Virus genome (UHGV): UHGV-0219734
Source of the DNA: a virus
Reading direction: 5' to 3' (one strand)
Length of the DNA: 20,304 nt
In this document: in pieces, positions 1 to 20,304 of the stretch
How the letters are laid out: each line of letters starts with the position of its first letter
Position numbering within the stretch: the stretch's first letter is position 1
Notes under the pieces: generated by a model
What the model saw: the letters and a program-made list of their open reading frames with translations, nothing else
What the model was told of the DNA's origin: nothing
Database searches by the model: none
Position numbers and translations under genes: made by a program

Positions 1-2817
1 TTGCCATTCGCAGGATTAATCATCGCAATCCTGTCCGCCGCCAGCAGCACCTGACTCTGCATACCGTCAGGGGTATTCTCAATACCGGCACCAATACCCG
101 CGATATAAAGGCGTCCGTCCTGCATCTGCTGCAGCTTCACAGCCCACATGCTGTTCAGGTTATTATTTGTATCAACCTGAACCTTCTGTATCTGCTGAAT
201 TGCCGCACTCTGGTCTTCCAGTTTCTTATTGACGGTCTGCGTGATTTCATTGCTGACATCCGTAATGGACGTCCTGATTTCAGCCAGGTCAGGCGCAAGC
301 TGACCGTTATCAATCTGCGTCCACAGCTCCTGAGCCAGATGGCTTTTCCCTATCTCTCCTTTGAAAAAATCCAGATAGCCGGATGCATCATCACTCGGCT
401 GGCCAACAGCCTCCACAAATGCCGATTTGCCAACGGTGTTCACACTGCGGATGTAAAAATAATAATCATGGCCCGGTTTGATATTGATACTGGCGGCTAT
501 CCAGTACAGCGCCGTGCCAAGATAGCGGGCTGTGGTTTCAACCTGCCTGATATCGGTAATCCGCGTTTCCGAGAACCAGAACTCAAACTGTACCGTCGGA
601 TCATAAACCGCAAGATGCGGCGTGGCAGTTATCTGAAAATAGCCCGGCGTCAGCTCAATCCGCGACGGCGCTGCCGGTGCGGCAATCCGGAACGATACCG
701 ACGCCGGATCGCCCTGCTGCCCCCACGCATTTACTGCCCGGACTGTCAGCCTGTAGTTCCCCAGCGCCAGTTGCCTGAAGCGGTATGTGGTTTCCGTCGT
801 CCTGGCCGTGCTGACCAGCCGCTCACTGCCGTCGTCCGCTGCCACGGTCAGACGGAGCAGGAAGCTCACGCCCTTCACCACCTTCGGCGTGTCCCAGCGC
901 GCCAGCACCTGGTATTCCCCGCTGTCTGCGGTGACTTCGGCGGTCAGGTGCTGCACCGCTGGCGGCGTGACACCATTCACCGTGCCGCTCTGGTCGCCGT
1001 CAAAGTGCGCCCCGTTATCCACGATGGCCTCTTTTTCCGGTACATGCTGCACGGCGGTGATGGCATACGTGCCGTCGTCGTTCTCACGGATACTCACGCA
1101 GCGGAACAGGCGCTGGCGCAGCGTCGGCAGCTTCAGCCCCCACACGCTGTATTCAGCAACACCGTCAGGAACACGGCTCACTTTTACCTTCACGCCGTCG
1201 GTGACGGACTGAACCTCCACGCTGACCGGATTGCCACTTCCGTCAACCAGGCTTATCAGCGTGGTACCGGAGGATGGCAGCGTGATTTCACGGTCGAGCG
1301 TCAGCGTCCGGGTCTGGCTGTTCACCGCCAGCACACGACCACCGGTGCTGATACCGGCATAGTCATCATCACAGATTTCAATAACATCGCCCGGTACATG
1401 GCGAAGCCCTTCTGCGCCGACGCTGAAATCCACGGTCTGCGTTTCCAGCAGTTCTGTTTTAATCAGCCACAGCCCGGCGCGGTGTGCCTGCCCCCGACTG
1501 GTACAGCCAAAGGCATCCATCTTCGTGACGTTACGACCGTAACGGGCAATGGCCTGCGTGTCCTCCACAAGCTCTGTCGCCGTCTCCCAGCCGTTGTCCG
1601 GGTCAATCCAGTTCACCTCAACGGCATTATGGCGGTCCTTCAGGGCGCTGAAGCTGTAGCGGAACGGCGCGCCATCATCCGGCATCACCACATTACTGCG
1701 GTTATAGGTCCACACCTTATCCGACGGTCGGTCCTGCACGAACGTCAGCGTCTGCCCGTTCCATACCGGCATACAGCGCATCGCCGAGCAGAAATCACTG
1801 AGCACATCCCACGCCTTGCGCTGTGTGGTCAGGTACGCATTACAGGTGATGCGCGGCTCCGTGCCGCCAAAGCCGTCCGGCACTGACTGGTCGCAATTCT
1901 GGCCGATGACATACAGCGCCCATTTATCCACATCTGCCGCACCAAGACGTTTCCCCATGCCGTAGCGCGGGTGGGTCAGCATATCCCACAGACACCAGGC
2001 CATGTTGTTGCTGTATGCCGGTTTTAACGTTCCGTCCCAGATACCGCTGTATTGCCGCGTCTGCGGGTTATAATTCGACGGCACCTGCAGAATGCGCCCG
2101 CGAAGATGATAATTACGGCTCACCTGCTGGCTGCCGAACTGCTCCGAATCCACCTGCACGCCGACCAGTGCCGTGTTCGGGTAGCACTGTTTCACATCGA
2201 TGATTTCGGTGTATGACGACCAGAGCGTTTTGTTCTGCAGCTGGTCTGTGGTGCTGTCCGGCGTCATCCTGCGCATCCGGATATTAAACGGGCGCGGCGG
2301 CAGGTTATCCACCACCACCGAGGCCAGATACTGCGAGGTGGTTTTGCCCTTAATGGTGATGTCTTTTTCCGTCACCCAGCCACCGTTACGCTGTATCTGA
2401 ACCAGCAGGCGGACTTCCGACGGATTCCGGTCCCCCTTTGAAGTGGTTTCCACCAGTGCCTGCACACCGAAGGTAAAGCGCAGTCGGTCGATGTTTGCCG
2501 ACGTGATGGTGCGGGTGATCGGCGTGTCATATTTCACTTCCGTACCCAGCACCGTCTCGGAACCGGAGGATTCAAAGCCCTCCGGCGGTGTCTGCTCCTG
2601 CTCACCTGCCCGGAACACCACCGTGACGCCGGAGATATTGGTATTCCCCTCACTGTCCAGCACCGGCGTACTGTTCAGCAGCACGCTTTTTAACCCATCC
2701 ACCGGACCTTCAACCGGCCCTTCGCTGATGGCATCGATCACACTCAGCAACTGCGTGGACTTCAGGTTGTCCTTCGCTTCGCGCGGGGTATGCCCCTTAC
2801 TGCTACCTTTACCCATT
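1..2817 (-). CDS. J: Tail tip / central tail fibre protein J, N-terminal ~939 codons (3' end runs off the window start)
   Basis: Minus-strand ATG at 2815-2817 preceded by GGAG. Translation begins [13 protein letters not shown], and a spot-checked internal stretch (~1800-1890: [40 protein letters not shown]) matches lambda gpJ as I recall it. The ORF track reports no minus-strand ORF below 2883, consistent with one open frame leaving the window. The large plus-strand ORFs here are Arg-rich antisense artefacts. Confidence 0.9.
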
Positions 2818-2828
2818 CCTCACACTCC

Positions 2829-2857
2829 ATAAACAACAAAGCCGCCCAAAAGGCGGC
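2829..2857 (-). terminator. Rho-independent terminator-like hairpin downstream of the lipoprotein moron, immediately 5' of the J ribosome-binding site
   Basis: Plus strand reads aaacaacaaa-gccgcc-caaaa-ggcggc: a 6-bp all-GC stem with 5-nt loop. On the minus-strand transcript the hairpin is followed by a U-rich tract (UUUGUUGUUU). Lies between the lipoprotein stop (2883) and J start (2817). Confidence 0.55.
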
Positions 2858-2882
2858 TCATGAGTTACGGCAGGATTAACTA

Positions 2883-3221
2883 TTATTTACATGCATTAAC
2901 ACTATCAGCAAAAATTTTTGGCGTTAATGCTGGTACGCGTTCATAAAGAGTAAAACTACTGCCATTTCCTGCTTTTTTGATATCAAGCACAACATCATAC
3001 CCACCCATAGCCTGTGGAACTAAAAGGCTTACCCCATTCTCAATAGGAATGGATGTTATAGGTGTTCCATTACCAGCCCATTGTCTGGATATGCAGCCTG
3101 ACAATTCATCAATATTTTTTAATGAATTACCTTCCATTACAGGCTTGCCGGATTTTACGTAATCCAAAGATTTACATCCTGTTAAGGCAATAATCGTGCA
3201 GAATAAAATCGTTTTGTTCAT
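2883..3221 (-). CDS. Moron-encoded small secreted lipoprotein of unknown function (112 aa from ATG; track ORF extends to a TTG at 3233)
   Basis: Translation MNKTILFCTIIALTG|CKSLDYVKSGKPV... has a hydrophobic signal peptide plus lipobox (L-T-G-C), Lys at +2, and two further Cys (SGCISRQ, NACK). AT-rich gene with AT-rich upstream region and terminator hairpin downstream. Sits between I and J, which are adjacent in lambda. No strong Shine-Dalgarno seen, so start is uncertain. Confidence 0.6.
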   Translation of the reverse strand: MNKTILFCTIIALTGCKSLDYVKSGKPVMEGNSLKNIDELSGCISRQWAGNGTPITSIPIENGVSLLVPQAMGGYDVVLDIKKAGNGSSFTLYERVPALTPKIFADSVNACK

Positions 3222-3293
3222 ATAGCTAACCAACAGAATAATTATCAGTGTTCGATATAAATATTAAATCAGTTAGAACATGAGTAAATAATA
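3222..3293 (-). promoter_or_regulatory. AT-rich putative promoter region of the lipoprotein moron
   Basis: About 70 bp of very AT-rich sequence between the I stop and the lipoprotein start, with several -10-like hexamers on the minus strand (e.g. GATAAT, TATTTA). Exact -35/-10 cannot be assigned by eye. Confidence 0.3.
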
Positions 3294-3965
3294 TTACCGC
3301 CCAATTACCACAACCTGACCACCATCCCCTTCATCTGCCGTGCTGATCTCCTGAGATGCCACGCGTGACCCCACGCGCATTTCACCGTACAGAACGGGCA
3401 GAACATTACCCTGGGCAACCATGTTATCCAGTGAAGAGAAATACGTGTTCTGCTTACCGTTATCCGTTGTCTGTGTACGGGGAGTTCTGGCTTTCGGTGC
3501 CAGCATCTGCGCCACACCACCGAGCACCATACTGGCACCGAGAGAAAACAGGATACCGGTCATACCACCGGCCCCAATGGCTGCCCCCCATGCTGCAAGG
3601 GTGGCTCCGGCAGTAAAGAATGATCCGGCAATGGCGGCAGCTCCCAGGACAATCTGGAATACGCCACCTGACTTGGCCCCGGCGACTCTGGGAACAATAT
3701 GAATCACAGCGCCATCAGGCAGAGTCTCATGTAACTGCGCCGTTAATCCGGACGTGCTGACATCCCGTCCGGCAATCCGTACCTGATACCAGCCGTCGCT
3801 CAGTTTCTGACGAAACGCCGGGAGCTGTGTGGCCAGCGCCCGGATAGCTTCAGCCCCCGTTTTCACACGAAGATCGATGCGGCGGCCAAATCGTTGTAAA
3901 TCCCCGTAAAGGCAGATGCGTGCCATGCCCGGTGACGCCAGAGGGAGTGTGTGCGTCGCTGCCAT
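3294..3965 (-). CDS. I: Tail tip assembly protein I
   Basis: 223-aa ORF with ATG at 3963-3965; same length as lambda gpI. Gly/Ala-rich hydrophobic C-terminal half (GAAAIAGSFFTAGATLAAWGAAIGAGGMTGILFSLGASMVLGG). Position between K and J. Overlaps the K 3' end by 103 nt in another frame. Confidence 0.9.
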   Translation of the reverse strand: MAATHTLPLASPGMARICLYGDLQRFGRRIDLRVKTGAEAIRALATQLPAFRQKLSDGWYQVRIAGRDVSTSGLTAQLHETLPDGAVIHIVPRVAGAKSGGVFQIVLGAAAIAGSFFTAGATLAAWGAAIGAGGMTGILFSLGASMVLGGVAQMLAPKARTPRTQTTDNGKQNTYFSSLDNMVAQGNVLPVLYGEMRVGSRVASQEISTADEGDGGQVVVIGR

Positions 3966-4606
3966 TTGTCGGTATACCTCTCTCGTTTGCTCAGTTGTTC
4001 AGGAATATGGTGCAGCAGCTCGCCGTCACCACAGTAAATGGCGGCATGATTCGGCACCGATGAACCAAAACAGCACAGCAGCACATCGCCCGGCTGCGCC
4101 GCTGACAACGGCACCTGATACAGCCCTGTGGCCTCCAGATTATCCAGATAGAGATTCTGACCGTTACGCCACCAGTCATCCTCGCGATGAAAATCCGGCA
4201 TCTCAATCCCCGCCAGATGGTAAGCATCCCGGAACAGCGTGTAACAGTCCGTCACCCCGTGCTCAAAGCGCCGCCCGGTAAGATGTGGCACACAGCGGAA
4301 CTTGTAAATCGCCCCCCGGCAGACCAGCCACCACGGCAAATCACTCTGCACCTGCAGCCGCCGGTCGGCTTCACTCAGCCAGGGCAGACCACCGGGATGG
4401 CTGTGCACCAGCGCGACTATCTCACCCTGCATTTCTGCCTGCAGCCAGTCTTCCGGCGACATCCGGAAATACGCCTCAGGCTCACCGGAGATATTCACGC
4501 AGGGAAAATATCTTTCCCCCTCCGGCGTTCTCACCACGAAGCCGCACGACTCCGCTGGCGCACATCGCCGGGCGTGCGCCAGAATCGCTGATTCTGTCTC
4601 TGTCAT
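3863..4606 (-). CDS. K: Tail tip assembly protein K (JAB/MPN metallopeptidase + NlpC/P60 domains)
   Basis: 247-aa ORF, ATG at 4604-4606, 6 nt after the L stop. JAMM-type motif ALVHSHPGGLPWLSEAD; Cys/His pair typical of NlpC/P60 (GVTDCYTLF ... NHAAIYCGDG). Conserved lambda-like order L-K-I. Confidence 0.9.
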   Translation of the reverse strand: MTETESAILAHARRCAPAESCGFVVRTPEGERYFPCVNISGEPEAYFRMSPEDWLQAEMQGEIVALVHSHPGGLPWLSEADRRLQVQSDLPWWLVCRGAIYKFRCVPHLTGRRFEHGVTDCYTLFRDAYHLAGIEMPDFHREDDWWRNGQNLYLDNLEATGLYQVPLSAAQPGDVLLCCFGSSVPNHAAIYCGDGELLHHIPEQLSKRERYTDKWQRRTHSLWRHRAWHASAFTGIYNDLAAASIFV

Positions 4607-4611
4607 GGGAT

Positions 4612-5310
4612 TTACTGCGAAAGTTTGTTAATGGAAAGGAAGCCGCCAAAGTTGCCGACGTTATTGCGAAACTTACAGCCACTCAGGCATTTGCTGCATT
4701 TATCCTTCGTGATATCGGACGTCGGCTGGTCATATTCATCCGCGACAGCCGGACCGTTATAACCGCACTCATCACCGCGATAGGTCCAGGTGCAGGTATT
4801 AGCCAGCATGATGCGCCCCGGAAAAACAGCACCATCCGTTTCCGTCGGCGTGGACAGTACAAAGGAGGCACTCACCGCGCTCAGTTCGCTGCACTGCTCG
4901 ATGCGCCAGCGGCTGATCACCTCCTGCTCCGGATCGGCGTCGCTGTTTCCGTTGACGAAGTTCACCGCATCCAGAAAACGGGCATAAACCTTACGCCTGA
5001 CCACCGTTCCGCCGACCAGACTCTGCAGGTCTTCCGCCATCCCGGTGACCATACCGTACAGGTTAGAAACCGTCAGCGTGGGACGCGTACTGGTGCCTTT
5101 GCCATTCAGTTCGAAACCACTCCCCTGAATGGGATACGCCTGATACTGCCGCCCCTGCCAGGTGACCGGCTCACCTTTTTCGTTCTGCTCATTACAGAAA
5201 AAATAACGTTCTCCACCAACCTCTGTCAGATCGATTTCCCAGAGCACCACGCAGGCAGACTGCTCCGCACGGGTGCATTCATTCAGTGTTTCCTGTCGGA
5301 TATTCTGCAT
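4612..5310 (-). CDS. L: Minor tail protein L
   Basis: 232-aa ORF, same length as lambda gpL. Start ATG overlaps the M stop (ATGA). Cys cluster near the C-terminus (CSKCLSGCKF). Gene order M-L-K. Confidence 0.9.
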   Translation of the reverse strand: MQNIRQETLNECTRAEQSACVVLWEIDLTEVGGERYFFCNEQNEKGEPVTWQGRQYQAYPIQGSGFELNGKGTSTRPTLTVSNLYGMVTGMAEDLQSLVGGTVVRRKVYARFLDAVNFVNGNSDADPEQEVISRWRIEQCSELSAVSASFVLSTPTETDGAVFPGRIMLANTCTWTYRGDECGYNGPAVADEYDQPTSDITKDKCSKCLSGCKFRNNVGNFGGFLSINKLSQ

Positions 5311-5639
5311 CAGTTCACCACCTGTTCAAACTCTGCGCTGAACTCAACACGCAACATACTGACCCGCGACGACCATTTTGCGCAGGTCACCTTTATCTGC
5401 CGGTAGCCATAAGGCGGCGTCCACAGAAAGGCCTTCCAGCCCCCGTGCTCAGCCAGAAACGATTCCAGTGCCGTGGCCTCCTCGCGGGGAACAGAAAGCG
5501 TCACGCTGTACGTTTTCAGGTCAGCGTTCAGCCCGGCAGGCGCACGCTGAGAATAGCCATCACCAAAGCGCACCTTTATTACGGAAGGGGCCGAAGCCAC
5601 ATCCATACCGGGTTTCACTTTCCAGCGGAAGGTTTTCAT
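5310..5639 (-). CDS. M: Minor tail protein M
   Basis: 109-aa ORF (MKTFRWKVKPGMDVAS...EFSAEFEQVVN), matching lambda gpM length and, by recollection, nearly all of its sequence. ATG overlaps the H stop (ATGA). Confidence 0.92.
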   Translation of the reverse strand: MKTFRWKVKPGMDVASAPSVIKVRFGDGYSQRAPAGLNADLKTYSVTLSVPREEATALESFLAEHGGWKAFLWTPPYGYRQIKVTCAKWSSRVSMLRVEFSAEFEQVVN

Positions 5640-8600
5640 CGTCCACCTCCGGAGAACAGACCACCATCACGGGACTGCTGTTGCATAAAGTCCGCTGCTG
5701 CTTTTTTCCCGAGGTCATAAACCACCTTCAGGGCAGCCGGACCTATCTGCCCGTTCGTGCCATCGTTATTGATCTCGATGTTGTACTGCGGGGCAAACAT
5801 CGCCATACCTGAACCACCAATATCCGCCACAACCCCCAGCTTACCGTCAGCACCACGACGCAGAGGCAGAATGGCTTCAGGCCCAGCTTCCCCCATCACA
5901 CCTGCACCTTTTGCAAAAGCAAAAAACGTCGGACGGTTAACCACCGTGCCACTGTAGCGACTCAAATCAGCAGACTGATAAACACCACCATCAGCATTGG
6001 GCGTCACACTGGCAGTTGCTGCACTCCCCCAGCCAAACGCCGAACCAATCCCCTTAACTGCCTGCATCATGGACATCTGGGCCATGATTTTTGCCAGATC
6101 AGAAAGGAGCGAGGCGGTAAAAGATTTGAAGTTCAGTTTTCCGGTAGTACAGAACGTTGCCAGTGCATTACCTGCACTGTTAAATGCCGCTGTAAGCATC
6201 TGCTCAGCAGTGCCTGCCGCATTATCCGCATCTGCCGTGAAATTCTGAAACGCCCGCATAGCACCGTTTTTCCAGTTACCCTGAGCAATTTCAAGCTGTT
6301 GCCAGTAACGGCGATTCTCATTCAGTTGTCGGTTCAGGCTCTCCGTCAGCGCCTGCTCGGCCTTTCTGTAGTCATCCGTGTTATATGTCCCTTTCTGCTC
6401 ACTATCCCGCCTCAACTGCTCCAGCTGTTGCTGGTATTTCTGGCGAAGACTCAGTTGTACCTGATATCGCTGCCGCTGCTGATCACCCATACCCACCGTG
6501 GCGATATCCAGGTCATGTTGCTGGCGCTGAGCGCGCTCTTCTTCAGCCAGTTGACTGGTCAGCTGAATTGTTTTTTTCTTCAGATCGTTGAGTGCCGTCT
6601 GTTTCTGAAGCTCCTGCTGTTTTACATCCAGCAGCGTCAGTGCCTGAATCAGTTCATCTTTACGGGCCAGCAAACTCTTTTCATCTGCCGTCAGTTTTTT
6701 CCCGTCCAGATCGCTGATGCGCTGCTGCAGAGCCAGAAGCTGTTTATGCGCTTCTGTCATCCTGTCAGTGGCAATGCCTGCTGACTGTCTTGCAGCAGCA
6801 ATCTGCCCTTCCACCTGTGCCTGTTGCTGACTGTACTGCAGCAATAACCGGGTGGCCTCATCATTACGGGTTTCGCGTGTTTTTTTCTTACCGGATGCCA
6901 GGGCTTTCTCGTAACGTTCATTTTCACGTTGTATCGCCGCATCCCTGACAGCCTGATCGGCGTACTGCATGGCATTAATACGCGCAATTTCACGCTGATG
7001 CCGTGCTGCTTCCGTTTCATTCATCCGGTTCAGTGCAGCATTTTCAGCATTACGGCGTTTCTGTTGCTCCTGATAATTCCGCTCTGCCTGCTCTTTTGCA
7101 TCCTGCAAATCCTTCTGGCGTTTTTTCTCCTGAAGATCGTTAAGACGCTGCTGATCGTATTCAACCTGAGAAGATGATGCCGTCCAGGGGAGTCTTTTCG
7201 CCCGCGACACTTTCTCCTGTAAAGCGGCAATCTGTTCATCCAGCGAGTCTTCACGACCAATATTCATGGCCGCATCCCAGAACTGCTTCCACCAGTCAGA
7301 CAAAGTTTGCAGCGTGCTACCCAGCGCATTGAGGTTATTATCAATATCCGCAGTACGACGATCGGTTTCCTCTGCCAGTGCAGACATGGCTATCCGTGCA
7401 GCATCACTGGACCGCCCCTGCTCCCCAAGGACGCGTATCTGCTCAAGCTGAGTGGCAGTAAGAAAATGCAGCTCATTGTCCAGAGCCTTCGCGGCATTTA
7501 CAGGATCATCCTTCAGCCGCTTAAACTGACTTATGGTATCGCTGACCGACTGGCCAACCGATCGCTCCATCTGTGCGGCAGCTCTCGCCACCATACCGAT
7601 ATCGTTTCCACGAAATGCACCACTCCCCACCACCTGAGCCAGCGCACCGGCTGCAGCATGTTGCGTGATACCATTCCCGGAAATAGCACGACTGAGCGTC
7701 CACAGTTGCCCGGCAGTGACTCCGGCATAATGCCCCGTCAGCGACAACTGGCGGTTAAATTCTTCCCCCTCCTTCTGACCGTCATACCAGGCTTTACCCA
7801 GACCATAGACGGCCGCGGCAATACCGCCAATAACCCCGCCCAGCATCATGCCTTTCGGTGACATCAGTGTGTCTATCCATCCGGCACGGTTAGCCAGCGT
7901 TATCCCGGATCCCCTCAGCGCACCTAAATTGCCGCGGGCCAGTTCACCTATCAGAACGCCTATCTCCTGGCGGGCCGCTGCACTTTTCAGACCCAACGAA
8001 TGCGTGGCTTTTCCTGCCTGCTCCATTTTGCGGATATACACTTCTGCAGCACTGCTTACCCCCAGTTGGGCAGCCTTAGCACGAAGCAACTCAGAAGAAG
8101 AAAGATTCTGGCGGGTTGCCTGCTCTTTAAGCTGACGGATAAACGCCACTTTCTGTCGGGTAGACTCTTCCTCAGCCTGTGTAAGAACACGGGTTTTCGC
8201 AGTAACCTCAGAAATCAGCGCCAGATAATCCTGCTGACCAATCCCGCCACTGTTTCTGGCCTGTCGGATCTGCTGCTGAATACGCTGTAATTCCTGCAGC
8301 CCCGCACTGGCCTGGTTCACACTGTCAATCTGACGATAAAACGCAGCAGCCGCTTTATCCTGAGCCTCCGCCAGAGCCATGGCCTGCGCCTGTTCCTCGC
8401 GCATTTTCTGGCTCAGCGCCTCCATGCGCTGGCGGGTTTTCTCCACCTCGCGGGCCATGCGTTCATGAGCCTGTGCGTTCTTCTCCACCGTCTGCGCATG
8501 GACGGATGCGGCTGTTGCAGCCGAAGAAGCCGCCTGCGTTGTCTGCCGGGCGGCCTGAGTCTGACGCTCCATAAAACGCTGCATACGGGCAGAAGACCGT

Positions 8601-8710
8601 TCTGCATCGCTGGCTGCACCATTCAGAAGGTTTTTGATACGGGGGATTTCATTTTTAAACTCTGCCGCATCAATCCCCAAATCAATGACCAGGTTGGCTA
8701 TCTGGTCCAT
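5636..8710 (-). CDS. H: Tail tape measure protein (gpH-like), ~1024 aa from ATG 8708-8710
   Basis: Long ORF with extended coiled-coil-like middle (Q/E/R/A/L-rich). N-terminus MDQIANLVIDLGIDAAEF and C-terminus ...NNDGTNGQIGPAALKVVYDLGKK...RDGGLFSGGGR resemble lambda gpH. Strong SD (GGAGGTG) upstream of the ATG at 8710; the track start at 8740 is a TTG N-terminal extension. Confidence 0.9.
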   Translation of the reverse strand: MDQIANLVIDLGIDAAEFKNEIPRIKNLLNGAASDAERSSARMQRFMERQTQAARQTTQAASSAATAASVHAQTVEKNAQAHERMAREVEKTRQRMEALSQKMREEQAQAMALAEAQDKAAAAFYRQIDSVNQASAGLQELQRIQQQIRQARNSGGIGQQDYLALISEVTAKTRVLTQAEEESTRQKVAFIRQLKEQATRQNLSSSELLRAKAAQLGVSSAAEVYIRKMEQAGKATHSLGLKSAAARQEIGVLIGELARGNLGALRGSGITLANRAGWIDTLMSPKGMMLGGVIGGIAAAVYGLGKAWYDGQKEGEEFNRQLSLTGHYAGVTAGQLWTLSRAISGNGITQHAAAGALAQVVGSGAFRGNDIGMVARAAAQMERSVGQSVSDTISQFKRLKDDPVNAAKALDNELHFLTATQLEQIRVLGEQGRSSDAARIAMSALAEETDRRTADIDNNLNALGSTLQTLSDWWKQFWDAAMNIGREDSLDEQIAALQEKVSRAKRLPWTASSSQVEYDQQRLNDLQEKKRQKDLQDAKEQAERNYQEQQKRRNAENAALNRMNETEAARHQREIARINAMQYADQAVRDAAIQRENERYEKALASGKKKTRETRNDEATRLLLQYSQQQAQVEGQIAAARQSAGIATDRMTEAHKQLLALQQRISDLDGKKLTADEKSLLARKDELIQALTLLDVKQQELQKQTALNDLKKKTIQLTSQLAEEERAQRQQHDLDIATVGMGDQQRQRYQVQLSLRQKYQQQLEQLRRDSEQKGTYNTDDYRKAEQALTESLNRQLNENRRYWQQLEIAQGNWKNGAMRAFQNFTADADNAAGTAEQMLTAAFNSAGNALATFCTTGKLNFKSFTASLLSDLAKIMAQMSMMQAVKGIGSAFGWGSAATASVTPNADGGVYQSADLSRYSGTVVNRPTFFAFAKGAGVMGEAGPEAILPLRRGADGKLGVVADIGGSGMAMFAPQYNIEINNDGTNGQIGPAALKVVYDLGKKAAADFMQQQSRDGGLFSGGGR

Positions 8711-9011
8711 AACGCACACCTCCGGAAATACCTTCCCCAAGATGCATCAGTTCTTCGTCCGTTCGCTCCGGTATCCCGTTCTCTTCCGGTAAAAGGCTGA
8801 AATCAGCCACCGCAGCATCACTGCTGCCGGACACCATTCTCACGATCAATGCCTTCAGCGAGGCAAACTGCGCATCCATCCACACATCACTGAAGCTCTG
8901 CATCCGGAAATAATCGCCCCACTCACCAAGCTCAGTGGCCGACATTTCCGACAGCATCCGCCGCCAGTCTGCCCGCCGGAACTCCCGGGCAAGCCGCATG
9001 ACAAACTGCAT
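8682..9011 (-). CDS. T: T-frame segment of tail assembly chaperone, expected to be expressed as a G-T fusion by -1 frameshift
   Basis: ORF in the -1 frame relative to G, open from just upstream of the G stop. Translation ...LAREFRRADWRRMLSEMSATELGEW...GGVRYGPD resembles lambda gpT. Position between G and H. Confidence 0.8.
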   Translation of the reverse strand: MQFVMRLAREFRRADWRRMLSEMSATELGEWGDYFRMQSFSDVWMDAQFASLKALIVRMVSGSSDAAVADFSLLPEENGIPERTDEELMHLGEGISGGVRYGPDSQPGH

Positions 9012-9019
9012 TTCCCGCG

Positions 9020-9409
9020 TCAGGACTTTTCCGGCGTCAGCGCCTCATGCTCATCATCCCTGGCATTATCAATGGTCCCCATACCGCTCAGCGACAGAAC
9101 CATCTCCGCCCCCGCCCCCAGGGCATCATACGACCATGTTGTAATAACGGATGCGCAAAGCGTCTCTACATCCTTAGACTGATCCGCATTCCACAGTGAG
9201 CGGGAAACCAGCCAGGCATTGATATCCATCCCCATCCGCAGAAAAGCAATCTGTCGTTCAGCCTCCGGCAGTTCTCCCTCTTCGGCATCAAACTTTGCCG
9301 TTCGCTGCTGAACAAACGCCAGATATTCAATTCTCTGCAGCCCGGACAGCTCACTGAGCACCACGGACTGCTTTTCATAATTAAACGTGCCCTGTTTCAG
9401 AAACATCAT
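9020..9409 (-). CDS. G: Tail assembly chaperone G
   Basis: Likely start at tandem ATGs (9404-9409) after GGTGGAG. Translation MMFLKQGTFNYEKQSVVLSELSGLQRIEYLAF... resembles lambda gpG (MFLK...). The track's N-terminal extension (TTG at 9448) runs through the V terminator hairpin and is rejected. Confidence 0.85.
   Translation of the reverse strand: MMFLKQGTFNYEKQSVVLSELSGLQRIEYLAFVQQRTAKFDAEEGELPEAERQIAFLRMGMDINAWLVSRSLWNADQSKDVETLCASVITTWSYDALGAGAEMVLSLSGMGTIDNARDDEHEALTPEKS
9026..9032 (-). other. Candidate -1 programmed frameshift heptamer for G-T fusion (minus-strand G-GAA-AAG)
   Basis: The only slippery-looking sequence in the 25-nt G/T frame overlap (minus strand CCG GAA AAG UCC UGA). 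One nucleotide different from the lambda G-GGA-AAG site as I recall it. Just upstream of the G stop at 9020-9022. Confidence 0.5.
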
Positions 9410-9422
9410 GTTCTCCACCTGC

Positions 9423-9446
9423 AAAAAAGCCCCGGATAACCGGGGC
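9423..9446 (-). terminator. Intrinsic terminator-like hairpin after major tail gene V
   Basis: Plus strand aaaaaa-gccccgg-ataa-ccggggc: 7-bp GC-rich stem, 4-nt loop. On the minus-strand transcript the hairpin is followed by UUUUUU. Lies in the V-G intergenic region. Confidence 0.6.
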
Positions 9447-9466
9447 AAATGATGAGTATCGTCCTG

Positions 9467-10210
9467 TTAACCTGCGGCGCTGACAGCCACCGTAGCCACT
9501 GCCACAAAATCGCCGTCAGAAGTCATGCCCACAATGCTGACACTGCCCTGCTTCACGCCTTTCACCGTGGCCACAAGCCCGTTCAGGGTCACCGTGGCAG
9601 TCTGTGGATCTGTCGAATGCACACTGATCGCTTTGTCACTGGCTCCGTCAGGTTTTACTGTAAAGGTCAGCGTGGTGGTTGCTCCCACTTTTACACTGGC
9701 AGATGCCGGTGCCACCGTCAGCCCGGTAACGCCCACAGTTTCAGTGCCTTCCTCTGCCAGATACGGACGCCCCACACCGCTGATTTTCACTGTGCGGGTC
9801 ATCACGTCTTTTGAGGCAATGGTTTTACCCAGTGAGCTCAGCCAGCCACGGAAAACATCAACAGTGCCGTTGGGATATTTGATACGAAACGCGCAGACTT
9901 CACCGGAGTCGAACAACTGAACCAGTTTTTTCTGCCCGCTGTCACCCGGACGCCAGGCCAGCGTCGCCGAAGTATCACCGACTGATTTCTGCCCCTGGGT
10001 TGTCGTTTTCCAGTCTGCATCTTCATCATCGAGATAAGTGTCATCTTCTGCATCAGCGGTCATTTCGCCAGGTTGCAGATCCTTCACCATCGCAAGACGC
10101 AGCCAGTCAGTGTCCGACAAAGGGTTCGCAAATGCGTCGCCGTTGCCGGTATACATCCAGAACGTCGTTCCCGCACCTTTCGTTTTTGCCAGTGGATTTG
10201 GTGTGGTCAT
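9467..10210 (-). CDS. V: Major tail protein V with C-terminal Ig-like (Big_2-type) domain
   Basis: ATG at 10208-10210 preceded by AAGGAGGT. Translation MTTPNPLAKTKGAGTTFWMYTG...YLDDEDADW...FPNGTVDVFRGW resembles lambda gpV. C-terminal ~90 aa is Thr/Val/Ser-rich beta-type sequence typical of the gpV Ig-like domain. The track's upstream extension (10285) overlaps U and is rejected. Confidence 0.9.
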   Translation of the reverse strand: MTTPNPLAKTKGAGTTFWMYTGNGDAFANPLSDTDWLRLAMVKDLQPGEMTADAEDDTYLDDEDADWKTTTQGQKSVGDTSATLAWRPGDSGQKKLVQLFDSGEVCAFRIKYPNGTVDVFRGWLSSLGKTIASKDVMTRTVKISGVGRPYLAEEGTETVGVTGLTVAPASASVKVGATTTLTFTVKPDGASDKAISVHSTDPQTATVTLNGLVATVKGVKQGSVSIVGMTSDGDFVAVATVAVSAAG

Positions 10211-10220
10211 TACCACCTCC

Positions 10221-10634
10221 TTAATTCGTGTACGTGATCTGGTACGTGATTTCCGCCATCGCCCAGGTGGCCATCTCATTATCACGTTGATAGTTAAAAC
10301 CGAGTGGGTTCAGGGTGTCGATGAGTCCGGAAAGTGCCGGTACATCATTCAGGGCCGGGAAAATGGTGCTCTCCATCCACATATCCAGCTCTGAATCCGG
10401 TGCCTGTGCCCGGATGAAGACGGCAATATGCAGAACAGCCTGCCAGTCATCTTCATCCGTCATTTTTCCGGTGTACTGAGCATCACTCAGCCACACCGCC
10501 ACGGCAGGCAGTTCCTGCGCATCAATAAATGCCGGAAGCCCGTCAAAAAACGTGGCGCTGTCTCCACACTGTTCCCGAAGGCGTGCCAGTACGACCTGGC
10601 GGATTTGTGTATGTCGGTTCATCGGGTCAGCCAT
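10221..10634 (-). CDS. U: Tail terminator protein U
   Basis: 137-aa ORF. Motifs ...GDSATFFDGLPAFIDAQELPAVAVWLSDAQYTG...PDSELDMWMEST...ITYQITY resemble lambda gpU (131 aa) as recalled. Position between Z-like and V. Confidence 0.9.
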   Translation of the reverse strand: MADPMNRHTQIRQVVLARLREQCGDSATFFDGLPAFIDAQELPAVAVWLSDAQYTGKMTDEDDWQAVLHIAVFIRAQAPDSELDMWMESTIFPALNDVPALSGLIDTLNPLGFNYQRDNEMATWAMAEITYQITYTN

Positions 10635-11209
10635 AACCTCAGTTGTTGTTTCAGTGCATACCCCAGCTGTTTCGGCATTTCCGCAGCAATGATGCGGTCG
10701 CGGGCATCTTCAAATGCCTGTGTCAGCGGTCCGGACAGCGGGATTTTCACTACCTCCACAGGAAGACGATTTTTTCTTGGCCTGCCCTGATGGTCATGCC
10801 CTGTTGCAAAACGCGCTTCAGGAAGACGCCTCAGAACATGCCAGCGGCCATTCGCCAGTTGCTGAACAAATGCCCCCCGGAAAAAGTATTTTCCCACTCT
10901 CAGTCCTTCACCAGCACGCCGCCGTGTTGTGTTCAGTTTGATGGCGGGCAGATTGCCCCGGTTAACGCGGATCCTGGCCGTCATTTTTCCTGACGGACTA
11001 GCTTTAAACACCCGGACACGCTGACGTACCAGTTTCAGGGGGATCCCTTTCACCTGGTTATCTCCCGCAACGGTATTCCCGGCAACCTGCCGGGTGGCAA
11101 CCGAGACCGCTTTCTGTGCCACACGGTTTATCGCCCATGCGCTGGCCTGTGGCACCATACGGGTATCAAGGCTGTTCAGATTGCGGATGGCATTCTCAAG
11201 CCCCTTCAT
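10619..11209 (-). CDS. Z: Tail completion protein, gpZ-like
   Basis: 196-aa basic ORF, ATG preceded by AGAGGTG, sitting between FII-like and U exactly where lambda Z (192 aa) lies. Assignment is mostly by synteny and size; sequence identity not verified. Confidence 0.7.
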   Translation of the reverse strand: MKGLENAIRNLNSLDTRMVPQASAWAINRVAQKAVSVATRQVAGNTVAGDNQVKGIPLKLVRQRVRVFKASPSGKMTARIRVNRGNLPAIKLNTTRRRAGEGLRVGKYFFRGAFVQQLANGRWHVLRRLPEARFATGHDHQGRPRKNRLPVEVVKIPLSGPLTQAFEDARDRIIAAEMPKQLGYALKQQLRLWLTR

Positions 11210-11220
11210 CCCACACCTCT

Positions 11221-11496
11221 TTACTCAATAAAGATCATTGGCTTACCGTTAAAGCGTTCATGCCGTGTGACCGTCCATTGTTGTCCGTCATAAACAACGC
11301 GATCCCCGCGCCGTGGGCGGTATCCCGAAGAAAACACCACCAGAGAGACCGCAGGTCCGGACAGAGCATTCAGCTCTACCAGTGTTTCTCCCGGGATCAC
11401 AGTCATATCGACATCATTAATCGAGGCTGTCTTTCCCATCTTTCTGACCGTGATCGCATCCATACGCGCTGCCAGCCGGGAAAAGGGATCAGACAT
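11221..11496 (-). CDS. Head-tail joining / head completion protein, gpFII-like
   Basis: 91-aa ORF between the head genes and Z. C-terminal RRGDRVVYDGQQWTV resembles lambda gpFII RRGDTLTIGEENFWV as recalled. Shorter than lambda FII (117 aa). Confidence 0.65.
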   Translation of the reverse strand: MSDPFSRLAARMDAITVRKMGKTASINDVDMTVIPGETLVELNALSGPAVSLVVFSSGYRPRRGDRVVYDGQQWTVTRHERFNGKPMIFIE

Positions 11497-11812
11497 TGAG
11501 TTTTACCGGCACTTCTTCTGCACTGGTTCCGGCATCTGCCCAGACAACCCCGACCAGCGGATCAGAGCCGCTGTTAGTCAGCTGAACTTTTCCGGACTTC
11601 AGATAAACCTTCTTACCCGTTTTCATATCATCCGTTTTCAGCTTAGGCAGCATAAACACACCTTCGGTCATGCCGTCGCCTGTTTCACCCTGTGGAATAT
11701 CGGTCAGCGCCACCGCAAAAACATCACCCACCTGCACCAGATCTCCGCTGCTGATGGCTGCACTGGCAACAATCGCCACCGTTTTTCCTTCTTCTACAAA
11801 ATTCTTTGCCAT
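11489..11812 (-). CDS. DUF2190-family small protein immediately after the capsid gene (putative head decoration/cement protein)
   Basis: 107 aa from ATG 11810-11812 (GGAG about 9 nt upstream). Pattern MAKNFVEEGKTV...SSGDLVQVGDVFAVALTDIPQGETG...EGVFMLPK...GKKVYL...LVGVV matches the DUF2190 signature as I recall it. The track's upstream extension (TTG 11857) runs through hairpins and is rejected. Confidence 0.6.
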   Translation of the reverse strand: MAKNFVEEGKTVAIVASAAISSGDLVQVGDVFAVALTDIPQGETGDGMTEGVFMLPKLKTDDMKTGKKVYLKSGKVQLTNSGSDPLVGVVWADAGTSAEEVPVKLNV

Positions 11813-11855
11813 AACTGTCTCCGCACAGCCCCGTTCAGGGGCTGATTTCAGGTAC

Positions 11856-11875
11856 AAAAAAAGCCCTTACGGGCC
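11856..11875 (-). terminator. Small terminator-like hairpin after the capsid gene
   Basis: Minus-strand RNA: 5'-GGCCC-GUAA-GGGCU-3' (4 GC pairs + 1 G-U, GNRA-type tetraloop) followed by U6. 24 nt downstream of the capsid stop. Short stem, so weak or partial at best. Confidence 0.4.
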
Positions 11876-11898
11876 ATCAGAGTTGTTGTCTGCGACGT

Positions 11899-13857
11899 TT
11901 ACGCCGTACATTTCACCAGACCGCGGTGATCAACTGGCGCGACACCGGCGTCAATACGCACTTTCGTTGTCACGCCATCCACACTGAAGCCCTCCATCTG
12001 ATCAACATATGGCGTATCCACACCGTTGAGATAAGCCACTTCAATCGTATCGGAGCCTTTTGACGCAGCCAGGTAGAAGGTGGTCTGGCTGTTATCATCA
12101 AGACGAGGCTCTGCAATAACGGTCGCAAAATCTTTCACCGGGTTAATAATACCGGCGTTAATGTCAGCCCCCTTGACACTTGAGGAGCGAATGACCTGGT
12201 TAGCAACAGACTCCATCGCCGTCGGTACCAGTACGAACGCAGGACGAATATTCAGATGACGCTCCCCCTCTTTCTGAACACGCATCAACTGGCGGGCTTT
12301 ATCCAGCGATGCCACGTCCATTGCAGCGCTCTCCAGTACGTTTGCATGTTTCGCTTTATCGAACAGACTTACATTATCTGTGGAGATTTTCGGGTTAGAC
12401 GTCAGAATGGCATAAACCAGATCGGCAATAGTGGATTTCGCCGCACGGCCCAGCTTCATCGGGACATCGGTCAGCATATTCAGATCATCATTGATAATGG
12501 CCTGACGGGTGATACTGAACAGCTCGCCATAGGTCGCCAGTGCAATAGTGGCCTGTTTATCTCCGGTGGTGACGTATTTATATTCCGCCCCTTCACGCAC
12601 CTGGCGCAGAGCACTGAAGCCCCCCATACCCACACGATGGGCAATTTTAAAATCAGACAACTGACCTTTCCGCGTCCACTGTTCGTAAGTTTCAGGAGCA
12701 TCTTCCCAGCCCTGCAGAATGGCTTTGTTCGCAACATCCAACAAAATATTACCGAAGTCAGACGTACTGTGTGTGAACGCCGCACCAACCATCTGCATCG
12801 GATTATAACCGGAAACCCCAATACCCCGTTCAGTCAGTGACATACGGGCATATTCACGCAGGGTCATCCCGTTGTAGACATTATCACGTTCGGTTTTTTC
12901 AAATCCGGCACGCGCCATCAGCGCCTGGCGGATCCCGTCCCCCACAAAATTACCGTTACCGGCATAAATATGAGCCGGGGTATTTTTATTGGATGGCGTG
13001 GACTCGCGCCCCATCTCGTTCAACAGCTTTTCGCGGGCCTGCTCCAGCGAACATTCAGGATCGGCAAGACACTGAGCCTGCAGCGTCTGATAACGCCCGC
13101 CAAACATGGCAAACAGATCATTAATACCGTTTACACGCGCTTTTTGCTCTGCCAGTACCTGCGCACGGATACTGTTTTCATCCACCACGGGTGCTGCTGC
13201 CTGCACTGGCGTCCGGGAGGCTTCAGGTTCATTATCCTGTACGCGTGGAGCACTGTTGCGTGGCGGAGTAATCATGTTTCGAATGGATTCCGGCATCTTT
13301 TTAAATTCCTCTGTACGTTTTGACTGAATACATGCCATTGCCTTAACGGCTGGCGTTACCTGATCAGCAAATCCATGTGCCAGACATTCGGCACCGGACA
13401 TCCAGGTCTCATCCGCCAGCATGGCAGCAATTTCATCGGTGGTTTTCCCGGTTTTCTGTGCATAAGCGGGTAACAGAACCGCCTCAACTTTATCGAGCAG
13501 GTCGGCATAGGTGCGCATGTCCTCCGCATCACCGCCCGTAAAGCCAAATGGTTTATGAATCATCATGAAGGTGTTTTCCGGCATAATGACCGGGTTTCCC
13601 ACCATCGCAATGACCGACGCCATTGACGCCGCCACACCGTCGACATAAACGGTAATGGACGCACCATGTGTTTTCAGTGCATTAAAAATGGCGATGCCTT
13701 CAAAGACATCGCCACCCGGTGAATTGATATGGAGATTAATGTGGGTGATATCGCCCAGTGCACTCAGATCACTGATAAACTGCTTCGCTGTAACACCCCA
13801 GAAACCAATCTCGTCATAAATATAAATATCCGCGTCACTCTGGTGACCAGCCTGCAT
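11899..13857 (-). CDS. Prohead protease (ClpP-like, S14) / scaffold-like linker / major capsid protein fused in one ORF, ~652 aa
   Basis: From ATG 13855-13857 the N-terminal ~200 aa carry ClpP-like motifs (DIYIYDEIG, SPGGDVFEG, GVAASMASVI with Ser, MIHKP with His). A Pro/Gln/Glu-rich linker follows, then ~320 aa of capsid-like sequence ending ...VDGVTTKVRIDAGVAPVDHRGLVKCTA. One uninterrupted frame. The track's 87-aa N-terminal extension overlaps the portal 3' end, is Arg-rich, and is rejected. Confidence 0.8.
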   Translation of the reverse strand: MQAGHQSDADIYIYDEIGFWGVTAKQFISDLSALGDITHINLHINSPGGDVFEGIAIFNALKTHGASITVYVDGVAASMASVIAMVGNPVIMPENTFMMIHKPFGFTGGDAEDMRTYADLLDKVEAVLLPAYAQKTGKTTDEIAAMLADETWMSGAECLAHGFADQVTPAVKAMACIQSKRTEEFKKMPESIRNMITPPRNSAPRVQDNEPEASRTPVQAAAPVVDENSIRAQVLAEQKARVNGINDLFAMFGGRYQTLQAQCLADPECSLEQAREKLLNEMGRESTPSNKNTPAHIYAGNGNFVGDGIRQALMARAGFEKTERDNVYNGMTLREYARMSLTERGIGVSGYNPMQMVGAAFTHSTSDFGNILLDVANKAILQGWEDAPETYEQWTRKGQLSDFKIAHRVGMGGFSALRQVREGAEYKYVTTGDKQATIALATYGELFSITRQAIINDDLNMLTDVPMKLGRAAKSTIADLVYAILTSNPKISTDNVSLFDKAKHANVLESAAMDVASLDKARQLMRVQKEGERHLNIRPAFVLVPTAMESVANQVIRSSSVKGADINAGIINPVKDFATVIAEPRLDDNSQTTFYLAASKGSDTIEVAYLNGVDTPYVDQMEGFSVDGVTTKVRIDAGVAPVDHRGLVKCTA

Positions 13858-13870
13858 CCTGAACCAGGAA

Positions 13871-15379
13871 TTATTCTTCGGACTGGTCGTCGGTGTGCTG
13901 CGGCTCCTGTCGTTTCGTTGCGGCACTGCTGCCTCCTTTATCACTGGCCGGATCGGTATCAAATACCAGATCCAGCTTGCGGTTTTCATCAATTTCGGCC
14001 TTGCGCCGACGTTTGACATCATCCGGATTACGACCACCTGCACGTACCCAGTCTGATTCTGTCGCCGCTCCACCACGAATCTGAATTTTCCAGGCCTCAG
14101 CCTCCTTAACAGGGTCAATCCACGGCATCACCGGTCCGGAATACACCGCGGTATACAGTGAAGAACGGTCAAGATCGCGGGGTAGCCTGATAACACCGGA
14201 TGCCACAGCCTGTTTCAGCCAGGCACGATACATCGGGCGGGTGACGGCACCAATAAACCAGTCCTGCAGGATCAGGTAGCCATCAGTAGACTCAACCAGT
14301 TCCTGACGCTGGGCGCTGTAAGTGCCGTTATAGTTGCGTGCTGTACTGGAAAAACTCAGACGACTGCCCGCCGCCACGGCACGCAACTGACCATTACGAA
14401 AAGTTTCAAGGTTAGGATTGGGGCGATCCGACTTCACCATTCCGATTTCTTCGCCGGGTTTCAGATCGTCGTAAATAATGCCTGGCTGAATGGTAAGCTC
14501 GCGTTCATTCTCCTTGCAGCCATTACCATCCGGTTCATAGCTCTGTCCGTCGCCTTTCCGGATGTACATCCCCAGAGCAGCGGCGATCCTTGCTGCAGTC
14601 AGCTCAGAATCTTCATACTCTTTCAGGGCACTGAGGCGGATCAGTACACCGGACAATAAAGACGTCCCGCGCATCTGGTGCAGACGGCGAACAAATTTAA
14701 GATGCAGCATTCGCTCTGCATCCACTTCTTTGGTTTCCATCTGCCGTCCGGATACAGGACGGCTTTTATACACCAGATATTTTTCGGGACGCCCCCAGTC
14801 ATCAACAAACACGCCCTGATTCAGCCTGTTGCTCTCATCACTGGTCATGGGAATAAAGTCCGGCTCGAGCGCCTCCAGCCAGAAATGAACACCGGCAGAA
14901 GGCGTCAGGCTGTTTATGCGCCCGGAAACCATCTGGGCAAACACCTCACCATCGCGCAGCCAGGTACGCAGCATCAGACGTTCCAGCATCGGGCGGGTAA
15001 ACTGCCCGGTGACTTCCGGACTGACAGACCATTCACTCCATCGGGTGCGTATCTCCGCTGCCAGGTCACGGGCAATGGCCCCATTGCGTAATACCGGATG
15101 TGGCTCGACAATAATCCCGTTTTTCCCCACCACCCGTTCTTCCAGCTTGTCAAATACACCAATAACCAGATCGTGGTTGTTATCAAGGTAACGGGCCTGC
15201 TCACGTAACGACACGGCCCCGTACTGGCTTAACTGGTCGGCAGTTCGGTTTTCCCGCCGGGCTTTGTGTGTCCGCGTCGTTTTTACGGCCTCATAAGCCT
15301 GGATCACCGCACGGGAACGCAGCCTTGCCGCTTTCCATCCTGGTGAAAAAACGCCAATCACATCATCAAGAATAGCCAT
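13871..15379 (-). CDS. Portal protein (lambda gpB family)
   Basis: 502 aa from ATG 15377-15379 (MAILDDVIGVFSPGWK...); this ATG overlaps the gpW stop (ATGA). Size and position match lambda-family portals. The track start (GTG 15451) would overlap W and is rejected. Confidence 0.85.
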   Translation of the reverse strand: MAILDDVIGVFSPGWKAARLRSRAVIQAYEAVKTTRTHKARRENRTADQLSQYGAVSLREQARYLDNNHDLVIGVFDKLEERVVGKNGIIVEPHPVLRNGAIARDLAAEIRTRWSEWSVSPEVTGQFTRPMLERLMLRTWLRDGEVFAQMVSGRINSLTPSAGVHFWLEALEPDFIPMTSDESNRLNQGVFVDDWGRPEKYLVYKSRPVSGRQMETKEVDAERMLHLKFVRRLHQMRGTSLLSGVLIRLSALKEYEDSELTAARIAAALGMYIRKGDGQSYEPDGNGCKENERELTIQPGIIYDDLKPGEEIGMVKSDRPNPNLETFRNGQLRAVAAGSRLSFSSTARNYNGTYSAQRQELVESTDGYLILQDWFIGAVTRPMYRAWLKQAVASGVIRLPRDLDRSSLYTAVYSGPVMPWIDPVKEAEAWKIQIRGGAATESDWVRAGGRNPDDVKRRRKAEIDENRKLDLVFDTDPASDKGGSSAATKRQEPQHTDDQSEE

Positions 15380-15597
15380 CAGAACCTCGCCAGCCGGTAC
15401 CCGGGATGCCCCCGTCGTCGTGTAATCAGAGCCGCAAGGCGGCGCTCCCACTCCTGCCGTCCCTGCCGGATCTCAGATAAGTTTTCCATGGTCATCTGCT
15501 GACCATTAAAGGTGACGGATTTTCCGTCCAGCACCGCCATTTCAGCTTCCGTATAACGCTGAATCATGGCTTCGATATCATTCTGGTTCATAACCAT
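15379..15597 (-). CDS. W: Head-tail joining protein gpW-like
   Basis: About 70-aa ORF between terminase large subunit and portal. C-terminus ...ITRRRGHPGYRLARF resembles lambda gpW ...QRRRGPAGFYV as recalled. An alternative start at the third codon (ATG 15589-15591) overlaps the terminase stop (ATGA). Confidence 0.7.
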   Translation of the reverse strand: MVMNQNDIEAMIQRYTEAEMAVLDGKSVTFNGQQMTMENLSEIRQGRQEWERRLAALITRRRGHPGYRLARF

Positions 15598-17690
15598 CCT
15601 CCGGAAGTCAGCCAGGGGTTAACATCGTCAGTTACTGTTTTCTTCCGTTTTTGTTTTTTAACAGGCGTGGATACCGGTTCCGGTGAGGGTGACGGTTCGG
15701 TACTGTCCGGGACACACTCCAGCCAGGTTTCCCGGCTCGCCCACTCCGGTGTATCCGGCCAGCGGATCTTTTCGTATCCATGCAGAATGACCAGAGCCTC
15801 GGCATACACCATCAGGTCAAAAGCTTCGTTGGCACCGCGACCCGGCTTACTCCATTTCCCGTCACTGCTCCGCTCTTCATACGTCAGTTCGTCGTAAAAC
15901 CAGCTCCCCAGCCAGTCAGGGAAATGCACATAGCCGGGACCTGGAGAGTCACGCCATAACGCGTTATTCACCCGGTCTTTCAGGGCATCCGTCTGAAGAA
16001 GCCAGAGCGGCACATCACCTGCGGCCTGCGCCCGTCGGCCCGTTCGTCCGGTGTTATCAGGGAATGTACGGGTGATCAGTTTTGCGCGCCGGATGCTGTC
16101 GCCCTTAAACAGGTAAATACGTTTACCAAGGCCATCACGACGGCAACGACGCCAGAATTTATAGGCATTATCAGTGACCCCGTCTTCACCGCCGGAGTCC
16201 ACCGCCATTGCCATCAGTCGCATTTGTTGAGAAGGATCGGAGGCCAGCGGCCAGCTTTTATGAAAAACATCCGTCAGCAGGACATCCCAGTCTTCCGGAT
16301 AGCTGGCCGGATCAATTCGCTGGCTCTCCCCGTCGCTGTCACCGCGCAATGACTGCGTGATGTTGTAACGATCAATAATCCAGCGTTCGCCACGGCTGCC
16401 ATAGCCCGTTACCTGAACCACAAAACGGCGATGACGTCCCGCCTGCACATCCACTGTCGCCACAAGGAAATTAACGCCATCCGGCACACTGCGGGAAGGA
16501 ACTGGCTCTGCCCGCTGCTCAAGCAGTTCACTTTTTCGTTGCTCCATGCTGGCACGGGGAAGATAAGGTAATCCCCAGTCGGTATTGATAACCGTCTTGA
16601 GTGTTTCTTCACTTCCGGTTGTCTCGTATTCCTGTTCTGCAGTAAGCAGTTTGTAAACGAGTTGCGAGAGTGTCTGGTAAGCAGCTGCCGGACCCTCCAT
16701 CCAGAATGACGCAATACGTGAGCGTCGGGGATCACCATAACGACTGCCATCCGCATTGATGGATTCACCATCCCGCAACCAGACCCCACGTCCGTTCAGC
16801 TCACGTTTTTGTTCAGGCATAATCCGTCCTGAACAGGAAGGACACTGAATATAAGCCGCCTCACTTGCCAGCACGGGATCGGCAATATCACGGAAACCAG
16901 CAACCACATCGCCGCAGGGCTGAAAATACTCACCACAGTGTGGACAGGGCCAGTACCAGCGACGGCGATCACCACGGTTATAGAGCGACAGTATCCCCGT
17001 GGTTGGTGGAGCCTCATGCGGTGAAGTCCGTCGCCATTTCACATCCTTCACATCCCTGCCGGGGGAACTCTCCACCAGCGTCATACCACTGGACATAAAT
17101 GTGGTGGTACGTTTTGAGGCAAGAGAGAAAGCATCCCCCTCGCCATCAATATCTTCCGGAAAACGGTCATAATCCGTCAGCGCGACGCATTTATAATCTG
17201 ATGAGGACATGATATTGACTGACGGCCAGCCGATTTTCAGGTAGTTACCAGCAAGGAATGTTCTGTCATAAACGTTGTTGTCATTTTTGTTCGGACTCAG
17301 GCGACTGACCACTTCCGGGCTGACGCGAAACGTTCTGGCGAGTCGTTTTTTGGAGTGTTCGCGGGCTTTTTCCTCCGTCATCTGAATGATCAGCATATCA
17401 GCAGGATCGCAAATCACGTTGTAAATCACCCAGCCGTCAATCAGGCCGATAGTCTTGCCGGTTCGTGCCGGGCCAACAAATATCACTGCGTCGTATTCAC
17501 GCGAGGCCAGGCAGTTCATCGGCTCAATAACATACGGTGCCACCAGCGGATCCCACGGGACTGAGTTCCCTGCCCCCATGGGCACCCGCATATACTGAGC
17601 AACGGCATCAGCAACCCGCATTCGCCTCGGTGCGCGAAGGATATAACCTGAATCGGTTCGTGCTGCCTTTGCGGTTTCCTGATTCAGCAT
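15588..17690 (-). CDS. Terminase large subunit (GpA family)
   Basis: 700 aa. Walker A-like GPARTGKT; Cys/His cluster WYWPCPHCGEYFQ paralleling lambda gpA ACPHCGEEQY as recalled. ATG overlaps the small-subunit stop (TAATG). Confidence 0.9.
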   Translation of the reverse strand: MLNQETAKAARTDSGYILRAPRRMRVADAVAQYMRVPMGAGNSVPWDPLVAPYVIEPMNCLASREYDAVIFVGPARTGKTIGLIDGWVIYNVICDPADMLIIQMTEEKAREHSKKRLARTFRVSPEVVSRLSPNKNDNNVYDRTFLAGNYLKIGWPSVNIMSSSDYKCVALTDYDRFPEDIDGEGDAFSLASKRTTTFMSSGMTLVESSPGRDVKDVKWRRTSPHEAPPTTGILSLYNRGDRRRWYWPCPHCGEYFQPCGDVVAGFRDIADPVLASEAAYIQCPSCSGRIMPEQKRELNGRGVWLRDGESINADGSRYGDPRRSRIASFWMEGPAAAYQTLSQLVYKLLTAEQEYETTGSEETLKTVINTDWGLPYLPRASMEQRKSELLEQRAEPVPSRSVPDGVNFLVATVDVQAGRHRRFVVQVTGYGSRGERWIIDRYNITQSLRGDSDGESQRIDPASYPEDWDVLLTDVFHKSWPLASDPSQQMRLMAMAVDSGGEDGVTDNAYKFWRRCRRDGLGKRIYLFKGDSIRRAKLITRTFPDNTGRTGRRAQAAGDVPLWLLQTDALKDRVNNALWRDSPGPGYVHFPDWLGSWFYDELTYEERSSDGKWSKPGRGANEAFDLMVYAEALVILHGYEKIRWPDTPEWASRETWLECVPDSTEPSPSPEPVSTPVKKQKRKKTVTDDVNPWLTSGGWL

Positions 17691-18184
17691 TACTCCTCCT
17701 GCTGTAATTCCTCCTCATCATCCGCACCTGCTTCGGTCACCCGCAGGGCTATCTGATCGCGCAGATCATCAATAATGGACTGAACACGGCTCACAGCGGC
17801 AGGCTGCAGACCGCAGTCACGTTCCAGAATATCCGGTAATGTCTCCAGCACCTGCACGACCGCTTTTGCCCAGATGGCAAACTCCCGTCTGACATCACTG
17901 GCCGGAATGAGTTGCGCCGTTTCCTGTTCGAACTTAAGACGCTCACGTTCAGACTGATACCAGGCTTTGCGCTCATGCGCGTCCATTTCGCCTTCTGCAA
18001 CCGGCGGTGGTAATGCCAGAAATGCCGACACAATATCAACCACCCGATAAAGCTTGAGGTTGCTTTCATGCCCCCCTGCAACGGGTAGATTTTGCAGCCT
18101 TGCCGCAGCAGTCTGGCGATGTACACCTGACAGTGCCGCCAGTTGACTGATATTCAGCGTCAGATTTTTTAACTCTCGATCCAT
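17690..18184 (-). CDS. Terminase small subunit (Nu1-like DNA-packaging protein)
   Basis: 164 aa. N-terminal helix-turn-helix-like segment LNISQLAALSGVHRQTAAARL, acidic C-terminus (DDEEELQQEE). Immediately upstream of and overlapping the large terminase; first gene downstream of the cos site. Confidence 0.75.
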   Translation of the reverse strand: MDRELKNLTLNISQLAALSGVHRQTAAARLQNLPVAGGHESNLKLYRVVDIVSAFLALPPPVAEGEMDAHERKAWYQSERERLKFEQETAQLIPASDVRREFAIWAKAVVQVLETLPDILERDCGLQPAAVSRVQSIIDDLRDQIALRVTEAGADDEEELQQEE

Positions 18185-18376
18185 ACCCGCTCCAGAATGT
18201 TTTAAACATGCATCTTGCGAACAACTTTAGGCAAACGGTGTTAGTGATGAACAAAAAACAATCAAAATCGACACCATAAAAATAAAACTAATGTAATATC
18301 AATGCATTACAGTAGTGGTGATGACGAATGAAATTTCAAAAACTAGCCTTTTCCCGCGACGCTCCCGCCCCGTGGC
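18185..18376 (-). other. cos site: cosN (about 18353-18376) plus cosB (18185-18352)
   Basis: Minus strand reads CCACG-GGGCGGGAGCGT-CGCGGG-AAAAGG..., against lambda ACG-GGGCGGCGACCT-CGCGGG-TTTTCG as recalled. Further in, ATTCGTCATCAC echoes lambda CTTCGTCATAAC. AT-rich stretch with repeated TCATCAC motif before the small terminase start. Predicted 12-nt cohesive end is minus-strand GGGCGGGAGCGT (plus 18359-18370). Confidence 0.6.
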
Positions 18377-18763
18377 AGGCCACCCCACCGGGAGGACCCG
18401 TCAGCCTGACAGCCATGACGAACGTCTGATACAGCGCCCTGCATGAATGGCATCGGGATAATCCAGAAAGGAATAGCATCGTGCCCACAAGAATCTGTGT
18501 GAGTGTCCTGTTTCTTCCACCCCCGCACAGGACTGGCGAGCATGAGGGACAAACCCGCGAACCATAAACGCGGTAAAAACCCGGTGTGCATCGTTTTTGA
18601 TTATTCCCGCACACTCGCGCAGAAGGAGTTCCCCGTCGGGCTACGGTCTCTGTTAATACGGGAATACGGCGACGATACAGCGCATGATGTGTCAGGCTTG
18701 AATACCTTTATCCGTTAAAAGGGATATCAGTTAAGTTATCCCGTGTAGGGTATAAGCCATTAC

Positions 18764-18785
18764 AAAAGCCCCGCGAATGCGAGGC
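18764..18785 (-). terminator. Terminator-like hairpin downstream of the lysis cassette
   Basis: Minus-strand RNA 5'-GCCUCGC-AUUC-GCGGGGC-3' (7-bp stem including one G-U) followed by UUUUG. Flanked by a 9-bp inverted repeat cattacaaa / tttgtaatg (about 18758-18766 and 18798-18806). Confidence 0.4.
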
Positions 18786-18959
18786 TAAATCCTGGTATTT
18801 GTAATGACTGGCTCTTATCCCAACGCAGCCCCTTACCGCGCGCAAGATGCTCAATATCAAGCATCAGCAATGAGATATTTAATCTGGATTCACTCCAGAA
18901 GTGATCACCACCCTGTCTACAGAGCCAGATGTGAAGGATGATGAGTAAAATTATCGCTA

Positions 18960-19427
18960 TCATCGAAGGCATTGCGTCCTGATGTATTCCTGAAGCGTTC
19001 TCAGTGCTGTTTGGTCGCTGATGATTCCGTCCCGGATACCGAGAACGTTTCGTCCAGCAACTGGAGAGAGTTCGACGGTGGCATCATTGCCCATGCCGGA
19101 GGCGCTGGAGGCTTCGGCTGAGGTTGGCACAGGGCATTTTCCTTTGACGAACACCCGACCACCATTATCAAGCTTGCGCCGAAGAGCATCATTTTCAGCT
19201 TTCGCATCAGCTAACTCCTTCGTGTATTTAGCATCGAGTGCATCAGCAGCACGCTGGCGCTGCTGCATGTCAGTAATGGTGGCGTTCGCCTTCTCCAGTT
19301 CTCTGGCATTTTTGTCGCGCTGGGCTTTGTAGGTAATGGCGTTATCACGGTAATGATTGACCGCCCACGACAGGCAGACGATGATGCAGATAACCAGAGC
19401 ATAAATAATCGCGGCGACTCTGCTCAC
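18960..19427 (-). CDS. Rz: i-spanin Rz
   Basis: Translation ...[54 protein letters not shown]...[19 protein letters not shown]... closely resembles lambda Rz as recalled (N-terminal TM then coiled coil). Probable GTG start at 19425-19427 overlapping the endolysin stop; the track's TTG at 19442 is an alternative. Confidence 0.85.
19001..19207 (-). CDS. Rz1: o-spanin Rz1, embedded out of frame within Rz
   Basis: 68-aa ORF entirely inside Rz in the +1 frame. [18 protein letters not shown]|CSSK has a lipobox, followed by a Pro-rich stretch [12 protein letters not shown]. Resembles lambda Rz1 (MLKLKMML...VVVGC...PPPPPAW) as recalled. Confidence 0.8.
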
Positions 19428-19957
19428 TGATCTATCCCCCAACAGGCTAATGCGCTTTCCTGGTCACGACGAATAACCTGCCCATAGCAGTTATTTGAAC
19501 GTATGCGGCAATCGCGCCCACCATCTTTTATCCACCAACGAATCGCCTCGCATGCACCCTTACGATCACCGGCATTCAGCCGCTTATAAAACGTCGACGG
19601 GAAACACTTACCGGGGCCAATGTTATAGGGACAAAATGACGCTATACCCGCTTTCTGTGGTTCGGTCAGAGGTACTTTAATATTGCGCTCCACCCATGCC
19701 AGCGCCTTATCACGTTCAATAGCGTTAACCTGGTCGCATTTTTCCTTCGACAGCTTCATTCCCGGTATGACGGGCTTACCATCCACCATTGTGGCACCAC
19801 GACAGATGGTCCATATACCGGAACCATCGCGGTATGCCGTAGTGTGGTTACCCTCTTTTTCATCCAGAAACTGGTCAAGTATTTGAGGAGCAGACGCGCC
19901 TGCAGCAATCAGCGCCAGAACAGCAGCTGACAGGCCGTATTTGATTTTTGCGCTCAT
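19424..19957 (-). CDS. SAR endolysin (phage lysozyme, T4-lysozyme-like GH24 catalytic domain)
   Basis: 177 aa. N-terminal weakly hydrophobic Gly/Ala-rich segment ([17 protein letters not shown]) typical of a signal-arrest-release domain. E-x8-D-x5-T catalytic spacing in [16 protein letters not shown]. Followed directly by Rz/Rz1. Confidence 0.9.
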
Positions 19958-20012
19958 GGATATTTATCAGGATGCTACCAATGAAAGATACTGGAAAGCC
20001 AACTGCAAAAAG

Positions 20013-20303
20013 CTAACAACCCGTAATCGAGTTATCAGAACTGTTAATTTTTATGGTATACCGCGCCTTTGAACAGGGGCGCGTTTCTGGCAACAGCTCG
20101 TCCCCTTCACATAACCCGGCAGCAACATCCAGGAAGACCTGTCTGATGCTCCTTCTGGCTGCTGCCTCATAAAACTCCAGCGCGGCACCTTCAACACGGT
20201 CCAGCGAGATGTCCAGGTCAAAAATTTCACCGTCAAAGCGTTTTTTGTCCCGTAACGCTAAAGTTACCGTAACTTTATTCTCAAAATTGCGGATCCCTTT
20301 CAC
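20013..20303 (-). CDS. Hypothetical protein upstream of the endolysin, possibly YdfR-like (DUF1327); 5' end may lie beyond the window
   Basis: Minus-strand ORF open to the window edge (first in-window codon GTG), 96 aa, no transmembrane segment, so it is not the holin. In the Qin prophage lysis cassette the gene between holin and lysozyme is ydfR. Family assignment is from memory of gene order, not sequence comparison. Confidence 0.4.
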   Translation of the reverse strand: MKGIRNFENKVTVTLALRDKKRFDGEIFDLDISLDRVEGAALEFYEAAARRSIRQVFLDVAAGLCEGDELLPETRPCSKARYTIKINSSDNSITGC

Positions 20304-20304
20304 A

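Follow-up and report, generated by a model that had tools for sequence, protein, structure and literature searches.

Which parts of this virion gene block share a recent history with lambda, and where do those parts meet genes of other ancestry? The modular theory of how lambdoid phages evolve was founded on mosaic late operons. The window analysed here (the whole stretch of 20,304 nucleotides) is a virion (late) gene block in terS to J order with all genes on the minus strand. The first-pass annotation had described it as a mosaic module, with lambda-like tail tip genes joined to a head of another lineage. This description was upheld, and each of its elements was recovered in place, although several required a narrower wording.

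A lambdoid late operon in E. coli

The gene order is collinear with the lambdoid late operon (terS-terL-adaptor-portal-protease/scaffold/capsid-decoration-connector-Z-U-V-G-T-H-M-L-K-I-J; ORF map, Pfam, PHROG and PGAP). The PGAP annotation is that of an identical prophage of E. coli TUM13754, which matches the window at 100% over all 20,304 bp and whose integrase gene adjoins host dusA (Table 1). Full-length copies at 100% are present as prophages in two independent complete E. coli genomes (TUM13754 and GU2018_CL13), and at least 80% of the window was found in 1751 of 5426 E. coli genomes. Across terS-H, DNA identity to mEp460, PhiR55_1 and phi458 is at least 95%. Very probably, this late operon belongs to an ordinary lambdoid prophage from the mEp460/cdtI/phi458 group and was pieced together by homologous recombination. 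The prophage would still be able to form virions.

Table 1. Features of the window, listed in the direction of the genes
Feature	Position	Strand	Remarks
terS, small terminase subunit, DUF1441 type	17690..18184	-	Pfam DUF1441, E 2.7e-41; PHROG 141
TerL, large terminase subunit	15588..17690	-	Pfam GpA_ATPase and GpA_nuclease
Head-tail adaptor, analogous to lambda W	15379..15591	-	PHROG 118, E 1.4e-37
Portal	13871..15379	-	Pfam Phage_portal_2, E 1.4e-81
ClpP-like prohead protease, scaffold segment and major capsid protein, one fused gene	11899..13926	-	
Head decoration/cement protein, DUF2190 / Phage_cement_2	11489..11812	-	Pfam PF09956, E 1.4e-20; PHROG 122
FII-like head-closure / head-tail joining protein (orf91)	11221..11496	-	Pfam PF13856 'Gifsy-2' family, E 6.6e-17
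Z, tail completion protein	10619..11209	-	Pfam Minor_tail_Z; 41% protein identity to lambda
U, tail terminator	10221..10622	-	Pfam Phage_tail_U, E 7e-61; 53% identical to lambda
V, major tail tube protein, C-terminal Ig-like domain	9467..10210	-	Pfam Phage_TTP_12 and Big_2
G (9020-9406) and T (8682-9011), tail assembly chaperones	8682..9406	-	Pfam Phage_TAC_2, Phage_tail_T
H, tape measure, 1024 aa	5636..8710	-	Pfam TMP_2, TMP_4, Tape_meas_lam_C
H C-terminal ~46-48 conserved codons	5636..5774	-	Lambda nucleotide similarity starts at 5774 (lambda 12965)
Crossover interval	5658..5672	-	Within conserved RDGG-coding stretch CGTGATGGTGG
M, lambda-type allele	5310..5639	-	Pfam Phage_min_tail
L	4612..5310	-	Pfam Phage_tail_L; 97.4% protein identity to lambda
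K, tip assembly protein	3863..4606	-	Pfam Prok-JAB (JAB/MPN) and NLPC_P60
I, lambda-type allele	3294..3965	-	Pfam Lambda_tail_I
AT-rich insert	2848..3297	-	450 bp, replaces 33 bp of lambda I-J spacer
Insert CDS, 112-aa predicted lipoprotein	2883-3221	-	Lipobox LTGC
Terminator-like hairpin, I-J spacer	2839..2859	-	9 pairs, then T-run
J, tail tip / central fibre	1..2816	-	Residues 1-938 of 1159; gene runs off window
J lineage switch, ~codons 815-832 (window ~372)	320..374	-	Lambda nucleotide match stops at 320

A Gifsy-2-type head with a diverged shaft

Blastn revealed no lambda nucleotide match anywhere in the head region, and a protein search against lambda gave zero matches for TerS, the adaptor, the ClpP-scaffold-capsid fusion, the DUF2190 protein and the FII-like gene. 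TerS (99% identical to mEp460, 46% to Gifsy-2) had no similarity to lambda Nu1 in the protein comparison, the adaptor had no BLAST match to lambda W, and the DUF2190 decoration protein had no sequence relation to lambda D. The fusion ORF (675-739 aa) contains CLP_protease at residues 95-255 and Phage_capsid_4 at residues 441-736 (Pfam), has ClpP matches in the PDB and is named 'ClpP-like prohead protease/major capsid protein fusion' by PGAP; its product is 69% identical to the Gifsy-2 homologue. The FII-like protein matches PDB 2pp6, a Gifsy-2 prophage protein (E 3.6e-19), and its match to Phage_attach, the lambda FII family, is weak and below cutoff (E 0.0023). With the fused gene, the DUF1441 terS, the DUF2190 protein and the 2pp6-like connector all present, the head module is of Gifsy-2 type. 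In such heads, the mature capsid protein would be cut out of the fusion by proteolysis during assembly. The 'tripartite' fused gene is described in PMC12315714, which cites Effantin et al. 2010 for it; LLS and mEp213 are reported there as phages that combine a Gifsy-2-like fused protease-coat head with a lambda-like tail. The assignment to a non-lambda lineage was correct for the fusion, the DUF2190 gene and the FII-like gene, with one small correction to the description of the head: the portal (20-23% protein identity to lambda B) and TerL (24% to lambda A, 100% to mEp460) are distant relatives of their lambda counterparts in the same Pfam families, not unrelated proteins.

The shaft proteins V, U, G, T and H are lambda-family yet diverged, as had been proposed, with 26-55% protein identity to lambda; Z behaves likewise. 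Identity to lambda is 55% for V, 33% for G, 38% for T (51% to Gifsy-2) and 26% for H, which is 94% identical to mEp460, and U-V DNA (10675-9750) is ~65% identical to lambda (blastn). H is 171 residues longer than the 853-aa lambda protein, and its body is of the mEp460/Gifsy-2 type. In lambdoid late operons, G and T are linked by a programmed -1 frameshift. Judged here from sequence only, T is read in the -1 frame with respect to G and the two overlap at the G end, where the heptamer is GGAAAAG, against GGGAAAG in lambda.

The first-pass annotation had also placed a recombination joint at the head-tail boundary, and this joint was undetectable in the element: head and V-G-T-H diverge alike from Gifsy-2 (TerL 66%, portal 63%, V 68%, G 56-58% and H 60-62%). 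Of the 1860 E. coli genomes with any match to an 851-bp probe across DUF2190/orf91/Z, 1809 match it without a break. The common break among these probe matches lies inside Z near 10934 (probe position 717), an internal allele boundary at which many E. coli matches end; region 10904-10705 of Z is 68.5% identical to mEp460, yet 100% identical to PhiR55_1. Lambdoid phage head and tail genes are separate co-transferred modules (PMC9836094). A head-tail exchange would be an old event, implied only at depth. In VT1-Sakai, a head of this type (70-78%) precedes a shaft that resembles lambda's (V 79%, H 53%), and N15 combines a lambda head with an unrelated tip.

A lambda-like tail tip in separate segments

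Identity to lambda at the DNA level is 94.5% over window 5774-3298 (lambda 12965-15440) and 95.7% over window 2847-320 (lambda 15474-18002; blastn), and the matches have sharp edges at 5774, 3298/2847 and 320. All five tip orthologues (gpM, gpL, gpK, gpI and gpJ) are in lambda order and at high identity. The near-identity to lambda claimed for M, L, K, I and the J N-terminus was thus confirmed at 93-99% protein identity (M 92.7%, K 97.5%, I 99.1% with 2 differences), and comparison by gene and by nucleotide showed that divergence from lambda is strongly uneven (tip ~95% DNA identity, head none). Cysteines 173, 182, 205 and 212 of gpL, which coordinate an Fe-S cluster in lambda (PMC10721106), are all conserved in L.

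The lambda-like block is real, but it is not one piece. Compared with mEp460 and PhiR55_1, the window is specifically lambda-type only at 5658-5044 (M and the 5' part of L) and at 3817-3324 (I), and the window, lambda and mEp460/PhiR55_1 are all ~95% identical in the remainder of L, in K and in J residues 1-815. M is only 55% identical to the proteins of mEp460 and PhiR55_1. In L, the 5' ~270 nt are lambda-specific and the remainder is common to lambda and mEp460, with the segment boundary at 5044/5029. The following L-K segment (5029-3837) is slightly nearer mEp460 (informative sites 20:35, lambda:mEp460), and the K protein is 98% identical to mEp460. The swapped patch in I begins just past the K stop, with informative sites 110:6 for lambda; I is 78% identical to mEp460.

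For J, we read the full protein from the identical TUM13754 prophage (locus L003). J contains FNIII-A_GpJ, Phage-tail_3, Ig_J, Ig_J_second and Phage_Tail_Tip domains (Pfam). Protein identity to lambda is 97% over residues 1-830 and 47% over residues 831-938; in 50-residue steps it falls from 90-100% to 28-60% past residue 800, where PhiR55_1 and Kati remain 96-100% identical. The switch falls where the second Ig/FNIII domain gives way to the distal fibre, and Pfam Ig_J_second ends at residue 818. The J N-terminus is lambda-like from residue 1 to ~815 and not beyond. The joint near residue 815 had been overlooked in the first-pass annotation. The receptor-binding end lies outside the window and in L003 is of PhiR55_1 type only; a lambda-type receptor-binding end (LamB recognition) is absent from the full J of the identical prophage. 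Because residues 1001-1159 have diverged from lambda (34-54% identity, and 96-100% to PhiR55_1), the receptor is not predictable from lambda, and the lambda-like tip is a poor guide to host range.

A crossover eight codons before the end of H

A joint at H-M had been predicted, and it was found and mapped to 5660/5658, sharp at base level. We aligned the H C terminus from seven phages and the APEC O1 prophage. The protein segment is 78% identical to lambda, 89% to mEp460 and 68% to Gifsy-2. Its counterpart in lambda gpH spans approximately residues 808-853, among them a coiled coil (818-842) located on gpI inside the tip lumen (PMC10721106). The switch from mEp460-type to lambda-type sequence occurs eight codons before the H stop: informative sites favour mEp460 by 135:2 over 5998-5660 and lambda by 165:12 over 5658-5044. 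The last 7 residues of H are LFSGGGR, as in lambda, and RLSGAYR in mEp460 and Gifsy-2. Applied to the 485 informative sites in the window/lambda/mEp460 alignment, a maximum chi-square breakpoint test gave chi2 = 287 (top of 10,000 permutations, 29.5), and a two-breakpoint scan gave chi2 119 (permutation maximum, 34). The lambda/mEp460 contrast at H-M is not due to chance.

A probe for the H-M junction matched phi458 at 97.0%, vB_EcoS-813R6 (ON470618) at 99.8% and 500465-3 (CP025902) at 98.5%, the last two being partial records. In a few other E. coli prophages, similarity ends at window 5655 or begins at 5671, indicating that this boundary has been used repeatedly. The H coiled coil is of mEp460/Gifsy-2 type and its partner gpI of lambda type, a pairing that is unexpected under a strict rule that interacting parts travel together. 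One possible, although rather unlikely, interpretation is that the H end, and especially the invariant RDGG stretch CGTGATGGTGG, is a recurrent linker for whole-tip exchange, with an H-gpI interface that is promiscuous and not co-adapted. One precisely mapped crossover and a few E. coli prophages breaking within 5655-5671 point to such a linker, as would the viability of phi458, presumed because this phage has been deposited and its propagation host is named. If true, the joining of a Gifsy-2-type H coiled coil to a lambda-type gpI plug would mean that the interface between tape measure and tip is promiscuous.

A cargo gene between I and J

A moron, in the Juhala/Hendrix sense, is an extra gene between genes that are adjacent in relatives. 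One had been noted inside the lambda-like block, and it is indeed located there. The insert between I and J has a GC content of 35.3% (window, 53.9%), and its flanks align base for base with the lambda I-J spacer. It is missing from the I-J spacers of lambda, mEp460, PhiR55_1, Kati and phi458, and adjoins gene I in 337 of the 5426 E. coli genomes. Its position and its deviant base composition are those of a moron, which would also bring a promoter upstream and a terminator downstream. Its CDS belongs to PHROG 914 (function unknown) and had no match in Pfam and PADLOC searches; scanning the coding strand with a consensus gave no sigma-70-like site. The hairpin downstream of the insert is the resident I-J spacer hairpin, homologous to the one in the same place in lambda (15461-15490) and mEp460.

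Origin of the mosaic

Identity profiles, breakpoints and genome distribution are matters of observation, and the following model is our interpretation of them. Head and shaft, from terS to the 1024-aa tape measure, would be one long-linked Gifsy-2-type unit. The tail tip genes M, L, K and I, together with the FNIII-bearing hub of J, would derive from a gene pool recently common with the lambda tip. The pieces were probably joined when lambda-like phages or prophages resident in the same host underwent homologous recombination, with crossovers at short conserved stretches on functional boundaries: in the RDGG-coding motif of H (5660/5658), ~270 nt into L (5044/5029) and directly past the K stop codon (3837/3817). 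The 450-bp AT-rich lipoprotein gene would have been inserted into the I-J spacer, and a further joint would lie near J residue 815, with a distal fibre of PhiR55_1/Kati type beyond it. Because the tip block differs from lambda by 4-6%, lambda itself is not the donor; the source is either an unsampled relative or a common pool on which both drew.

Common descent with lambda and no recombination, with stronger purifying selection keeping the tip nearly identical, would be in keeping with the intricate complex that the tip proteins form (PMC10721106) and with the better conservation of tip than shaft in several phage pairs. However, four-fold degenerate sites agree with lambda at 85-92% in the tip genes M, L, K, I and J and at 27-56% elsewhere (31-56% across Z-H, 27-29% in TerL and portal), a contrast that recombination explains and selection does not. 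Purifying selection alone is refuted by this synonymous-site contrast. Common descent also fits poorly with edges of the lambda-like block that are sharp to a few bases, and with other phages: in N15 the head resembles that of lambda (87-88%) but the tip is at 31-38%, the Gifsy-2 tip is 58-76% identical to lambda, and mEp460 is at 93-97% in L-K but just 55% in M. We regard this explanation as highly improbable. Lambda DNA, a common laboratory reagent, often turns up as a contaminant and serves as a sequencing control, and it might have contaminated or chimerised the source assembly. Even less credence is due to such an artefact, given that identity to lambda is 94-96% and not ~100%, the 20.3-kb sequence occurs at 100% in two independent complete genomes, the same joints recur across hundreds of genomes as well as in phage isolates, and the lambda-like block holds an insert missing from lambda.

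How many exchanges built the tip is a closer question. A lambda-type tip, from the H end to J residue 815, may have entered a Gifsy-2-type backbone once, with mEp460/PhiR55_1 later replacing M and I; we give this scenario a substantial but somewhat less than even chance. The window and phi458 are continuously lambda-like from 5658 to 320, and mEp460 M, only 55-61% identical to lambda, VT1-Sakai and Gifsy-2, looks like a foreign allele for that reason. The APEC O1 prophage shows that I is swappable alone in a lambda-type context. On the other hand, L-K (5029-3837) is slightly nearer mEp460 (35:20), so that patchwise exchange fits at least equally well, and the phage panel is without an outgroup to polarise the events. 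Direction of transfer is likewise a matter of interpretation, and the pairwise profiles would equally allow mEp460 as the lineage that replaced M and I.

Comparison with known phages

The arrangement is already known: it is annotated in RefSeq genomes and present in the GenBank phages phi458 and mEp460. The window carries little weight as a discovery and has modest value as a clean worked example of phage gene shuffling, in which one crossover can be placed to within a few bases, at a conserved motif of the tape measure gene, M and I act as independently swappable cassettes, J switches at a domain boundary, and one tip block with a cargo gene is found behind two unrelated head types.

Phage phi458 (OP434518; host E. 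coli MC1061) has the same head, shaft, H and H-M joint as the window (97.5% DNA identity over 18403-3298), together with lambda-type M and I and the N-terminal part of the window's J. It is without the 450-bp lipoprotein insert and also differs in its lysis and cos-proximal region. mEp460 (NC_019716) and PhiR55_1 (PV340571) match the window at 98-100% DNA identity in most 200-bp bins between 18200 and 5700, and cdtI (NC_009514) is 95.4% identical in DNA over 81% of the window. The mEp460/PhiR55_1/cdtI group shares the gene order, with L, K and J 1-815 at ~95%, whereas M (55%) and I (78%) of mEp460 and PhiR55_1 differ and neither has the moron. mEp460 has, in addition, a different Z 3' end, a 400-bp patch of H at 75% and lambda-like J residues 815-950, and PhiR55_1 has a different terS/cos-proximal patch. 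Lambda (NC_001416) shares the tip order, overlaps, I-J hairpin and gpL Fe-S cysteines; by contrast, its head has an S49 protease (C/Nu3), D, E and FI in place of the fused ClpP-capsid gene and DUF2190, and it has no gene between I and J.

Gifsy-2 (NC_010393) shares the architecture of the whole virion module, including the fused gene, DUF2190, the FII-like gene and the long tape measure, with DNA identity of 65-75%, fairly uniform across head, shaft, H, tip and J apart from local gaps (Z, parts of H). Its tip genes are of their own type (61-74% identical to the window), and its cargo differs, with a lom homologue and sodC between M and L. The APEC O1 prophage (NC_008563, 1.348-1.372 Mb) carries the tip block from window 5774 to 1 at 93.4% DNA identity, with the I-J lipoprotein insert at 98% and an I allele that is not lambda-type (67-75% DNA identity), behind a lambda-type head (S49 peptidase, D-like decoration, E-like capsid, FI and FII) and shaft.

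Gene content

All long open reading frames with recognisable function lay on the minus strand in the open-reading-frame map, and we assigned genes by combining Pfam, PHROG and the PGAP annotation of an identical prophage. The FII-like connector carries two database names, 'DNA breaking-rejoining protein' in PGAP and 'ATP-binding sugar transporter from pro-phage' in Pfam and PDB (2pp6), both of which look like misnomers for a head–tail joining protein. At the end of G (9020-9035) the frameshift heptamer reads GGAAAAG, compared with GGGAAAG in lambda, and T lies, as expected, in the -1 frame relative to G. A tRNA scan and an Rfam gathering search of the window returned no tRNA gene and no Rfam family. 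The lambda cos 12-mer GGGCGGCGACCT, allowing up to 3 mismatches, matched no more often than by chance and nowhere in the spacer where cos would be expected. The 5′ end of terS and its upstream spacer (17905-18304) were 76-83% identical to PhiR55_1 and 98-99.5% to mEp460, and represent a further local swap, located at the cos/terS end.

Genes of the window and the basis of selected assignments
Feature	Coordinates	Strand	Structural match
Lysis genes	20304-18336	minus	
Small terminase, DUF1441	17690-18184	minus	
Large terminase, gpA family	15588-17690	minus	
Head–tail adaptor	15379-15591	minus	
Portal, Phage_portal_2	13871-15379	minus	
ClpP-protease/scaffold/major-capsid fusion, one gene	11899-13926	minus	
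DUF2190 decoration (cement) protein	11489-11812	minus	
FII-like connector, 'Gifsy-2' Pfam family	11221-11496	minus	PDB 2pp6, E 3.6e-19
Z, U, V, G, T	downstream of the FII-like connector, in that order	minus	
Tape measure H, 1024 aa	5636-8710	minus	
M, L, K, I	after H, in that order	minus	
Small extra gene	2883-3221	minus	
J, first 938 codons	2816-1	minus	

Three tiers of identity to lambda

Comparison of the window with lambda 1-24000 by blastn revealed two long matches: 5774-3298 against lambda 12965-15440 (94.5% DNA identity) and 2847-320 against lambda 15474-18002 (95.7%). Only a single weak match (65%) was found in the shaft genes, over U-V, and the head region gave none. The proteins followed the same pattern. 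In the tail tip (M, L, K, I and J), identity to lambda was 99.1% for I, 97.5% for K, 97.4% for L, 92.7% for M and 97% for J residues 1-830; in the shaft it was 55% for V, 53% for U, 41% for Z, 38% for T, 33% for G and 26% for H; and in the head it was 24% for TerL and 20-22% for the portal, with no protein match to lambda for TerS, the adaptor, the protease–capsid fusion, DUF2190 or the FII-like protein. The three tiers proposed by the first-pass annotation, a near-identical tip, a diverged shaft and a head of another lineage, are therefore real. They can be refined in one respect: the protease, scaffold, capsid and decoration genes are of a different kind from those of lambda, whereas TerL and the portal scored strongly against lambda-family Pfam models and are very distant homologues of lambda A and B.

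Such a step could arise by conservation of the tip proteins or by contamination with laboratory lambda, as well as by recombination. We compared four-fold degenerate sites in conserved codons between the window and lambda and observed identities of 91% for M, 90% for L, 85% for K, 87% for I and 92% for J, against 31-56% for Z, U, V, G and H and 27-29% for TerL and the portal. Because the synonymous sites show the same step as the proteins, conservation alone is excluded as the cause, and the tip has an ancestor in common with lambda much more recent than that of the rest of the operon. Contamination is excluded by the 4-6% divergence from lambda and by the presence of the same sequence in independent genomes.

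Breakpoints in the tail

A sliding-window comparison with lambda-like phages, as the first-pass annotation had suggested, was run as a 200-bp identity profile against seven references and showed a pattern that is concealed when lambda is the only comparison. From terS to ~5700 the window was 98-100% identical to mEp460 and PhiR55_1, two of the closest E. coli lambdoid phages. In M it fell to 61-69% against these phages and was 88-94% identical to lambda; in L, identity to mEp460 and PhiR55_1 recovered; K was 93-99% identical to lambda, mEp460 and PhiR55_1 alike; and in mid-I the window was 58-81% identical to mEp460 and PhiR55_1 and 96-98% to lambda.

We then counted informative sites in a three-way alignment of the window, lambda and mEp460 over 5998-3298. 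Sites favoured mEp460 by 135 to 2 in 5998-5660, lambda by 165 to 12 in 5658-5044, mEp460 by 35 to 20 in 5029-3837 and lambda by 110 to 6 in 3817-3324. The main breakpoint had a chi2 of 287 (maximum in 10,000 permutations, 29.5). Recursive single-breakpoint chi-square analysis found no further split in the lambda-like block; only a two-breakpoint scan resolved its inner block, with a chi2 of 119 (maximum in 300 permutations, 34). At base level, the switch from mEp460 type to lambda type falls between 5660 and 5658, inside CGTGATGGTGG, which codes for RDGG, is the same in all three phages and lies eight codons before the H stop; H ends in LFSGGGR in the window and lambda, and in RLSGAYR in mEp460 and the Salmonella prophage Gifsy-2. 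The recombination joint predicted near H-M is thus placed to within a few bases. In I, the lambda-specific patch starts just past the K stop codon (3863) and stops at the I stop. The lambda-like block is accordingly itself made up of patches: the M and I cassettes, a common L-K segment and J up to its second Ig domain. Within H, a patch of ~400 bp (5905-6304) was 65-76% identical to mEp460 and PhiR55_1 and 99% identical to phi458, and is a further small mosaic segment.

The conserved end of H and its partner gpI

Nucleotide similarity to lambda begins at 5774, 138 bp ahead of the joint in the H end region. The last ~48 codons of H are conserved among lambda, the E. coli APEC O1 prophage, VT1-Sakai, mEp460, Gifsy-2 and the window, in contrast to the remainder of the gene, over which the lambda and Gifsy-2 types are only 24-29% identical. 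Residues 818-842 of lambda gpH form a coiled coil that rests inside the tip lumen on a tripod made by gpI residues 135-223 (PMC10721106; PMC11101478). In structural terms, the conserved H tail is therefore the portion of the tape measure belonging to the tip, and it also provides homology for crossing over. In a few other E. coli prophages, matches to a junction probe (5450-5850) ran only from 5671 onward or only up to 5655, showing that this boundary has been used repeatedly.

The coiled coil of the window's H (5636-5774) is of the mEp460/Gifsy-2 type, with 14 of 25 residues as in lambda 818-842; its structural partner gpI (region 3294-3700) is 99% identical to lambda. The H coiled coil and gpI were thus evidently not inherited together. 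The same combination of a Gifsy-2-type coiled coil with a lambda-type gpI also occurs in phi458.

J is a three-part mosaic

We took full-length J from the identical prophage in E. coli TUM13754 (locus L003, 31489-34968), in which window positions 1-2816 correspond to residues 1-938. Residues 1 to ~815 were 96-100% identical to lambda, mEp460, PhiR55_1 and Kati; residues 815-950 were 24-60% identical to lambda and mEp460 and 96-100% to PhiR55_1 and Kati; residues 951-1000 were conserved in all; and the C-terminal 160 residues matched PhiR55_1 only. J is therefore lambda-like over 1-815, of the PhiR55_1/Kati/VT1-Sakai type over 815-950, and shared only with PhiR55_1 over its last 160 residues, so lambda is unlikely to allow its receptor to be predicted. 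The switch near 815 falls where the Pfam domain Ig_J_second (716-818) ends, a position that corresponds to the boundary between the hub/FNIII part and the distal fibre described for gpJ (PMC11101478).

The head–tail boundary

A second joint had been proposed at the head–tail boundary. Identities to Gifsy-2 were 66% for TerL, 63% for the portal, 69% for the capsid fusion, 68% for V, 58% for G and 62% for H. That the head genes and V-G-T-H are similarly diverged from Gifsy-2 indicates that head and shaft are a long-linked unit. An 851-bp probe spanning DUF2190, the FII-like connector gene and the 5′ part of Z was contiguous in 1809 of 1860 matching E. coli genomes, and its common break, at ~10934, lies within Z and not at the head–tail gene boundary. 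The patch at the 3′ end of Z that differs from mEp460 in the 200-bp profile agrees with this position. The 3′ third of Z (10705-10934) was 68.5% identical to mEp460 and 100% to PhiR55_1, and in the majority of E. coli prophages that carry this head type, similarity breaks at ~10934; Z therefore occurs in two allelic forms, with the boundary inside the gene.

Head–tail exchange is evident only in deeper comparisons. VT1-Sakai combines the window's head type (TerL 70%, portal 78%) with a lambda-like shaft, V and H being 79% and 53% identical to lambda but 57% and 27% to the window, whereas N15 has a lambda-type head (87-88%) and a tip that shares only 31-38% identity with that of lambda. Among the window's genes, Z and U are equally far from lambda, N15, Gifsy-2 and VT1-Sakai. 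The proposed joint thus holds only weakly, as an old event common to the whole phage group, and is not a feature of this element.

A lipoprotein gene inserted between I and J

As the first-pass annotation had noted, a moron sits inside the most lambda-like block, with tip sequence on both sides. The insert (2848-3297; 450 bp, 35% GC) replaces 33 bp of lambda spacer directly past the I stop, and is followed by the resident I-J hairpin. The 112-residue product of its gene carries a lipoprotein signal (MNKTILFCTIIALTGC) and has two conserved cysteines; it falls in PHROG 914, whose function is unknown, and had no match in Pfam or PADLOC. Only 15 homologues were found in 5.8 billion proteins, enterobacterial wherever the source was named. 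The insert DNA had no match among GenBank phages by sensitive blastn and occurred in 337 of 5426 E. coli genomes, adjoining gene I in all matches listed and lying behind both Gifsy-2-type and lambda-type heads. A promoter scan found none on the coding strand.

We dropped a Cor-like exclusion protein as a candidate, as similarity to the N15 Cor lipoprotein was not significant (E 0.81). The AlphaFold model (pLDDT 83) weakly resembled the Francisella lipoprotein Flpp3, its best Foldseek match in the PDB (6pny), and at E 6.6e-3 and TM ~0.5 this match was too weak to assign a function. From the position of the gene and the signal peptide, our guess is that the product is an envelope protein expressed in the lysogen.

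Origin and comparison with known phages

A prophage 100% identical over the whole window is present in the complete genomes of E. coli TUM13754 and GU2018_CL13, and at least 80% of the window was covered at one place in 1751 of 5426 complete E. coli genomes. The TUM13754 element is a full lambdoid prophage whose integrase gene adjoins host dusA, which suggests integration at or near dusA; this part of L003 (38766-40989, beyond the window) has the integrase gene directly beside dusA and a DinI-like gene alongside. The best GenBank phage matches were PhiR55_1, PhiR47_1, vB_EcoS-569R4, phi458, mEp460, Ayreon and cdtI, at 95-98% over 80-93% of the window.

The junction probe matched end to end in three GenBank phage records, vB_EcoS-813R6 (99.8%), 500465-3 (98.5%) and phi458 (97.0%; host E. 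coli MC1061). Over 18403-3298, phi458 was 97.5% identical to the window, with lambda-type M and I as in the window; the insert alone was missing. The E. coli APEC O1 prophage carries the window's tip block (5774 to 1) at 93.4% and the insert at 98%, but has a lambda-type head and shaft and a non-lambda I allele. The first-pass description of a mosaic structural module was right in substance. Gifsy-2-like fused protease–coat heads with lambda-like tails are known in lambdoid phages (PMC12315714), and lambdoid head and tail genes form separate co-transferred modules (PMC9836094); this layout is not new: it belongs to the standard biology of lambdoid phages, and databases already contain it.

Follow-up and report, generated by a model that had tools for sequence, protein, structure and literature searches.

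The window analysed here, a stretch of 20,304 nucleotides from the viral genome UHGV-0219734, carries the tail module of a lambda-like prophage on its minus strand. The tail assembly gene I (3294..3965, minus strand) was recognised by its translation and by a match to Pfam PF06805, Lambda_tail_I (E 1.2e-28), and it ends with the stop codon TAA at 3296-3294. Gene J, for the tail tip and host specificity protein, follows on the same strand (1..2816), where it is truncated at the left window edge; its Shine-Dalgarno sequence GAGGA lies at 2821-2817. The two genes are separated by a gap of 477 bp (2817-3293), compared with only 60 bp in the insert-less relative mEp460, which bears out an earlier note on this DNA that had described an insert between I and J. 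A single convincing open reading frame, here named lip, was found within the gap (3221-2883, minus strand), preceded by a 72-nt AT-rich spacer (3222..3293, minus strand). As the same note had observed, the gap is markedly richer in AT than the tail genes around it (GC 37% vs 58%). Its GC content was 0.365 (about 0.35-0.37), with 0.369 for lip (GC3 0.27) and 0.236 for the spacer, whereas gene I (GC3 0.56) and gene J (GC3 0.70) both reached 0.58. Extra DNA between otherwise adjacent genes and a deviant composition, two of the marks of a moron in the Juhala/Hendrix sense (PMC3594210), are both present at this locus.

The lip frame (2883..3221, minus strand) encodes 112 amino acids followed by a TAA stop, and its product is deposited in RefSeq as WP_153274582.1, 'hypothetical protein'. 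The first 16 residues (M1-C16; 3174..3221, minus strand) form a predicted signal peptide and lipobox, MNKTILFCTIIALTG|CKS, which consists of a basic n-region, an uncharged h-region and the lipobox L-T-G-C with Cys16, and Lys17 occupies position +2. This N-terminus satisfies the PROSITE PS51257-type lipobox pattern [LVI][ASTVI][GAS]C with the Cys at 15-35, and the predicted mature protein has 97 aa, so that the small ORF with signal peptide, lipobox and Lys at +2 proposed earlier was recovered in full. A lipobox was present in 106 of 115 full-length members of the family to which lip belongs. Across these proteins the +2 residue was A, S, T, K, V, G, E, L or M, and Asp was found there in 0 of 115; from this family-wide absence we infer that lip is probably sorted to the outer membrane.

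To place lip among known proteins, we ran hmmscan against all 38,880 PHROGs profiles (E up to 1). Results showed a full-length match to phrog_914, a family of 'unknown function' (E 5.7e-33), in which residues 1-112 of lip spanned the profile from end to end (positions 1-118 of 118). When 1.84 billion representative proteins were searched with a profile, 116 homologue clusters emerged, nearly all of 105-125 aa; the relatives picked up by a word-indexed search came from Enterobacter, Citrobacter, Kluyvera, Jejubacter and Salmonella and shared 47-61% identity. Conservation within the family reaches down to about 22% identity. Among 30 diverse members, C16, C43 and C111 were the sole invariant residues and P27, K35, W48 and G63 were near-invariant, while a Cys within the final four residues was found in 107 of the 115 full-length members. 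The exact lip protein was present on at least 1,000 contigs, and the variable sites among E. coli lip alleles fell on codon positions 3, 1 and 2 in the ratio 10:5:2. The AlphaFold2 model of lip (pLDDT 84, pTM 0.76) is a beta-alpha-beta4-alpha domain in which helix 1 carries C43 and the C-terminal helix carries C111. This placement suits a periplasmic disulfide, and a C43-C111 bond probably clamps the modelled domain. The phrog_914 match, the 116 clusters, the invariant cysteines, the bias towards codon position 3 and the confident model together indicate that lip is a genuine gene, one that belongs to a widespread and as yet uncharacterised group of bacterial lipoproteins of ~112 aa. Frameshifted alleles of the family were also observed (L062-L064), so the gene is not always kept.

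Neither name nor function could be assigned from the databases. Family members are called only 'hypothetical protein', 'phage protein' or 'lipoprotein'. No Pfam family matched lip (E up to 1), and the 30 diverse members hit only lipid-attachment-site motifs; NCBIfam gave nothing except one signal-peptide match, and none of the defence families of PADLOC-DB 2.0 matched (E up to 1). The PDB profile search with lip returned no match outside the signal peptide. The earlier note had been unable to equate the protein with Bor, Cor or Llp, and the searches agree: Pfam contained no match to Lambda_Bor (PF06291), no homology to Cor was detected (PHROGs returned phrog_914 only and Pfam nothing), and the Llp hit in the PDB profile search, 8a60_B (E 0.49), was limited to the signal peptide. 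Sequence matches to VirB7, FlgP and Llp were likewise rejected because they covered the signal peptide only. Some distant members carry the JGI label 'YceK', which was dismissed as an annotation artefact because they have no recorded Pfam DUF1375 match; the HMM hit P0030 (1,047 aa, with repeats) was regarded as a low-complexity false positive. Structure searches with the lip model returned a common fold only, a TBP-like or helix-grip half, together with one Pseudomonas phage protein that is probably itself a phrog_914-family member. Flpp3/DUF3568 and the BamC N-domain matched the model structurally at 6-10% identity and with no Pfam match; since KA1, DUF302 and many other unrelated proteins have this half-fold too, the resemblance does not establish homology with lip. 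In the literature, we found no paper naming WP_153274582.1 or phrog_914 and nothing specific on lipoprotein morons at I-J junctions.

Twenty-three nucleotides past the lip stop codon begins a terminator-like GC hairpin, GAGCCGCC-TTTT-GGGCGGCTT, with an interrupted T tract (2829..2859, minus strand). Its 9-bp stem (2859-2839) contains 6 GC pairs and is followed by TGTTGTTTAT and then by the J Shine-Dalgarno sequence; the free energy is -21.6 kcal/mol (z = -4.05 vs shuffles). An Rfam search of 2600-3500 gave nothing above threshold. The earlier note had reported this hairpin with its T tract in front of the J ribosome-binding site and had counted it as part of the insert. The structure is there, but the same hairpin, AAACCGCC-TCCG-GGCGGTTT followed by TTGTCGTTTATGGAG, stands at an equal distance from J at insert-less junctions (mEp460, L052 and thousands in E. 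coli), and one compensatory G:C to A:T stem change separates the insert-bearing and insert-less forms. We further found a 7-bp direct repeat, ACTCATG, at the insert edges, with the left copy at 3279..3285 and the right copy at 2859..2865 (both minus strand), the latter overlapping the first hairpin base. Such a repeat arose by chance in ~2% of shuffles, a figure to be read with the fact that the boundary windows were chosen after the repeat was seen. When the 420 bp between the two copies were removed, the window became collinear with the lip-less junction (221 vs 224 bp, 85-88% identity), which places the cassette just 5' of the resident hairpin. These results indicate that the hairpin is conserved at I-J junctions of the lambda type and gives no evidence for the cassette as an independent transcription unit. 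On the sequence evidence, the insert itself is ~420 bp of foreign, AT-rich DNA carrying one accessory gene, placed just 5' of the hairpin that precedes J in a lambda-type tail operon. The homologues in all the other slots that were looked at also have a GC hairpin and a T run after them, just ahead of the Shine-Dalgarno sequence of the following tail gene. The lip-less hairpin has for this reason been considered as a possible scar; either it was there from the start or it was left behind when a cassette was lost, and the collinearity fits insertion or deletion alike.

The upstream side of the cassette was scanned for a promoter. On the coding strand, no sigma-70 consensus site of at least 9/12 at 16-18 nt spacing was found, where shuffles average 2.1. 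A relaxed scan gave at best 8/12 at 16-18 nt spacing, and one 9/12 site with a 15-nt spacer. The weak sigma-70-like matches in the 72-nt spacer are TTTACT-17-AATATT and TTTAAT-16-GATAAT, and the Shine-Dalgarno sequence of lip is weak in the window allele. The region once described as promoter-like is thus merely AT-rich, with no sigma-70 site above chance. Of the classic moron architecture that had been proposed, the extra foreign DNA with one gene stands, whereas a promoter and a terminator of its own are not supported. Nor was a promoter found 5' of the homologues in four other contexts. At two loci (L005 and L073), gene K is followed after ~40 bp by a lip homologue with the strong Shine-Dalgarno sequence AAGGAG, a spacing that leaves no room for a promoter. 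In the window, lip is co-oriented with the late tail operon and no terminator lies between I and lip, so the gene should be transcribed whenever the late operon is. Expression from the repressed prophage, which the earlier note had thought possible, is neither favoured nor argued against by these signals.

To see how often the junction is occupied, we searched complete E. coli genomes. The insert (at least 95% identity) was found at 349 places in 337 of 5,426 genomes, so carriers make up ~6% of complete E. coli genomes, and the adjacent 5' end of J occurred 8,611 times, spread over 4,283 genomes. From these two counts, ~4% of lambda-type I-J junctions carry lip. Moreover, 108 lambda-like phage records matched both flanks without the insert, spanning just 284 bp, and tblastn against 50,697 phage records detected only two distant homologues (30-33% identity). 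The presence/absence polymorphism expected from a comparison of junctions was therefore observed, and lip is not a conserved tail component shared by all relatives. In strain GU2018_CL13, the window found its match in a prophage at dusA. Another carrier prophage, adjoining prfC in O55:H7 CB9615, has only the J-to-M segment in common with the window. The E. coli arrangement was I|lip|J in all 59 IMG/VR loci. These results show that lip is optional cargo, dispensable for the tail.

Homologues were also found in other slots and on other replicons. Those outside the I|J slot had about 50% or 30% identity, and further ones were more distant. A K|lip|I order was observed in Kluyvera, in metagenomic contigs and in the phages Fraca and LMessi, and one homologue, beside a second lipoprotein, is part of a cargo island of 4 kb that separates K from I. 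At loci L066-L071, the homologue sits between chaperone T and the tape measure, in the order tail tube, chaperone G, T, lip homologue, HK97-type tape measure, M, L, K; this is the slot of HK97 gene 15 (gp15), the founding example of a moron (PMC3594210). A locus search with a 7-sequence alignment gave one species genome only. Distant members were located at a prophage end beside integrases and on a Rep3/ParA plasmid. Homologues were found in chromosomal regions without phage genes as well, as yidB-lip-ecotin in Shimwellia and as ppnN-lip-gspH-like-uvrB, in conserved synteny, in two Xanthomonadales chromosomes. These data indicate that the phrog_914 family moves between mobile elements. The distribution over slots and replicons suggests an accessory gene captured from a family of bacterial envelope lipoproteins, as has been described for gp15 and YebO (PMC3594210).

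Whether lip travels with a particular receptor-binding domain was examined at 35 loci with a complete J, by comparing the last 250 aa of J. One lip allele (at least 98%) was found 5' of at least four J C-terminal types (24, 6, 3 and 2 loci), which over these 250 aa were 60-75% identical to one another or unrelated. The two receptor-binding domains that were tested were both present at 99% identity or more in records of Stx-converting phages, and tblastn found no lip in those records. This lack of coupling between lip and one J receptor-binding domain weakens the idea of a receptor-specific mask, which the earlier note had named among its candidates.

Several known systems resemble lip in part. 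HK97 gp15 is an exclusion protein encoded in a tail-operon slot; it is YebO-related and has chromosomal homologues, and experiments have demonstrated that it is expressed from the prophage and that it excludes phages (PMC3594210). Like gp15, lip is a small gene for an envelope protein added to a siphophage tail operon, co-oriented and compositionally foreign; lip homologues occupy the exact gp15 slot (L066-L071), and both families have non-phage chromosomal relatives. The two differ in that gp15 is an inner-membrane protein and not a lipoprotein, shows no sequence relation to lip, and has been studied by experiment. Cor (phi80, N15, T1, mEp167) and Llp (T5) are small exclusion lipoproteins encoded beside J-like hub or receptor-binding genes (PMC11990801). 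Mature lip is larger (97 aa), is predicted to have a different alpha/beta fold, and is not co-inherited with one receptor-binding domain. Lambda Bor/Iss, a prophage-encoded outer-membrane lipoprotein of ~100 aa (PMC3594210), is similar to lip in size and in its prophage origin, and would share the outer-membrane location predicted for lip. Ltp of the Streptococcus phage TP-J34 is described as a moron-like prophage lipoprotein that blocks DNA injection by way of the tape measure rather than a receptor (PMC3952083; Bebeacua 2013). It serves as a model for a receptor-independent mechanism, although it belongs to a Gram-positive host, is surface-exposed, is encoded in the lysogeny module and has no sequence relation to lip.

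On balance, we favour the view that lip is a foreign accessory gene for an envelope-acting lipoprotein, most likely a phage-exclusion factor. In the mechanism that we propose, the lip precursor would leave the cytoplasm through Sec; Lgt, LspA and Lnt would then carry out its lipidation and its cleavage at Cys16, and DsbA would form the C43-C111 disulfide. The compact 97-aa domain would then face the periplasm on a tether of ~12 residues and might bind an envelope component so that incoming siphophages are denied entry, which would exclude superinfecting phages or progeny. The step at which entry fails would be one that is not specific to the receptor-binding domain of J. The exclusion role taken by itself, with envelope binding that blocks siphophage entry, is a tentative reading with about one chance in three. 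A bolder version is more doubtful still, namely that phrog_914 represents a new class of exclusion factors of phages and plasmids, derived from a chromosomal envelope lipoprotein, that exerts a receptor-independent block after adsorption. Such proteins might act from the inner leaflet of the outer membrane on the opening of J-type siphophage tail tips or on the exit of the tape measure. A receptor-independent block would explain both the hopping of the family among M-L-K-I-J slots next to J proteins that are 30-100% divergent and its uncoupling from the receptor-binding domain. Some observations weigh on the other side. The synteny of the Xanthomonadales homologues points to an ancestral role in envelope housekeeping that need not be phage-related, and the failure to find a promoter, the weak Shine-Dalgarno sequence, the missing tie to any known exclusion or defence family and the frameshifted alleles also count against exclusion.

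With the weakened receptor mask set aside, we place a host-fitness role next after receptor-independent exclusion, and a periplasmic immunity protein or inhibitor after that. As a factor of lysogenic conversion like Bor/Iss, lip would contribute to serum resistance, envelope-stress tolerance or adhesion. An outer-membrane lipoprotein encoded in a prophage has its precedent in Bor (PMC3594210), the syntenic chromosomal homologues imply a cellular envelope role, and the best structural match, Flpp3, is a virulence determinant of Francisella according to its PDB entry. We nevertheless consider this rather unlikely, given that lip does not match the Bor family, that no lysogenic promoter was detected, and that all phage contexts seen are J-type siphophages, mostly within the tail module, a pattern that a pure host factor hardly explains, although the sampling is biased. 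The Bor gene itself lies near the lysis genes, outside the tail operon. Less probable again is a receptor mask of the Cor/Llp type, in which lip would inactivate the J receptor of its own phage from the periplasmic face of the outer membrane and thereby exclude homologous phages and shield progeny from debris. The gene does adjoin J, where small siphoviruses encode such factors (PMC11990801), and its product is a predicted outer-membrane lipoprotein facing the periplasm. Yet the same allele precedes at least four J C-terminal types, two of these domains recur at 99% identity or more in Stx phages without lip, homology to Cor or Llp is lacking, and the family is also represented on a plasmid and in chromosomal regions free of phage genes.

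There is a slim chance that lip is an immunity protein or an inhibitor of a periplasmic enzyme or toxin, such as a tail peptidoglycan hydrolase, a colicin or a T6SS effector; T4 Spackle offers an analogy for the inhibition of a tail-associated peptidoglycan hydrolase. A small, periplasmic lipoprotein with a predicted disulfide would suit this role, several phages have the homologue directly after K, a C40-family peptidase, and members occur on a plasmid and chromosomes, but none of the known immunity or inhibitor families showed homology to lip, the adjacency to K is not conserved (the I|J and T|H slots are used too) and no toxin is a consistent neighbour. The two remaining explanations have very little probability. 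The frameshifted alleles and, in the window allele, the weak Shine-Dalgarno sequence and the promoter that was not found would fit a functionless lip, either a passenger in decay or an ORF that arose by chance; against this stand a family kept to ~22% identity with three invariant cysteines, the bias towards codon position 3 and the occurrence on at least 1,000 contigs. Least probable of all is a structural or assembly component of the tail, or an accessory protein of lysis. Embedding in the tail operon in the same orientation, hence late expression, would fit such a part, whereas lip is found at only ~4% of lambda-type I-J junctions and is missing from 108 related viable phages, its signal peptide would export it from the cytoplasm, where tails are assembled, and homologues exist outside phages. 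In effect, the data exclude both a part in tail structure and a chance ORF.

Time and again, an accessory gene from a prophage tail operon has proved to encode an exclusion or virulence factor; HK97 gp15, Cor, Lom and Gifsy-2 sodCI are examples. With lip, a gene present in ~6% of complete E. coli genomes, with no Pfam family and no literature found, was missed by older annotation. The analysis also corrects a tempting misreading, in which the J-proximal hairpin is taken for the cassette's own terminator. If lip does not exclude phages, it would be one more envelope lipoprotein. If it is true that lip excludes phages independently of the receptor, this would matter for host range in phage therapy and for our understanding of entry through lambda-type tails.

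The cassette that carries the lipoprotein gene lip between tail genes I and J is bounded by a 7-bp direct repeat, ACTCATG, with one copy at each edge of the insert (window 3279-3285 and 2859-2865). Removing the 420 bp between the copies renders the junction collinear with those of relatives lacking lip. The repeat may mark a joint formed by microhomology recombination, or it may have arisen as a target duplication; a comparable direct repeat arose in about 2% of shuffles, for which the boundary windows were chosen after the repeat had been seen. The I-J gap appears to be a hot spot at which unrelated sequences insert, because another lambda-type junction holds a different insert of about 340 bp (L052 12233-12575). 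This insert contained two GC hairpins and no convincing ORF, and insertions at the gap possibly include a small RNA.

A terminator-like hairpin lies directly 5' of the J Shine-Dalgarno sequence in the window (2829-2859), in mEp460 (L004 424-470) and in L052 (2900-2945), and such a stable structure was retained at lambda-type I-J junctions without any insert. The window hairpin differs from the insert-less version by a compensatory stem change. Within the late operon, the hairpin could define an RNA 3' end or contribute to RNA stability; alternatively, it could be the scar of a lost cassette.

A patch in the middle of gene I (window 3550-3762) diverges from the O55:H7 CB9615 prophage, with 95-96% identity to that prophage on either side, and the window I allele is 98% identical to an I gene at an insert-less junction in L052. 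The divergent patch and the close match to the insert-less allele together show mosaicism inside gene I. Within J, a 515-aa antisense ORF (window 339-1886, plus strand) was interpreted as a shadow ORF of GC-rich coding sequence.

Homologues of lip in the slot between tail genes K and I were found with other cargo. Locus L065 holds a 4-kb island between K and I (4060-8900), in which Arc-like, KilA-N/antirepressor-like and XRE-like genes, assigned from their translations alone, precede the lip homologue and another lipoprotein gene; the product of the latter, 149 aa long, is unrelated to the first and has no match in Pfam. In phage Fraca, K and the lip homologue are separated by an additional small ORF of 89 aa (L002 4725-4994; motif DPDSAKF...VCGYVNAKNSYGAYTG), which likewise has no Pfam match and is a second cargo piece in this slot. 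The lipoprotein gene is sometimes decaying, and frameshifted or truncated alleles were observed in some prophages (L062, L063, L064 and L072).

In the chaperone|tape-measure slot (L066-L071), a segment about 30 nt 5' of the homologue ATG (e.g., L066 7970-8000) is notable because the GGAGG Shine-Dalgarno sequence of the homologue is preceded 8 nt upstream by CCTCC (aaCCTCCttacttctGGAGGtgtgaaaATG). Since these two motifs can pair, the arrangement suggests putative translational control of the homologue via Shine-Dalgarno sequestration. Chromosomal homologues were present in Dyella (L084 6001-6339) and a second Xanthomonadales genome (L085 6001-6438), both with lip between ppnN and an oppositely oriented GspH/FimT-like minor pilin gene, which is followed by uvrB. 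This conserved synteny hints that the lip family had an ancestral cellular role.

Follow-up and report, generated by a model that had tools for sequence, protein, structure and literature searches.

Comparative support for a probable −1 ribosomal frameshift at a G_GAA_AAG heptamer between tail genes G and T of a cdtI/mEp460-type prophage

Introduction

Can a heptamer that departs from the canonical X_XXY_YYZ rule join tail genes G and T of a lambda-like prophage by −1 ribosomal frameshifting? The question is raised by the window analyzed here, a 20,304-nt stretch of viral DNA (UHGV-0219734), in which G ends inside a second open frame. The natural point of comparison is phage lambda, whose G/GT frameshift at G_GGA_AAG was reportedly described by Levin, Hendrix and Casjens in 1993 and by Xu, Hendrix and Duda in 2004, 2013 and 2014. 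A first-pass annotation of the window had recognized a lambda-like arrangement with T in the −1 frame, and had singled out G-GAA-AAG as a non-canonical slippery heptamer. From the comparisons reported below, we consider it very probable that the site is a G/GT programmed −1 ribosomal frameshift in the lambda-like tail module of a cdtI/mEp460-type prophage.

Results

Gene order and frames at the G/T locus. All features described here lie on the minus strand and are given in window coordinates. Gene G (9020..9409, 129 aa) encodes a tail assembly chaperone in the 0 frame and matches PF06894 (Phage_TAC_2, E 3.5e-40). The T segment (8682..9026, 114 aa) lies in the −1 frame and matches PF06223 (Phage_tail_T, E 5e-15). 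These matches and the translations bear out the arrangement proposed at first pass. Upstream of G is the major tail tube gene V (9467..10285; PF16461, Phage_TTP_12, E 1.5e-66, with a Big_2 domain), whose coordinates are those of the longest open reading frame; its RefSeq homologue measures 744 nt, so the likely start is 10210. Downstream is the tape measure gene H (5636..8710), identified by PF06791, PF09718, PF24622 and an annotated homologue, with its ATG at 8710 and a 29-nt overlap with the end of T. The chaperone gene is thus flanked by V and H, and as Z, U, M, L, K and I are also in place, the tail genes follow the lambda order Z-U-V-G-T-H-M-L-K-I. A terminator scan placed a terminator-like hairpin with a T-run in the V/G interval (9419..9446, GCCCCGGTTATCCGGGGC TTTTTT). 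At the same place a rho-independent terminator is annotated in mEp460 and Ayreon, and the hairpin between V and G is annotated as a stem-loop in N15 and HK225.

G opens with two tandem ATGs, at 9409 and 9406; the second is the RefSeq start and, by alignment, the MFLK start of most homologues. At its 3' end, G overlaps a −1 frame that is open from the nearest upstream stop (9047-9045) to the stop at 8684-8682. The stretch open in both frames (9020..9044) reads, in the G frame, G GCG CTG ACG CCG GAA AAG TCC TGA, and ends with the G stop codon, TGA at 9022-9020. The 25 nt given for this stretch by the first-pass annotation are correct if the G stop codon is counted; otherwise the stretch is 22 nt (9044..9023). 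Within it, G_GAA_AAG (9026..9032) places GAA (Glu) in the P site and AAG (Lys) in the A site, and a −1 slip would bring the two tRNAs onto GGA and AAA. As had been noticed at first pass, this is the sole slippery-looking sequence in the overlap, being the only run that permits A-site re-pairing. Its A-site half (A_AAG) is canonical and its P-site half (G_GAA) is not, so that it fails the X_XXY_YYZ rule, which is satisfied by relatives with G_GGA_AAG, A_AAA_AAG or C_CCA_AAA at the homologous site. GGAAAAG occurs six times in the window against 2.5 expected. The motif alone is not rare, and what makes it significant is therefore its frame, position and conservation. Another copy that looks in-frame (18354..18348) falls within a doubtful ORF, with the lysis genes on one side and the small terminase gene on the other, and was dismissed.

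The predicted fusion is complement(join(9409..9026, 9026..8682)), with GTC (9026-9024) as the first T codon and TGA (8684-8682) as the stop. It would have 128 + 114 = 242 aa, or 241 aa from the ATG at 9406. The junction predicted by the first-pass annotation, ...EALTPEK/VLTREMQFVMRLAREFRR, agrees with the two translations. Similarity of the T frame to lambda T begins at the codon directly after the heptamer (VFDGELSFALKLARE vs VLTREMQFVMRLARE).

The T frame lacks a conserved start of its own. The public records inspected for this lineage all give T as a separate CDS and contain no G-T fusion; this is the case in RefSeq E2348/69, mEp460 and cdtI, while Ayreon uses a later ATG. Taken at face value, these records would mean that T is made independently from the ATG present at 9011, with no frameshift and with the overlap with G incidental. 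We judge this very unlikely. The −1-frame T domain overlaps the 3' end of G without a conserved initiator: the column of ATG 9011 holds L, R, I or V in relatives, and it is preceded by a nearly invariant Glu. No ATG, GTG or TTG occurs in the T frame from the stop at 9047-9045 to that Glu. Moreover, the sole purine-rich run before ATG 9011 (GGGAA) abuts the ATG with essentially no spacer. Independent initiation would also leave unexplained the conservation, at synonymous sites, of the heptamer and its first base (described below). Lastly, in lambda gpT is produced only as gpGT, a finding of Levin et al. 1993 that is cited in the review by Atkins et al. 2016 (PMC5009743).

The heptamer is conserved at the nucleotide level. 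An alignment of the G-T junction across relatives, suggested in the first-pass annotation, finds GGAAAAG invariant in 346 sampled loci, a sample strongly biased to close relatives of the window and amounting to 31 distinct 67-nt contexts, with G-protein identity down to 42%. A T-protein alignment search of viral and metagenome collections gave near-identical loci for all of the best 80 matches; diversity was gained by running tblastn against the phage collection and by using distant G proteins as queries. The loci include relatives from Salmonella, Symbiopectobacterium and Superficieibacter (42-60% G-protein identity), and phages isolated on E. coli hosts, among them mEp460, cdtI, Ayreon, Tritos and HannyBb, carry the motif. 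Of 5426 complete E. coli genomes, 1847 carry the region in near-identical form (at least 95% identity). The natural "fused" G-T proteins P0026 and P0044 carry internal deletions rather than slip-site indels and were rejected as candidates.

The shift site is kept in these diverged relatives at synonymous positions as well. The protein sequence of the linker before the heptamer is highly variable, and the codon preceding GAA is CCG in 24 contexts, GCG in six and GTG in one, encoding Pro, Ala or Val. The third base of this codon, which is position 1 of the heptamer, is G in all 346 loci, while one codon further upstream the third base may be G, A, T or C. Such constancy of position 1 under three different amino acids (Pro, Ala and Val) is to be expected only where tRNA-Glu has to pair with GGA, the P-site codon of the −1 frame. 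This argues that re-pairing of the P-site tRNA from GAA to GGA contributes to the putative shift, which would then not be driven by the A site alone.

A single-tRNA event, in which Lys-tRNA slips on A_AAG and P-site re-pairing by tRNA-Glu is irrelevant, is for this reason an unlikely account of the site. In its favor, no other tetramer in E. coli comes near A_AAG in its proneness to shift, and slipperiness is an inherent property of tRNA-Lys(UUU) (PMC4066793); Ewingella-type relatives, moreover, appear to rely on a single slip by Lys-tRNA, on A_AAA followed by a stop codon. Against it stand position 1, always G while neighboring third positions are free, and the behavior of the tetramer by itself: A_AAG without a stimulator stays close to background in vivo (0.147% vs 0.112%; PMC4066793), and we find no stimulator here. 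Slippage of RNA polymerase rather than of the ribosome, on the four-A run inside the heptamer, would also yield a fusion transcript, but its probability is negligible. Canonical relatives have only three As at the site (GGGAAAG), which makes a common transcriptional mechanism implausible; in bacteria, productive transcriptional slippage needs homopolymer runs much longer than A4, typically of 7 or more.

Distribution of the two heptamers in the family. Both G_GGA_AAG and G_GAA_AAG are present in each of the two enterobacterial branches of the GT tree, and are thus interchangeable by one transition. Lambda reads GCG GGA AAG exactly at the place of the heptamer. The P-site codon of the window therefore differs from that of lambda, as stated at first pass, by one G-to-A change at the equivalent position.

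Searches for stimulatory elements. A Shine-Dalgarno-like GAGG (9043..9046) lies 10 nt 5' of the heptamer (−14..−11) and was considered as a candidate stimulator on the basis of its sequence. In the E. coli dnaX frameshift the spacing of the upstream Shine-Dalgarno element is likewise 10 nt. By analogy, GAGG at 9046-9043 could pair with the anti-Shine-Dalgarno of the translating ribosome and boost the shift. An SD-like sequence is indeed carried upstream of the dnaX site (PMC6924986), and Sharma et al. looked for stimulators of this kind at 6-17 nt 5' of the motif (PMC4066793). Throughout the short-G clade each lineage has GAGG, GGAG or GGAGG 10-14 nt before the heptamer, and this holds for the diverged L092, L093 and Ewingella-type sites as well. 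However, synonymous resampling that preserves the protein yields an anti-SD match as good or better in 10-66% of the trials for each lineage, and is significant in none (P = 0.1-0.66), so that GAGG can be explained by the amino-acid sequence of an acidic Glu-Ala linker. In addition, N15, HK225, phi80, LLS and mEp043 use GGAAAAG without the motif in range, and the scores of L095 and L096, relatives with a canonical heptamer, are close to that of the window. We conclude that an upstream SD-like stimulator is unsupported, and a dnaX-like boost improbable.

Nor does comparison support a downstream hairpin or pseudoknot at 5-9 nt from the heptamer. RNAalifold on nine diverged sequences (−8.15 kcal/mol, covariation +0.27) gave no helix near the site. 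A downstream structure was rejected, as there is neither a conserved helix nor covariation. The minimum-free-energy fold of the single sequence has z = −1.96, with the heptamer itself paired. An Rfam scan of the whole window returned no matches.

Discussion

The comparative data support the functional −1 shift at G_GAA_AAG that the first-pass annotation had put forward. The novelty which that annotation implied for the heptamer does not hold: GGAAAAG is already known as a G/T slip site. GenBank misc_features in the records of N15 (gene 14/15), phi80 (gpG/gpG-T) and LLS (genes 11/12) mark it as the −1 slip site with NNG GAA AAG in the 0 frame, and the phi80 record gives a joined gpG-T CDS. These phages carry the identical heptamer at the homologous site, after an NNG codon. 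Their place in the family is the other branch, lambda-like and with a long G; they have five more G codons past the heptamer, no upstream GAGG and about 41-43% identity to the window in the T segment. In the literature searched, no paper discusses GGAAAAG in the role of a slip site in phages.

The most likely mechanism is tandem slippage in which tRNA-Glu re-pairs on GGA through a central G·U pair. In this model most ribosomes would read G through to its stop codon and produce the 128-129 aa chaperone, and a minority would go back one base on G_GAA_AAG. The peptidyl-tRNA-Glu would move from GAA to GGA, where codon positions 1 and 3 would stay Watson-Crick paired and position 2 would become G·U, and Lys-tRNA would move from AAG to the fully cognate AAA. 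Translation would then continue in the T frame to give a G-T fusion of about 242 aa with the junction ...TPEK-VLTRE.... If the two parts act as in lambda, the G part would bind H, the tape measure protein, and V, the tail tube protein, would be recruited by the T part. A separate stimulatory element is apparently unneeded, as reported for lambda.

Comparison with lambda delimits what is shared and what differs. In both cases G (PF06894) and T (PF06223) are homologous, lie between V and H in a −1 frame relation, and place the shift at homologous codons with AAG in the A site and no evident RNA stimulator. Identity is about 35% for G and about 37% for the T segment. While the lambda P-site codon is GGA (Gly), with cognate re-pairing, that of the window is GAA (Glu) and the central G·U would be needed; lambda G ends five codons past the heptamer, whereas G of the window ends one codon past it. 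The dnaX site, A_AAA_AAG, resembles that of the window in that tRNA-Lys(UUU) reads AAG in the A site before the −1 shift, and the upstream SD of dnaX is at the spacing of our GAGG. In contrast to dnaX, which combines the upstream SD with a downstream hairpin, the window has no conserved downstream hairpin, its SD-like motif finds no support above chance, and its P-site codon is not self-similar. GGAAAA also fits the "twofour" XXYYYY class of PRFect, drawn from annotated phage frameshifts without XXXYYY, which is a bioinformatic grouping without experimental efficiencies (PMC10885494). Its authors propose tRNA-Glu re-pairing from GAA to GGA via G·U, their example having tRNA-Glu as the second tRNA, on GGGGGAA, whereas in the window it occupies the P site before AAG (PMC10885494).

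The lambda G/GT frameshift has an efficiency of about 4%, and that of G_GAA_AAG is probably lower. In a reconstituted E. coli system with wild-type EF-G, AUG GAA AAG gave mainly the 0-frame product (PMC6924986). G GAA AAG had been picked there as an unfavorable control for the second-position mismatch of tRNA-Glu on GGA, and it was less slippery in vitro than G_GGA_AAG (PMC6924986). This low slippage fits one of the two alternatives offered by the first-pass annotation, namely a shift of lower efficiency, the other being a shift that depends mainly on A-site slippage on AAG.

We tentatively propose, at somewhat less than an even chance, that G_GAA_AAG is a true tandem-slippage heptamer working through the central G·U of P-site tRNA-Glu on GGA, with the corollaries that follow. 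The site would set a G:GT ratio lower than that of lambda. Both tRNA-Glu and tRNA-Lys carry mnm5s2U34, and for this reason the ratio would be doubly sensitive to host thiolation by Tus/MnmA. Furthermore, a sequence used as a "non-slippery" control in studies of ribosome kinetics would be a natural recoding site in about one third of complete E. coli genomes. On this reading GGAAAAG, and not GGGAAAG, could even be the commoner or the ancestral form in enterobacterial lambda-like tails.

For annotation, the consequence is that the inspected records of this lineage, RefSeq included, start T at a non-conserved ATG and treat it as a gene of its own. A search for G/T sites that keeps to the X_XXY_YYZ rule is too narrow. 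In Enterobacteriaceae, Sharma et al. 2014 looked for X_XXY_YYZ-type patterns only (PMC4066793), and their search would therefore miss the large GGAAAAG group. The passage between G_GGA_AAG and G_GAA_AAG by a single transition within one gene family offers a natural comparison, which could measure the share of P-site pairing in −1 frameshifting and the G:GT ratio that tail assembly tolerates.

Organization of the G/T locus

The G and T reading frames of the window overlap on the minus strand. G, the tail assembly chaperone gene (9409..9020), encodes 129 amino acids with the C-terminus ...EALTPEKS* and matches Pfam PF06894 (lambda tail assembly chaperone G; E 3.5e-40). In the −1 frame relative to G, a stop codon at 9047-9045 is followed by an open stretch to 8684-8682 that matches PF06223 (minor tail protein T; E 5e-15). 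The tail tube gene V is located upstream and the tape measure gene H downstream, with Z, U, M, L, K and I around them as in lambda, and J truncated by the left end of the window. The domain matches and these neighbors bear out the lambda-like arrangement, with T in the −1 frame, that was proposed in the first-pass annotation. The stretch open in both frames is 9044..9023; counting the G stop codon, it has the 25 nt of overlap described there. This overlap reads, in the G frame, G GCG CTG ACG CCG GAA AAG TCC TGA. The heptamer G_GAA_AAG (9032..9026) is, as had been claimed, its sole sequence permitting tRNA re-pairing after a −1 slip. The proposed fusion junction, ...TPEK/VLTREMQFVMRLAREFRR, agrees with the reading frames; the predicted G-T fusion has 242 amino acids, or 241 if the second ATG is used (9406, the RefSeq choice). 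Taken simply as a 7-mer, GGAAAAG is not unusual (six copies in the window vs 2.5 expected), so the case for the site is based on frame, position and conservation.

A further GGAAAAG at 18348-18354 (minus strand) is found between the lysis genes and the small terminase gene, in a region that is probably cos. It has the nominal G_GAA_AAG frame, but within a doubtful 92-amino-acid GTG ORF that ends 12 nt later, and we judge it coincidental. Two ATG codons stand in tandem at the start of G (9404-9409, minus strand); the GGAG at 9416-9413 is separated from them by 3 and 6 nt, respectively. The second (MFLK) is the start found in most homologues and chosen by RefSeq; the first is annotated in mEp460 and Ayreon. 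The V-G intergenic region holds a strong terminator-like hairpin (9419-9446, minus strand; seven G-C pairs and T6). It is conserved, with annotation in mEp460, Ayreon, N15 and HK225, and may keep transcription of G, T, H and the genes downstream below that of V.

Comparison with lambda and translation of T

Lambda has GCG GGA AAG TGT where the window has CCG GAA AAG TCC TGA, a single G-to-A change inside the heptamer. Similarity between the two T frames starts at the first codon past the heptamer (VFDGELSFALKLAREM in lambda, VLTREMQFVMRLAREF in the window). The ATG at 9011, given as the T start in public records, falls in a column occupied by L, R, I or V in relatives, and a nearly invariant Glu is found upstream of it. 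No T-frame ATG, GTG or TTG was found between the stop at 9047-9045 and this Glu. T therefore has no conserved translation route apart from G.

Conservation of the heptamer

Among the matches listed, CCGGAAAAGTC is present without exception in the 80 close viral-contig relatives, and G proteins down to 55% identity retain a P-E-K end behind a hypervariable acidic linker. The alignment of G-T junctions suggested earlier as a check recovers GGAAAAG at the homologous site in 346 of 363 loci (31 distinct 67-nt contexts), in a sample from viral, genome, metagenome and phage collections that is skewed to the clade of the window. The sample nevertheless includes Salmonella prophages and one locus each from Symbiopectobacterium and Superficieibacter (the latter at 42% G identity). 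The codon 5' of GAA is CCG in 24 contexts, GCG in six and GTG in one. The encoded amino acid thus varies, yet the third base, position 1 of the heptamer, is G in all contexts; one codon further upstream the third base may be G, A, T or C. Position 1 is a four-fold degenerate site of the G frame and is left untranslated in the T frame, so the absence of variation there points to RNA-level selection. This is the expected outcome if tRNA-Glu has to pair with GGA as the −1 P-site codon.

Shift sites across the gene family

We observed at least five different shift-site solutions within this one gene family. G_GGA_AAG is found in lambda, PhiR29_1, PhiR12_5, some Stx2a phages, and Serratia and Symbiopectobacterium prophages, and G_GAA_AAG in the clade of the window, the Salmonella clade, N15, HK225, phi80, LLS and mEp043. 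Stx2_14040 and Stx1_111698 have A_AAA_AAG (TCA AAA AAG; loci L279 and L285), and Vibrio phages 187P1 and HY01 have C_CCA_AAA (L280 and L284). Ewingella-type loci have G_GCA_AAA followed at once by UAG: their junction (L094 1601-1611; L110-L113) reads CTG GCA AAA TAG, with the T frame onward as ...GK IAARE. This junction is devoid of a tandem-slip heptamer, and a single P-site slip of Lys-tRNA on A_AAA, with the UAG stop waiting in the A site, is likely.

In a neighbor-joining tree of reconstructed GT proteins, GGAAAAG and GGGAAAG are both present in both enterobacterial branches. This distribution implies at least two exchanges between them by a single transition, and in evolution the two act as functional equivalents. 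Two database proteins, P0026 and P0044, have their G and T domains in a single frame. In both, G is joined to the T frame by an internal deletion (e.g., ...WSYDA-GKVLTRE...) rather than by a slip-site indel, and they probably come from defective prophages or from errors in assembly.

Search for stimulators

GAGG is located at 9046-9043, 10 nt upstream of the heptamer, and GAGG, GGAG or GGAGG occurs 10-14 nt upstream in every lineage of the short-G clade, the branch of the window. When synonymous codons were resampled with the protein fixed, 10-66% of trials, depending on the lineage, gave an equal or better anti-SD match. No upstream SD-like motif accompanies the identical heptamer in the N15/phi80 group, and canonical-heptamer relatives in the short-G clade have similar anti-SD scores; we therefore claim no stimulator here. 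On the downstream side, folding of the single sequence gave nothing remarkable (z = −1.96, with the heptamer itself paired), an alignment fold of nine diverged relatives gave no helix near the heptamer and no covariation, and an Rfam scan of the window returned no match. The window resembles lambda in having no evident stimulator; no strong one was reportedly described for lambda by Levin et al. in 1993.

Relatives and prior annotation

A prophage of E. coli GU2018_CL13 is 100% identical to the window over the first 3.4 kb tested. Identity in the G-T region is 99.7% for phage cdtI and 98-99% for mEp460, Tritos, HannyBb and Ayreon, and 1847 of 5426 complete E. coli genomes carry a copy at ≥95% identity. 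The E2348/69 copy of this prophage (NC_011601; L001 from 2291) has its tape measure gene recorded as a frameshifted pseudogene, so the tail module is decaying in some chromosomal copies, despite an intact G/T heptamer.

In GenBank, GGAAAAG is labeled at the corresponding G/T junction in N15 (a misc_feature at 10027..10033, "slippery sequence for -1 translational frameshift"), in phi80 (10194..10200, where gpG-T is given as a joined CDS) and in LLS ("minus-one programmed translational frameshift site GGAAAAG"), and T of HK225 is annotated as the downstream half of an N15-type frameshift product. T is called a separate gene in cdtI, mEp460, Ayreon and RefSeq E. coli records. The GGAAAAG slip site is thus already known, and the only missing piece is its annotation in the lineage of the window. 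A broad survey of such G/T sites, several confirmed experimentally, is said to have been made by Xu, Hendrix and Duda (2004). The PRFect paper includes an XXYYYY ("twofour") motif class taken from annotated phage frameshifts, and proposes re-pairing of tRNA-Glu from GAA to GGA via G·U (PMC10885494).

Proposed mechanism and probable efficiency of slippage

The anticodon of tRNA-Glu is mnm5s2UUC. In the P-site half of the slip this tRNA would shift from GAA to GGA, with Watson-Crick pairs at positions 1 and 3 and G·U at position 2. In E. coli no tetramer is more prone to shift than A_AAG, the A-site half; alone it is near background (0.147% vs 0.112%), reaching 5.6% only with a strong pseudoknot (PMC4066793). 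Peng et al. (2019) chose AUG GAA AAG as an unfavorable sequence in a reconstituted E. coli system, where wild-type EF-G gave mainly the 0-frame product; EF-G domain-4 mutants raised its frameshifting, to an extent different from that of G GGA AAG (PMC6924986). These data, with the invariant G at position 1, make tandem slippage with imperfect P-site re-pairing the best reading. The efficiency of G_GAA_AAG is probably below the ~4% of lambda (PMC3296357). In lambda, G has to outnumber GT greatly, with a 30:1 ratio called crucial (PMC5009743), so a lower rate may be enough. Overall, the evidence supports a standard G/GT frameshift at this locus, with a heptamer variant common in enterobacterial lambda-like tails.

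Follow-up and report, generated by a model that had tools for sequence, protein, structure and literature searches.

In phage HK97, a scaffold 'delta domain' is covalently attached to the N-terminus of the capsid protein gp5 and is removed by the phage protease. The Gifsy-2 shell was reportedly modelled with HK97 gp5 and lambda gpD by Effantin and colleagues in 2010. According to papers that cite the Gifsy-2 work, this phage has a 'tripartite capsid gene' encoding a fused prohead protease and coat protein, its shell is T=7, and trimeric decoration is present at the 3-fold axes. The protease and middle domain of Gifsy-2 are reported to be removed by proteolysis. Evseev et al. (2021, PMC8508860) read gp5 of Pseudomonas phage MD8 as a single gene for protease, scaffold and MCP.

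In this study, a 20,304-nt stretch of viral DNA (UHGV virus genome UHGV-0219734, hereafter the window) was analysed. The head gene of this lambda-like E. coli prophage encodes a capsid-maturation protease, an assembly scaffold and the major capsid protein in one polypeptide. This architecture is already known, experimentally from Gifsy-2 (Effantin et al., Virology 2010, 402:355), from MD8 (2021) and from the protein's own NCBI naming model, NF045540. The first-pass annotation of this DNA had called the architecture notable rather than novel, and these precedents bear that judgement out. The discovery value is small, as nothing departs from the described systems. The additions made here are limited to the assignment of the start site, the Glu at the third catalytic position and the predicted domain boundaries. 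The genes and signals around the fusion are as follows.

13871..15379, minus strand: lambda-family portal gene (PF05136, 1.4e-81), whose 3' end overlaps the start of the fusion gene
11899..13926, minus strand: fusion gene, 675 codons and stop, placed by the ORF, the start-site evidence, the RefSeq annotation and the NF045540 score
11862..11875, minus strand: terminator-like hairpin and T-run directly after the fusion stop codon
11489..11812, minus strand: DUF2190 / Phage_cement_2 gene, 107 aa, predicted decoration (cement) protein (PF09956, 9e-21)

The late operon of this lambdoid prophage lies on the minus strand throughout. Its order is lysis genes, small terminase (DUF1441), large terminase, a 72-aa W-like gene, the lambda-family portal, the fusion gene and DUF2190/Phage_cement_2, followed by Z, U, V, G, T, tape measure, M, L, K, I and J. 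No separate capsid, scaffold or protease gene was found in the late operon. The order portal-fusion-DUF2190 is shared with Gifsy-2, Fels-1, F10, PSTCR8lys, mEp213, mEp460 and 1720a-02. At the position of the terminator-like hairpin, the mEp460 and mEp213 records show a rho-independent terminator.

The Gifsy-2 gene (STM1033 region) is 70% identical over the full length and has the same three-part order. The neighbours are also the same, with an overlapping lambda-type portal upstream and DUF2190 downstream, then the Z/U/V/G/T tail genes. As in Gifsy-2, there is one ORF in the order protease, middle segment and capsid, similar over its whole length and placed in the same neighbourhood without a separate capsid or scaffold gene. 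The two differ in host and by a 30% divergence concentrated in the N-terminal extension and the tether; nothing differs in kind. The fusion gene is an ortholog of the Gifsy-2 tripartite capsid gene. The gp5 proteins of MD8 and F10 are 57% identical over the full length and differ in a longer Pro/Ala-rich tether and another N-terminal extension. The genes of mEp460, cdtI, Ayreon, Tritos and phi458 (NF045540) show no difference in kind; only their public names and start codon disagree.

The comparison with lambda has two sides. The family profile aligns with lambda gpC across both the S49 protease part and the Nu3 scaffold part, and the portal belongs to the same family and overlaps the next gene in both phages. 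However, the lambda capsid protein E is encoded by a separate gene and Nu3 is started internally within C, whereas in the window a capsid protein of Mu gpT type is fused in frame. The contrast that had been drawn at the outset with the separate C / Nu3 / D / E genes of lambda holds in this respect. The decoration protein of lambda comes from a gpD-family gene before the capsid gene, and that of the window from a DUF2190 gene after it. By analogy, the fusion would work as a protease-scaffold of lambda C/Nu3 type with a Mu-type capsid protein attached in frame. The likeness to HK97 lies in a scaffold covalently attached N-terminal to an HK97-fold capsid protein. The HK97 protease gp4 is encoded by a separate gene and belongs to family S78, whereas the ClpP-type protease of the window is fused as well. 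Dulem virus 34 is intermediate: its S78 protease has a gene of its own, next comes a 513-aa gene for scaffold plus capsid, and then DUF2190. In the record of this gut virus, which has a tail sheath gene, the S78-type protease is mis-annotated as 'major capsid protein' (L009, 2763..4877).

Reading frame, distribution and start codon

Translation of 11899..13857 on the minus strand gave 652 aa and a stop, with zero internal stops. This confirms the single ORF of ~652 aa, without a stop between the domains, of the first-pass annotation, which had left the strand unstated. The reading frame is open upstream of ATG 13857 as far as 14118. GTG 13926 lies in frame 69 nt upstream of that ATG and adds 23 residues, giving a product of 675 aa with a computed mass of 73.5 kDa. 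Residues are numbered here on the 675-aa form, which equals the earlier 652-aa numbering plus 23.

The same DNA, identical or near-identical, was found in 2,125 of the 5,426 complete E. coli genomes, and query coverage was at least 80% in 1,974. About a third of complete E. coli genomes carry the fusion. Prophages in two complete E. coli genomes have 100% identical DNA, and the protein is 100% identical to RefSeq WP_077820881.1. Identity to phages mEp460, cdtI, Ayreon, Tritos and phi458 is 98-99% at the DNA level. By tblastn, the full-length fusion was present in 74 phage records (Escherichia, Salmonella, Klebsiella, Providencia and Pseudomonas), with protein identities such as the following.

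Stx-converting phages: 76-77%
mEp213 / LLS: 74%
Fels-1: 72%
Gifsy-2: 70% (70.1%, query residues 1-651, tblastn)
Providencia PSTCR8lys: 64%
Pseudomonas F10 / MD8: 57%, full length

When one protein per 50%-identity cluster was taken, 126 of the 128 matches of 630-760 aa among the best 150 had both domains in one chain. The fusion protein matches phrog_133 end to end. It scores 986 bits against NF045540 (cutoff 475, E 1e-296), with residues 9-651 of the 652-aa form aligned to positions 2-651 of the 652 in the profile. It is a member of this NCBIfam family, 'ClpP-like prohead protease/major capsid protein fusion protein', and the RefSeq name on the identical sequence is the same. The protease-scaffold-capsid arrangement is under long-term conservation. 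A large proportion of the prophages of E. coli, Salmonella, Klebsiella and Pseudomonas carry the fusion, Shiga-toxin and cdt-converting phages among them.

The first-pass annotation had itself raised the caveat that a stop lost or a frameshift introduced in sequencing or assembly might have joined separate protease and capsid genes. No support for such an artefact was found. The same uninterrupted frame is present in the 1,974 of 5,426 complete genomes with at least 80% coverage, the fusion is carried by 74 independently sequenced phages and by 126 divergent sequences from the 50%-identity clusters, and a curated full-length HMM exists in NF045540. Because the fusion is conserved across genomes, we regard it as real, and the comparative evidence leaves an artefact with practically no probability; a sequencing-derived fusion can be taken as excluded.

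The 5' end of the gene was then assigned with the following two features.

13932..13938, minus strand: Shine-Dalgarno AAGGAGG, 5 nt before GTG 13926 and within the portal gene 3' end
13858..13926, minus strand: N-terminal 23 residues, basic, Ser/Thr/Pro/Arg-rich and predicted disordered, with an SWF motif at the end

The motif before GTG 13926 is a perfect AAGGAGG, and ATG 13857 has no Shine-Dalgarno match of at least 4 nt. The same GTG and Shine-Dalgarno sequence are kept in mEp213 and 1720a-02. ATG 13857 is codon 24 of the 675-aa form; the equivalent codon is ATC or ATT in Gifsy-2, Fels-1 and Pseudomonas F10, and a conserved SW[F/Y] motif stands before it. In the alignment of 127 sequences (126 diverse representatives and the window protein), position 24 is Ile in 52, Leu in 23 and Met in 15. 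With distant homologs, the alignment often begins at query residues 16-21. Residues 1-20 have an AlphaFold2 pLDDT below 50. The RefSeq annotation of identical DNA gives the 675-aa form, and the mEp460 record gives the 652-aa form. GTG 13926 is favoured because AAGGAGG lies upstream of it, because the GTG and its Shine-Dalgarno sequence are kept in relatives, and because the codon at ATG 13857 is not conserved. On this strongly supporting comparison, translation most likely starts at GTG 13926, and the first 56 nt of the fusion gene overlap the portal gene, whose stop codon is at 13871-13873.

A small hairpin across ATG 13857 (13857-13869) was also considered but dropped for want of conservation in mEp213. 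GenBank phage records start the fusion gene at three or more different codons and give it names such as 'head-tail preconnector protease C', 'Nu3', 'scaffold protein', 'major head protein', 'terminase protein' and 'Clp protease'. The practical value of the assignment lies here: public names and start codons disagree, and the comparative evidence favours the GTG that overlaps the portal gene.

Domains of the fusion protein

In the 652-aa product, Pfam CLP_protease matched residues 23-168 (E 3.9e-36) and Phage_capsid_4 matched residues 354-649 (E 2.4e-54), with a weaker Mu gpT match nested in the latter region. The ClpP-like N-terminal protease and the capsid-like C-terminal part of the first-pass annotation agree with these matches, and the domain-boundary check by Pfam gives the layout protease, then capsid. 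AlphaFold2 with 97 diverse homologs gave a mean pLDDT of 78.3, with folded modules between low-confidence stretches at 1-20, 220-247 and 309-324. A model from a shallow alignment (22 sequences, 75-96% identity) had been unusable at pLDDT 34 and was redone with the 97 homologs. The parts of the protein are listed below.

13270..13866, minus strand: ClpP-fold prohead serine protease domain, residues 21-219
13624-13626, minus strand: putative catalytic Ser101, aligned to the ClpP Ser
13555-13557, minus strand: putative catalytic His124, aligned to the ClpP His
13408-13410, minus strand: putative catalytic Glu173, aligned to the ClpP Asp
13180..13269, minus strand: Pro/Ala-rich disordered tether, residues 220-249 (AlphaFold2 pLDDT below 50 at 220-247; variable)
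13003..13179, minus strand: conserved three-helix scaffold-like core, residues 250-308 (AlphaFold2 and lambda gpC alignment)
12955..13002, minus strand: second disordered variable stretch, residues 309-324 (AlphaFold2 pLDDT below 50; indels at 316-321)
11902..12954, minus strand: major capsid protein, residues 325-675, HK97 fold, Mu gpT type

The N-terminal domain matches ClpP / peptidase S14 (PF00574) in sequence and in fold, and a PDB search with the whole protein or a whole-length profile returned ClpP alone. Its AASMAS and MIHKP motifs align to the ClpP active-site motifs. Of the 127 homologs in the divergent alignment, 126 retain Ser101 and 126 retain His124, so the catalytic Ser and His predicted earlier are near-invariant. 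Position 173 is Glu in 108 and Asp in 12, thus acidic in 120 of 127; ClpP has Asp there. The domain is predicted from these residues (Ser101, His124 and Glu173) to be catalytically equipped. A double-heptamer chamber of the ClpP kind, acting with a Clp ATPase, would not be expected of a protease tethered to the capsid. One may ask whether it is instead catalytically dead and a mere extra scaffold, with another protease of the host or the phage doing the processing. The Glu in place of the Asp of ClpP at the third triad position would fit such a view. Against it stand the near-invariance of Ser101 and His124 and the acidic residue at 173 in divergent homologs, the alignment of both motifs to the ClpP active site, and a terminase-to-tail interval without any other head protease gene. 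A dead protease is thus very improbable and is effectively excluded.

Between protease and capsid, the linker of the first-pass annotation is present. It is not a single Pro/Gln/Glu-rich linker but consists of three parts, the tether (220-249), the helical segment (250-308) and the disordered stretch (309-324). Column entropy peaks in the tether, where 89 of 97 homologs have insertions, the longest of 39 residues. AlphaFold2 predicts helices at 250-273, 280-288 and 294-307 with pLDDT 73-87. With hhalign, the family profile aligned to lambda gpC (window residues 59-351 to C 122-434, probability 87%, E 4e-6), a moderate similarity, with a score that takes the protease and Nu3 parts as one. No Pfam family matches the middle segment. 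The match to NF045541, the second fusion family, is confined to residues 200-649 of the 652-aa form and, at 401.7 bits, lies below the cutoff of 525. Dulem virus 34 has a stand-alone capsid protein of 513 aa, to which window residues 232-672 are homologous (27% identity, E 2e-35). Because the Dulem virus 34 and NF045541 matches span the middle segment and the capsid, the middle segment appears to travel with the capsid domain and to behave like a covalently attached scaffold. The protease modules in front of it belong to different families. Residues 309-324 are the likely candidate for the maturation cleavage zone.

The C-terminal module is of Mu gpT type (PF25209 / PF10124), as both an HMM match and similarity to solved HK97-fold capsid proteins are present. 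The capsid structures in the PDB were reached only with a profile of the C-terminal part alone. The nearest solved relatives are the capsid proteins of JBD30 (PDB 8rkc) and Mu (9jod), which have the canonical HK97 fold (profile E 5e-12). These are stand-alone proteins of ~300 aa, with scaffold and protease encoded separately. Residues from ~384 onward correspond to the entire JBD30/Mu capsid protein, and the fusion protein has ~60 extra residues (325-383, three predicted helices) before the equivalent of its N-terminus. No detectable similarity was found between the capsid part and lambda gpE.

Proposed maturation of the polyprotein

We believe, with a probability of roughly 85%, that this gene alone encodes the head shell of a Gifsy-2/mEp460-type lambdoid prophage and that its product is a four-part polyprotein processed to the capsid protein; the cleavage positions, the timing and the stoichiometry are those that we infer. 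The 73.5-kDa polyprotein would be translated from GTG 13926 and comprise the protease, the flexible tether, the Nu3-like helical scaffold and the HK97-fold capsid protein. The capsid domains would form a T=7 procapsid on the portal, and the N-terminal 300-odd residues (protease and scaffold) would face its interior. Each subunit would thus contribute a scaffold and a protease of its own. Within the closed shell and at high concentration, the proteases would cut the disordered stretches, most likely at ~309-324 and probably in the tether too. The internal material would be digested and the fragments would leave, so that a capsid protein of roughly 39 kDa remains. The shell would then expand during DNA packaging, and trimers of the DUF2190 decoration protein would cement it. 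A rough estimate is that 415 subunits, all with the N-terminal part, place ~14 MDa inside the shell, or 34-52% of the interior volume at an inner radius of 20-23 nm. Such packing of ~415 N-terminal parts is dense but feasible. The cleavage position and the protease load of the ~415 shell subunits are of moderate interest to capsid-assembly specialists.

The gene might instead give two products, a minor full-length polyprotein and a more abundant scaffold-capsid protein without the protease (465 aa, 50.7 kDa), started internally at Met211; the majority of shell subunits would then lack a protease.

13294..13296, minus strand: in-frame ATG of Met211, hypothetical candidate internal start (ATG 13296)

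Met211 coincides with the boundary between protease and tether. Seven enterobacterial and Pseudomonas relatives (down to 57% identity) all have it, each with GAGGA or CAGGA ~10 nt upstream and an A/T-rich spacer, and it is also invariant in 22 closer relatives. A second product would ease the dense packing of 415 protease domains, and lambda offers a precedent in Nu3, which is started inside gene C. However, the weak Shine-Dalgarno-like motif stands at a long spacing and is accounted for by conserved Glu-Glu-Phe codons. The wider family has Ala (33), Val (24), Pro (14), Thr, Ile and others at position 211, while Pro212 is kept in 120 of 127; as the position varies and its neighbour is conserved, Met211 is not characteristic of the family. 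In the alignment with lambda, the Nu3 start falls near residue 144 instead, where no start is conserved. No other internal start with a Shine-Dalgarno match of at least 4 nt lies near the capsid N-terminus. Thus, a lambda-type internal in-frame start yielding a separate scaffold was not found in the fusion gene, where the sole candidate, Met211, is clade-specific with a weak Shine-Dalgarno sequence. We consider the two-product scheme unlikely and prefer the single polyprotein. If Met211 were used, the ratio of starts at GTG 13926 and ATG 13296 would set the protease dose per procapsid, and the enterobacterial/Pseudomonas clade would show a mirror image of the lambda C/Nu3 nesting. The other internal starts with a Shine-Dalgarno match of at least 4 nt were rejected, M137 for its 3-nt spacing and lack of conservation, M536 and V649 for their place deep in the capsid domain.

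Other features of the late operon

The decoration protein (DUF2190) has no sequence relative in the PDB. After its gene lies a 91-aa gene (11221..11496, minus strand), which matches PF13856 'Gifsy-2' ('ATP-binding sugar transporter from pro-phage') and is named 'DNA breaking-rejoining protein' in RefSeq. Its location, with head genes on one side and tail genes on the other, points to a head-tail joining protein, and both public names look like misnomers.

The large terminase gene (15588..17690, minus strand) is an intact 700-aa ORF with GpA_ATPase and GpA_nuclease. Its counterpart in a prophage of E. coli GU2018_CL13 (NZ_AP029000) carries the annotation of a frameshifted pseudogene; that prophage is 99.98% identical, with 3 mismatches and a single gap against the window in 17.4 kb. 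No gene is annotated in the ~640 bp (~18184..18822) that separate the small terminase gene from the lysis genes. A cos site is expected in this interval; the lambda/mEp213-type pattern GGGCGGCGNNCT is absent upstream of terS. Among the lysis genes, a truncated Rz is annotated in a near-identical genome.

Two further ORFs lie in the tail region. The 116-aa ORF at 2883..3233 (minus strand), between the tail assembly gene I and the tip gene J, matches no Pfam family and is a hypothetical protein in RefSeq. The 515-aa ORF at 339..1886 (plus strand) runs antisense to the gpJ tail-tip gene in a GC-rich stretch, has only a sub-threshold Pfam match and is most likely spurious.

Follow-up and report, generated by a model that had tools for sequence, protein, structure and literature searches.

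In phage lambda, the cos site combines cosQ, the packaging-termination signal, with the nicking site cosN and with cosB, whose R core GTCGTTTCC is recognized by the small terminase Nu1. The complex cosB of lambda is ordered R3-I1-R2-R1; its three R sequences are related to one another, R2 being inverted, and an IHF site separates R3 from R2. When the right end of the lambda genome is joined to its left end (both ends of NC_001416, our lambda reference), the junction reads ACGGGTCCTTTCCGGTGATCCGACAGGTTACG/GGGCGGCGACCT/CGCGGGTTTTCGCTATTTATGAAAATTTTCC, with slashes marking the cuts. The I2 element of lambda covers bp 18 to 50 (PMC4856287), and lambda terminase cuts 47 ± 2 bp from an R site (cited in PMC9026076). 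As the Feiss laboratory describes them, lambda-like cosN sites vary naturally at bp 7 to 12, while conservation extends to cosQ, the CG flanks, and the overhang's left half (PMC4669245). Large terminase subunits of the gpA family are associated with 5' cos ends (PMC12315714).

Among the relatives of the locus studied here, Cr-LKS3, a cyanophage of Cylindrospermopsis, is the only one with experimentally determined ends, which are 5' cohesive with a 9-nt overhang, GGGCTCGCG. The ends of phage LLS were inferred by its authors and are shared with the putative cos of mEp213, and the paper describing Ayreon expected a cos that it did not locate. We found no physical end mapping in the literature for the mEp460/cdtI/LLS lineage. 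Here, we describe a probable cos site of this lineage in a 20,304-nt stretch of DNA (the window). Positions are those of the window, and base pairs (bp) are counted on the minus strand from the predicted left end of the virion DNA.

RESULTS

Location of the site in an E. coli prophage

The window represents an E. coli prophage and was 99.98% identical to NZ_AP029000.1 across its full length. On the minus strand, the endolysin gene (19957 to 19424) and Rz (19442 to 18960) are followed by a gap of ~775 nt and by ORFs of 164 and 700 amino acids, downstream of which lie a head-tail adaptor gene, a portal gene of the lambda B type, and a ClpP-capsid fusion. The gap carries, on the minus strand, GACGGGTCCTCCCGGTGGGGTGGCCTGCCACG GGGCGGGAGCGT CGCGGGAAAAGGCTAGTTTTTGAAATTTCATTCGTCATCACCAC, and the features that we assigned to it and to the adjoining genes are collected in Table 1. 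Rfam, terminator, and promoter scans of positions 18100 to 19000 returned nothing above chance. An 82-aa ORF spanning the site (18343 to 18591) straddles a mosaic boundary and matches only PHROG families of unknown function (phrog_17397 at 1.9e-46); it is probably not a gene.

TABLE 1 Features of the cos region and the terminase genes in the window
Feature	Positions	Strand	Sequence or extent	Basis
cosQ	18393..18399	-	GGGTCCT, bp -29 to -23	Identical to the lambda 7-mer, in the homologous place
cosQ-cosN spacer	18371..18392	-	22 nt, terminal CCACG	Last 5 nt strongly conserved
cosN, nicking site	18354..18375	-	22 bp, CCACG/GGGCGGGAGCGT/CGCGG	Symmetry and conserved CG flanks
Predicted 12-nt 5' cohesive end	18359..18370	-	GGGCGGGAGCGT	Start of the cdtI record, LLS annotation, match to lambda
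I2-like block	18331..18358	-	CGCGGGAAAAGGCTAGTTTTTGAAATTT, bp 13 to 40, phased A/T tracts	Position of lambda I2
R3-position cosB element	18311..18330	-	CATTCGTCATCACCACTACT, bp 41 to 60, core CGTCATCACCAC	Lambda R3 position; lineage covariation
IHF consensus	18297..18309	+	TATCAATGCATTA (WATCAANNNNTTR), bp 62 to 74	Candidate I1 bend site
Conserved block	18265..18275	-	GGTGTCGATTT, bp 96 to 106	Possibly a degenerate R element copy, inverted
Distal direct R copy	18238..18255	-	TTTGTTCATCACTAACAC, bp 116 to 133, shared core TCATCAC	Coordinate match with the LLS type
Leader from cosB to terS	18185..18237	-		Ribosome-binding site GGAG, 8 nt ahead of the ATG
terS	17690..18184	-	164 aa, Pfam DUF1441	PF07278, E = 2.7e-41; ATG at 18184
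terL	15588..17690	-	700 aa, gpA family, ATPase and endonuclease domains	Pfam, BLASTP

cosQ and cosN compared with phage lambda

An earlier note on this DNA, made from its letters alone, had read the minus-strand segments CCACG (18375 to 18371) and CGCGGG (18358 to 18353), together with the 12-mer between them, as a parallel to lambda cosN. Alignment with the NC_001416 junction bore this out. The cosQ heptamer GGGTCCT and the nick contexts ACG/GGGCGG and T/CGCGGG are identical in lambda and in the window, and the overhangs agree at 8 of 12 positions, including all six of bp 1 to 6, with mismatches at bp 7, 8, 9, and 11. Rotational symmetry holds at 12 of the 22 positions of cosN, compared with 10 of 22 in lambda. 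In the window, as in cdtI, LLS, and the Hafnia phage yong2, a spacer of 22 nt separates cosQ from cosN; the lambda spacer has 23 nt. The site has a cohesive end related to GGGCGGCGACCT, CG flanks, cosQ upstream across the 22-nt spacer, and an A/T-rich I2-like segment (at bp 17 to 40, the window reads GGAAAAGGCTAGTTTTTGAAATTT, nearly invariant in relatives). Matches in cosQ and cosN of this kind are what the Feiss laboratory uses to define lambda-like cos sites, and the window fits its description of their natural variation (PMC4669245). The pattern GGGTCCT-N20-CGGGGCGG-N6-CGCGG, with up to 2 mismatches allowed, was present at a single place in the window, and 100 dinucleotide shuffles did not contain it.

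This anatomy predicts nicks between 18371 and 18370 on the minus strand and between 18359 and 18358 on the plus strand, and the virion DNA would very probably carry 5' extensions of 12 nt each, GGGCGGGAGCGT and ACGCTCCCGCCC. The cosN junction lies 186 nt upstream of the small-terminase gene, terS starting at bp 187. The interval that had been proposed for the site, 18185 to 18376, locates the 12-mer exactly but leaves out cosQ (18393 to 18399), which is part of the feature.

The 8-mer TTCGTCAT (18328 to 18321) had also been taken for a lambda-like element of cosB. It lies at bp 43 in the window but occupies bp 67 to 74 in lambda, where it falls outside the R sequences, and 64% of shuffled sequences have one or more 8-mers in common with lambda cosB. 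We therefore regard its likeness to lambda as a coincidence, so that it does not stand as a lambda-homologous element; it does, however, fall inside the lineage's own cosB element at the R3 position. The Nu1-recognized R core of lambda had no match in 18185 to 18352 with one mismatch allowed.

Small and large terminase subunits

The packaging module was judged intact in the earlier note, and our comparisons agree: TerS is 100% identical to the TerS of Ayreon and phi458, and TerL is identical at 697 of 700 residues (99.6%) to the TerL of the plaque-forming phage mEp460. TerL contains GpA_ATPase (PF05876, 8.5e-72) and GpA_nuclease (PF20454, 1.1e-85), each as a full domain, and is 25% identical to lambda gpA (BLASTP E = 4e-19).

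The small subunit, described earlier as Nu1-like, belongs to Pfam DUF1441 and not to the Phage_Nu1 family, and it appears to be only a remote homologue of Nu1. It hit PHROG 141 ("terminase small subunit") with an E value of 7e-74 and, more weakly, PHROG 57 (8e-10); conversely, lambda Nu1 matched PHROG 57 best (1.3e-76) and PHROG 141 at 6e-8, and both of these weak cross-matches cover most of the protein length. An hhalign comparison of TerS with the single lambda Nu1 sequence was insignificant (probability of 3%). In an AlphaFold model of TerS (pLDDT of 78, pTM of 0.36), the N terminus is arranged as strand-helix-helix-strand (wing)-helix and is followed by long helices. The top PDB match of the model found with Foldseek, a weak one (E = 0.045), was the Nu1-type TerS chain 6HN7_B, which itself matches residues 1 to 98 of lambda Nu1 at 1e-59; MerR-type winged helix-turn-helix proteins came next.

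Deposited phage records and the predicted ends

The record of phage cdtI (AB285204) ends with GGTGGGGTGGCCTGCCACG (...CCACG) and begins with GGGCGGGAGCGTCGCGG, its bases 1 to 12 being GGGCGGGAGCGT; it is thus opened exactly at the predicted left end, and the cutting module is in effect already on record as the start of the cdtI genome. From GGTGGGGTGGCCTGCCACG through GGCTAGTTTTT, a single base separates cdtI (CGCGGA) from the window (CGCGGG), and the terL and head and tail genes of cdtI are ~95% identical to those of the window. In contrast, cdtI has its own cosB-terS cassette, with CATGGCGGCGGCAACATG as the R3-position element and a TerS that is 38% identical to that of the window by protein alignment (41.7% by tblastn); homology returns ~100 nt into terL. 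Since cdtI shares cosQ-cosN-I2 and terL from nt ~100 but neither cosB nor terS, the cosB-terS-5'terL cassette appears to have been exchanged. cdtI is a lambdoid phage that carries cytolethal distending toxin genes.

In the LLS record, bases 1 to 12, GGGCGGCGCGCT, are annotated as a misc_feature, "5' extended single-strand cohesive site." LLS and mEp213 share the TerS family of the window (57 to 58% identity) and agree with it in cosQ, in the length of the spacer (22 nt), in the nick contexts, and in the I2-like block, and they have an R3-position element and a distal copy at the coordinates seen in the window. They differ in the overhang's right half, in the R element (GTCATCATCATCAT), and in terS, which begins at bp 130, in overlap with the distal copy. 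The yong2 record opens at bp 13, the base that follows its own 12-mer. In Cr-LKS3, the overhang is preceded by ...GGGTCCC...GACGCG and followed by CGCGGAAGTCGGCAGTTTTT. This phage resembles the window in its DUF1441-type terS near the left end, the cosQ-like GGGTCCC, the CG/GGGC.../CGCGG contexts, and the block GGCAGTTTTT but differs in its cyanobacterial host, in a TerS only ~40% identical to that of the window, and in its overhang, the interval between the nick contexts being 3 bp shorter. Together, the cdtI, LLS, and yong2 records and the nick context of Cr-LKS3 support the 12-nt 5' end that had been predicted at 18359 to 18370.

The nearest sequenced phages, mEp460, Ayreon, phi458, and mEp460_4F5, are 96 to 98% identical to the window in the cos region and 99 to 100% identical in TerS. 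The records of mEp460, mEp460_ev081, and Ayreon break at window position 18210/18209, which we rejected as a terminus because it is the annotated start codon of terS. The published records of mEp460 and Ayreon were opened arbitrarily because their cos had not been located. The mEp460_4F5 record opens 5 nt before the predicted nick and has an altered cosN, GGGCGGGAGCG-CGGAAAAAGG, which may be an end artifact. The IMG/VR contigs with the site do not end at the 12-mer, which is uninformative because almost all of these contigs are prophages taken out of isolate genomes and have the site in their interior. We considered whether the locus L086, which has three cos cores, is a PICI-like satellite and rejected this, as L086 consists of prophage remnants in a row, each carrying a cosB of its own type.

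Conservation of the site upstream of DUF1441 terS genes

When an alignment of TerS was used to scan a single genome of each species, it returned 67 loci from many genera, enterobacterial and other, and in nearly all of these the cos core lay upstream of terS at a fixed distance. We anchored 60 distinct sites, which precede DUF1441 terS genes in many genera, at the predicted nick. Their information content peaked at cosQ, CCACG/GGG, CGCGG (bp 13 to 17), and AAACGGCTAGTTTTT, whereas the right half of the overhang (bp 7 to 12) was variable, the pattern described for lambda-like cosN (PMC4669245). CG occupied positions -2 and -1 in 48 of the 60 sites, and CGCGG was present at bp 13 to 17 in all but one (59/60). 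AAACGGCTAGTTTTT was nearly invariant and is also found in Cr-LKS3. At the position of cosQ, 35 of the 60 relatives had GGGTCCT and ~20 others had AGGTACT. The conserved CG nick contexts were exactly 12 nt apart in the window and in the nick-anchored enterobacterial relatives, and both the 12-mer and the cosQ allele assorted independently of the TerS type. The proposal of a lambda-type cos thus holds for cosQ, cosN, and the I2-like tract, which are positionally homologous to their lambda counterparts and conserved in the 60 distinct relatives.

Putative cosB elements and IHF site

The element at the R3 position begins 43 to 44 bp from the nick and is a candidate for the primary TerS-binding site. 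Its sequence differs by lineage and covaries with the helix-turn-helix of TerS: CRTCATCACCAC accompanies NIS/NVSQ...HRQT (the window type), GTCATCATCATCAT accompanies NINQ...HRQT, CATGGCGGCGGCARCATG accompanies FKIAEAFG.HRDTVKKRL (the cdtI type), and CCGTGCAGCAGCACTGG accompanies VNVTQL...NRNMVARRL. This covariation could partly reflect coinheritance of adjacent DNA. Since adjacency feeds coinheritance, we argue for selection on cosB from the pattern of footprints. In 40 distinct loci of the LLS type of TerS, the largest type, with a median pairwise identity of 74%, discrete conserved footprints were separated by freely varying spacers: CATCATCATCAT at bp 46 to 57, a TTGAT core at bp ~70, GATGTCGAA at bp 98 to 106, and TGTTCACCATCATGGA at bp 119 to 133. 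Within the R3-position element of this type, the core was at least 90% conserved and the flanks varied.

In the window, direct copies of the element lie at bp 44 to 57 and bp 118 to 131, with CGTCATCACCAC (bp 44 to 56) and TGTTCATCAC (bp 118 to 127) as the putative cosB elements. The distal copy at bp 118 to 131 reads TGTTCATCACTAAC in the window type and GTGTTCAYCATCAT in the LLS type, despite terS starting at bp 187 in the former and at bp 130 in the latter; the leader segment 18185 to 18237 is missing from LLS-type sites. Between both R copies falls the sole perfect IHF consensus of the 20.3-kb window (0.63 expected). Its [TC]TG[AT][TA] core occurs at bp 60 to 83 in 97% of the relatives, and the strict consensus occurs at bp 55 to 85 in 25%. 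In the block at bp 96 to 106, GATGTCGAA was at least 90% conserved at bp 98 to 106 across the 40 LLS-type loci. We considered this block as an inverted third R copy, comparable to lambda R2, but the similarity was too weak to claim, with a mean of 4.9 mismatches out of 12 to the other R copies compared with 5.6 in shuffles, which is barely above chance. The window type of cosB is undescribed in the literature that we found, and it extends the lambda model without departing from it.

DISCUSSION

We propose, with a probability of about 85%, that the site is the cos of an mEp460/cdtI-like lambdoid E. coli prophage and that it works like the cos of lambda. Packaging would be initiated by the DUF1441 TerS, whose N terminus is a predicted winged helix-turn-helix and would bind CGTCATCACCAC and TGTTCATCAC, while IHF may bend the DNA at the perfect consensus (bp 62 to 74) between both cosB elements. 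TerS binding and the bend would then place the gpA-type TerL on cosN, where nicking of the minus strand at 18371/18370 and of the plus strand at 18359/18358 would leave the 12-nt 5' cohesive end GGGCGGGAGCGT. Packaging would run toward terS and the head genes, with 18370 as the left end of the virion DNA. At the next cos of the concatemer, cosQ, cosN, and the I2-like tract would direct the terminating cut.

Other readings of the locus have to be weighed against this one. That the resemblance to lambda arose by chance in GC-rich intergenic DNA, and that the phage packages in another way, for example by headful from a pac site, we consider almost certainly wrong. The parallel of TTCGTCAT with lambda is indeed due to chance, but the cosQ-cosN pattern did not arise in any shuffled sequence, 60 distinct loci from different genera have the site conserved upstream of terS at a fixed distance, and TerL is of the family associated with 5' cos ends (PMC12315714). 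A genuine cos whose stagger is other than 12 nt, either through a shorter overhang or through nicks shifted by 1 to 2 bases, is improbable. The mapped 9-nt overhang of Cr-LKS3, a distant phage with a DUF1441 terS, lies in the same context and would speak for such a stagger, as would the mEp460_4F5 record if its opening 5 nt ahead of the predicted nick, next to an altered cosN, is not an artifact. However, the shorter overhang of Cr-LKS3 corresponds to its 3-bp-shorter interval with the nicks unshifted, whereas the window and the nick-anchored enterobacterial relatives have exactly 12 nt between the conserved CG contexts. Moreover, the points at which the cdtI and yong2 records begin bracket a 12-mer, which argues against a shifted or shorter cut.

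A further reading accepts the lambda-type cos as intact but holds it to be idle, the prophage being defective or noninducible or the site being cut only with the terminase of a related helper phage; we consider this unlikely, though by no means negligible. Only late genes are visible in the window. In the 99.98% identical RefSeq genome, RefSeq flags terL as frameshifted, since an A-run is one A short, and marks as partial both an Rz fragment and a tail-fiber gene; rows of decayed prophages with the same cos type exist, such as L086. Against idleness, the terL frame is intact in the window, where terS, terL, the portal gene, and the protease-capsid fusion are all full length, and the near-identical genome carries, in lambdoid order, the repressor gene, cro, the replication genes, Q, and the genes for lysis, head, and tail. 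The TerS and TerL identities of 100% and 99.6% to proteins of plaque-forming phages point the same way, as does the ~97% identity of the window to the isolated phages PhiR55_1, phi458, mEp460, and Ayreon over 82 to 93% of its length.

The site is of value for annotation, since it predicts where the genomes of a very common family of E. coli phages and prophages truly end: of 5,426 complete E. coli genomes, 4,031 matched part of an 801-nt region around cos, and 1,191 contained at least 80% of it. It also makes the activity of the prophage checkable, since read pile-ups would have a defined target at 18370/18359. The comparative set suggests a natural system for the study of how small terminases read cosB. 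Tentatively, and at somewhat less than even odds, we suggest that phages with a DUF1441 TerS form a large, uncharacterized set of packaging specificities, in which a shared cosQ-cosN-I2 is combined with swappable cosB-terS-5'terL cassettes. The recognition elements of this set may be short and triplet-repeat-like, (TCA)n, TCA-CCA, GGC-GGC, or GCA-GCA, and may covary with the recognition helix of TerS; AAGGTACTCC would be a second natural cosQ allele, and the window, with CGTCATCACCAC, would represent one such specificity.

The site itself is of an ordinary, known kind that follows the lambda model and settles no open question. As in lambda, a partially two-fold symmetric cosN is followed by an I2-like block of A/T tracts, a candidate specificity element at a distance of ~44 bp from the nick, an IHF consensus, and another repeat, with terS and a gpA-type terL directly downstream. 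Unlike in lambda, where the spacer between cosQ and cosN is 1 nt longer, the cosB repeats are TCA/CCA-triplet-like (CGTCATCACCAC) rather than copies of the GTCGTTTCC R core, the distal R copy is direct, the inverted middle copy is a weak candidate, and the terminase pairs a DUF1441 TerS, remotely related to Nu1, with a TerL that shares a quarter of its residues with gpA. N15, with its simple cosB, and the cos sites of PICIs likewise join a lambda-like cosQ and cosN to a divergent recognition region (PMC4669245, PMC9026076). N15 differs from the window in having a single R3 and a remote site within its terS gene (gene 1), and PICIs differ in pairing cos with an rpp gene and no terminase (PMC4669245, PMC9026076), whereas the window has the full terS-terL-head module.

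Variation around cosQ and cosN

At about one-third of the DUF1441-terS cos sites, cosQ (GGGTCCTCC) is replaced by AAGGTACTCC (loci L017, L018, L020, L022, L023, L026, L030, L031, L035, L039, L040, L044, L050, L059, L060, L062-L064, L067, and L074 of the comparison set). Whether a locus carries AAGGTACTCC or GGGTCCTCC is independent of which TerS it encodes and of which 12-mer it has as its predicted cohesive end, and AAGGTACTCC looks like a second natural allele of cosQ. Classic lambda-like phages show no apparent natural variation in cosQ, according to the papers of Feiss (PMC4669245).

The window also carries a second TTCGTCAT upstream of cosQ, at bp -52 to -45 relative to the left end of the 12-mer. 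This copy is not conserved in the related phage mEp460_4F5, which has CTCGTCAG at that place. Only 5 nt precede the predicted nick in the mEp460_4F5 record (L003:1-30), where cosN is GGGCGGGAGCG-CGGAAAAAGG, 3 nt shorter than that of the window. The short cosN may reflect an assembly artefact at a physical end of the DNA or a real variant.

Features around cos in the window and in contig L086
Feature	Position	Strand	Remarks
AAGGTACTCC, alternative to cosQ	~30-40 nt upstream of 12-mer		Loci of the DUF1441-terS comparison set
Second TTCGTCAT	window 18415-18422	-	
82-aa ORF	window 18343-18591	-	phrog_17397; annotated as mEp460_059
Conserved block, ~196 nt	window 18505-18700		Between Rz and cos
L086 cos cores	59-138; 8194-8273; 10730-10809		Same orientation
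L086 core, window type			Accompanied by terS and truncated terL
L086 core, cdtI type			Without intact terS
L086 core, third type (TTCGTCATCATCATC)			Accompanied by 180-aa terS

Sequences overlapping and flanking cos

The 82-aa ORF spans both cosQ and cosN and would thus be severed in virion DNA. Since homology of phage phi458 to the window starts only at 18403, within this ORF, its two halves come from different mosaic modules. The ORF is probably an annotation artefact. The block between Rz and cos shows 85 to 96% identity in >200 lambdoid and Stx-converting phages, where it mostly lacks annotation, and it had no match in Pfam, PHROG, or Rfam.

NZ_AP029000.1 carries a prophage with 99.98% identity to the window, and RefSeq marks its terL gene as frameshifted. 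The sole difference from the window in that part of the gene is an AAAA run that lacks one A (window 16259 region, terL nucleotide 1432). Either a sequencing error in the homopolymer or a genuine mutation that inactivates terL could account for this difference.

Apparent exchange of cosB and terminase sequences

The IMG/VR contig L086 (11,983 nt) contains three cos cores, each with a different cosB type, and seems to consist of several prophage remnants lying one after another. Phage cdtI (L007/L008) has cosQ-cosN-I2 in common with the window, with an identical 12-mer and spacer, and the two terL genes are ~95% identical from about nucleotide 100 onward. Their cosB elements are different, and their TerS proteins share only 38 to 42% identity. 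From these sequence comparisons, a specificity cassette comprising cosB, terS, and the 5' part of terL (window 17591-18352) appears to have been swapped.

Follow-up and report, generated by a model that had tools for sequence, protein, structure and literature searches.

In phage lambda, read-through of Q-modified RNA polymerase into the terminase genes is established biology. The closest described counterparts of the locus studied here are the bor region of lambda (Rz, bor, the bor promoter and p78) with its equivalent in the DLP12 prophage of Escherichia coli K-12 and, for the small open reading frame (ORF) and hairpin directly after Rz, the junctions of phages mEp460, epsilon34 and Sf6. At the other end of the interval lies cos, whose cosQ, 7 bp long, is strongly conserved across lambda-like phages (PMC4669245).

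Gene order and sequence identities mark the window (the whole 20,304-nt stretch of virus genome UHGV-0219734) as a mEp460-like lambdoid prophage with its late genes on the minus strand. All coordinates follow the plus-strand numbering of the window, and "late-sense" refers to the minus strand. The nearest phages, vB_EcoS-569R4, mEp460 and Ayreon, share approximately 97% identity with the window, and positions 18185-18975 are identical in two E. coli chromosomes. The late genes on the two sides of the interval are as follows.

19424-19957, minus strand, lysozyme gene
18960-19442, minus strand, Rz gene, with its stop codon at 18960-18962
19001-19207, minus strand, Rz1 gene, embedded in Rz
17690-18184, minus strand, small terminase gene, DUF1441-type
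15588-17690, minus strand, large terminase gene, 700 aa

In the locus of E. coli GU2018_CL13 (L003), the large terminase (405-2506) is treated by PGAP as frameshifted, with a feature of 2102 nt; this locus is otherwise identical to the window, where 15588-17690 is an intact ORF of 2103 nt encoding 700 aa.

From the Rz stop codon (18960) to the cosN nick (18371/18370) we measured 589 bp, which bears out the spacer of about 580 bp described in an earlier, sequence-only reading of this DNA, with the left edge given there (18377) off by 6 nt. The spacer differs from the lambda and DLP12 regions in the absence of bor, p78 and p79 and, at 589 bp versus approximately 2.1 kb, in length; real bor genes were found in other lineages. 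We assign a probability of about 0.75 to the reading that this spacer consists of the late lysis cassette's 3′ untranslated tail followed by the upstream (cosQ) half of cos, and that a conserved core within it is most likely a folded late RNA. Along the direction of late transcription, the order is Rz/Rz1, a small ORF, an intrinsic terminator, the 108-bp core, cosQ and cosN. The interval is an ordinary lambdoid lysis-to-cos junction of a known kind to which two private mutations have been added, a lost stop codon and a 40-bp deletion. With the interval resolved, two or three spurious small genes that keep appearing in phage annotations can be dropped, among them the ORF annotated over cos in mEp460 and Ayreon.

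The cohesive-end site

The sequence-only reading had expected a cosQ-type packaging element in the interval. On sequence grounds such an element is present at the far left end, as the heptamer listed below, and not at the terminator hairpin, which lies approximately 370 bp away.

18399-18393, minus strand, cosQ heptamer GGGTCCT, identical to lambda 48473-48479
18359-18370, minus strand, 12-nt 5′ cohesive-end sequence of cosN, GGGCGGGAGCGT, with the nick between 18371 and 18370

The comparison with lambda cosQ proposed in that reading gave an identical heptamer, located 22 nt from the nick in the window and 23 nt from it in lambda, where cosQ occupies 48,473-48,479 (GGGTCCT). A block common to mEp213, mEp043 and others starts one position away from the heptamer, at 18400. 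Across cosN, the minus strand from 18373 to 18353 reads ACG/GGGCGGGAGCGT/CGCGGG, and the late-sense cos sequence ...GACGGGTCCTCCCGGTGGGGTGGCCTGCCACG/GGGCGGGAGCGT/CGCGGGAAAAGG aligns with the lambda ends ...ACGGGTCCTTTCCGGTGATCCGACAGGTTACG/GGGCGGCGACCT/CGCGGG, the last part being the left end of lambda. [quoted passage not shown] Variation in the half of the 12-mer that differs is common, harmless and tolerated among natural lambda-like phages (PMC4669245). The database record of phage cdtI starts at the equivalent of 18370 and that of phage Tritos ends at the equivalent of 18371, and these termini place the nick independently of the lambda alignment. CosQ together with cosN would end each packaging round, and the cohesive-end site is now fixed for the mEp460-type prophage family.

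Several other features were noted around cos. The Ayreon record (L001, MF807953, approximately 150-300) has an insertion of approximately 141 bp exactly at cosN (equivalent to window 18359-18368), which holds a copy of a small-terminase gene fragment and seems to be an artefact of assembly across the cohesive ends. In the presumed cosB, immediately upstream of the small terminase gene, there is a promoter-like site TTGATA-18-TATGGT (18273-18302, minus strand) that is also found in mEp460.

An ORF of 82-94 aa annotated at 18343-18591 on the minus strand spans both cosQ and cosN; in its 82-aa form it corresponds to gp59 of mEp460 and to a "putative late gene regulator" of Ayreon. With substitutions distributed 16/15/24 over the three codon positions and 8 indel sites, it lacks a coding signature, and its annotation, propagated as phrog_17397, is probably spurious. 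Minus-strand ORFs of 82 and 123 codons were both rejected as genes, as neither had a coding signature in the codon test.

The terminator and the small ORF after Rz

Four features are found at the Rz end of the spacer.

18786-18767, minus strand, intrinsic-terminator hairpin AGCCTCGC-ATTC-GCGGGGCT, followed by the tail TTTTGTAATGG (18766-18756)
18755-18809, 12-nt inverted repeat enclosing the hairpin (arms 18755-18766 and 18798-18809), 92% complementary
Approximately 18763/18764, junction of the 40-bp deletion, a 40-nt gap relative to mEp460 and Ayreon
18760-18972, minus strand, small ORF over the Rz stop codon, 70 aa, with an ancestral 50-codon part at 18823-18972

The late-strand hairpin was the sole terminator-like site within 18100-19100. 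It has 8 pairs (6 of them G-C) and a loop of 4, and its T-tract TTTTGTAATGG, a short one with 4 consecutive T, occurs on the minus strand only; a G+C-rich stem-loop followed by a T-run on the transcribed strand, as in intrinsic terminators, was accordingly found for minus-strand transcription alone. The late-sense fold of 18750-18812 reached -25.8 kcal/mol (z = -5.7), with 0 of 200 shuffled sequences as good, versus z = -2.4 for the plus-strand fold. The same 18767-18786 hairpin is carried by mEp460, and a Rho-independent terminator is annotated in epsilon34 after the homologous small ORF. The hairpin is thus a plausible late-strand terminator: the terminator-like hairpin with a U-tract pointed out in the sequence-only reading is real, but it belongs to the minus strand, and there is none for a bor-like gene on the plus strand. 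RNA polymerase without the Q modification would stop at this site, and, on circular or concatemeric DNA, Q-modified polymerase would be expected to continue across the spacer and transcribe the terminase genes.

Alignment showed that the 40 extra bases of mEp460 and Ayreon form a second, longer hairpin, CCATTACAAAAGCCACTC-CCTACA-GAGTGGCTTTGATAATGG (CCATTACAAAAGCCACTCCCTACAGAGTGGCTTTGATAATGG), which is annotated as a terminator in Ayreon. The two-hairpin form is present in at least 65 fetched loci; just two sequences, the window and the identical E. coli locus L003, have the one-hairpin form. As judged from this alignment, a tandem two-hairpin cassette lost 40 bp by deletion, and the terminator of the window is the one hairpin left. 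The 9-bp inverted repeat described earlier around the hairpin does exist and even extends to 12 nt, but its nesting is a by-product of the deletion, which put the upstream CATTACAAA copy beside the tail of the lost hairpin; the nested repeat is a deletion scar and no designed element. These observations also bear on the idea that the hairpin and its flanking inverted repeat are themselves a cis-acting packaging element, the cosQ-type site proper. While a very stable structure upstream of cos would suit such a role, we regard it as extremely improbable, given that the canonical cosQ heptamer lies elsewhere at a lambda-like distance, that the hairpin region is also found in P22-like headful phages without cos, that the inverted repeat is a deletion product limited to the window and one identical E. 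coli locus, and that the distance from hairpin to cos varies among relatives.

The 70-aa minus-strand ORF reported from the sequence alone is an open frame with a recognizable family, phrog_11822, but its length is particular to this DNA: the codon at 18822-18820 is TGG in the window and TGA in mEp460 and Ayreon, and because of this lost stop the frame runs through the hairpin to 18760, giving 70 aa versus 50 aa in relatives. The ancestral 50 residues matched phrog_11822 end to end in a PHROG search (residues 1-50, E = 1.1e-37), and no Pfam domain matched the ORF. Across the four candidate ORFs compared with Pfam and PHROGs, the matches were limited to PHROGs of unknown function. The small ORF corresponds to gp58 of mEp460 and, in epsilon34, to gp67, whose similarity to Sf6 gene 65 (gp65) has been described, and synteny is kept in mEp460 and epsilon34, with the small ORF overlapping the Rz stop codon and a terminator following. 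The window therefore shares with these relatives the small ORF over the Rz stop and the same hairpin downstream, and differs from them in the lost stop codon (70 aa) and, compared with its lambdoid relatives, in the deletion of the second hairpin. PGAP labels this ORF "Rz, incomplete", a name that we rejected, as none of the 66 database relatives is a full-length spanin and there was no Pfam match.

It is possible, though we would not favor it, that this ORF encodes a real late small membrane protein, maybe a lysis accessory, the 70-aa form then being a read-through variant that is either tolerated or inactivating. The ORF has a fixed position, its ATG lying within the final codons of Rz with AGGA 4 nt before it, its N-terminus is hydrophobic, and it is found directly before the terminator in both P22-like and lambda-like phages; the phrog_11822 match and a length of 47-50 aa retained in most of the 66 relatives point the same way. 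Yet these relatives are all at least approximately 67% identical and confined to Escherichia, Shigella and Salmonella phages or to Escherichia and close kin, a narrow range in which conservation may reflect recent spread, and variants with a lost stop, a frameshift or an altered start circulate among them. Over few sites, the substitutions show only a weak codon-position pattern (8/4/11, with 8 synonymous and 15 nonsynonymous), and no domain was found.

A conserved non-coding core

Between the terminator and cosQ, the spacer contains a sharply bounded block that is conserved far beyond the mEp460-like phages.

18577-18684, minus strand, conserved non-coding core of 108 bp, present in 432 phage records, lambda included
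18678-18672 with 18588-18594, minus strand, helix H1, 7 bp, predicted by RNAalifold
18666-18656 with 18602-18612, minus strand, helix H2, 11 bp, predicted by RNAalifold
18503-18718, plus strand, mechanical ORF, an open frame over the core, 71 aa from GTG or 58 aa from ATG 18541
18505-18533, minus strand, short hairpin GTCCTGT (15 nt) ACAGGAC, at the edge of a block common to 2B8 and Stx 1717-type phages

The core is homologous to approximately 46,868-46,975 of lambda, upstream of bor, with 81.7% identity, and copies were also found in the borD-ybcV intergenic region of K-12 DLP12, in 933W/Min27-type and 1717-type Stx phages, and in Salmonella phage ES18. In lambda and DLP12, as in the window, it is located between the lysis genes and cos. 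More generally, it always separates the lysis genes, with late accessory genes (bor, rha, kilA-N) where these occur, from the packaging genes, and the packaging modules downstream are of at least five different kinds. The flanks are unrelated between lineages and both edges are sharp breakpoints in many of them, making the core a non-coding island that has survived recombination in at least five phage lineages, lambda included, and the feature of this interval worth following experimentally. A search from the ES18 copy returned no more distant relatives beyond Escherichia, Shigella and Salmonella phages, and a search for borD-ybcV intergenic features gave nothing relevant. With variable morons around it, occasional erroneous ORF calls over it and, in lambda, an overlap with the annotated bor promoter, the core may have escaped notice.

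One such ORF is the plus-strand frame, which the sequence-only reading had offered as a 58-aa candidate gene in the bor orientation, together with the expectation of a small protein expressed in the lysogen. That it is a prophage-expressed small protein functionally replacing bor is, in our estimate, very unlikely, even though the 71-codon frame exists mechanically, runs in the same orientation as bor in lambda, and is a place where gene callers sometimes call ORFs. It matched no Pfam, PHROG or Bor family. Among fetched homologues, substitutions fell 19/23/14 over the three codon positions (13 synonymous, 43 nonsynonymous) with 8 indel sites, showing no third-position bias, in contrast to the gene controls lysozyme (39/34/193) and the small terminase TerS (27/22/71). 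The frame is open in 26 of 50 distinct variants of the conserved segment and broken by a stop or frameshift in the other 24, including all lambda-type and the abundant L090-type cores, in which the nucleotides are nonetheless conserved; abundant lineages have a stop just before ...NPVCIVFDY, and 1-nt indels plus an internal stop occur in lambda-type copies. The ORF starts with 12 hypervariable codons that also contain indels, its last third is exchanged for other sequence at a recombination breakpoint (18684), and no promoter-like site was found upstream of it on the plus strand. Most phage records annotate nothing there, and the ORFs that have been called in databases vary in their ends and in length, from 41 to 105 aa. 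Conservation was thus seen at the nucleotide level only, the very outcome that the sequence-only reading had set against a gene, and over the conserved core the plus-strand frame is open by accident.

Base pairing in the core

H1 and H2 are two nested inverted repeats within the core. Two sequence sets were used, the second anchored outside the 5′ arms to avoid bias from the first search pattern. Across 67 distinct core variants, 98.6% of helix cells form standard pairs. Compensatory double changes were observed at 4 pairs (G-C to A-U, U-A to C-G via U.G, C-G to U-A via U.G, and C-G to G-C) versus a mean of 1.5 in shuffles, 8 of 500 of which reach 4, and there were 17 further pair types versus 13.4 in shuffles (0 of 500), with the caveat that these controls ignore relatedness among the sequences. 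H2 of ES18 has two more compensatory changes, U-A to C-G and C-G to A-U, along with two mismatches. Selection for base pairing in the core is therefore likely.

With respect to the strand, approximately 184 of 1206 helix cells hold G.U when the late strand is read, which would turn into A.C if the plus strand were read, and the consensus fold of the core is -23 kcal/mol in the late sense versus -7 for the plus strand (-43 versus -28 for a longer block). Counted by distinct substitution events, the asymmetry is 8 to 3 (p = 0.11). Because a mild C-to-T excess is also present in unpaired core columns, the strand assignment is not secure, and the late-sense RNA reading is favored at that strength. 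The folding energy of the core as a single sequence is not unusual (z = -0.75). In the short hairpin at 18505-18533, 7 variants have a compensatory change from U-A to G-C; with a fold z of 0.25, this hairpin is weak alone.

Rfam gave no matches at the gathering score in the window and five related loci, and chance-level matches only for 18100-19100 at E values up to 5; by eye, there was no convincing match to nut/boxA-like or put-like elements in the interval. The known prophage small RNAs AsxR/AgvB and Pas were rejected as candidates, being located between Q/PR′ and the lysis genes and not at this position.

RNA element or DNA site

We tentatively propose that the core may be an undescribed structured RNA of the late transcript, common to lambda, Stx-converting, mEp460-like and ES18-like phages and compatible with any lysis or packaging module. 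It would act as a folded RNA, with the 7- and 11-bp helices arranged coaxially around an internal loop, and could serve as a processing or stability signal separating the lysis-gene mRNA from the head (morphogenesis)-gene mRNA. The sib/RNase III retroregulation site of lambda is a possible functional analogue, being likewise a bipartite stem that spans about two helical turns, contains an internal loop and follows a gene block; both would be transcribed only by antiterminated polymerase, and we do not claim membership. The sib site differs in having no sequence similarity to the core and in belonging to another location and operon, and we do not claim that RNase III cleaves the core. If true, a functional late-RNA structure here would add a new element of regulation to the best-studied phage, testable by lambda genetics.

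The core could instead act as DNA, either as a promoter or other control region that serves morons of the opposite strand, bor among them, or as a conserved linker for homologous recombination between lysis and packaging modules, which we consider unlikely and somewhat less probable than an RNA element. The GenBank annotation of HK630, our source for the position of the bor promoter, puts it (TGGACA-15-TACAAT) within the lambda-type core, but the -10 hexamer TACAAT is confined to lambda-type cores, and the window, which reads TACGGC, has no promoter-like site there. Similarly, in several lineages the core is followed by bor or a bor-like gene, whereas many others have late-strand cargo (Rha, KilA-N) or nothing beside it. 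Downstream of the core, both lambda and DLP12 have a second promoter-like site and a PhoP-box-like repeat. With TACAAT limited to lambda-type copies, many lineages lacking an opposite-strand gene, and the PhoP box outside the core, promoter function does not explain the conservation, and we rejected the core as a bor promoter, which is not conserved beyond lambda-type copies. The recombination breakpoints at both edges in many lineages speak for a DNA site, and the loops, which are as conserved as the stems, also fit a DNA-level site or recent horizontal spread; however, compensatory pairs and tolerance of G.U would be unexpected for a promoter or a neutral linker.

Upstream of bor/borD by approximately 60 nt, and outside the core, we noted a perfect PhoP-box-like direct repeat, TGTTTA-GGGTT-TGTTTA, located between core and bor at 1870-1890 of the HK630 locus (L093) and approximately 2445-2465 of the K-12 DLP12 locus (L294). 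The gene borD belongs to the PhoP regulon (PMC5740661), and the position of the repeat suggests that a PhoP-dependent bor promoter would differ from that of the HK630 annotation. The window has a further direct repeat at the variable left edge of the core, GGGACAAACCCG and GGTAAAAACCCG, whose two copies (18546-18557 and 18572-18583) lie 26 nt apart.

Follow-up and report, generated by a model that had tools for sequence, protein, structure and literature searches.

The genes at the end of the analysed stretch of viral DNA (20,304 nt, hereafter the window) form an ordinary, known and annotated lysis gene cluster of an Escherichia coli lambda-like prophage. According to our best explanation, which taken as a whole we consider probable rather than certain, the region covers the last two-thirds of a lambdoid-prophage lysis cassette of the standard phage-21/Qin type, and the DUF1327/YdfR-family gene upstream of the endolysin would be an accessory (moron-type) insertion at the holin–endolysin junction, likely outside the lysis machinery. 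The cassette is predicted to be transcribed from the minus strand, within the late operon. Annotations of such cassettes already exist for thousands of E. coli genomes, for the K-12 prophage Qin and for isolated phages.

Organization of the lysis cassette

A prophage of E. coli TUM13754 was identical to the window over its whole length (100%), and a further locus (L001) showed 98.2% identity by BLAST. The gene order in TUM13754 is essD, 4 nt, DUF1327, 55 nt, lysozyme and Rz, and Pfam matches were obtained for all four proteins of the window (Table 1). The Qin-like order of holin, ydfR and lysozyme, which had been suggested in a preliminary description of this DNA, was borne out, as Qin of K-12 reads essQ-ydfR-rrrQ-rzpQ.

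Table 1. Features of the lysis region, in window coordinates.
Feature	Position	Strand	Evidence
DUF1327/YdfR-family gene, truncated at the window edge	20013..20304	-	PF07041, WP_029404484.1, phrog_2735
DUF1327 conserved core, residues ~1-73	20109..20304	-	AlphaFold2 model, family alignment, identity to K-12 YdfR, PMC13232886
DUF1327 variable C-terminal tail, residues 74-104, predicted disordered	20016..20108	-	pLDDT, alignments
GC-rich hairpin in the tail-coding region	20062..20083	-	inverted repeat I6, fold z=-0.70
Spacer between DUF1327 and lysozyme, 55 nt, without a lysozyme Shine-Dalgarno	19958..20012	-	Perceval/mEp460 alignment, anti-SD energy
Convergent small ORF, 3' remnant (last ~14 codons)	about 19972-20016	+	Perceval/mEp460 alignment, Perceval ORF list
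RrrQ/933W-R-type SAR endolysin, 177 aa	19424..19957	-	PF00959, 3HDE/4ZPU matches, hydropathy, composition
Rz i-spanin, 155 aa	18960..19427	-	PF03245, RefSeq annotation in identical genomes
Rz1 o-spanin lipoprotein, in a different frame inside Rz	19001..19207	-	PF06085, translation

It had been noted earlier that the window contains no holin, and tblastn searches of the window with EssD and lambda S indeed returned only matches with E-values of at least 2. Extension upstream in the 100% identical genome revealed a holin of 71 aa with two transmembrane domains, whose stop codon is situated 28 nt beyond the window and 4 nt ahead of the DUF1327 ATG; the “missing” holin is an artefact of the window edge. 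PF04971 (E=2e-35) places the protein in the P21 holin S family; its sequence matches K-12 EssD at 100% identity and includes an MKSM dual start. Only its second transmembrane domain exceeded a mean hydropathy of 1.2, the first being weakly hydrophobic.

Comparison with known lysis cassettes

Qin of K-12 (essQ-ydfR-rrrQ-rzpQ/rzoQ) shares with the window both the gene order and the 4-nt holin–DUF1327 junction, with identities of 94% for the holin, 94% for the lysozyme and 81% for the DUF1327 core. The differences concern the tail of K-12 YdfR (103 aa), which is unrelated after about residue 72 and lowers the overall identity to 61%; the 4-nt overlap of ydfR and rrrQ, where the window has a 55-nt spacer; and the spanin, which is of the DUF2514 type in Qin, whereas the window encodes a PF03245 Rz. 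The lambdoid coliphage mEp460 has the order DNA methylase, holin, DUF1327 (104 aa), 55-nt spacer, endolysin, Rz and a small Rz-remnant ORF. Its spacer is identical to that of the window and its endolysin 99.4% identical, and essentially no difference was found in the region. Since mEp460 carries the same cassette, the arrangement also occurs in an isolated phage.

Two other types of cassette lack DUF1327. Phage 21 (S21/R21/Rz/Rz1) and the prophage DLP12 (essD-rrrD) have a dual-start holin of the same P21 holin S family (the holin found here being EssD, 100%), and R21 and RrrD agree with the window endolysin in having a SAR N-terminus and in the positions of the E35/D44/T50 triad; however, their holin and endolysin genes abut, and the endolysin is of a 165-aa type, only 34.5% identical to that of the window. 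In 933W (S-R-ant-Rz/Rz1), the S21-family holin is 82% and the 177-aa endolysin 93% identical to their counterparts, and the same Shine-Dalgarno sequence, GGGGAGAG, is found in the 3' end of the holin gene, but S and R are separated by a gap of 4 nt, and a passenger gene, ant, lies between R and Rz.

The DUF1327 gene and its protein

The ORF of 96 aa that the preliminary description placed at 20013-20303 proved to be incomplete, as the gene runs past the window and encodes 104 aa in the identical genome (WP_029404484.1). Its ATG is located 24 nt past the window edge, which is the only reason that the first eight residues are missing (the first 8 codons lie outside); the GTG at 20303 is not a start but the internal codon 9 (Val9), and the stop codon is the TAG at 20013-20015. 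An HMM search assigned the protein to DUF1327 (PF07041, E=3.3e-33, 114.2 bits against a cut-off of 25), with a match spanning profile positions 9-90 of 93, and to phrog_2735 (E=7e-54). The earlier statement that it has no hydrophobic segment also held (best 19-residue mean, 0.75).

The protein is predicted to be soluble and cytoplasmic, with a core of ~72 residues and a disordered, variable tail. In the AlphaFold2 model, three beta strands and then a single long helix make up the core (pLDDT 81-95), and residues 78-104 have pLDDT values below 50. This model was built from 27 sequences, with a 97% identical protein (P0004) as the first sequence in place of the full 104-aa protein, and replaced a poorer one based on 18 close homologues (pLDDT 61). 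Residues G47, Y53 and E54 were invariant in the alignment of 27 members, with identities down to 23%. Lengths within the family vary by the tail (103, 104, 114-116, 176 and 287 aa).

The family profile retrieved 78 clusters, and among the matches found here the family is confined almost wholly to E. coli and its close relatives. No copy shorter than 103 aa was present among the 86 loci with a readable ORF. The pN/pS ratio of the core was 0.53, compared with 0.09-0.15 in the flanking genes, at very low divergence and for loci picked by DUF1327 similarity; this may point to weak constraint. No functional family was matched in Pfam, PHROGs, NCBIfam or PADLOC, and the last two likewise gave no match for the convergent ORFs described below. 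In the literature, DUF1327 is mentioned in one paper, solely as an annotation. Of the publications on E. coli ydfR, only a study of RNase E (PMC13232886) was informative; ydfR was linked there and elsewhere to neither rrrQ nor pinholins, and it was named together with essQ only in a genome announcement.

DUF1327 as a probable accessory insertion

A lysozyme at least 90% identical to that of the window is present in ~337 phage records, DUF1327 in only 101. Between S and R, it is also found in phages Perceval, H-19B and BP-4795. The distant members have other surroundings: in all nine contexts examined, they were located within tail clusters of the lambda type (behind the tape measure gene or between M/L, L/K or I/J) or upstream of unrelated holins. 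A convergent ORF (55-182 aa) comes after DUF1327 in each of the nine, and these ORFs belong to several unrelated families. A convergent ORF is also present in four Escherichia arrangement classes. It is intact in Perceval and deleted in the window, with a loss of ~315 nt; a tblastn search of the phage collection with the Perceval ORF recovered Perceval alone.

We regard DUF1327 as a probable accessory insertion because its distant relatives lie among tail genes, each with a variable convergent small ORF. The gene would originally have come with such a cargo ORF, which was later deleted in this prophage. That lysis cassettes can do without DUF1327 follows from 933W and DLP12, in which the same holin type is joined directly to the endolysin.

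The insertion probably also had an effect in cis, since DUF1327 appears to take over the strong Shine-Dalgarno located near the end of the holin coding sequence, which is used by the endolysin where the insert is lacking, and the endolysin start would thereby be left without one. The predicted anti-SD duplexes are consistent with this: endolysin starts without the insert reached -8.5 (933W R) and -7.1 kcal/mol (DLP12 rrrD), compared with -2.8 (window), +0.3 (Perceval) and +1.1 kcal/mol (Qin) for those with it, and the DUF1327 starts had -8.5 (window type) and -9.5 kcal/mol (K-12 ydfR).

Tight linkage to the pinholin and the lysozyme could reflect a lysis-related role of DUF1327. Among 84 Escherichia-type loci that have an ORF upstream, a sample of mostly close relatives, the gene lies 4 nt behind an S21-type pinholin gene in 81, and in nearly all it precedes a lysozyme of the 177-aa type. 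One may envisage a cytoplasmic regulator of lysis timing that, in the manner of an antiholin or a modulator of the holin such as T4 RIII or P1 LydB, would bind the charged cytoplasmic C-terminus of the pinholin. The strong DUF1327 Shine-Dalgarno within the holin gene makes co-production of the two proteins likely, and a match of ydfR in an envelope-integrity screen, cited in PMC13232886, is in agreement with such a function. Nevertheless, we consider this regulator unlikely. The family is not confined to lysis cassettes, its distant members being found in tail-gene clusters rather than beside holins; 933W, DLP12 and ~236 phage records with the same holin or lysozyme types have no DUF1327; no similarity to a known lysis regulator was detected in Pfam, PHROGs or NCBIfam; and overproduction of YdfR in K-12 had no growth phenotype (PMC13232886). 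On balance, the present evidence speaks rather against a function dedicated to lysis.

A reading that we hold to be equally doubtful assumes that DUF1327 has a function only in combination with its convergent partner, as a two-gene module, e.g., as a late antidote or regulator of a cargo expressed in the lysogen. With the partner deleted, DUF1327 of the window would then be a functionless orphan that persists because it is placed between two essential genes. In favor of such a module, DUF1327 and the convergent ORF adjoin or overlap at their 3' ends (-53 to +41 nt) in the nine distant contexts and the four Escherichia classes alike, the window retains a remnant of the partner, and pN/pS, although calculated from few substitutions, was 0.63 in partner-less copies compared with 0.32 in the other classes, most of which have the partner. 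However, the partner has been lost independently at least three times (in the window, H-19B and K-12 Qin types) with the DUF1327 ORF left intact; partners come from several unrelated families, which speaks against a specific protein–protein pair; and the partner-less YdfR of K-12 folds and binds RNase E (PMC13232886).

Putative interaction with RNase E

The DUF1327 core of the window is 80.6% identical to that of K-12 YdfR and corresponds to the fragment (residues 1-72) that was shown to bind Rne 1-597/598 by bacterial two-hybrid and pull-down assays (PMC13232886, 2026). In the same study, RNA co-purified with YdfR, as it does with RapZ, although the authors could not rule out retention of the RNA by a contaminant; overexpression of YdfR changed few transcripts and left growth unaffected (PMC13232886). 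The screen tying ydfR to envelope integrity is cited in that work as well. By homology, the most likely activity of the window protein in trans would be to bind, late in infection, RNA and the N-terminal half of RNase E, which is the catalytic one. T4 Srd and RapZ, which bind the catalytic half of RNase E as K-12 YdfR does, can be regarded as functional analogues only.

A broader and quite tentative proposal, to which we assign a low probability, is that a small mobile unit of two genes inserts between late genes of lambda-like phages, with DUF1327, oriented like the late operon, as its constant half and a variable convergent cargo ORF, adjoining or overlapping DUF1327 at the 3' end, as the other. 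DUF1327 would then serve as an adaptor of RNase E or bind RNA, and would either handle the clash of sense and antisense RNA caused by the convergent insert or retarget the host RNase E late in infection. In that case, it would represent a new class of phage-encoded RNase E modulators.

The SAR endolysin and the spanins

The endolysin has a PF00959 match (E=1e-24) and is 93.2% identical to 933W R and 93.8% identical to K-12 RrrQ. The SAR-type N-terminus recognized in the preliminary description was confirmed, with residues 7-27 (19877-19939) uncharged and 52% Gly/Ala/Ser; the best 19-residue Kyte-Doolittle mean was 1.78, compared with 2.11 for R21. Alignments to R21 (PDB 3HDE; phmmer) and RrrD (4ZPU) extended into this N-terminal segment. 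The catalytic triad Glu-8aa-Asp-5aa-Thr was read from the translation as E35 (19853-19855), D44 (19826-19828) and T50 (19808-19810). By indirect evidence (P24 and 933W R, see below), the signal segment would remain uncleaved and the enzyme would be released from the membrane upon depolarisation.

The N-terminus is also arranged like a signal peptide (n-h-c), residues 21-23 being A-S-A, and the protein might, rather than a SAR endolysin, be a Sec-exported enzyme cut at ASA|PQ; with a cleaved signal peptide, export would need no holin. We find this very improbable. A proline at +1 blocks signal peptidase I, and P24 is kept in all variants seen (ASAPQ, ASAPE and APAPD). Furthermore, the hydrophobic segment is rich in Gly, Ala and Ser, as in R21, and the gene is paired with a pinholin. 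Finally, the Young laboratory assigns 933W R, which is 93% identical, to the SAR type and lists it among its SAR endolysin constructs (PMC9239132).

Rz (PF03245, E=8.5e-30) has an N-terminal transmembrane domain, with a best hydropathy mean of 2.73. Its GTG start overlaps the lysozyme stop codon (GTGA) and is preceded by a Shine-Dalgarno with a duplex energy of -8.4 kcal/mol. Rz1 (PF06085, E=8.4e-21) has the lipobox VVGC, and its mature part is rich in proline.

In phage 21, the succession of pinholin depolarisation, SAR endolysin release, murein degradation and spanin action is established. By analogy, lysis by the cassette of the window would begin with the build-up of the pinholin and subsequent depolarisation of the inner membrane; the tethered, inactive SAR endolysin would then be freed into the periplasm, refold and degrade the murein, and the Rz/Rz1 spanin would finally disrupt the outer membrane.

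The hairpin in the tail-coding region

A GC-rich hairpin does occur in the 3' coding region of DUF1327, as described previously, although not at 20049-20072: its arms lie at 20062-20067 and 20078-20083 (CGCGCC, 10 nt, GGCGCG; a 6-bp stem with a 10-nt loop). It is not followed by a U-tract and was not called by the terminator scan. The fold of the 66-nt hairpin region was at chance level (z=-0.70 against shuffles, 53 of 200 being equally stable). Rfam yielded no match at gathering score in the window, the best being osmY inside Rz (23 bits compared with 46.9). A role of the hairpin as a regulatory RNA or intrinsic terminator was rejected on the basis of its chance-level fold, the missing U-tract and the missing Rfam match.

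The idea that the ORF does not encode a protein or is a remnant undergoing decay, and that the hairpin is the functional element instead (e.g., in termination or in regulating the endolysin), could draw on the relaxed pN/pS of about 0.5 and on a terminator-like pattern across the stop codon (20013-20038), but it is largely refuted and hardly credible in view of the Pfam match and the 78-cluster family with invariant residues, the uniform minimum length in 86 readable loci, the expression and purification of K-12 YdfR (PMC13232886), the properties of the hairpin given above, and a number of terminator-like sites (3) close to that expected from shuffled sequence (1.7 +/- 1.3).

Conclusion

DUF1327 should not be annotated as a lysis protein by its position, because similar cassettes lack it and its distant relatives reside in tail operons. 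The loss of the endolysin Shine-Dalgarno by the insertion may tune endolysin dosage and hence lysis timing. The conserved core, the variable convergent neighbor and the reported interaction of YdfR with RNase E provide a concrete and testable hypothesis for this uncharacterised phage family.

Identity of the lysis cassette

According to our analysis, the cassette at the window edge almost certainly has the Qin-like gene order, with its holin encoded just beyond that edge. Over its entire 20,304 nt the window matches E. coli TUM13754 and GU2018_CL13 with 100% identity, and in the TUM13754 context it is part of a lambdoid prophage whose far end adjoins zur, yjbJ, dinF and lexA. A search of the window for a holin homologue found none, in agreement with the preliminary description. 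Extension in the identical genome revealed the holin that had been expected outside the window: a 71-aa pinholin that ends 4 nt upstream of DUF1327, is 100% identical to K-12 EssD, matches “Bacteriophage P21 holin S” (PF04971, E=2e-35) and shows a dual start at Met1/Met4 and a first TMD of weak hydrophobicity. The gene order, also anticipated as Qin-like, is the same as in K-12 essQ-ydfR-rrrQ-rzpQ.

The ORF upstream of the lysozyme was found to be a DUF1327 member by Pfam, as had been proposed, and it does lack a hydrophobic stretch (best 19-residue mean 0.75), but it is not complete as a 96-aa ORF, being cut by the window edge; in TUM13754 DUF1327 is 104 aa long, its ATG lies 24 nt past the edge and the GTG at 20303 corresponds to Val9. 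The holin/DUF1327/lysozyme arrangement is a known one that has been annotated before. In mEp460, an isolated phage, the gene order is unchanged, the 55-nt DUF1327-lysozyme spacer is identical and the lysozyme is 99.4% identical; DUF1327 also lies between S and R in Perceval, H-19B, BP-4795 and many Stx1/Stx2c phages.

The SAR-type N-terminus ascribed to the endolysin was corroborated: the N-terminal segment is uncharged, moderately hydrophobic and 52% Gly/Ala/Ser, resembling the R21 SAR domain, and phmmer aligned the lysozyme with R21 (3HDE) and RrrD (4ZPU) from residue 12 on, so that this segment is covered. The triad positions are held by E35, D44 and T50. Cleavage of the segment as a signal peptide at ASA|P is unlikely: signal peptidase I is blocked by Pro at +1, a residue kept in all lysozyme variants seen. 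The lysozyme shares 93% identity with 933W R, listed as a “SAR endolysin” construct in a paper from the Young laboratory (PMC9239132).

Rz probably starts at GTG 19427, in a GTGA overlap with the stop codon of the lysozyme and behind a good Shine-Dalgarno sequence (-8.4 kcal/mol); the product then has 155 aa, matching RefSeq. The mechanical ORF list places the Rz start at the TTG at 19442 (160 aa). Just downstream, overlapping the end of Rz, a partial pseudogene of a second i-spanin (Rz) is annotated in RefSeq; mEp460 has a 50-aa hypothetical ORF annotated at the equivalent place, and Pfam gave no match for it. Within the Rz/Rz1 coding sequence, Rfam gives a match to osmY RNA that stays below threshold (23 bits vs gathering 46.9, E=0.024) and is most likely due to chance.

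Features of the window and of the collected DUF1327/lysis loci (L-numbers)
Feature	Position	Strand	Basis or remark
DUF1327 ORF	ends 20013, off window at 20304	minus	Pfam DUF1327 E=3.3e-33
Lysozyme, 177 aa	19424-19957	minus	Pfam Phage_lysozyme E=1.1e-24
Rz	18960-19427	minus	Pfam Rz E=8.5e-30
Rz1, embedded in Rz	19001-19207	minus	Pfam Rz1 E=8.4e-21
Partial second i-spanin pseudogene	18823-18972	minus	RefSeq annotation
osmY RNA match	19187-19266	minus	Rfam, sub-threshold
Terminator-like stem	20013-20038	minus	
Alternative frame of DUF1327	20051-20236	minus	open
Convergent-ORF remnant	~19972-20016	plus	Perceval 79-aa type
Shine-Dalgarno comparison sites	window 19958-19980; L106 1975-2000; L105 2559-2580		window site upstream of lysozyme ATG at 19957
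Convergent small ORFs abutting/overlapping DUF1327 3' end	L003 2812-3051; L089 329-601; L007 3500-3766; L077 2637-2951	minus	
Further convergent-ORF loci	L092-L103		

DUF1327 as a probable accessory insertion

The position of DUF1327 is evidence for a link with lysis: of the 84 loci from IMG/VR and GTDB that have an ORF upstream of it, 81 show an S21-type pinholin whose end lies 4 nt ahead of the gene, and what follows DUF1327 in these loci is nearly always the 177-aa lysozyme. A dedicated lysis role, however, fits poorly with the cassettes that lack the gene, since in 933W S is followed by R after 4 nt and in DLP12 essD abuts rrrD; furthermore, a lysozyme of at least 90% identity occurs in about 337 phage records, versus 101 with DUF1327. 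Distant DUF1327 members (72-94 aa) occur outside lysis cassettes, after the tape-measure gene or between tail genes M/L, L/K or I/J, and one distant type lies ~550 nt upstream of unrelated holins. We consider that DUF1327 is probably not a lysis component and is best taken as an accessory gene inserted into the lysis cassette.

In 9/9 distant contexts DUF1327 meets a convergent ORF of 55-182 aa at its 3' end, either abutting it or with an overlap (spacing -17 to +41 nt), and the same holds for four Escherichia arrangement classes, such as that of Perceval with its 79-aa ORF (phrog_21218). These partners belong to several unrelated families; therefore, a constant DUF1327 with variable convergent cargo forms a moron-like insertion unit. 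The window has lost its cargo by a ~315-nt deletion relative to Perceval, which left the 55-nt spacer and the last ~14 codons (~45 nt) of the convergent ORF, while H-19B and K-12 Qin lost theirs via different deletions.

At the junction with this remnant, the DUF1327 stop codon is spanned by a terminator-like stem of 11 pairs, G-T pairs counted, that is followed by CTTTTTG; the number of terminator-like sites in the region was not above the shuffled expectation. The GC-rich hairpin of the preliminary description exists, but at 20062-20083 rather than 20049-20072 (arms 20062-20067 and 20078-20083, 6 bp, 10-nt loop, no U-tract), and its region folds at chance level (z=-0.70 against shuffled sequence).

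The DUF1327 family

DUF1327 is a very small family: at 90% identity it comprises 255 clusters, and at 50% only 78 appear among 1.84 billion representatives. Its members are nearly all from Escherichia, Shigella or Salmonella. Two Firmicutes MAGs, labelled Veillonella parvula (L009) and Bacillota (L011), carry E. coli-type DUF1327/lysozyme loci; the tblastn match statistics of L009 equal those of the E. coli and E. ruysiae loci L008 and L010, and both contigs are probably mis-binned Escherichia prophage DNA.

Conservation is confined to the first ~72 residues, with G47, Y53 and E54 invariant, and the tails diverge beyond this core, giving total lengths of 103, 104, 114-116, 176 and 287 aa; in 86/86 loci with a readable ORF the shortest copy has at least 103 aa. 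An AlphaFold2 model from a 27-sequence alignment has a confident core (pLDDT 81-95) of three antiparallel strands (5-14, 18-27, 34-43) and a long helix (50-73), with a disordered tail; fold searches with DUF1327 found nothing informative. Past residue ~65-70, the database proteins P0137, P0141 and P0147 switch to an alternative frame (...WMLLPGYVKG...) that is open in the window too; they look like frameshifted copies or sequencing errors rather than a second product.

The pN/pS of the core was ~0.5, versus 0.15 (holin) and 0.09 (lysozyme) in the same loci. With loci picked by DUF1327 similarity and differing very little from one another, these values indicate only that DUF1327 is not obviously constrained to the degree of the true lysis genes. 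Among loci L005-L091, those with nearly identical DUF1327 (pS ~0.03) have holin and lysozyme alleles that differ strongly (pS 0.44 and 0.31), which suggests mosaic exchange around the DUF1327 segment, in a comparison biased by the choice of loci on DUF1327 similarity.

Possible functional consequences

The first 72 codons of K-12 ydfR were recovered in a two-hybrid screen, and both a two-hybrid assay and co-purification on StrepTactin confirmed that YdfR binds Rne 1-597/598; nucleic acid resistant to DNase came down together with YdfR, and overexpression of YdfR caused no growth defect and changed few transcripts (PMC13232886, RNA Biol 2026). The interacting fragment is exactly the conserved DUF1327 core, to which the window protein is 80.6% identical. 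Judging from this likeness, an RNase E-related function of the window DUF1327, possibly with binding of RNase E or RNA, can be suggested only tentatively.

In 933W, the strong Shine-Dalgarno sequence at the holin 3' end, GGGGAGAG, serves the endolysin (-8.5 kcal/mol), and a comparable site, likewise within the holin 3' end, serves rrrD in DLP12 (-7.1 kcal/mol). In DUF1327 cassettes the holin-3'-end sequence serves DUF1327 (-8.5 kcal/mol in the window type, -9.5 in K-12 ydfR), and the endolysin start is essentially without one (-2.8 kcal/mol in the window, +0.3 in Perceval, +1.1 in Qin). Because DUF1327 has taken over this Shine-Dalgarno sequence and the endolysin start is left without it, the insertion may lower or re-route endolysin translation.
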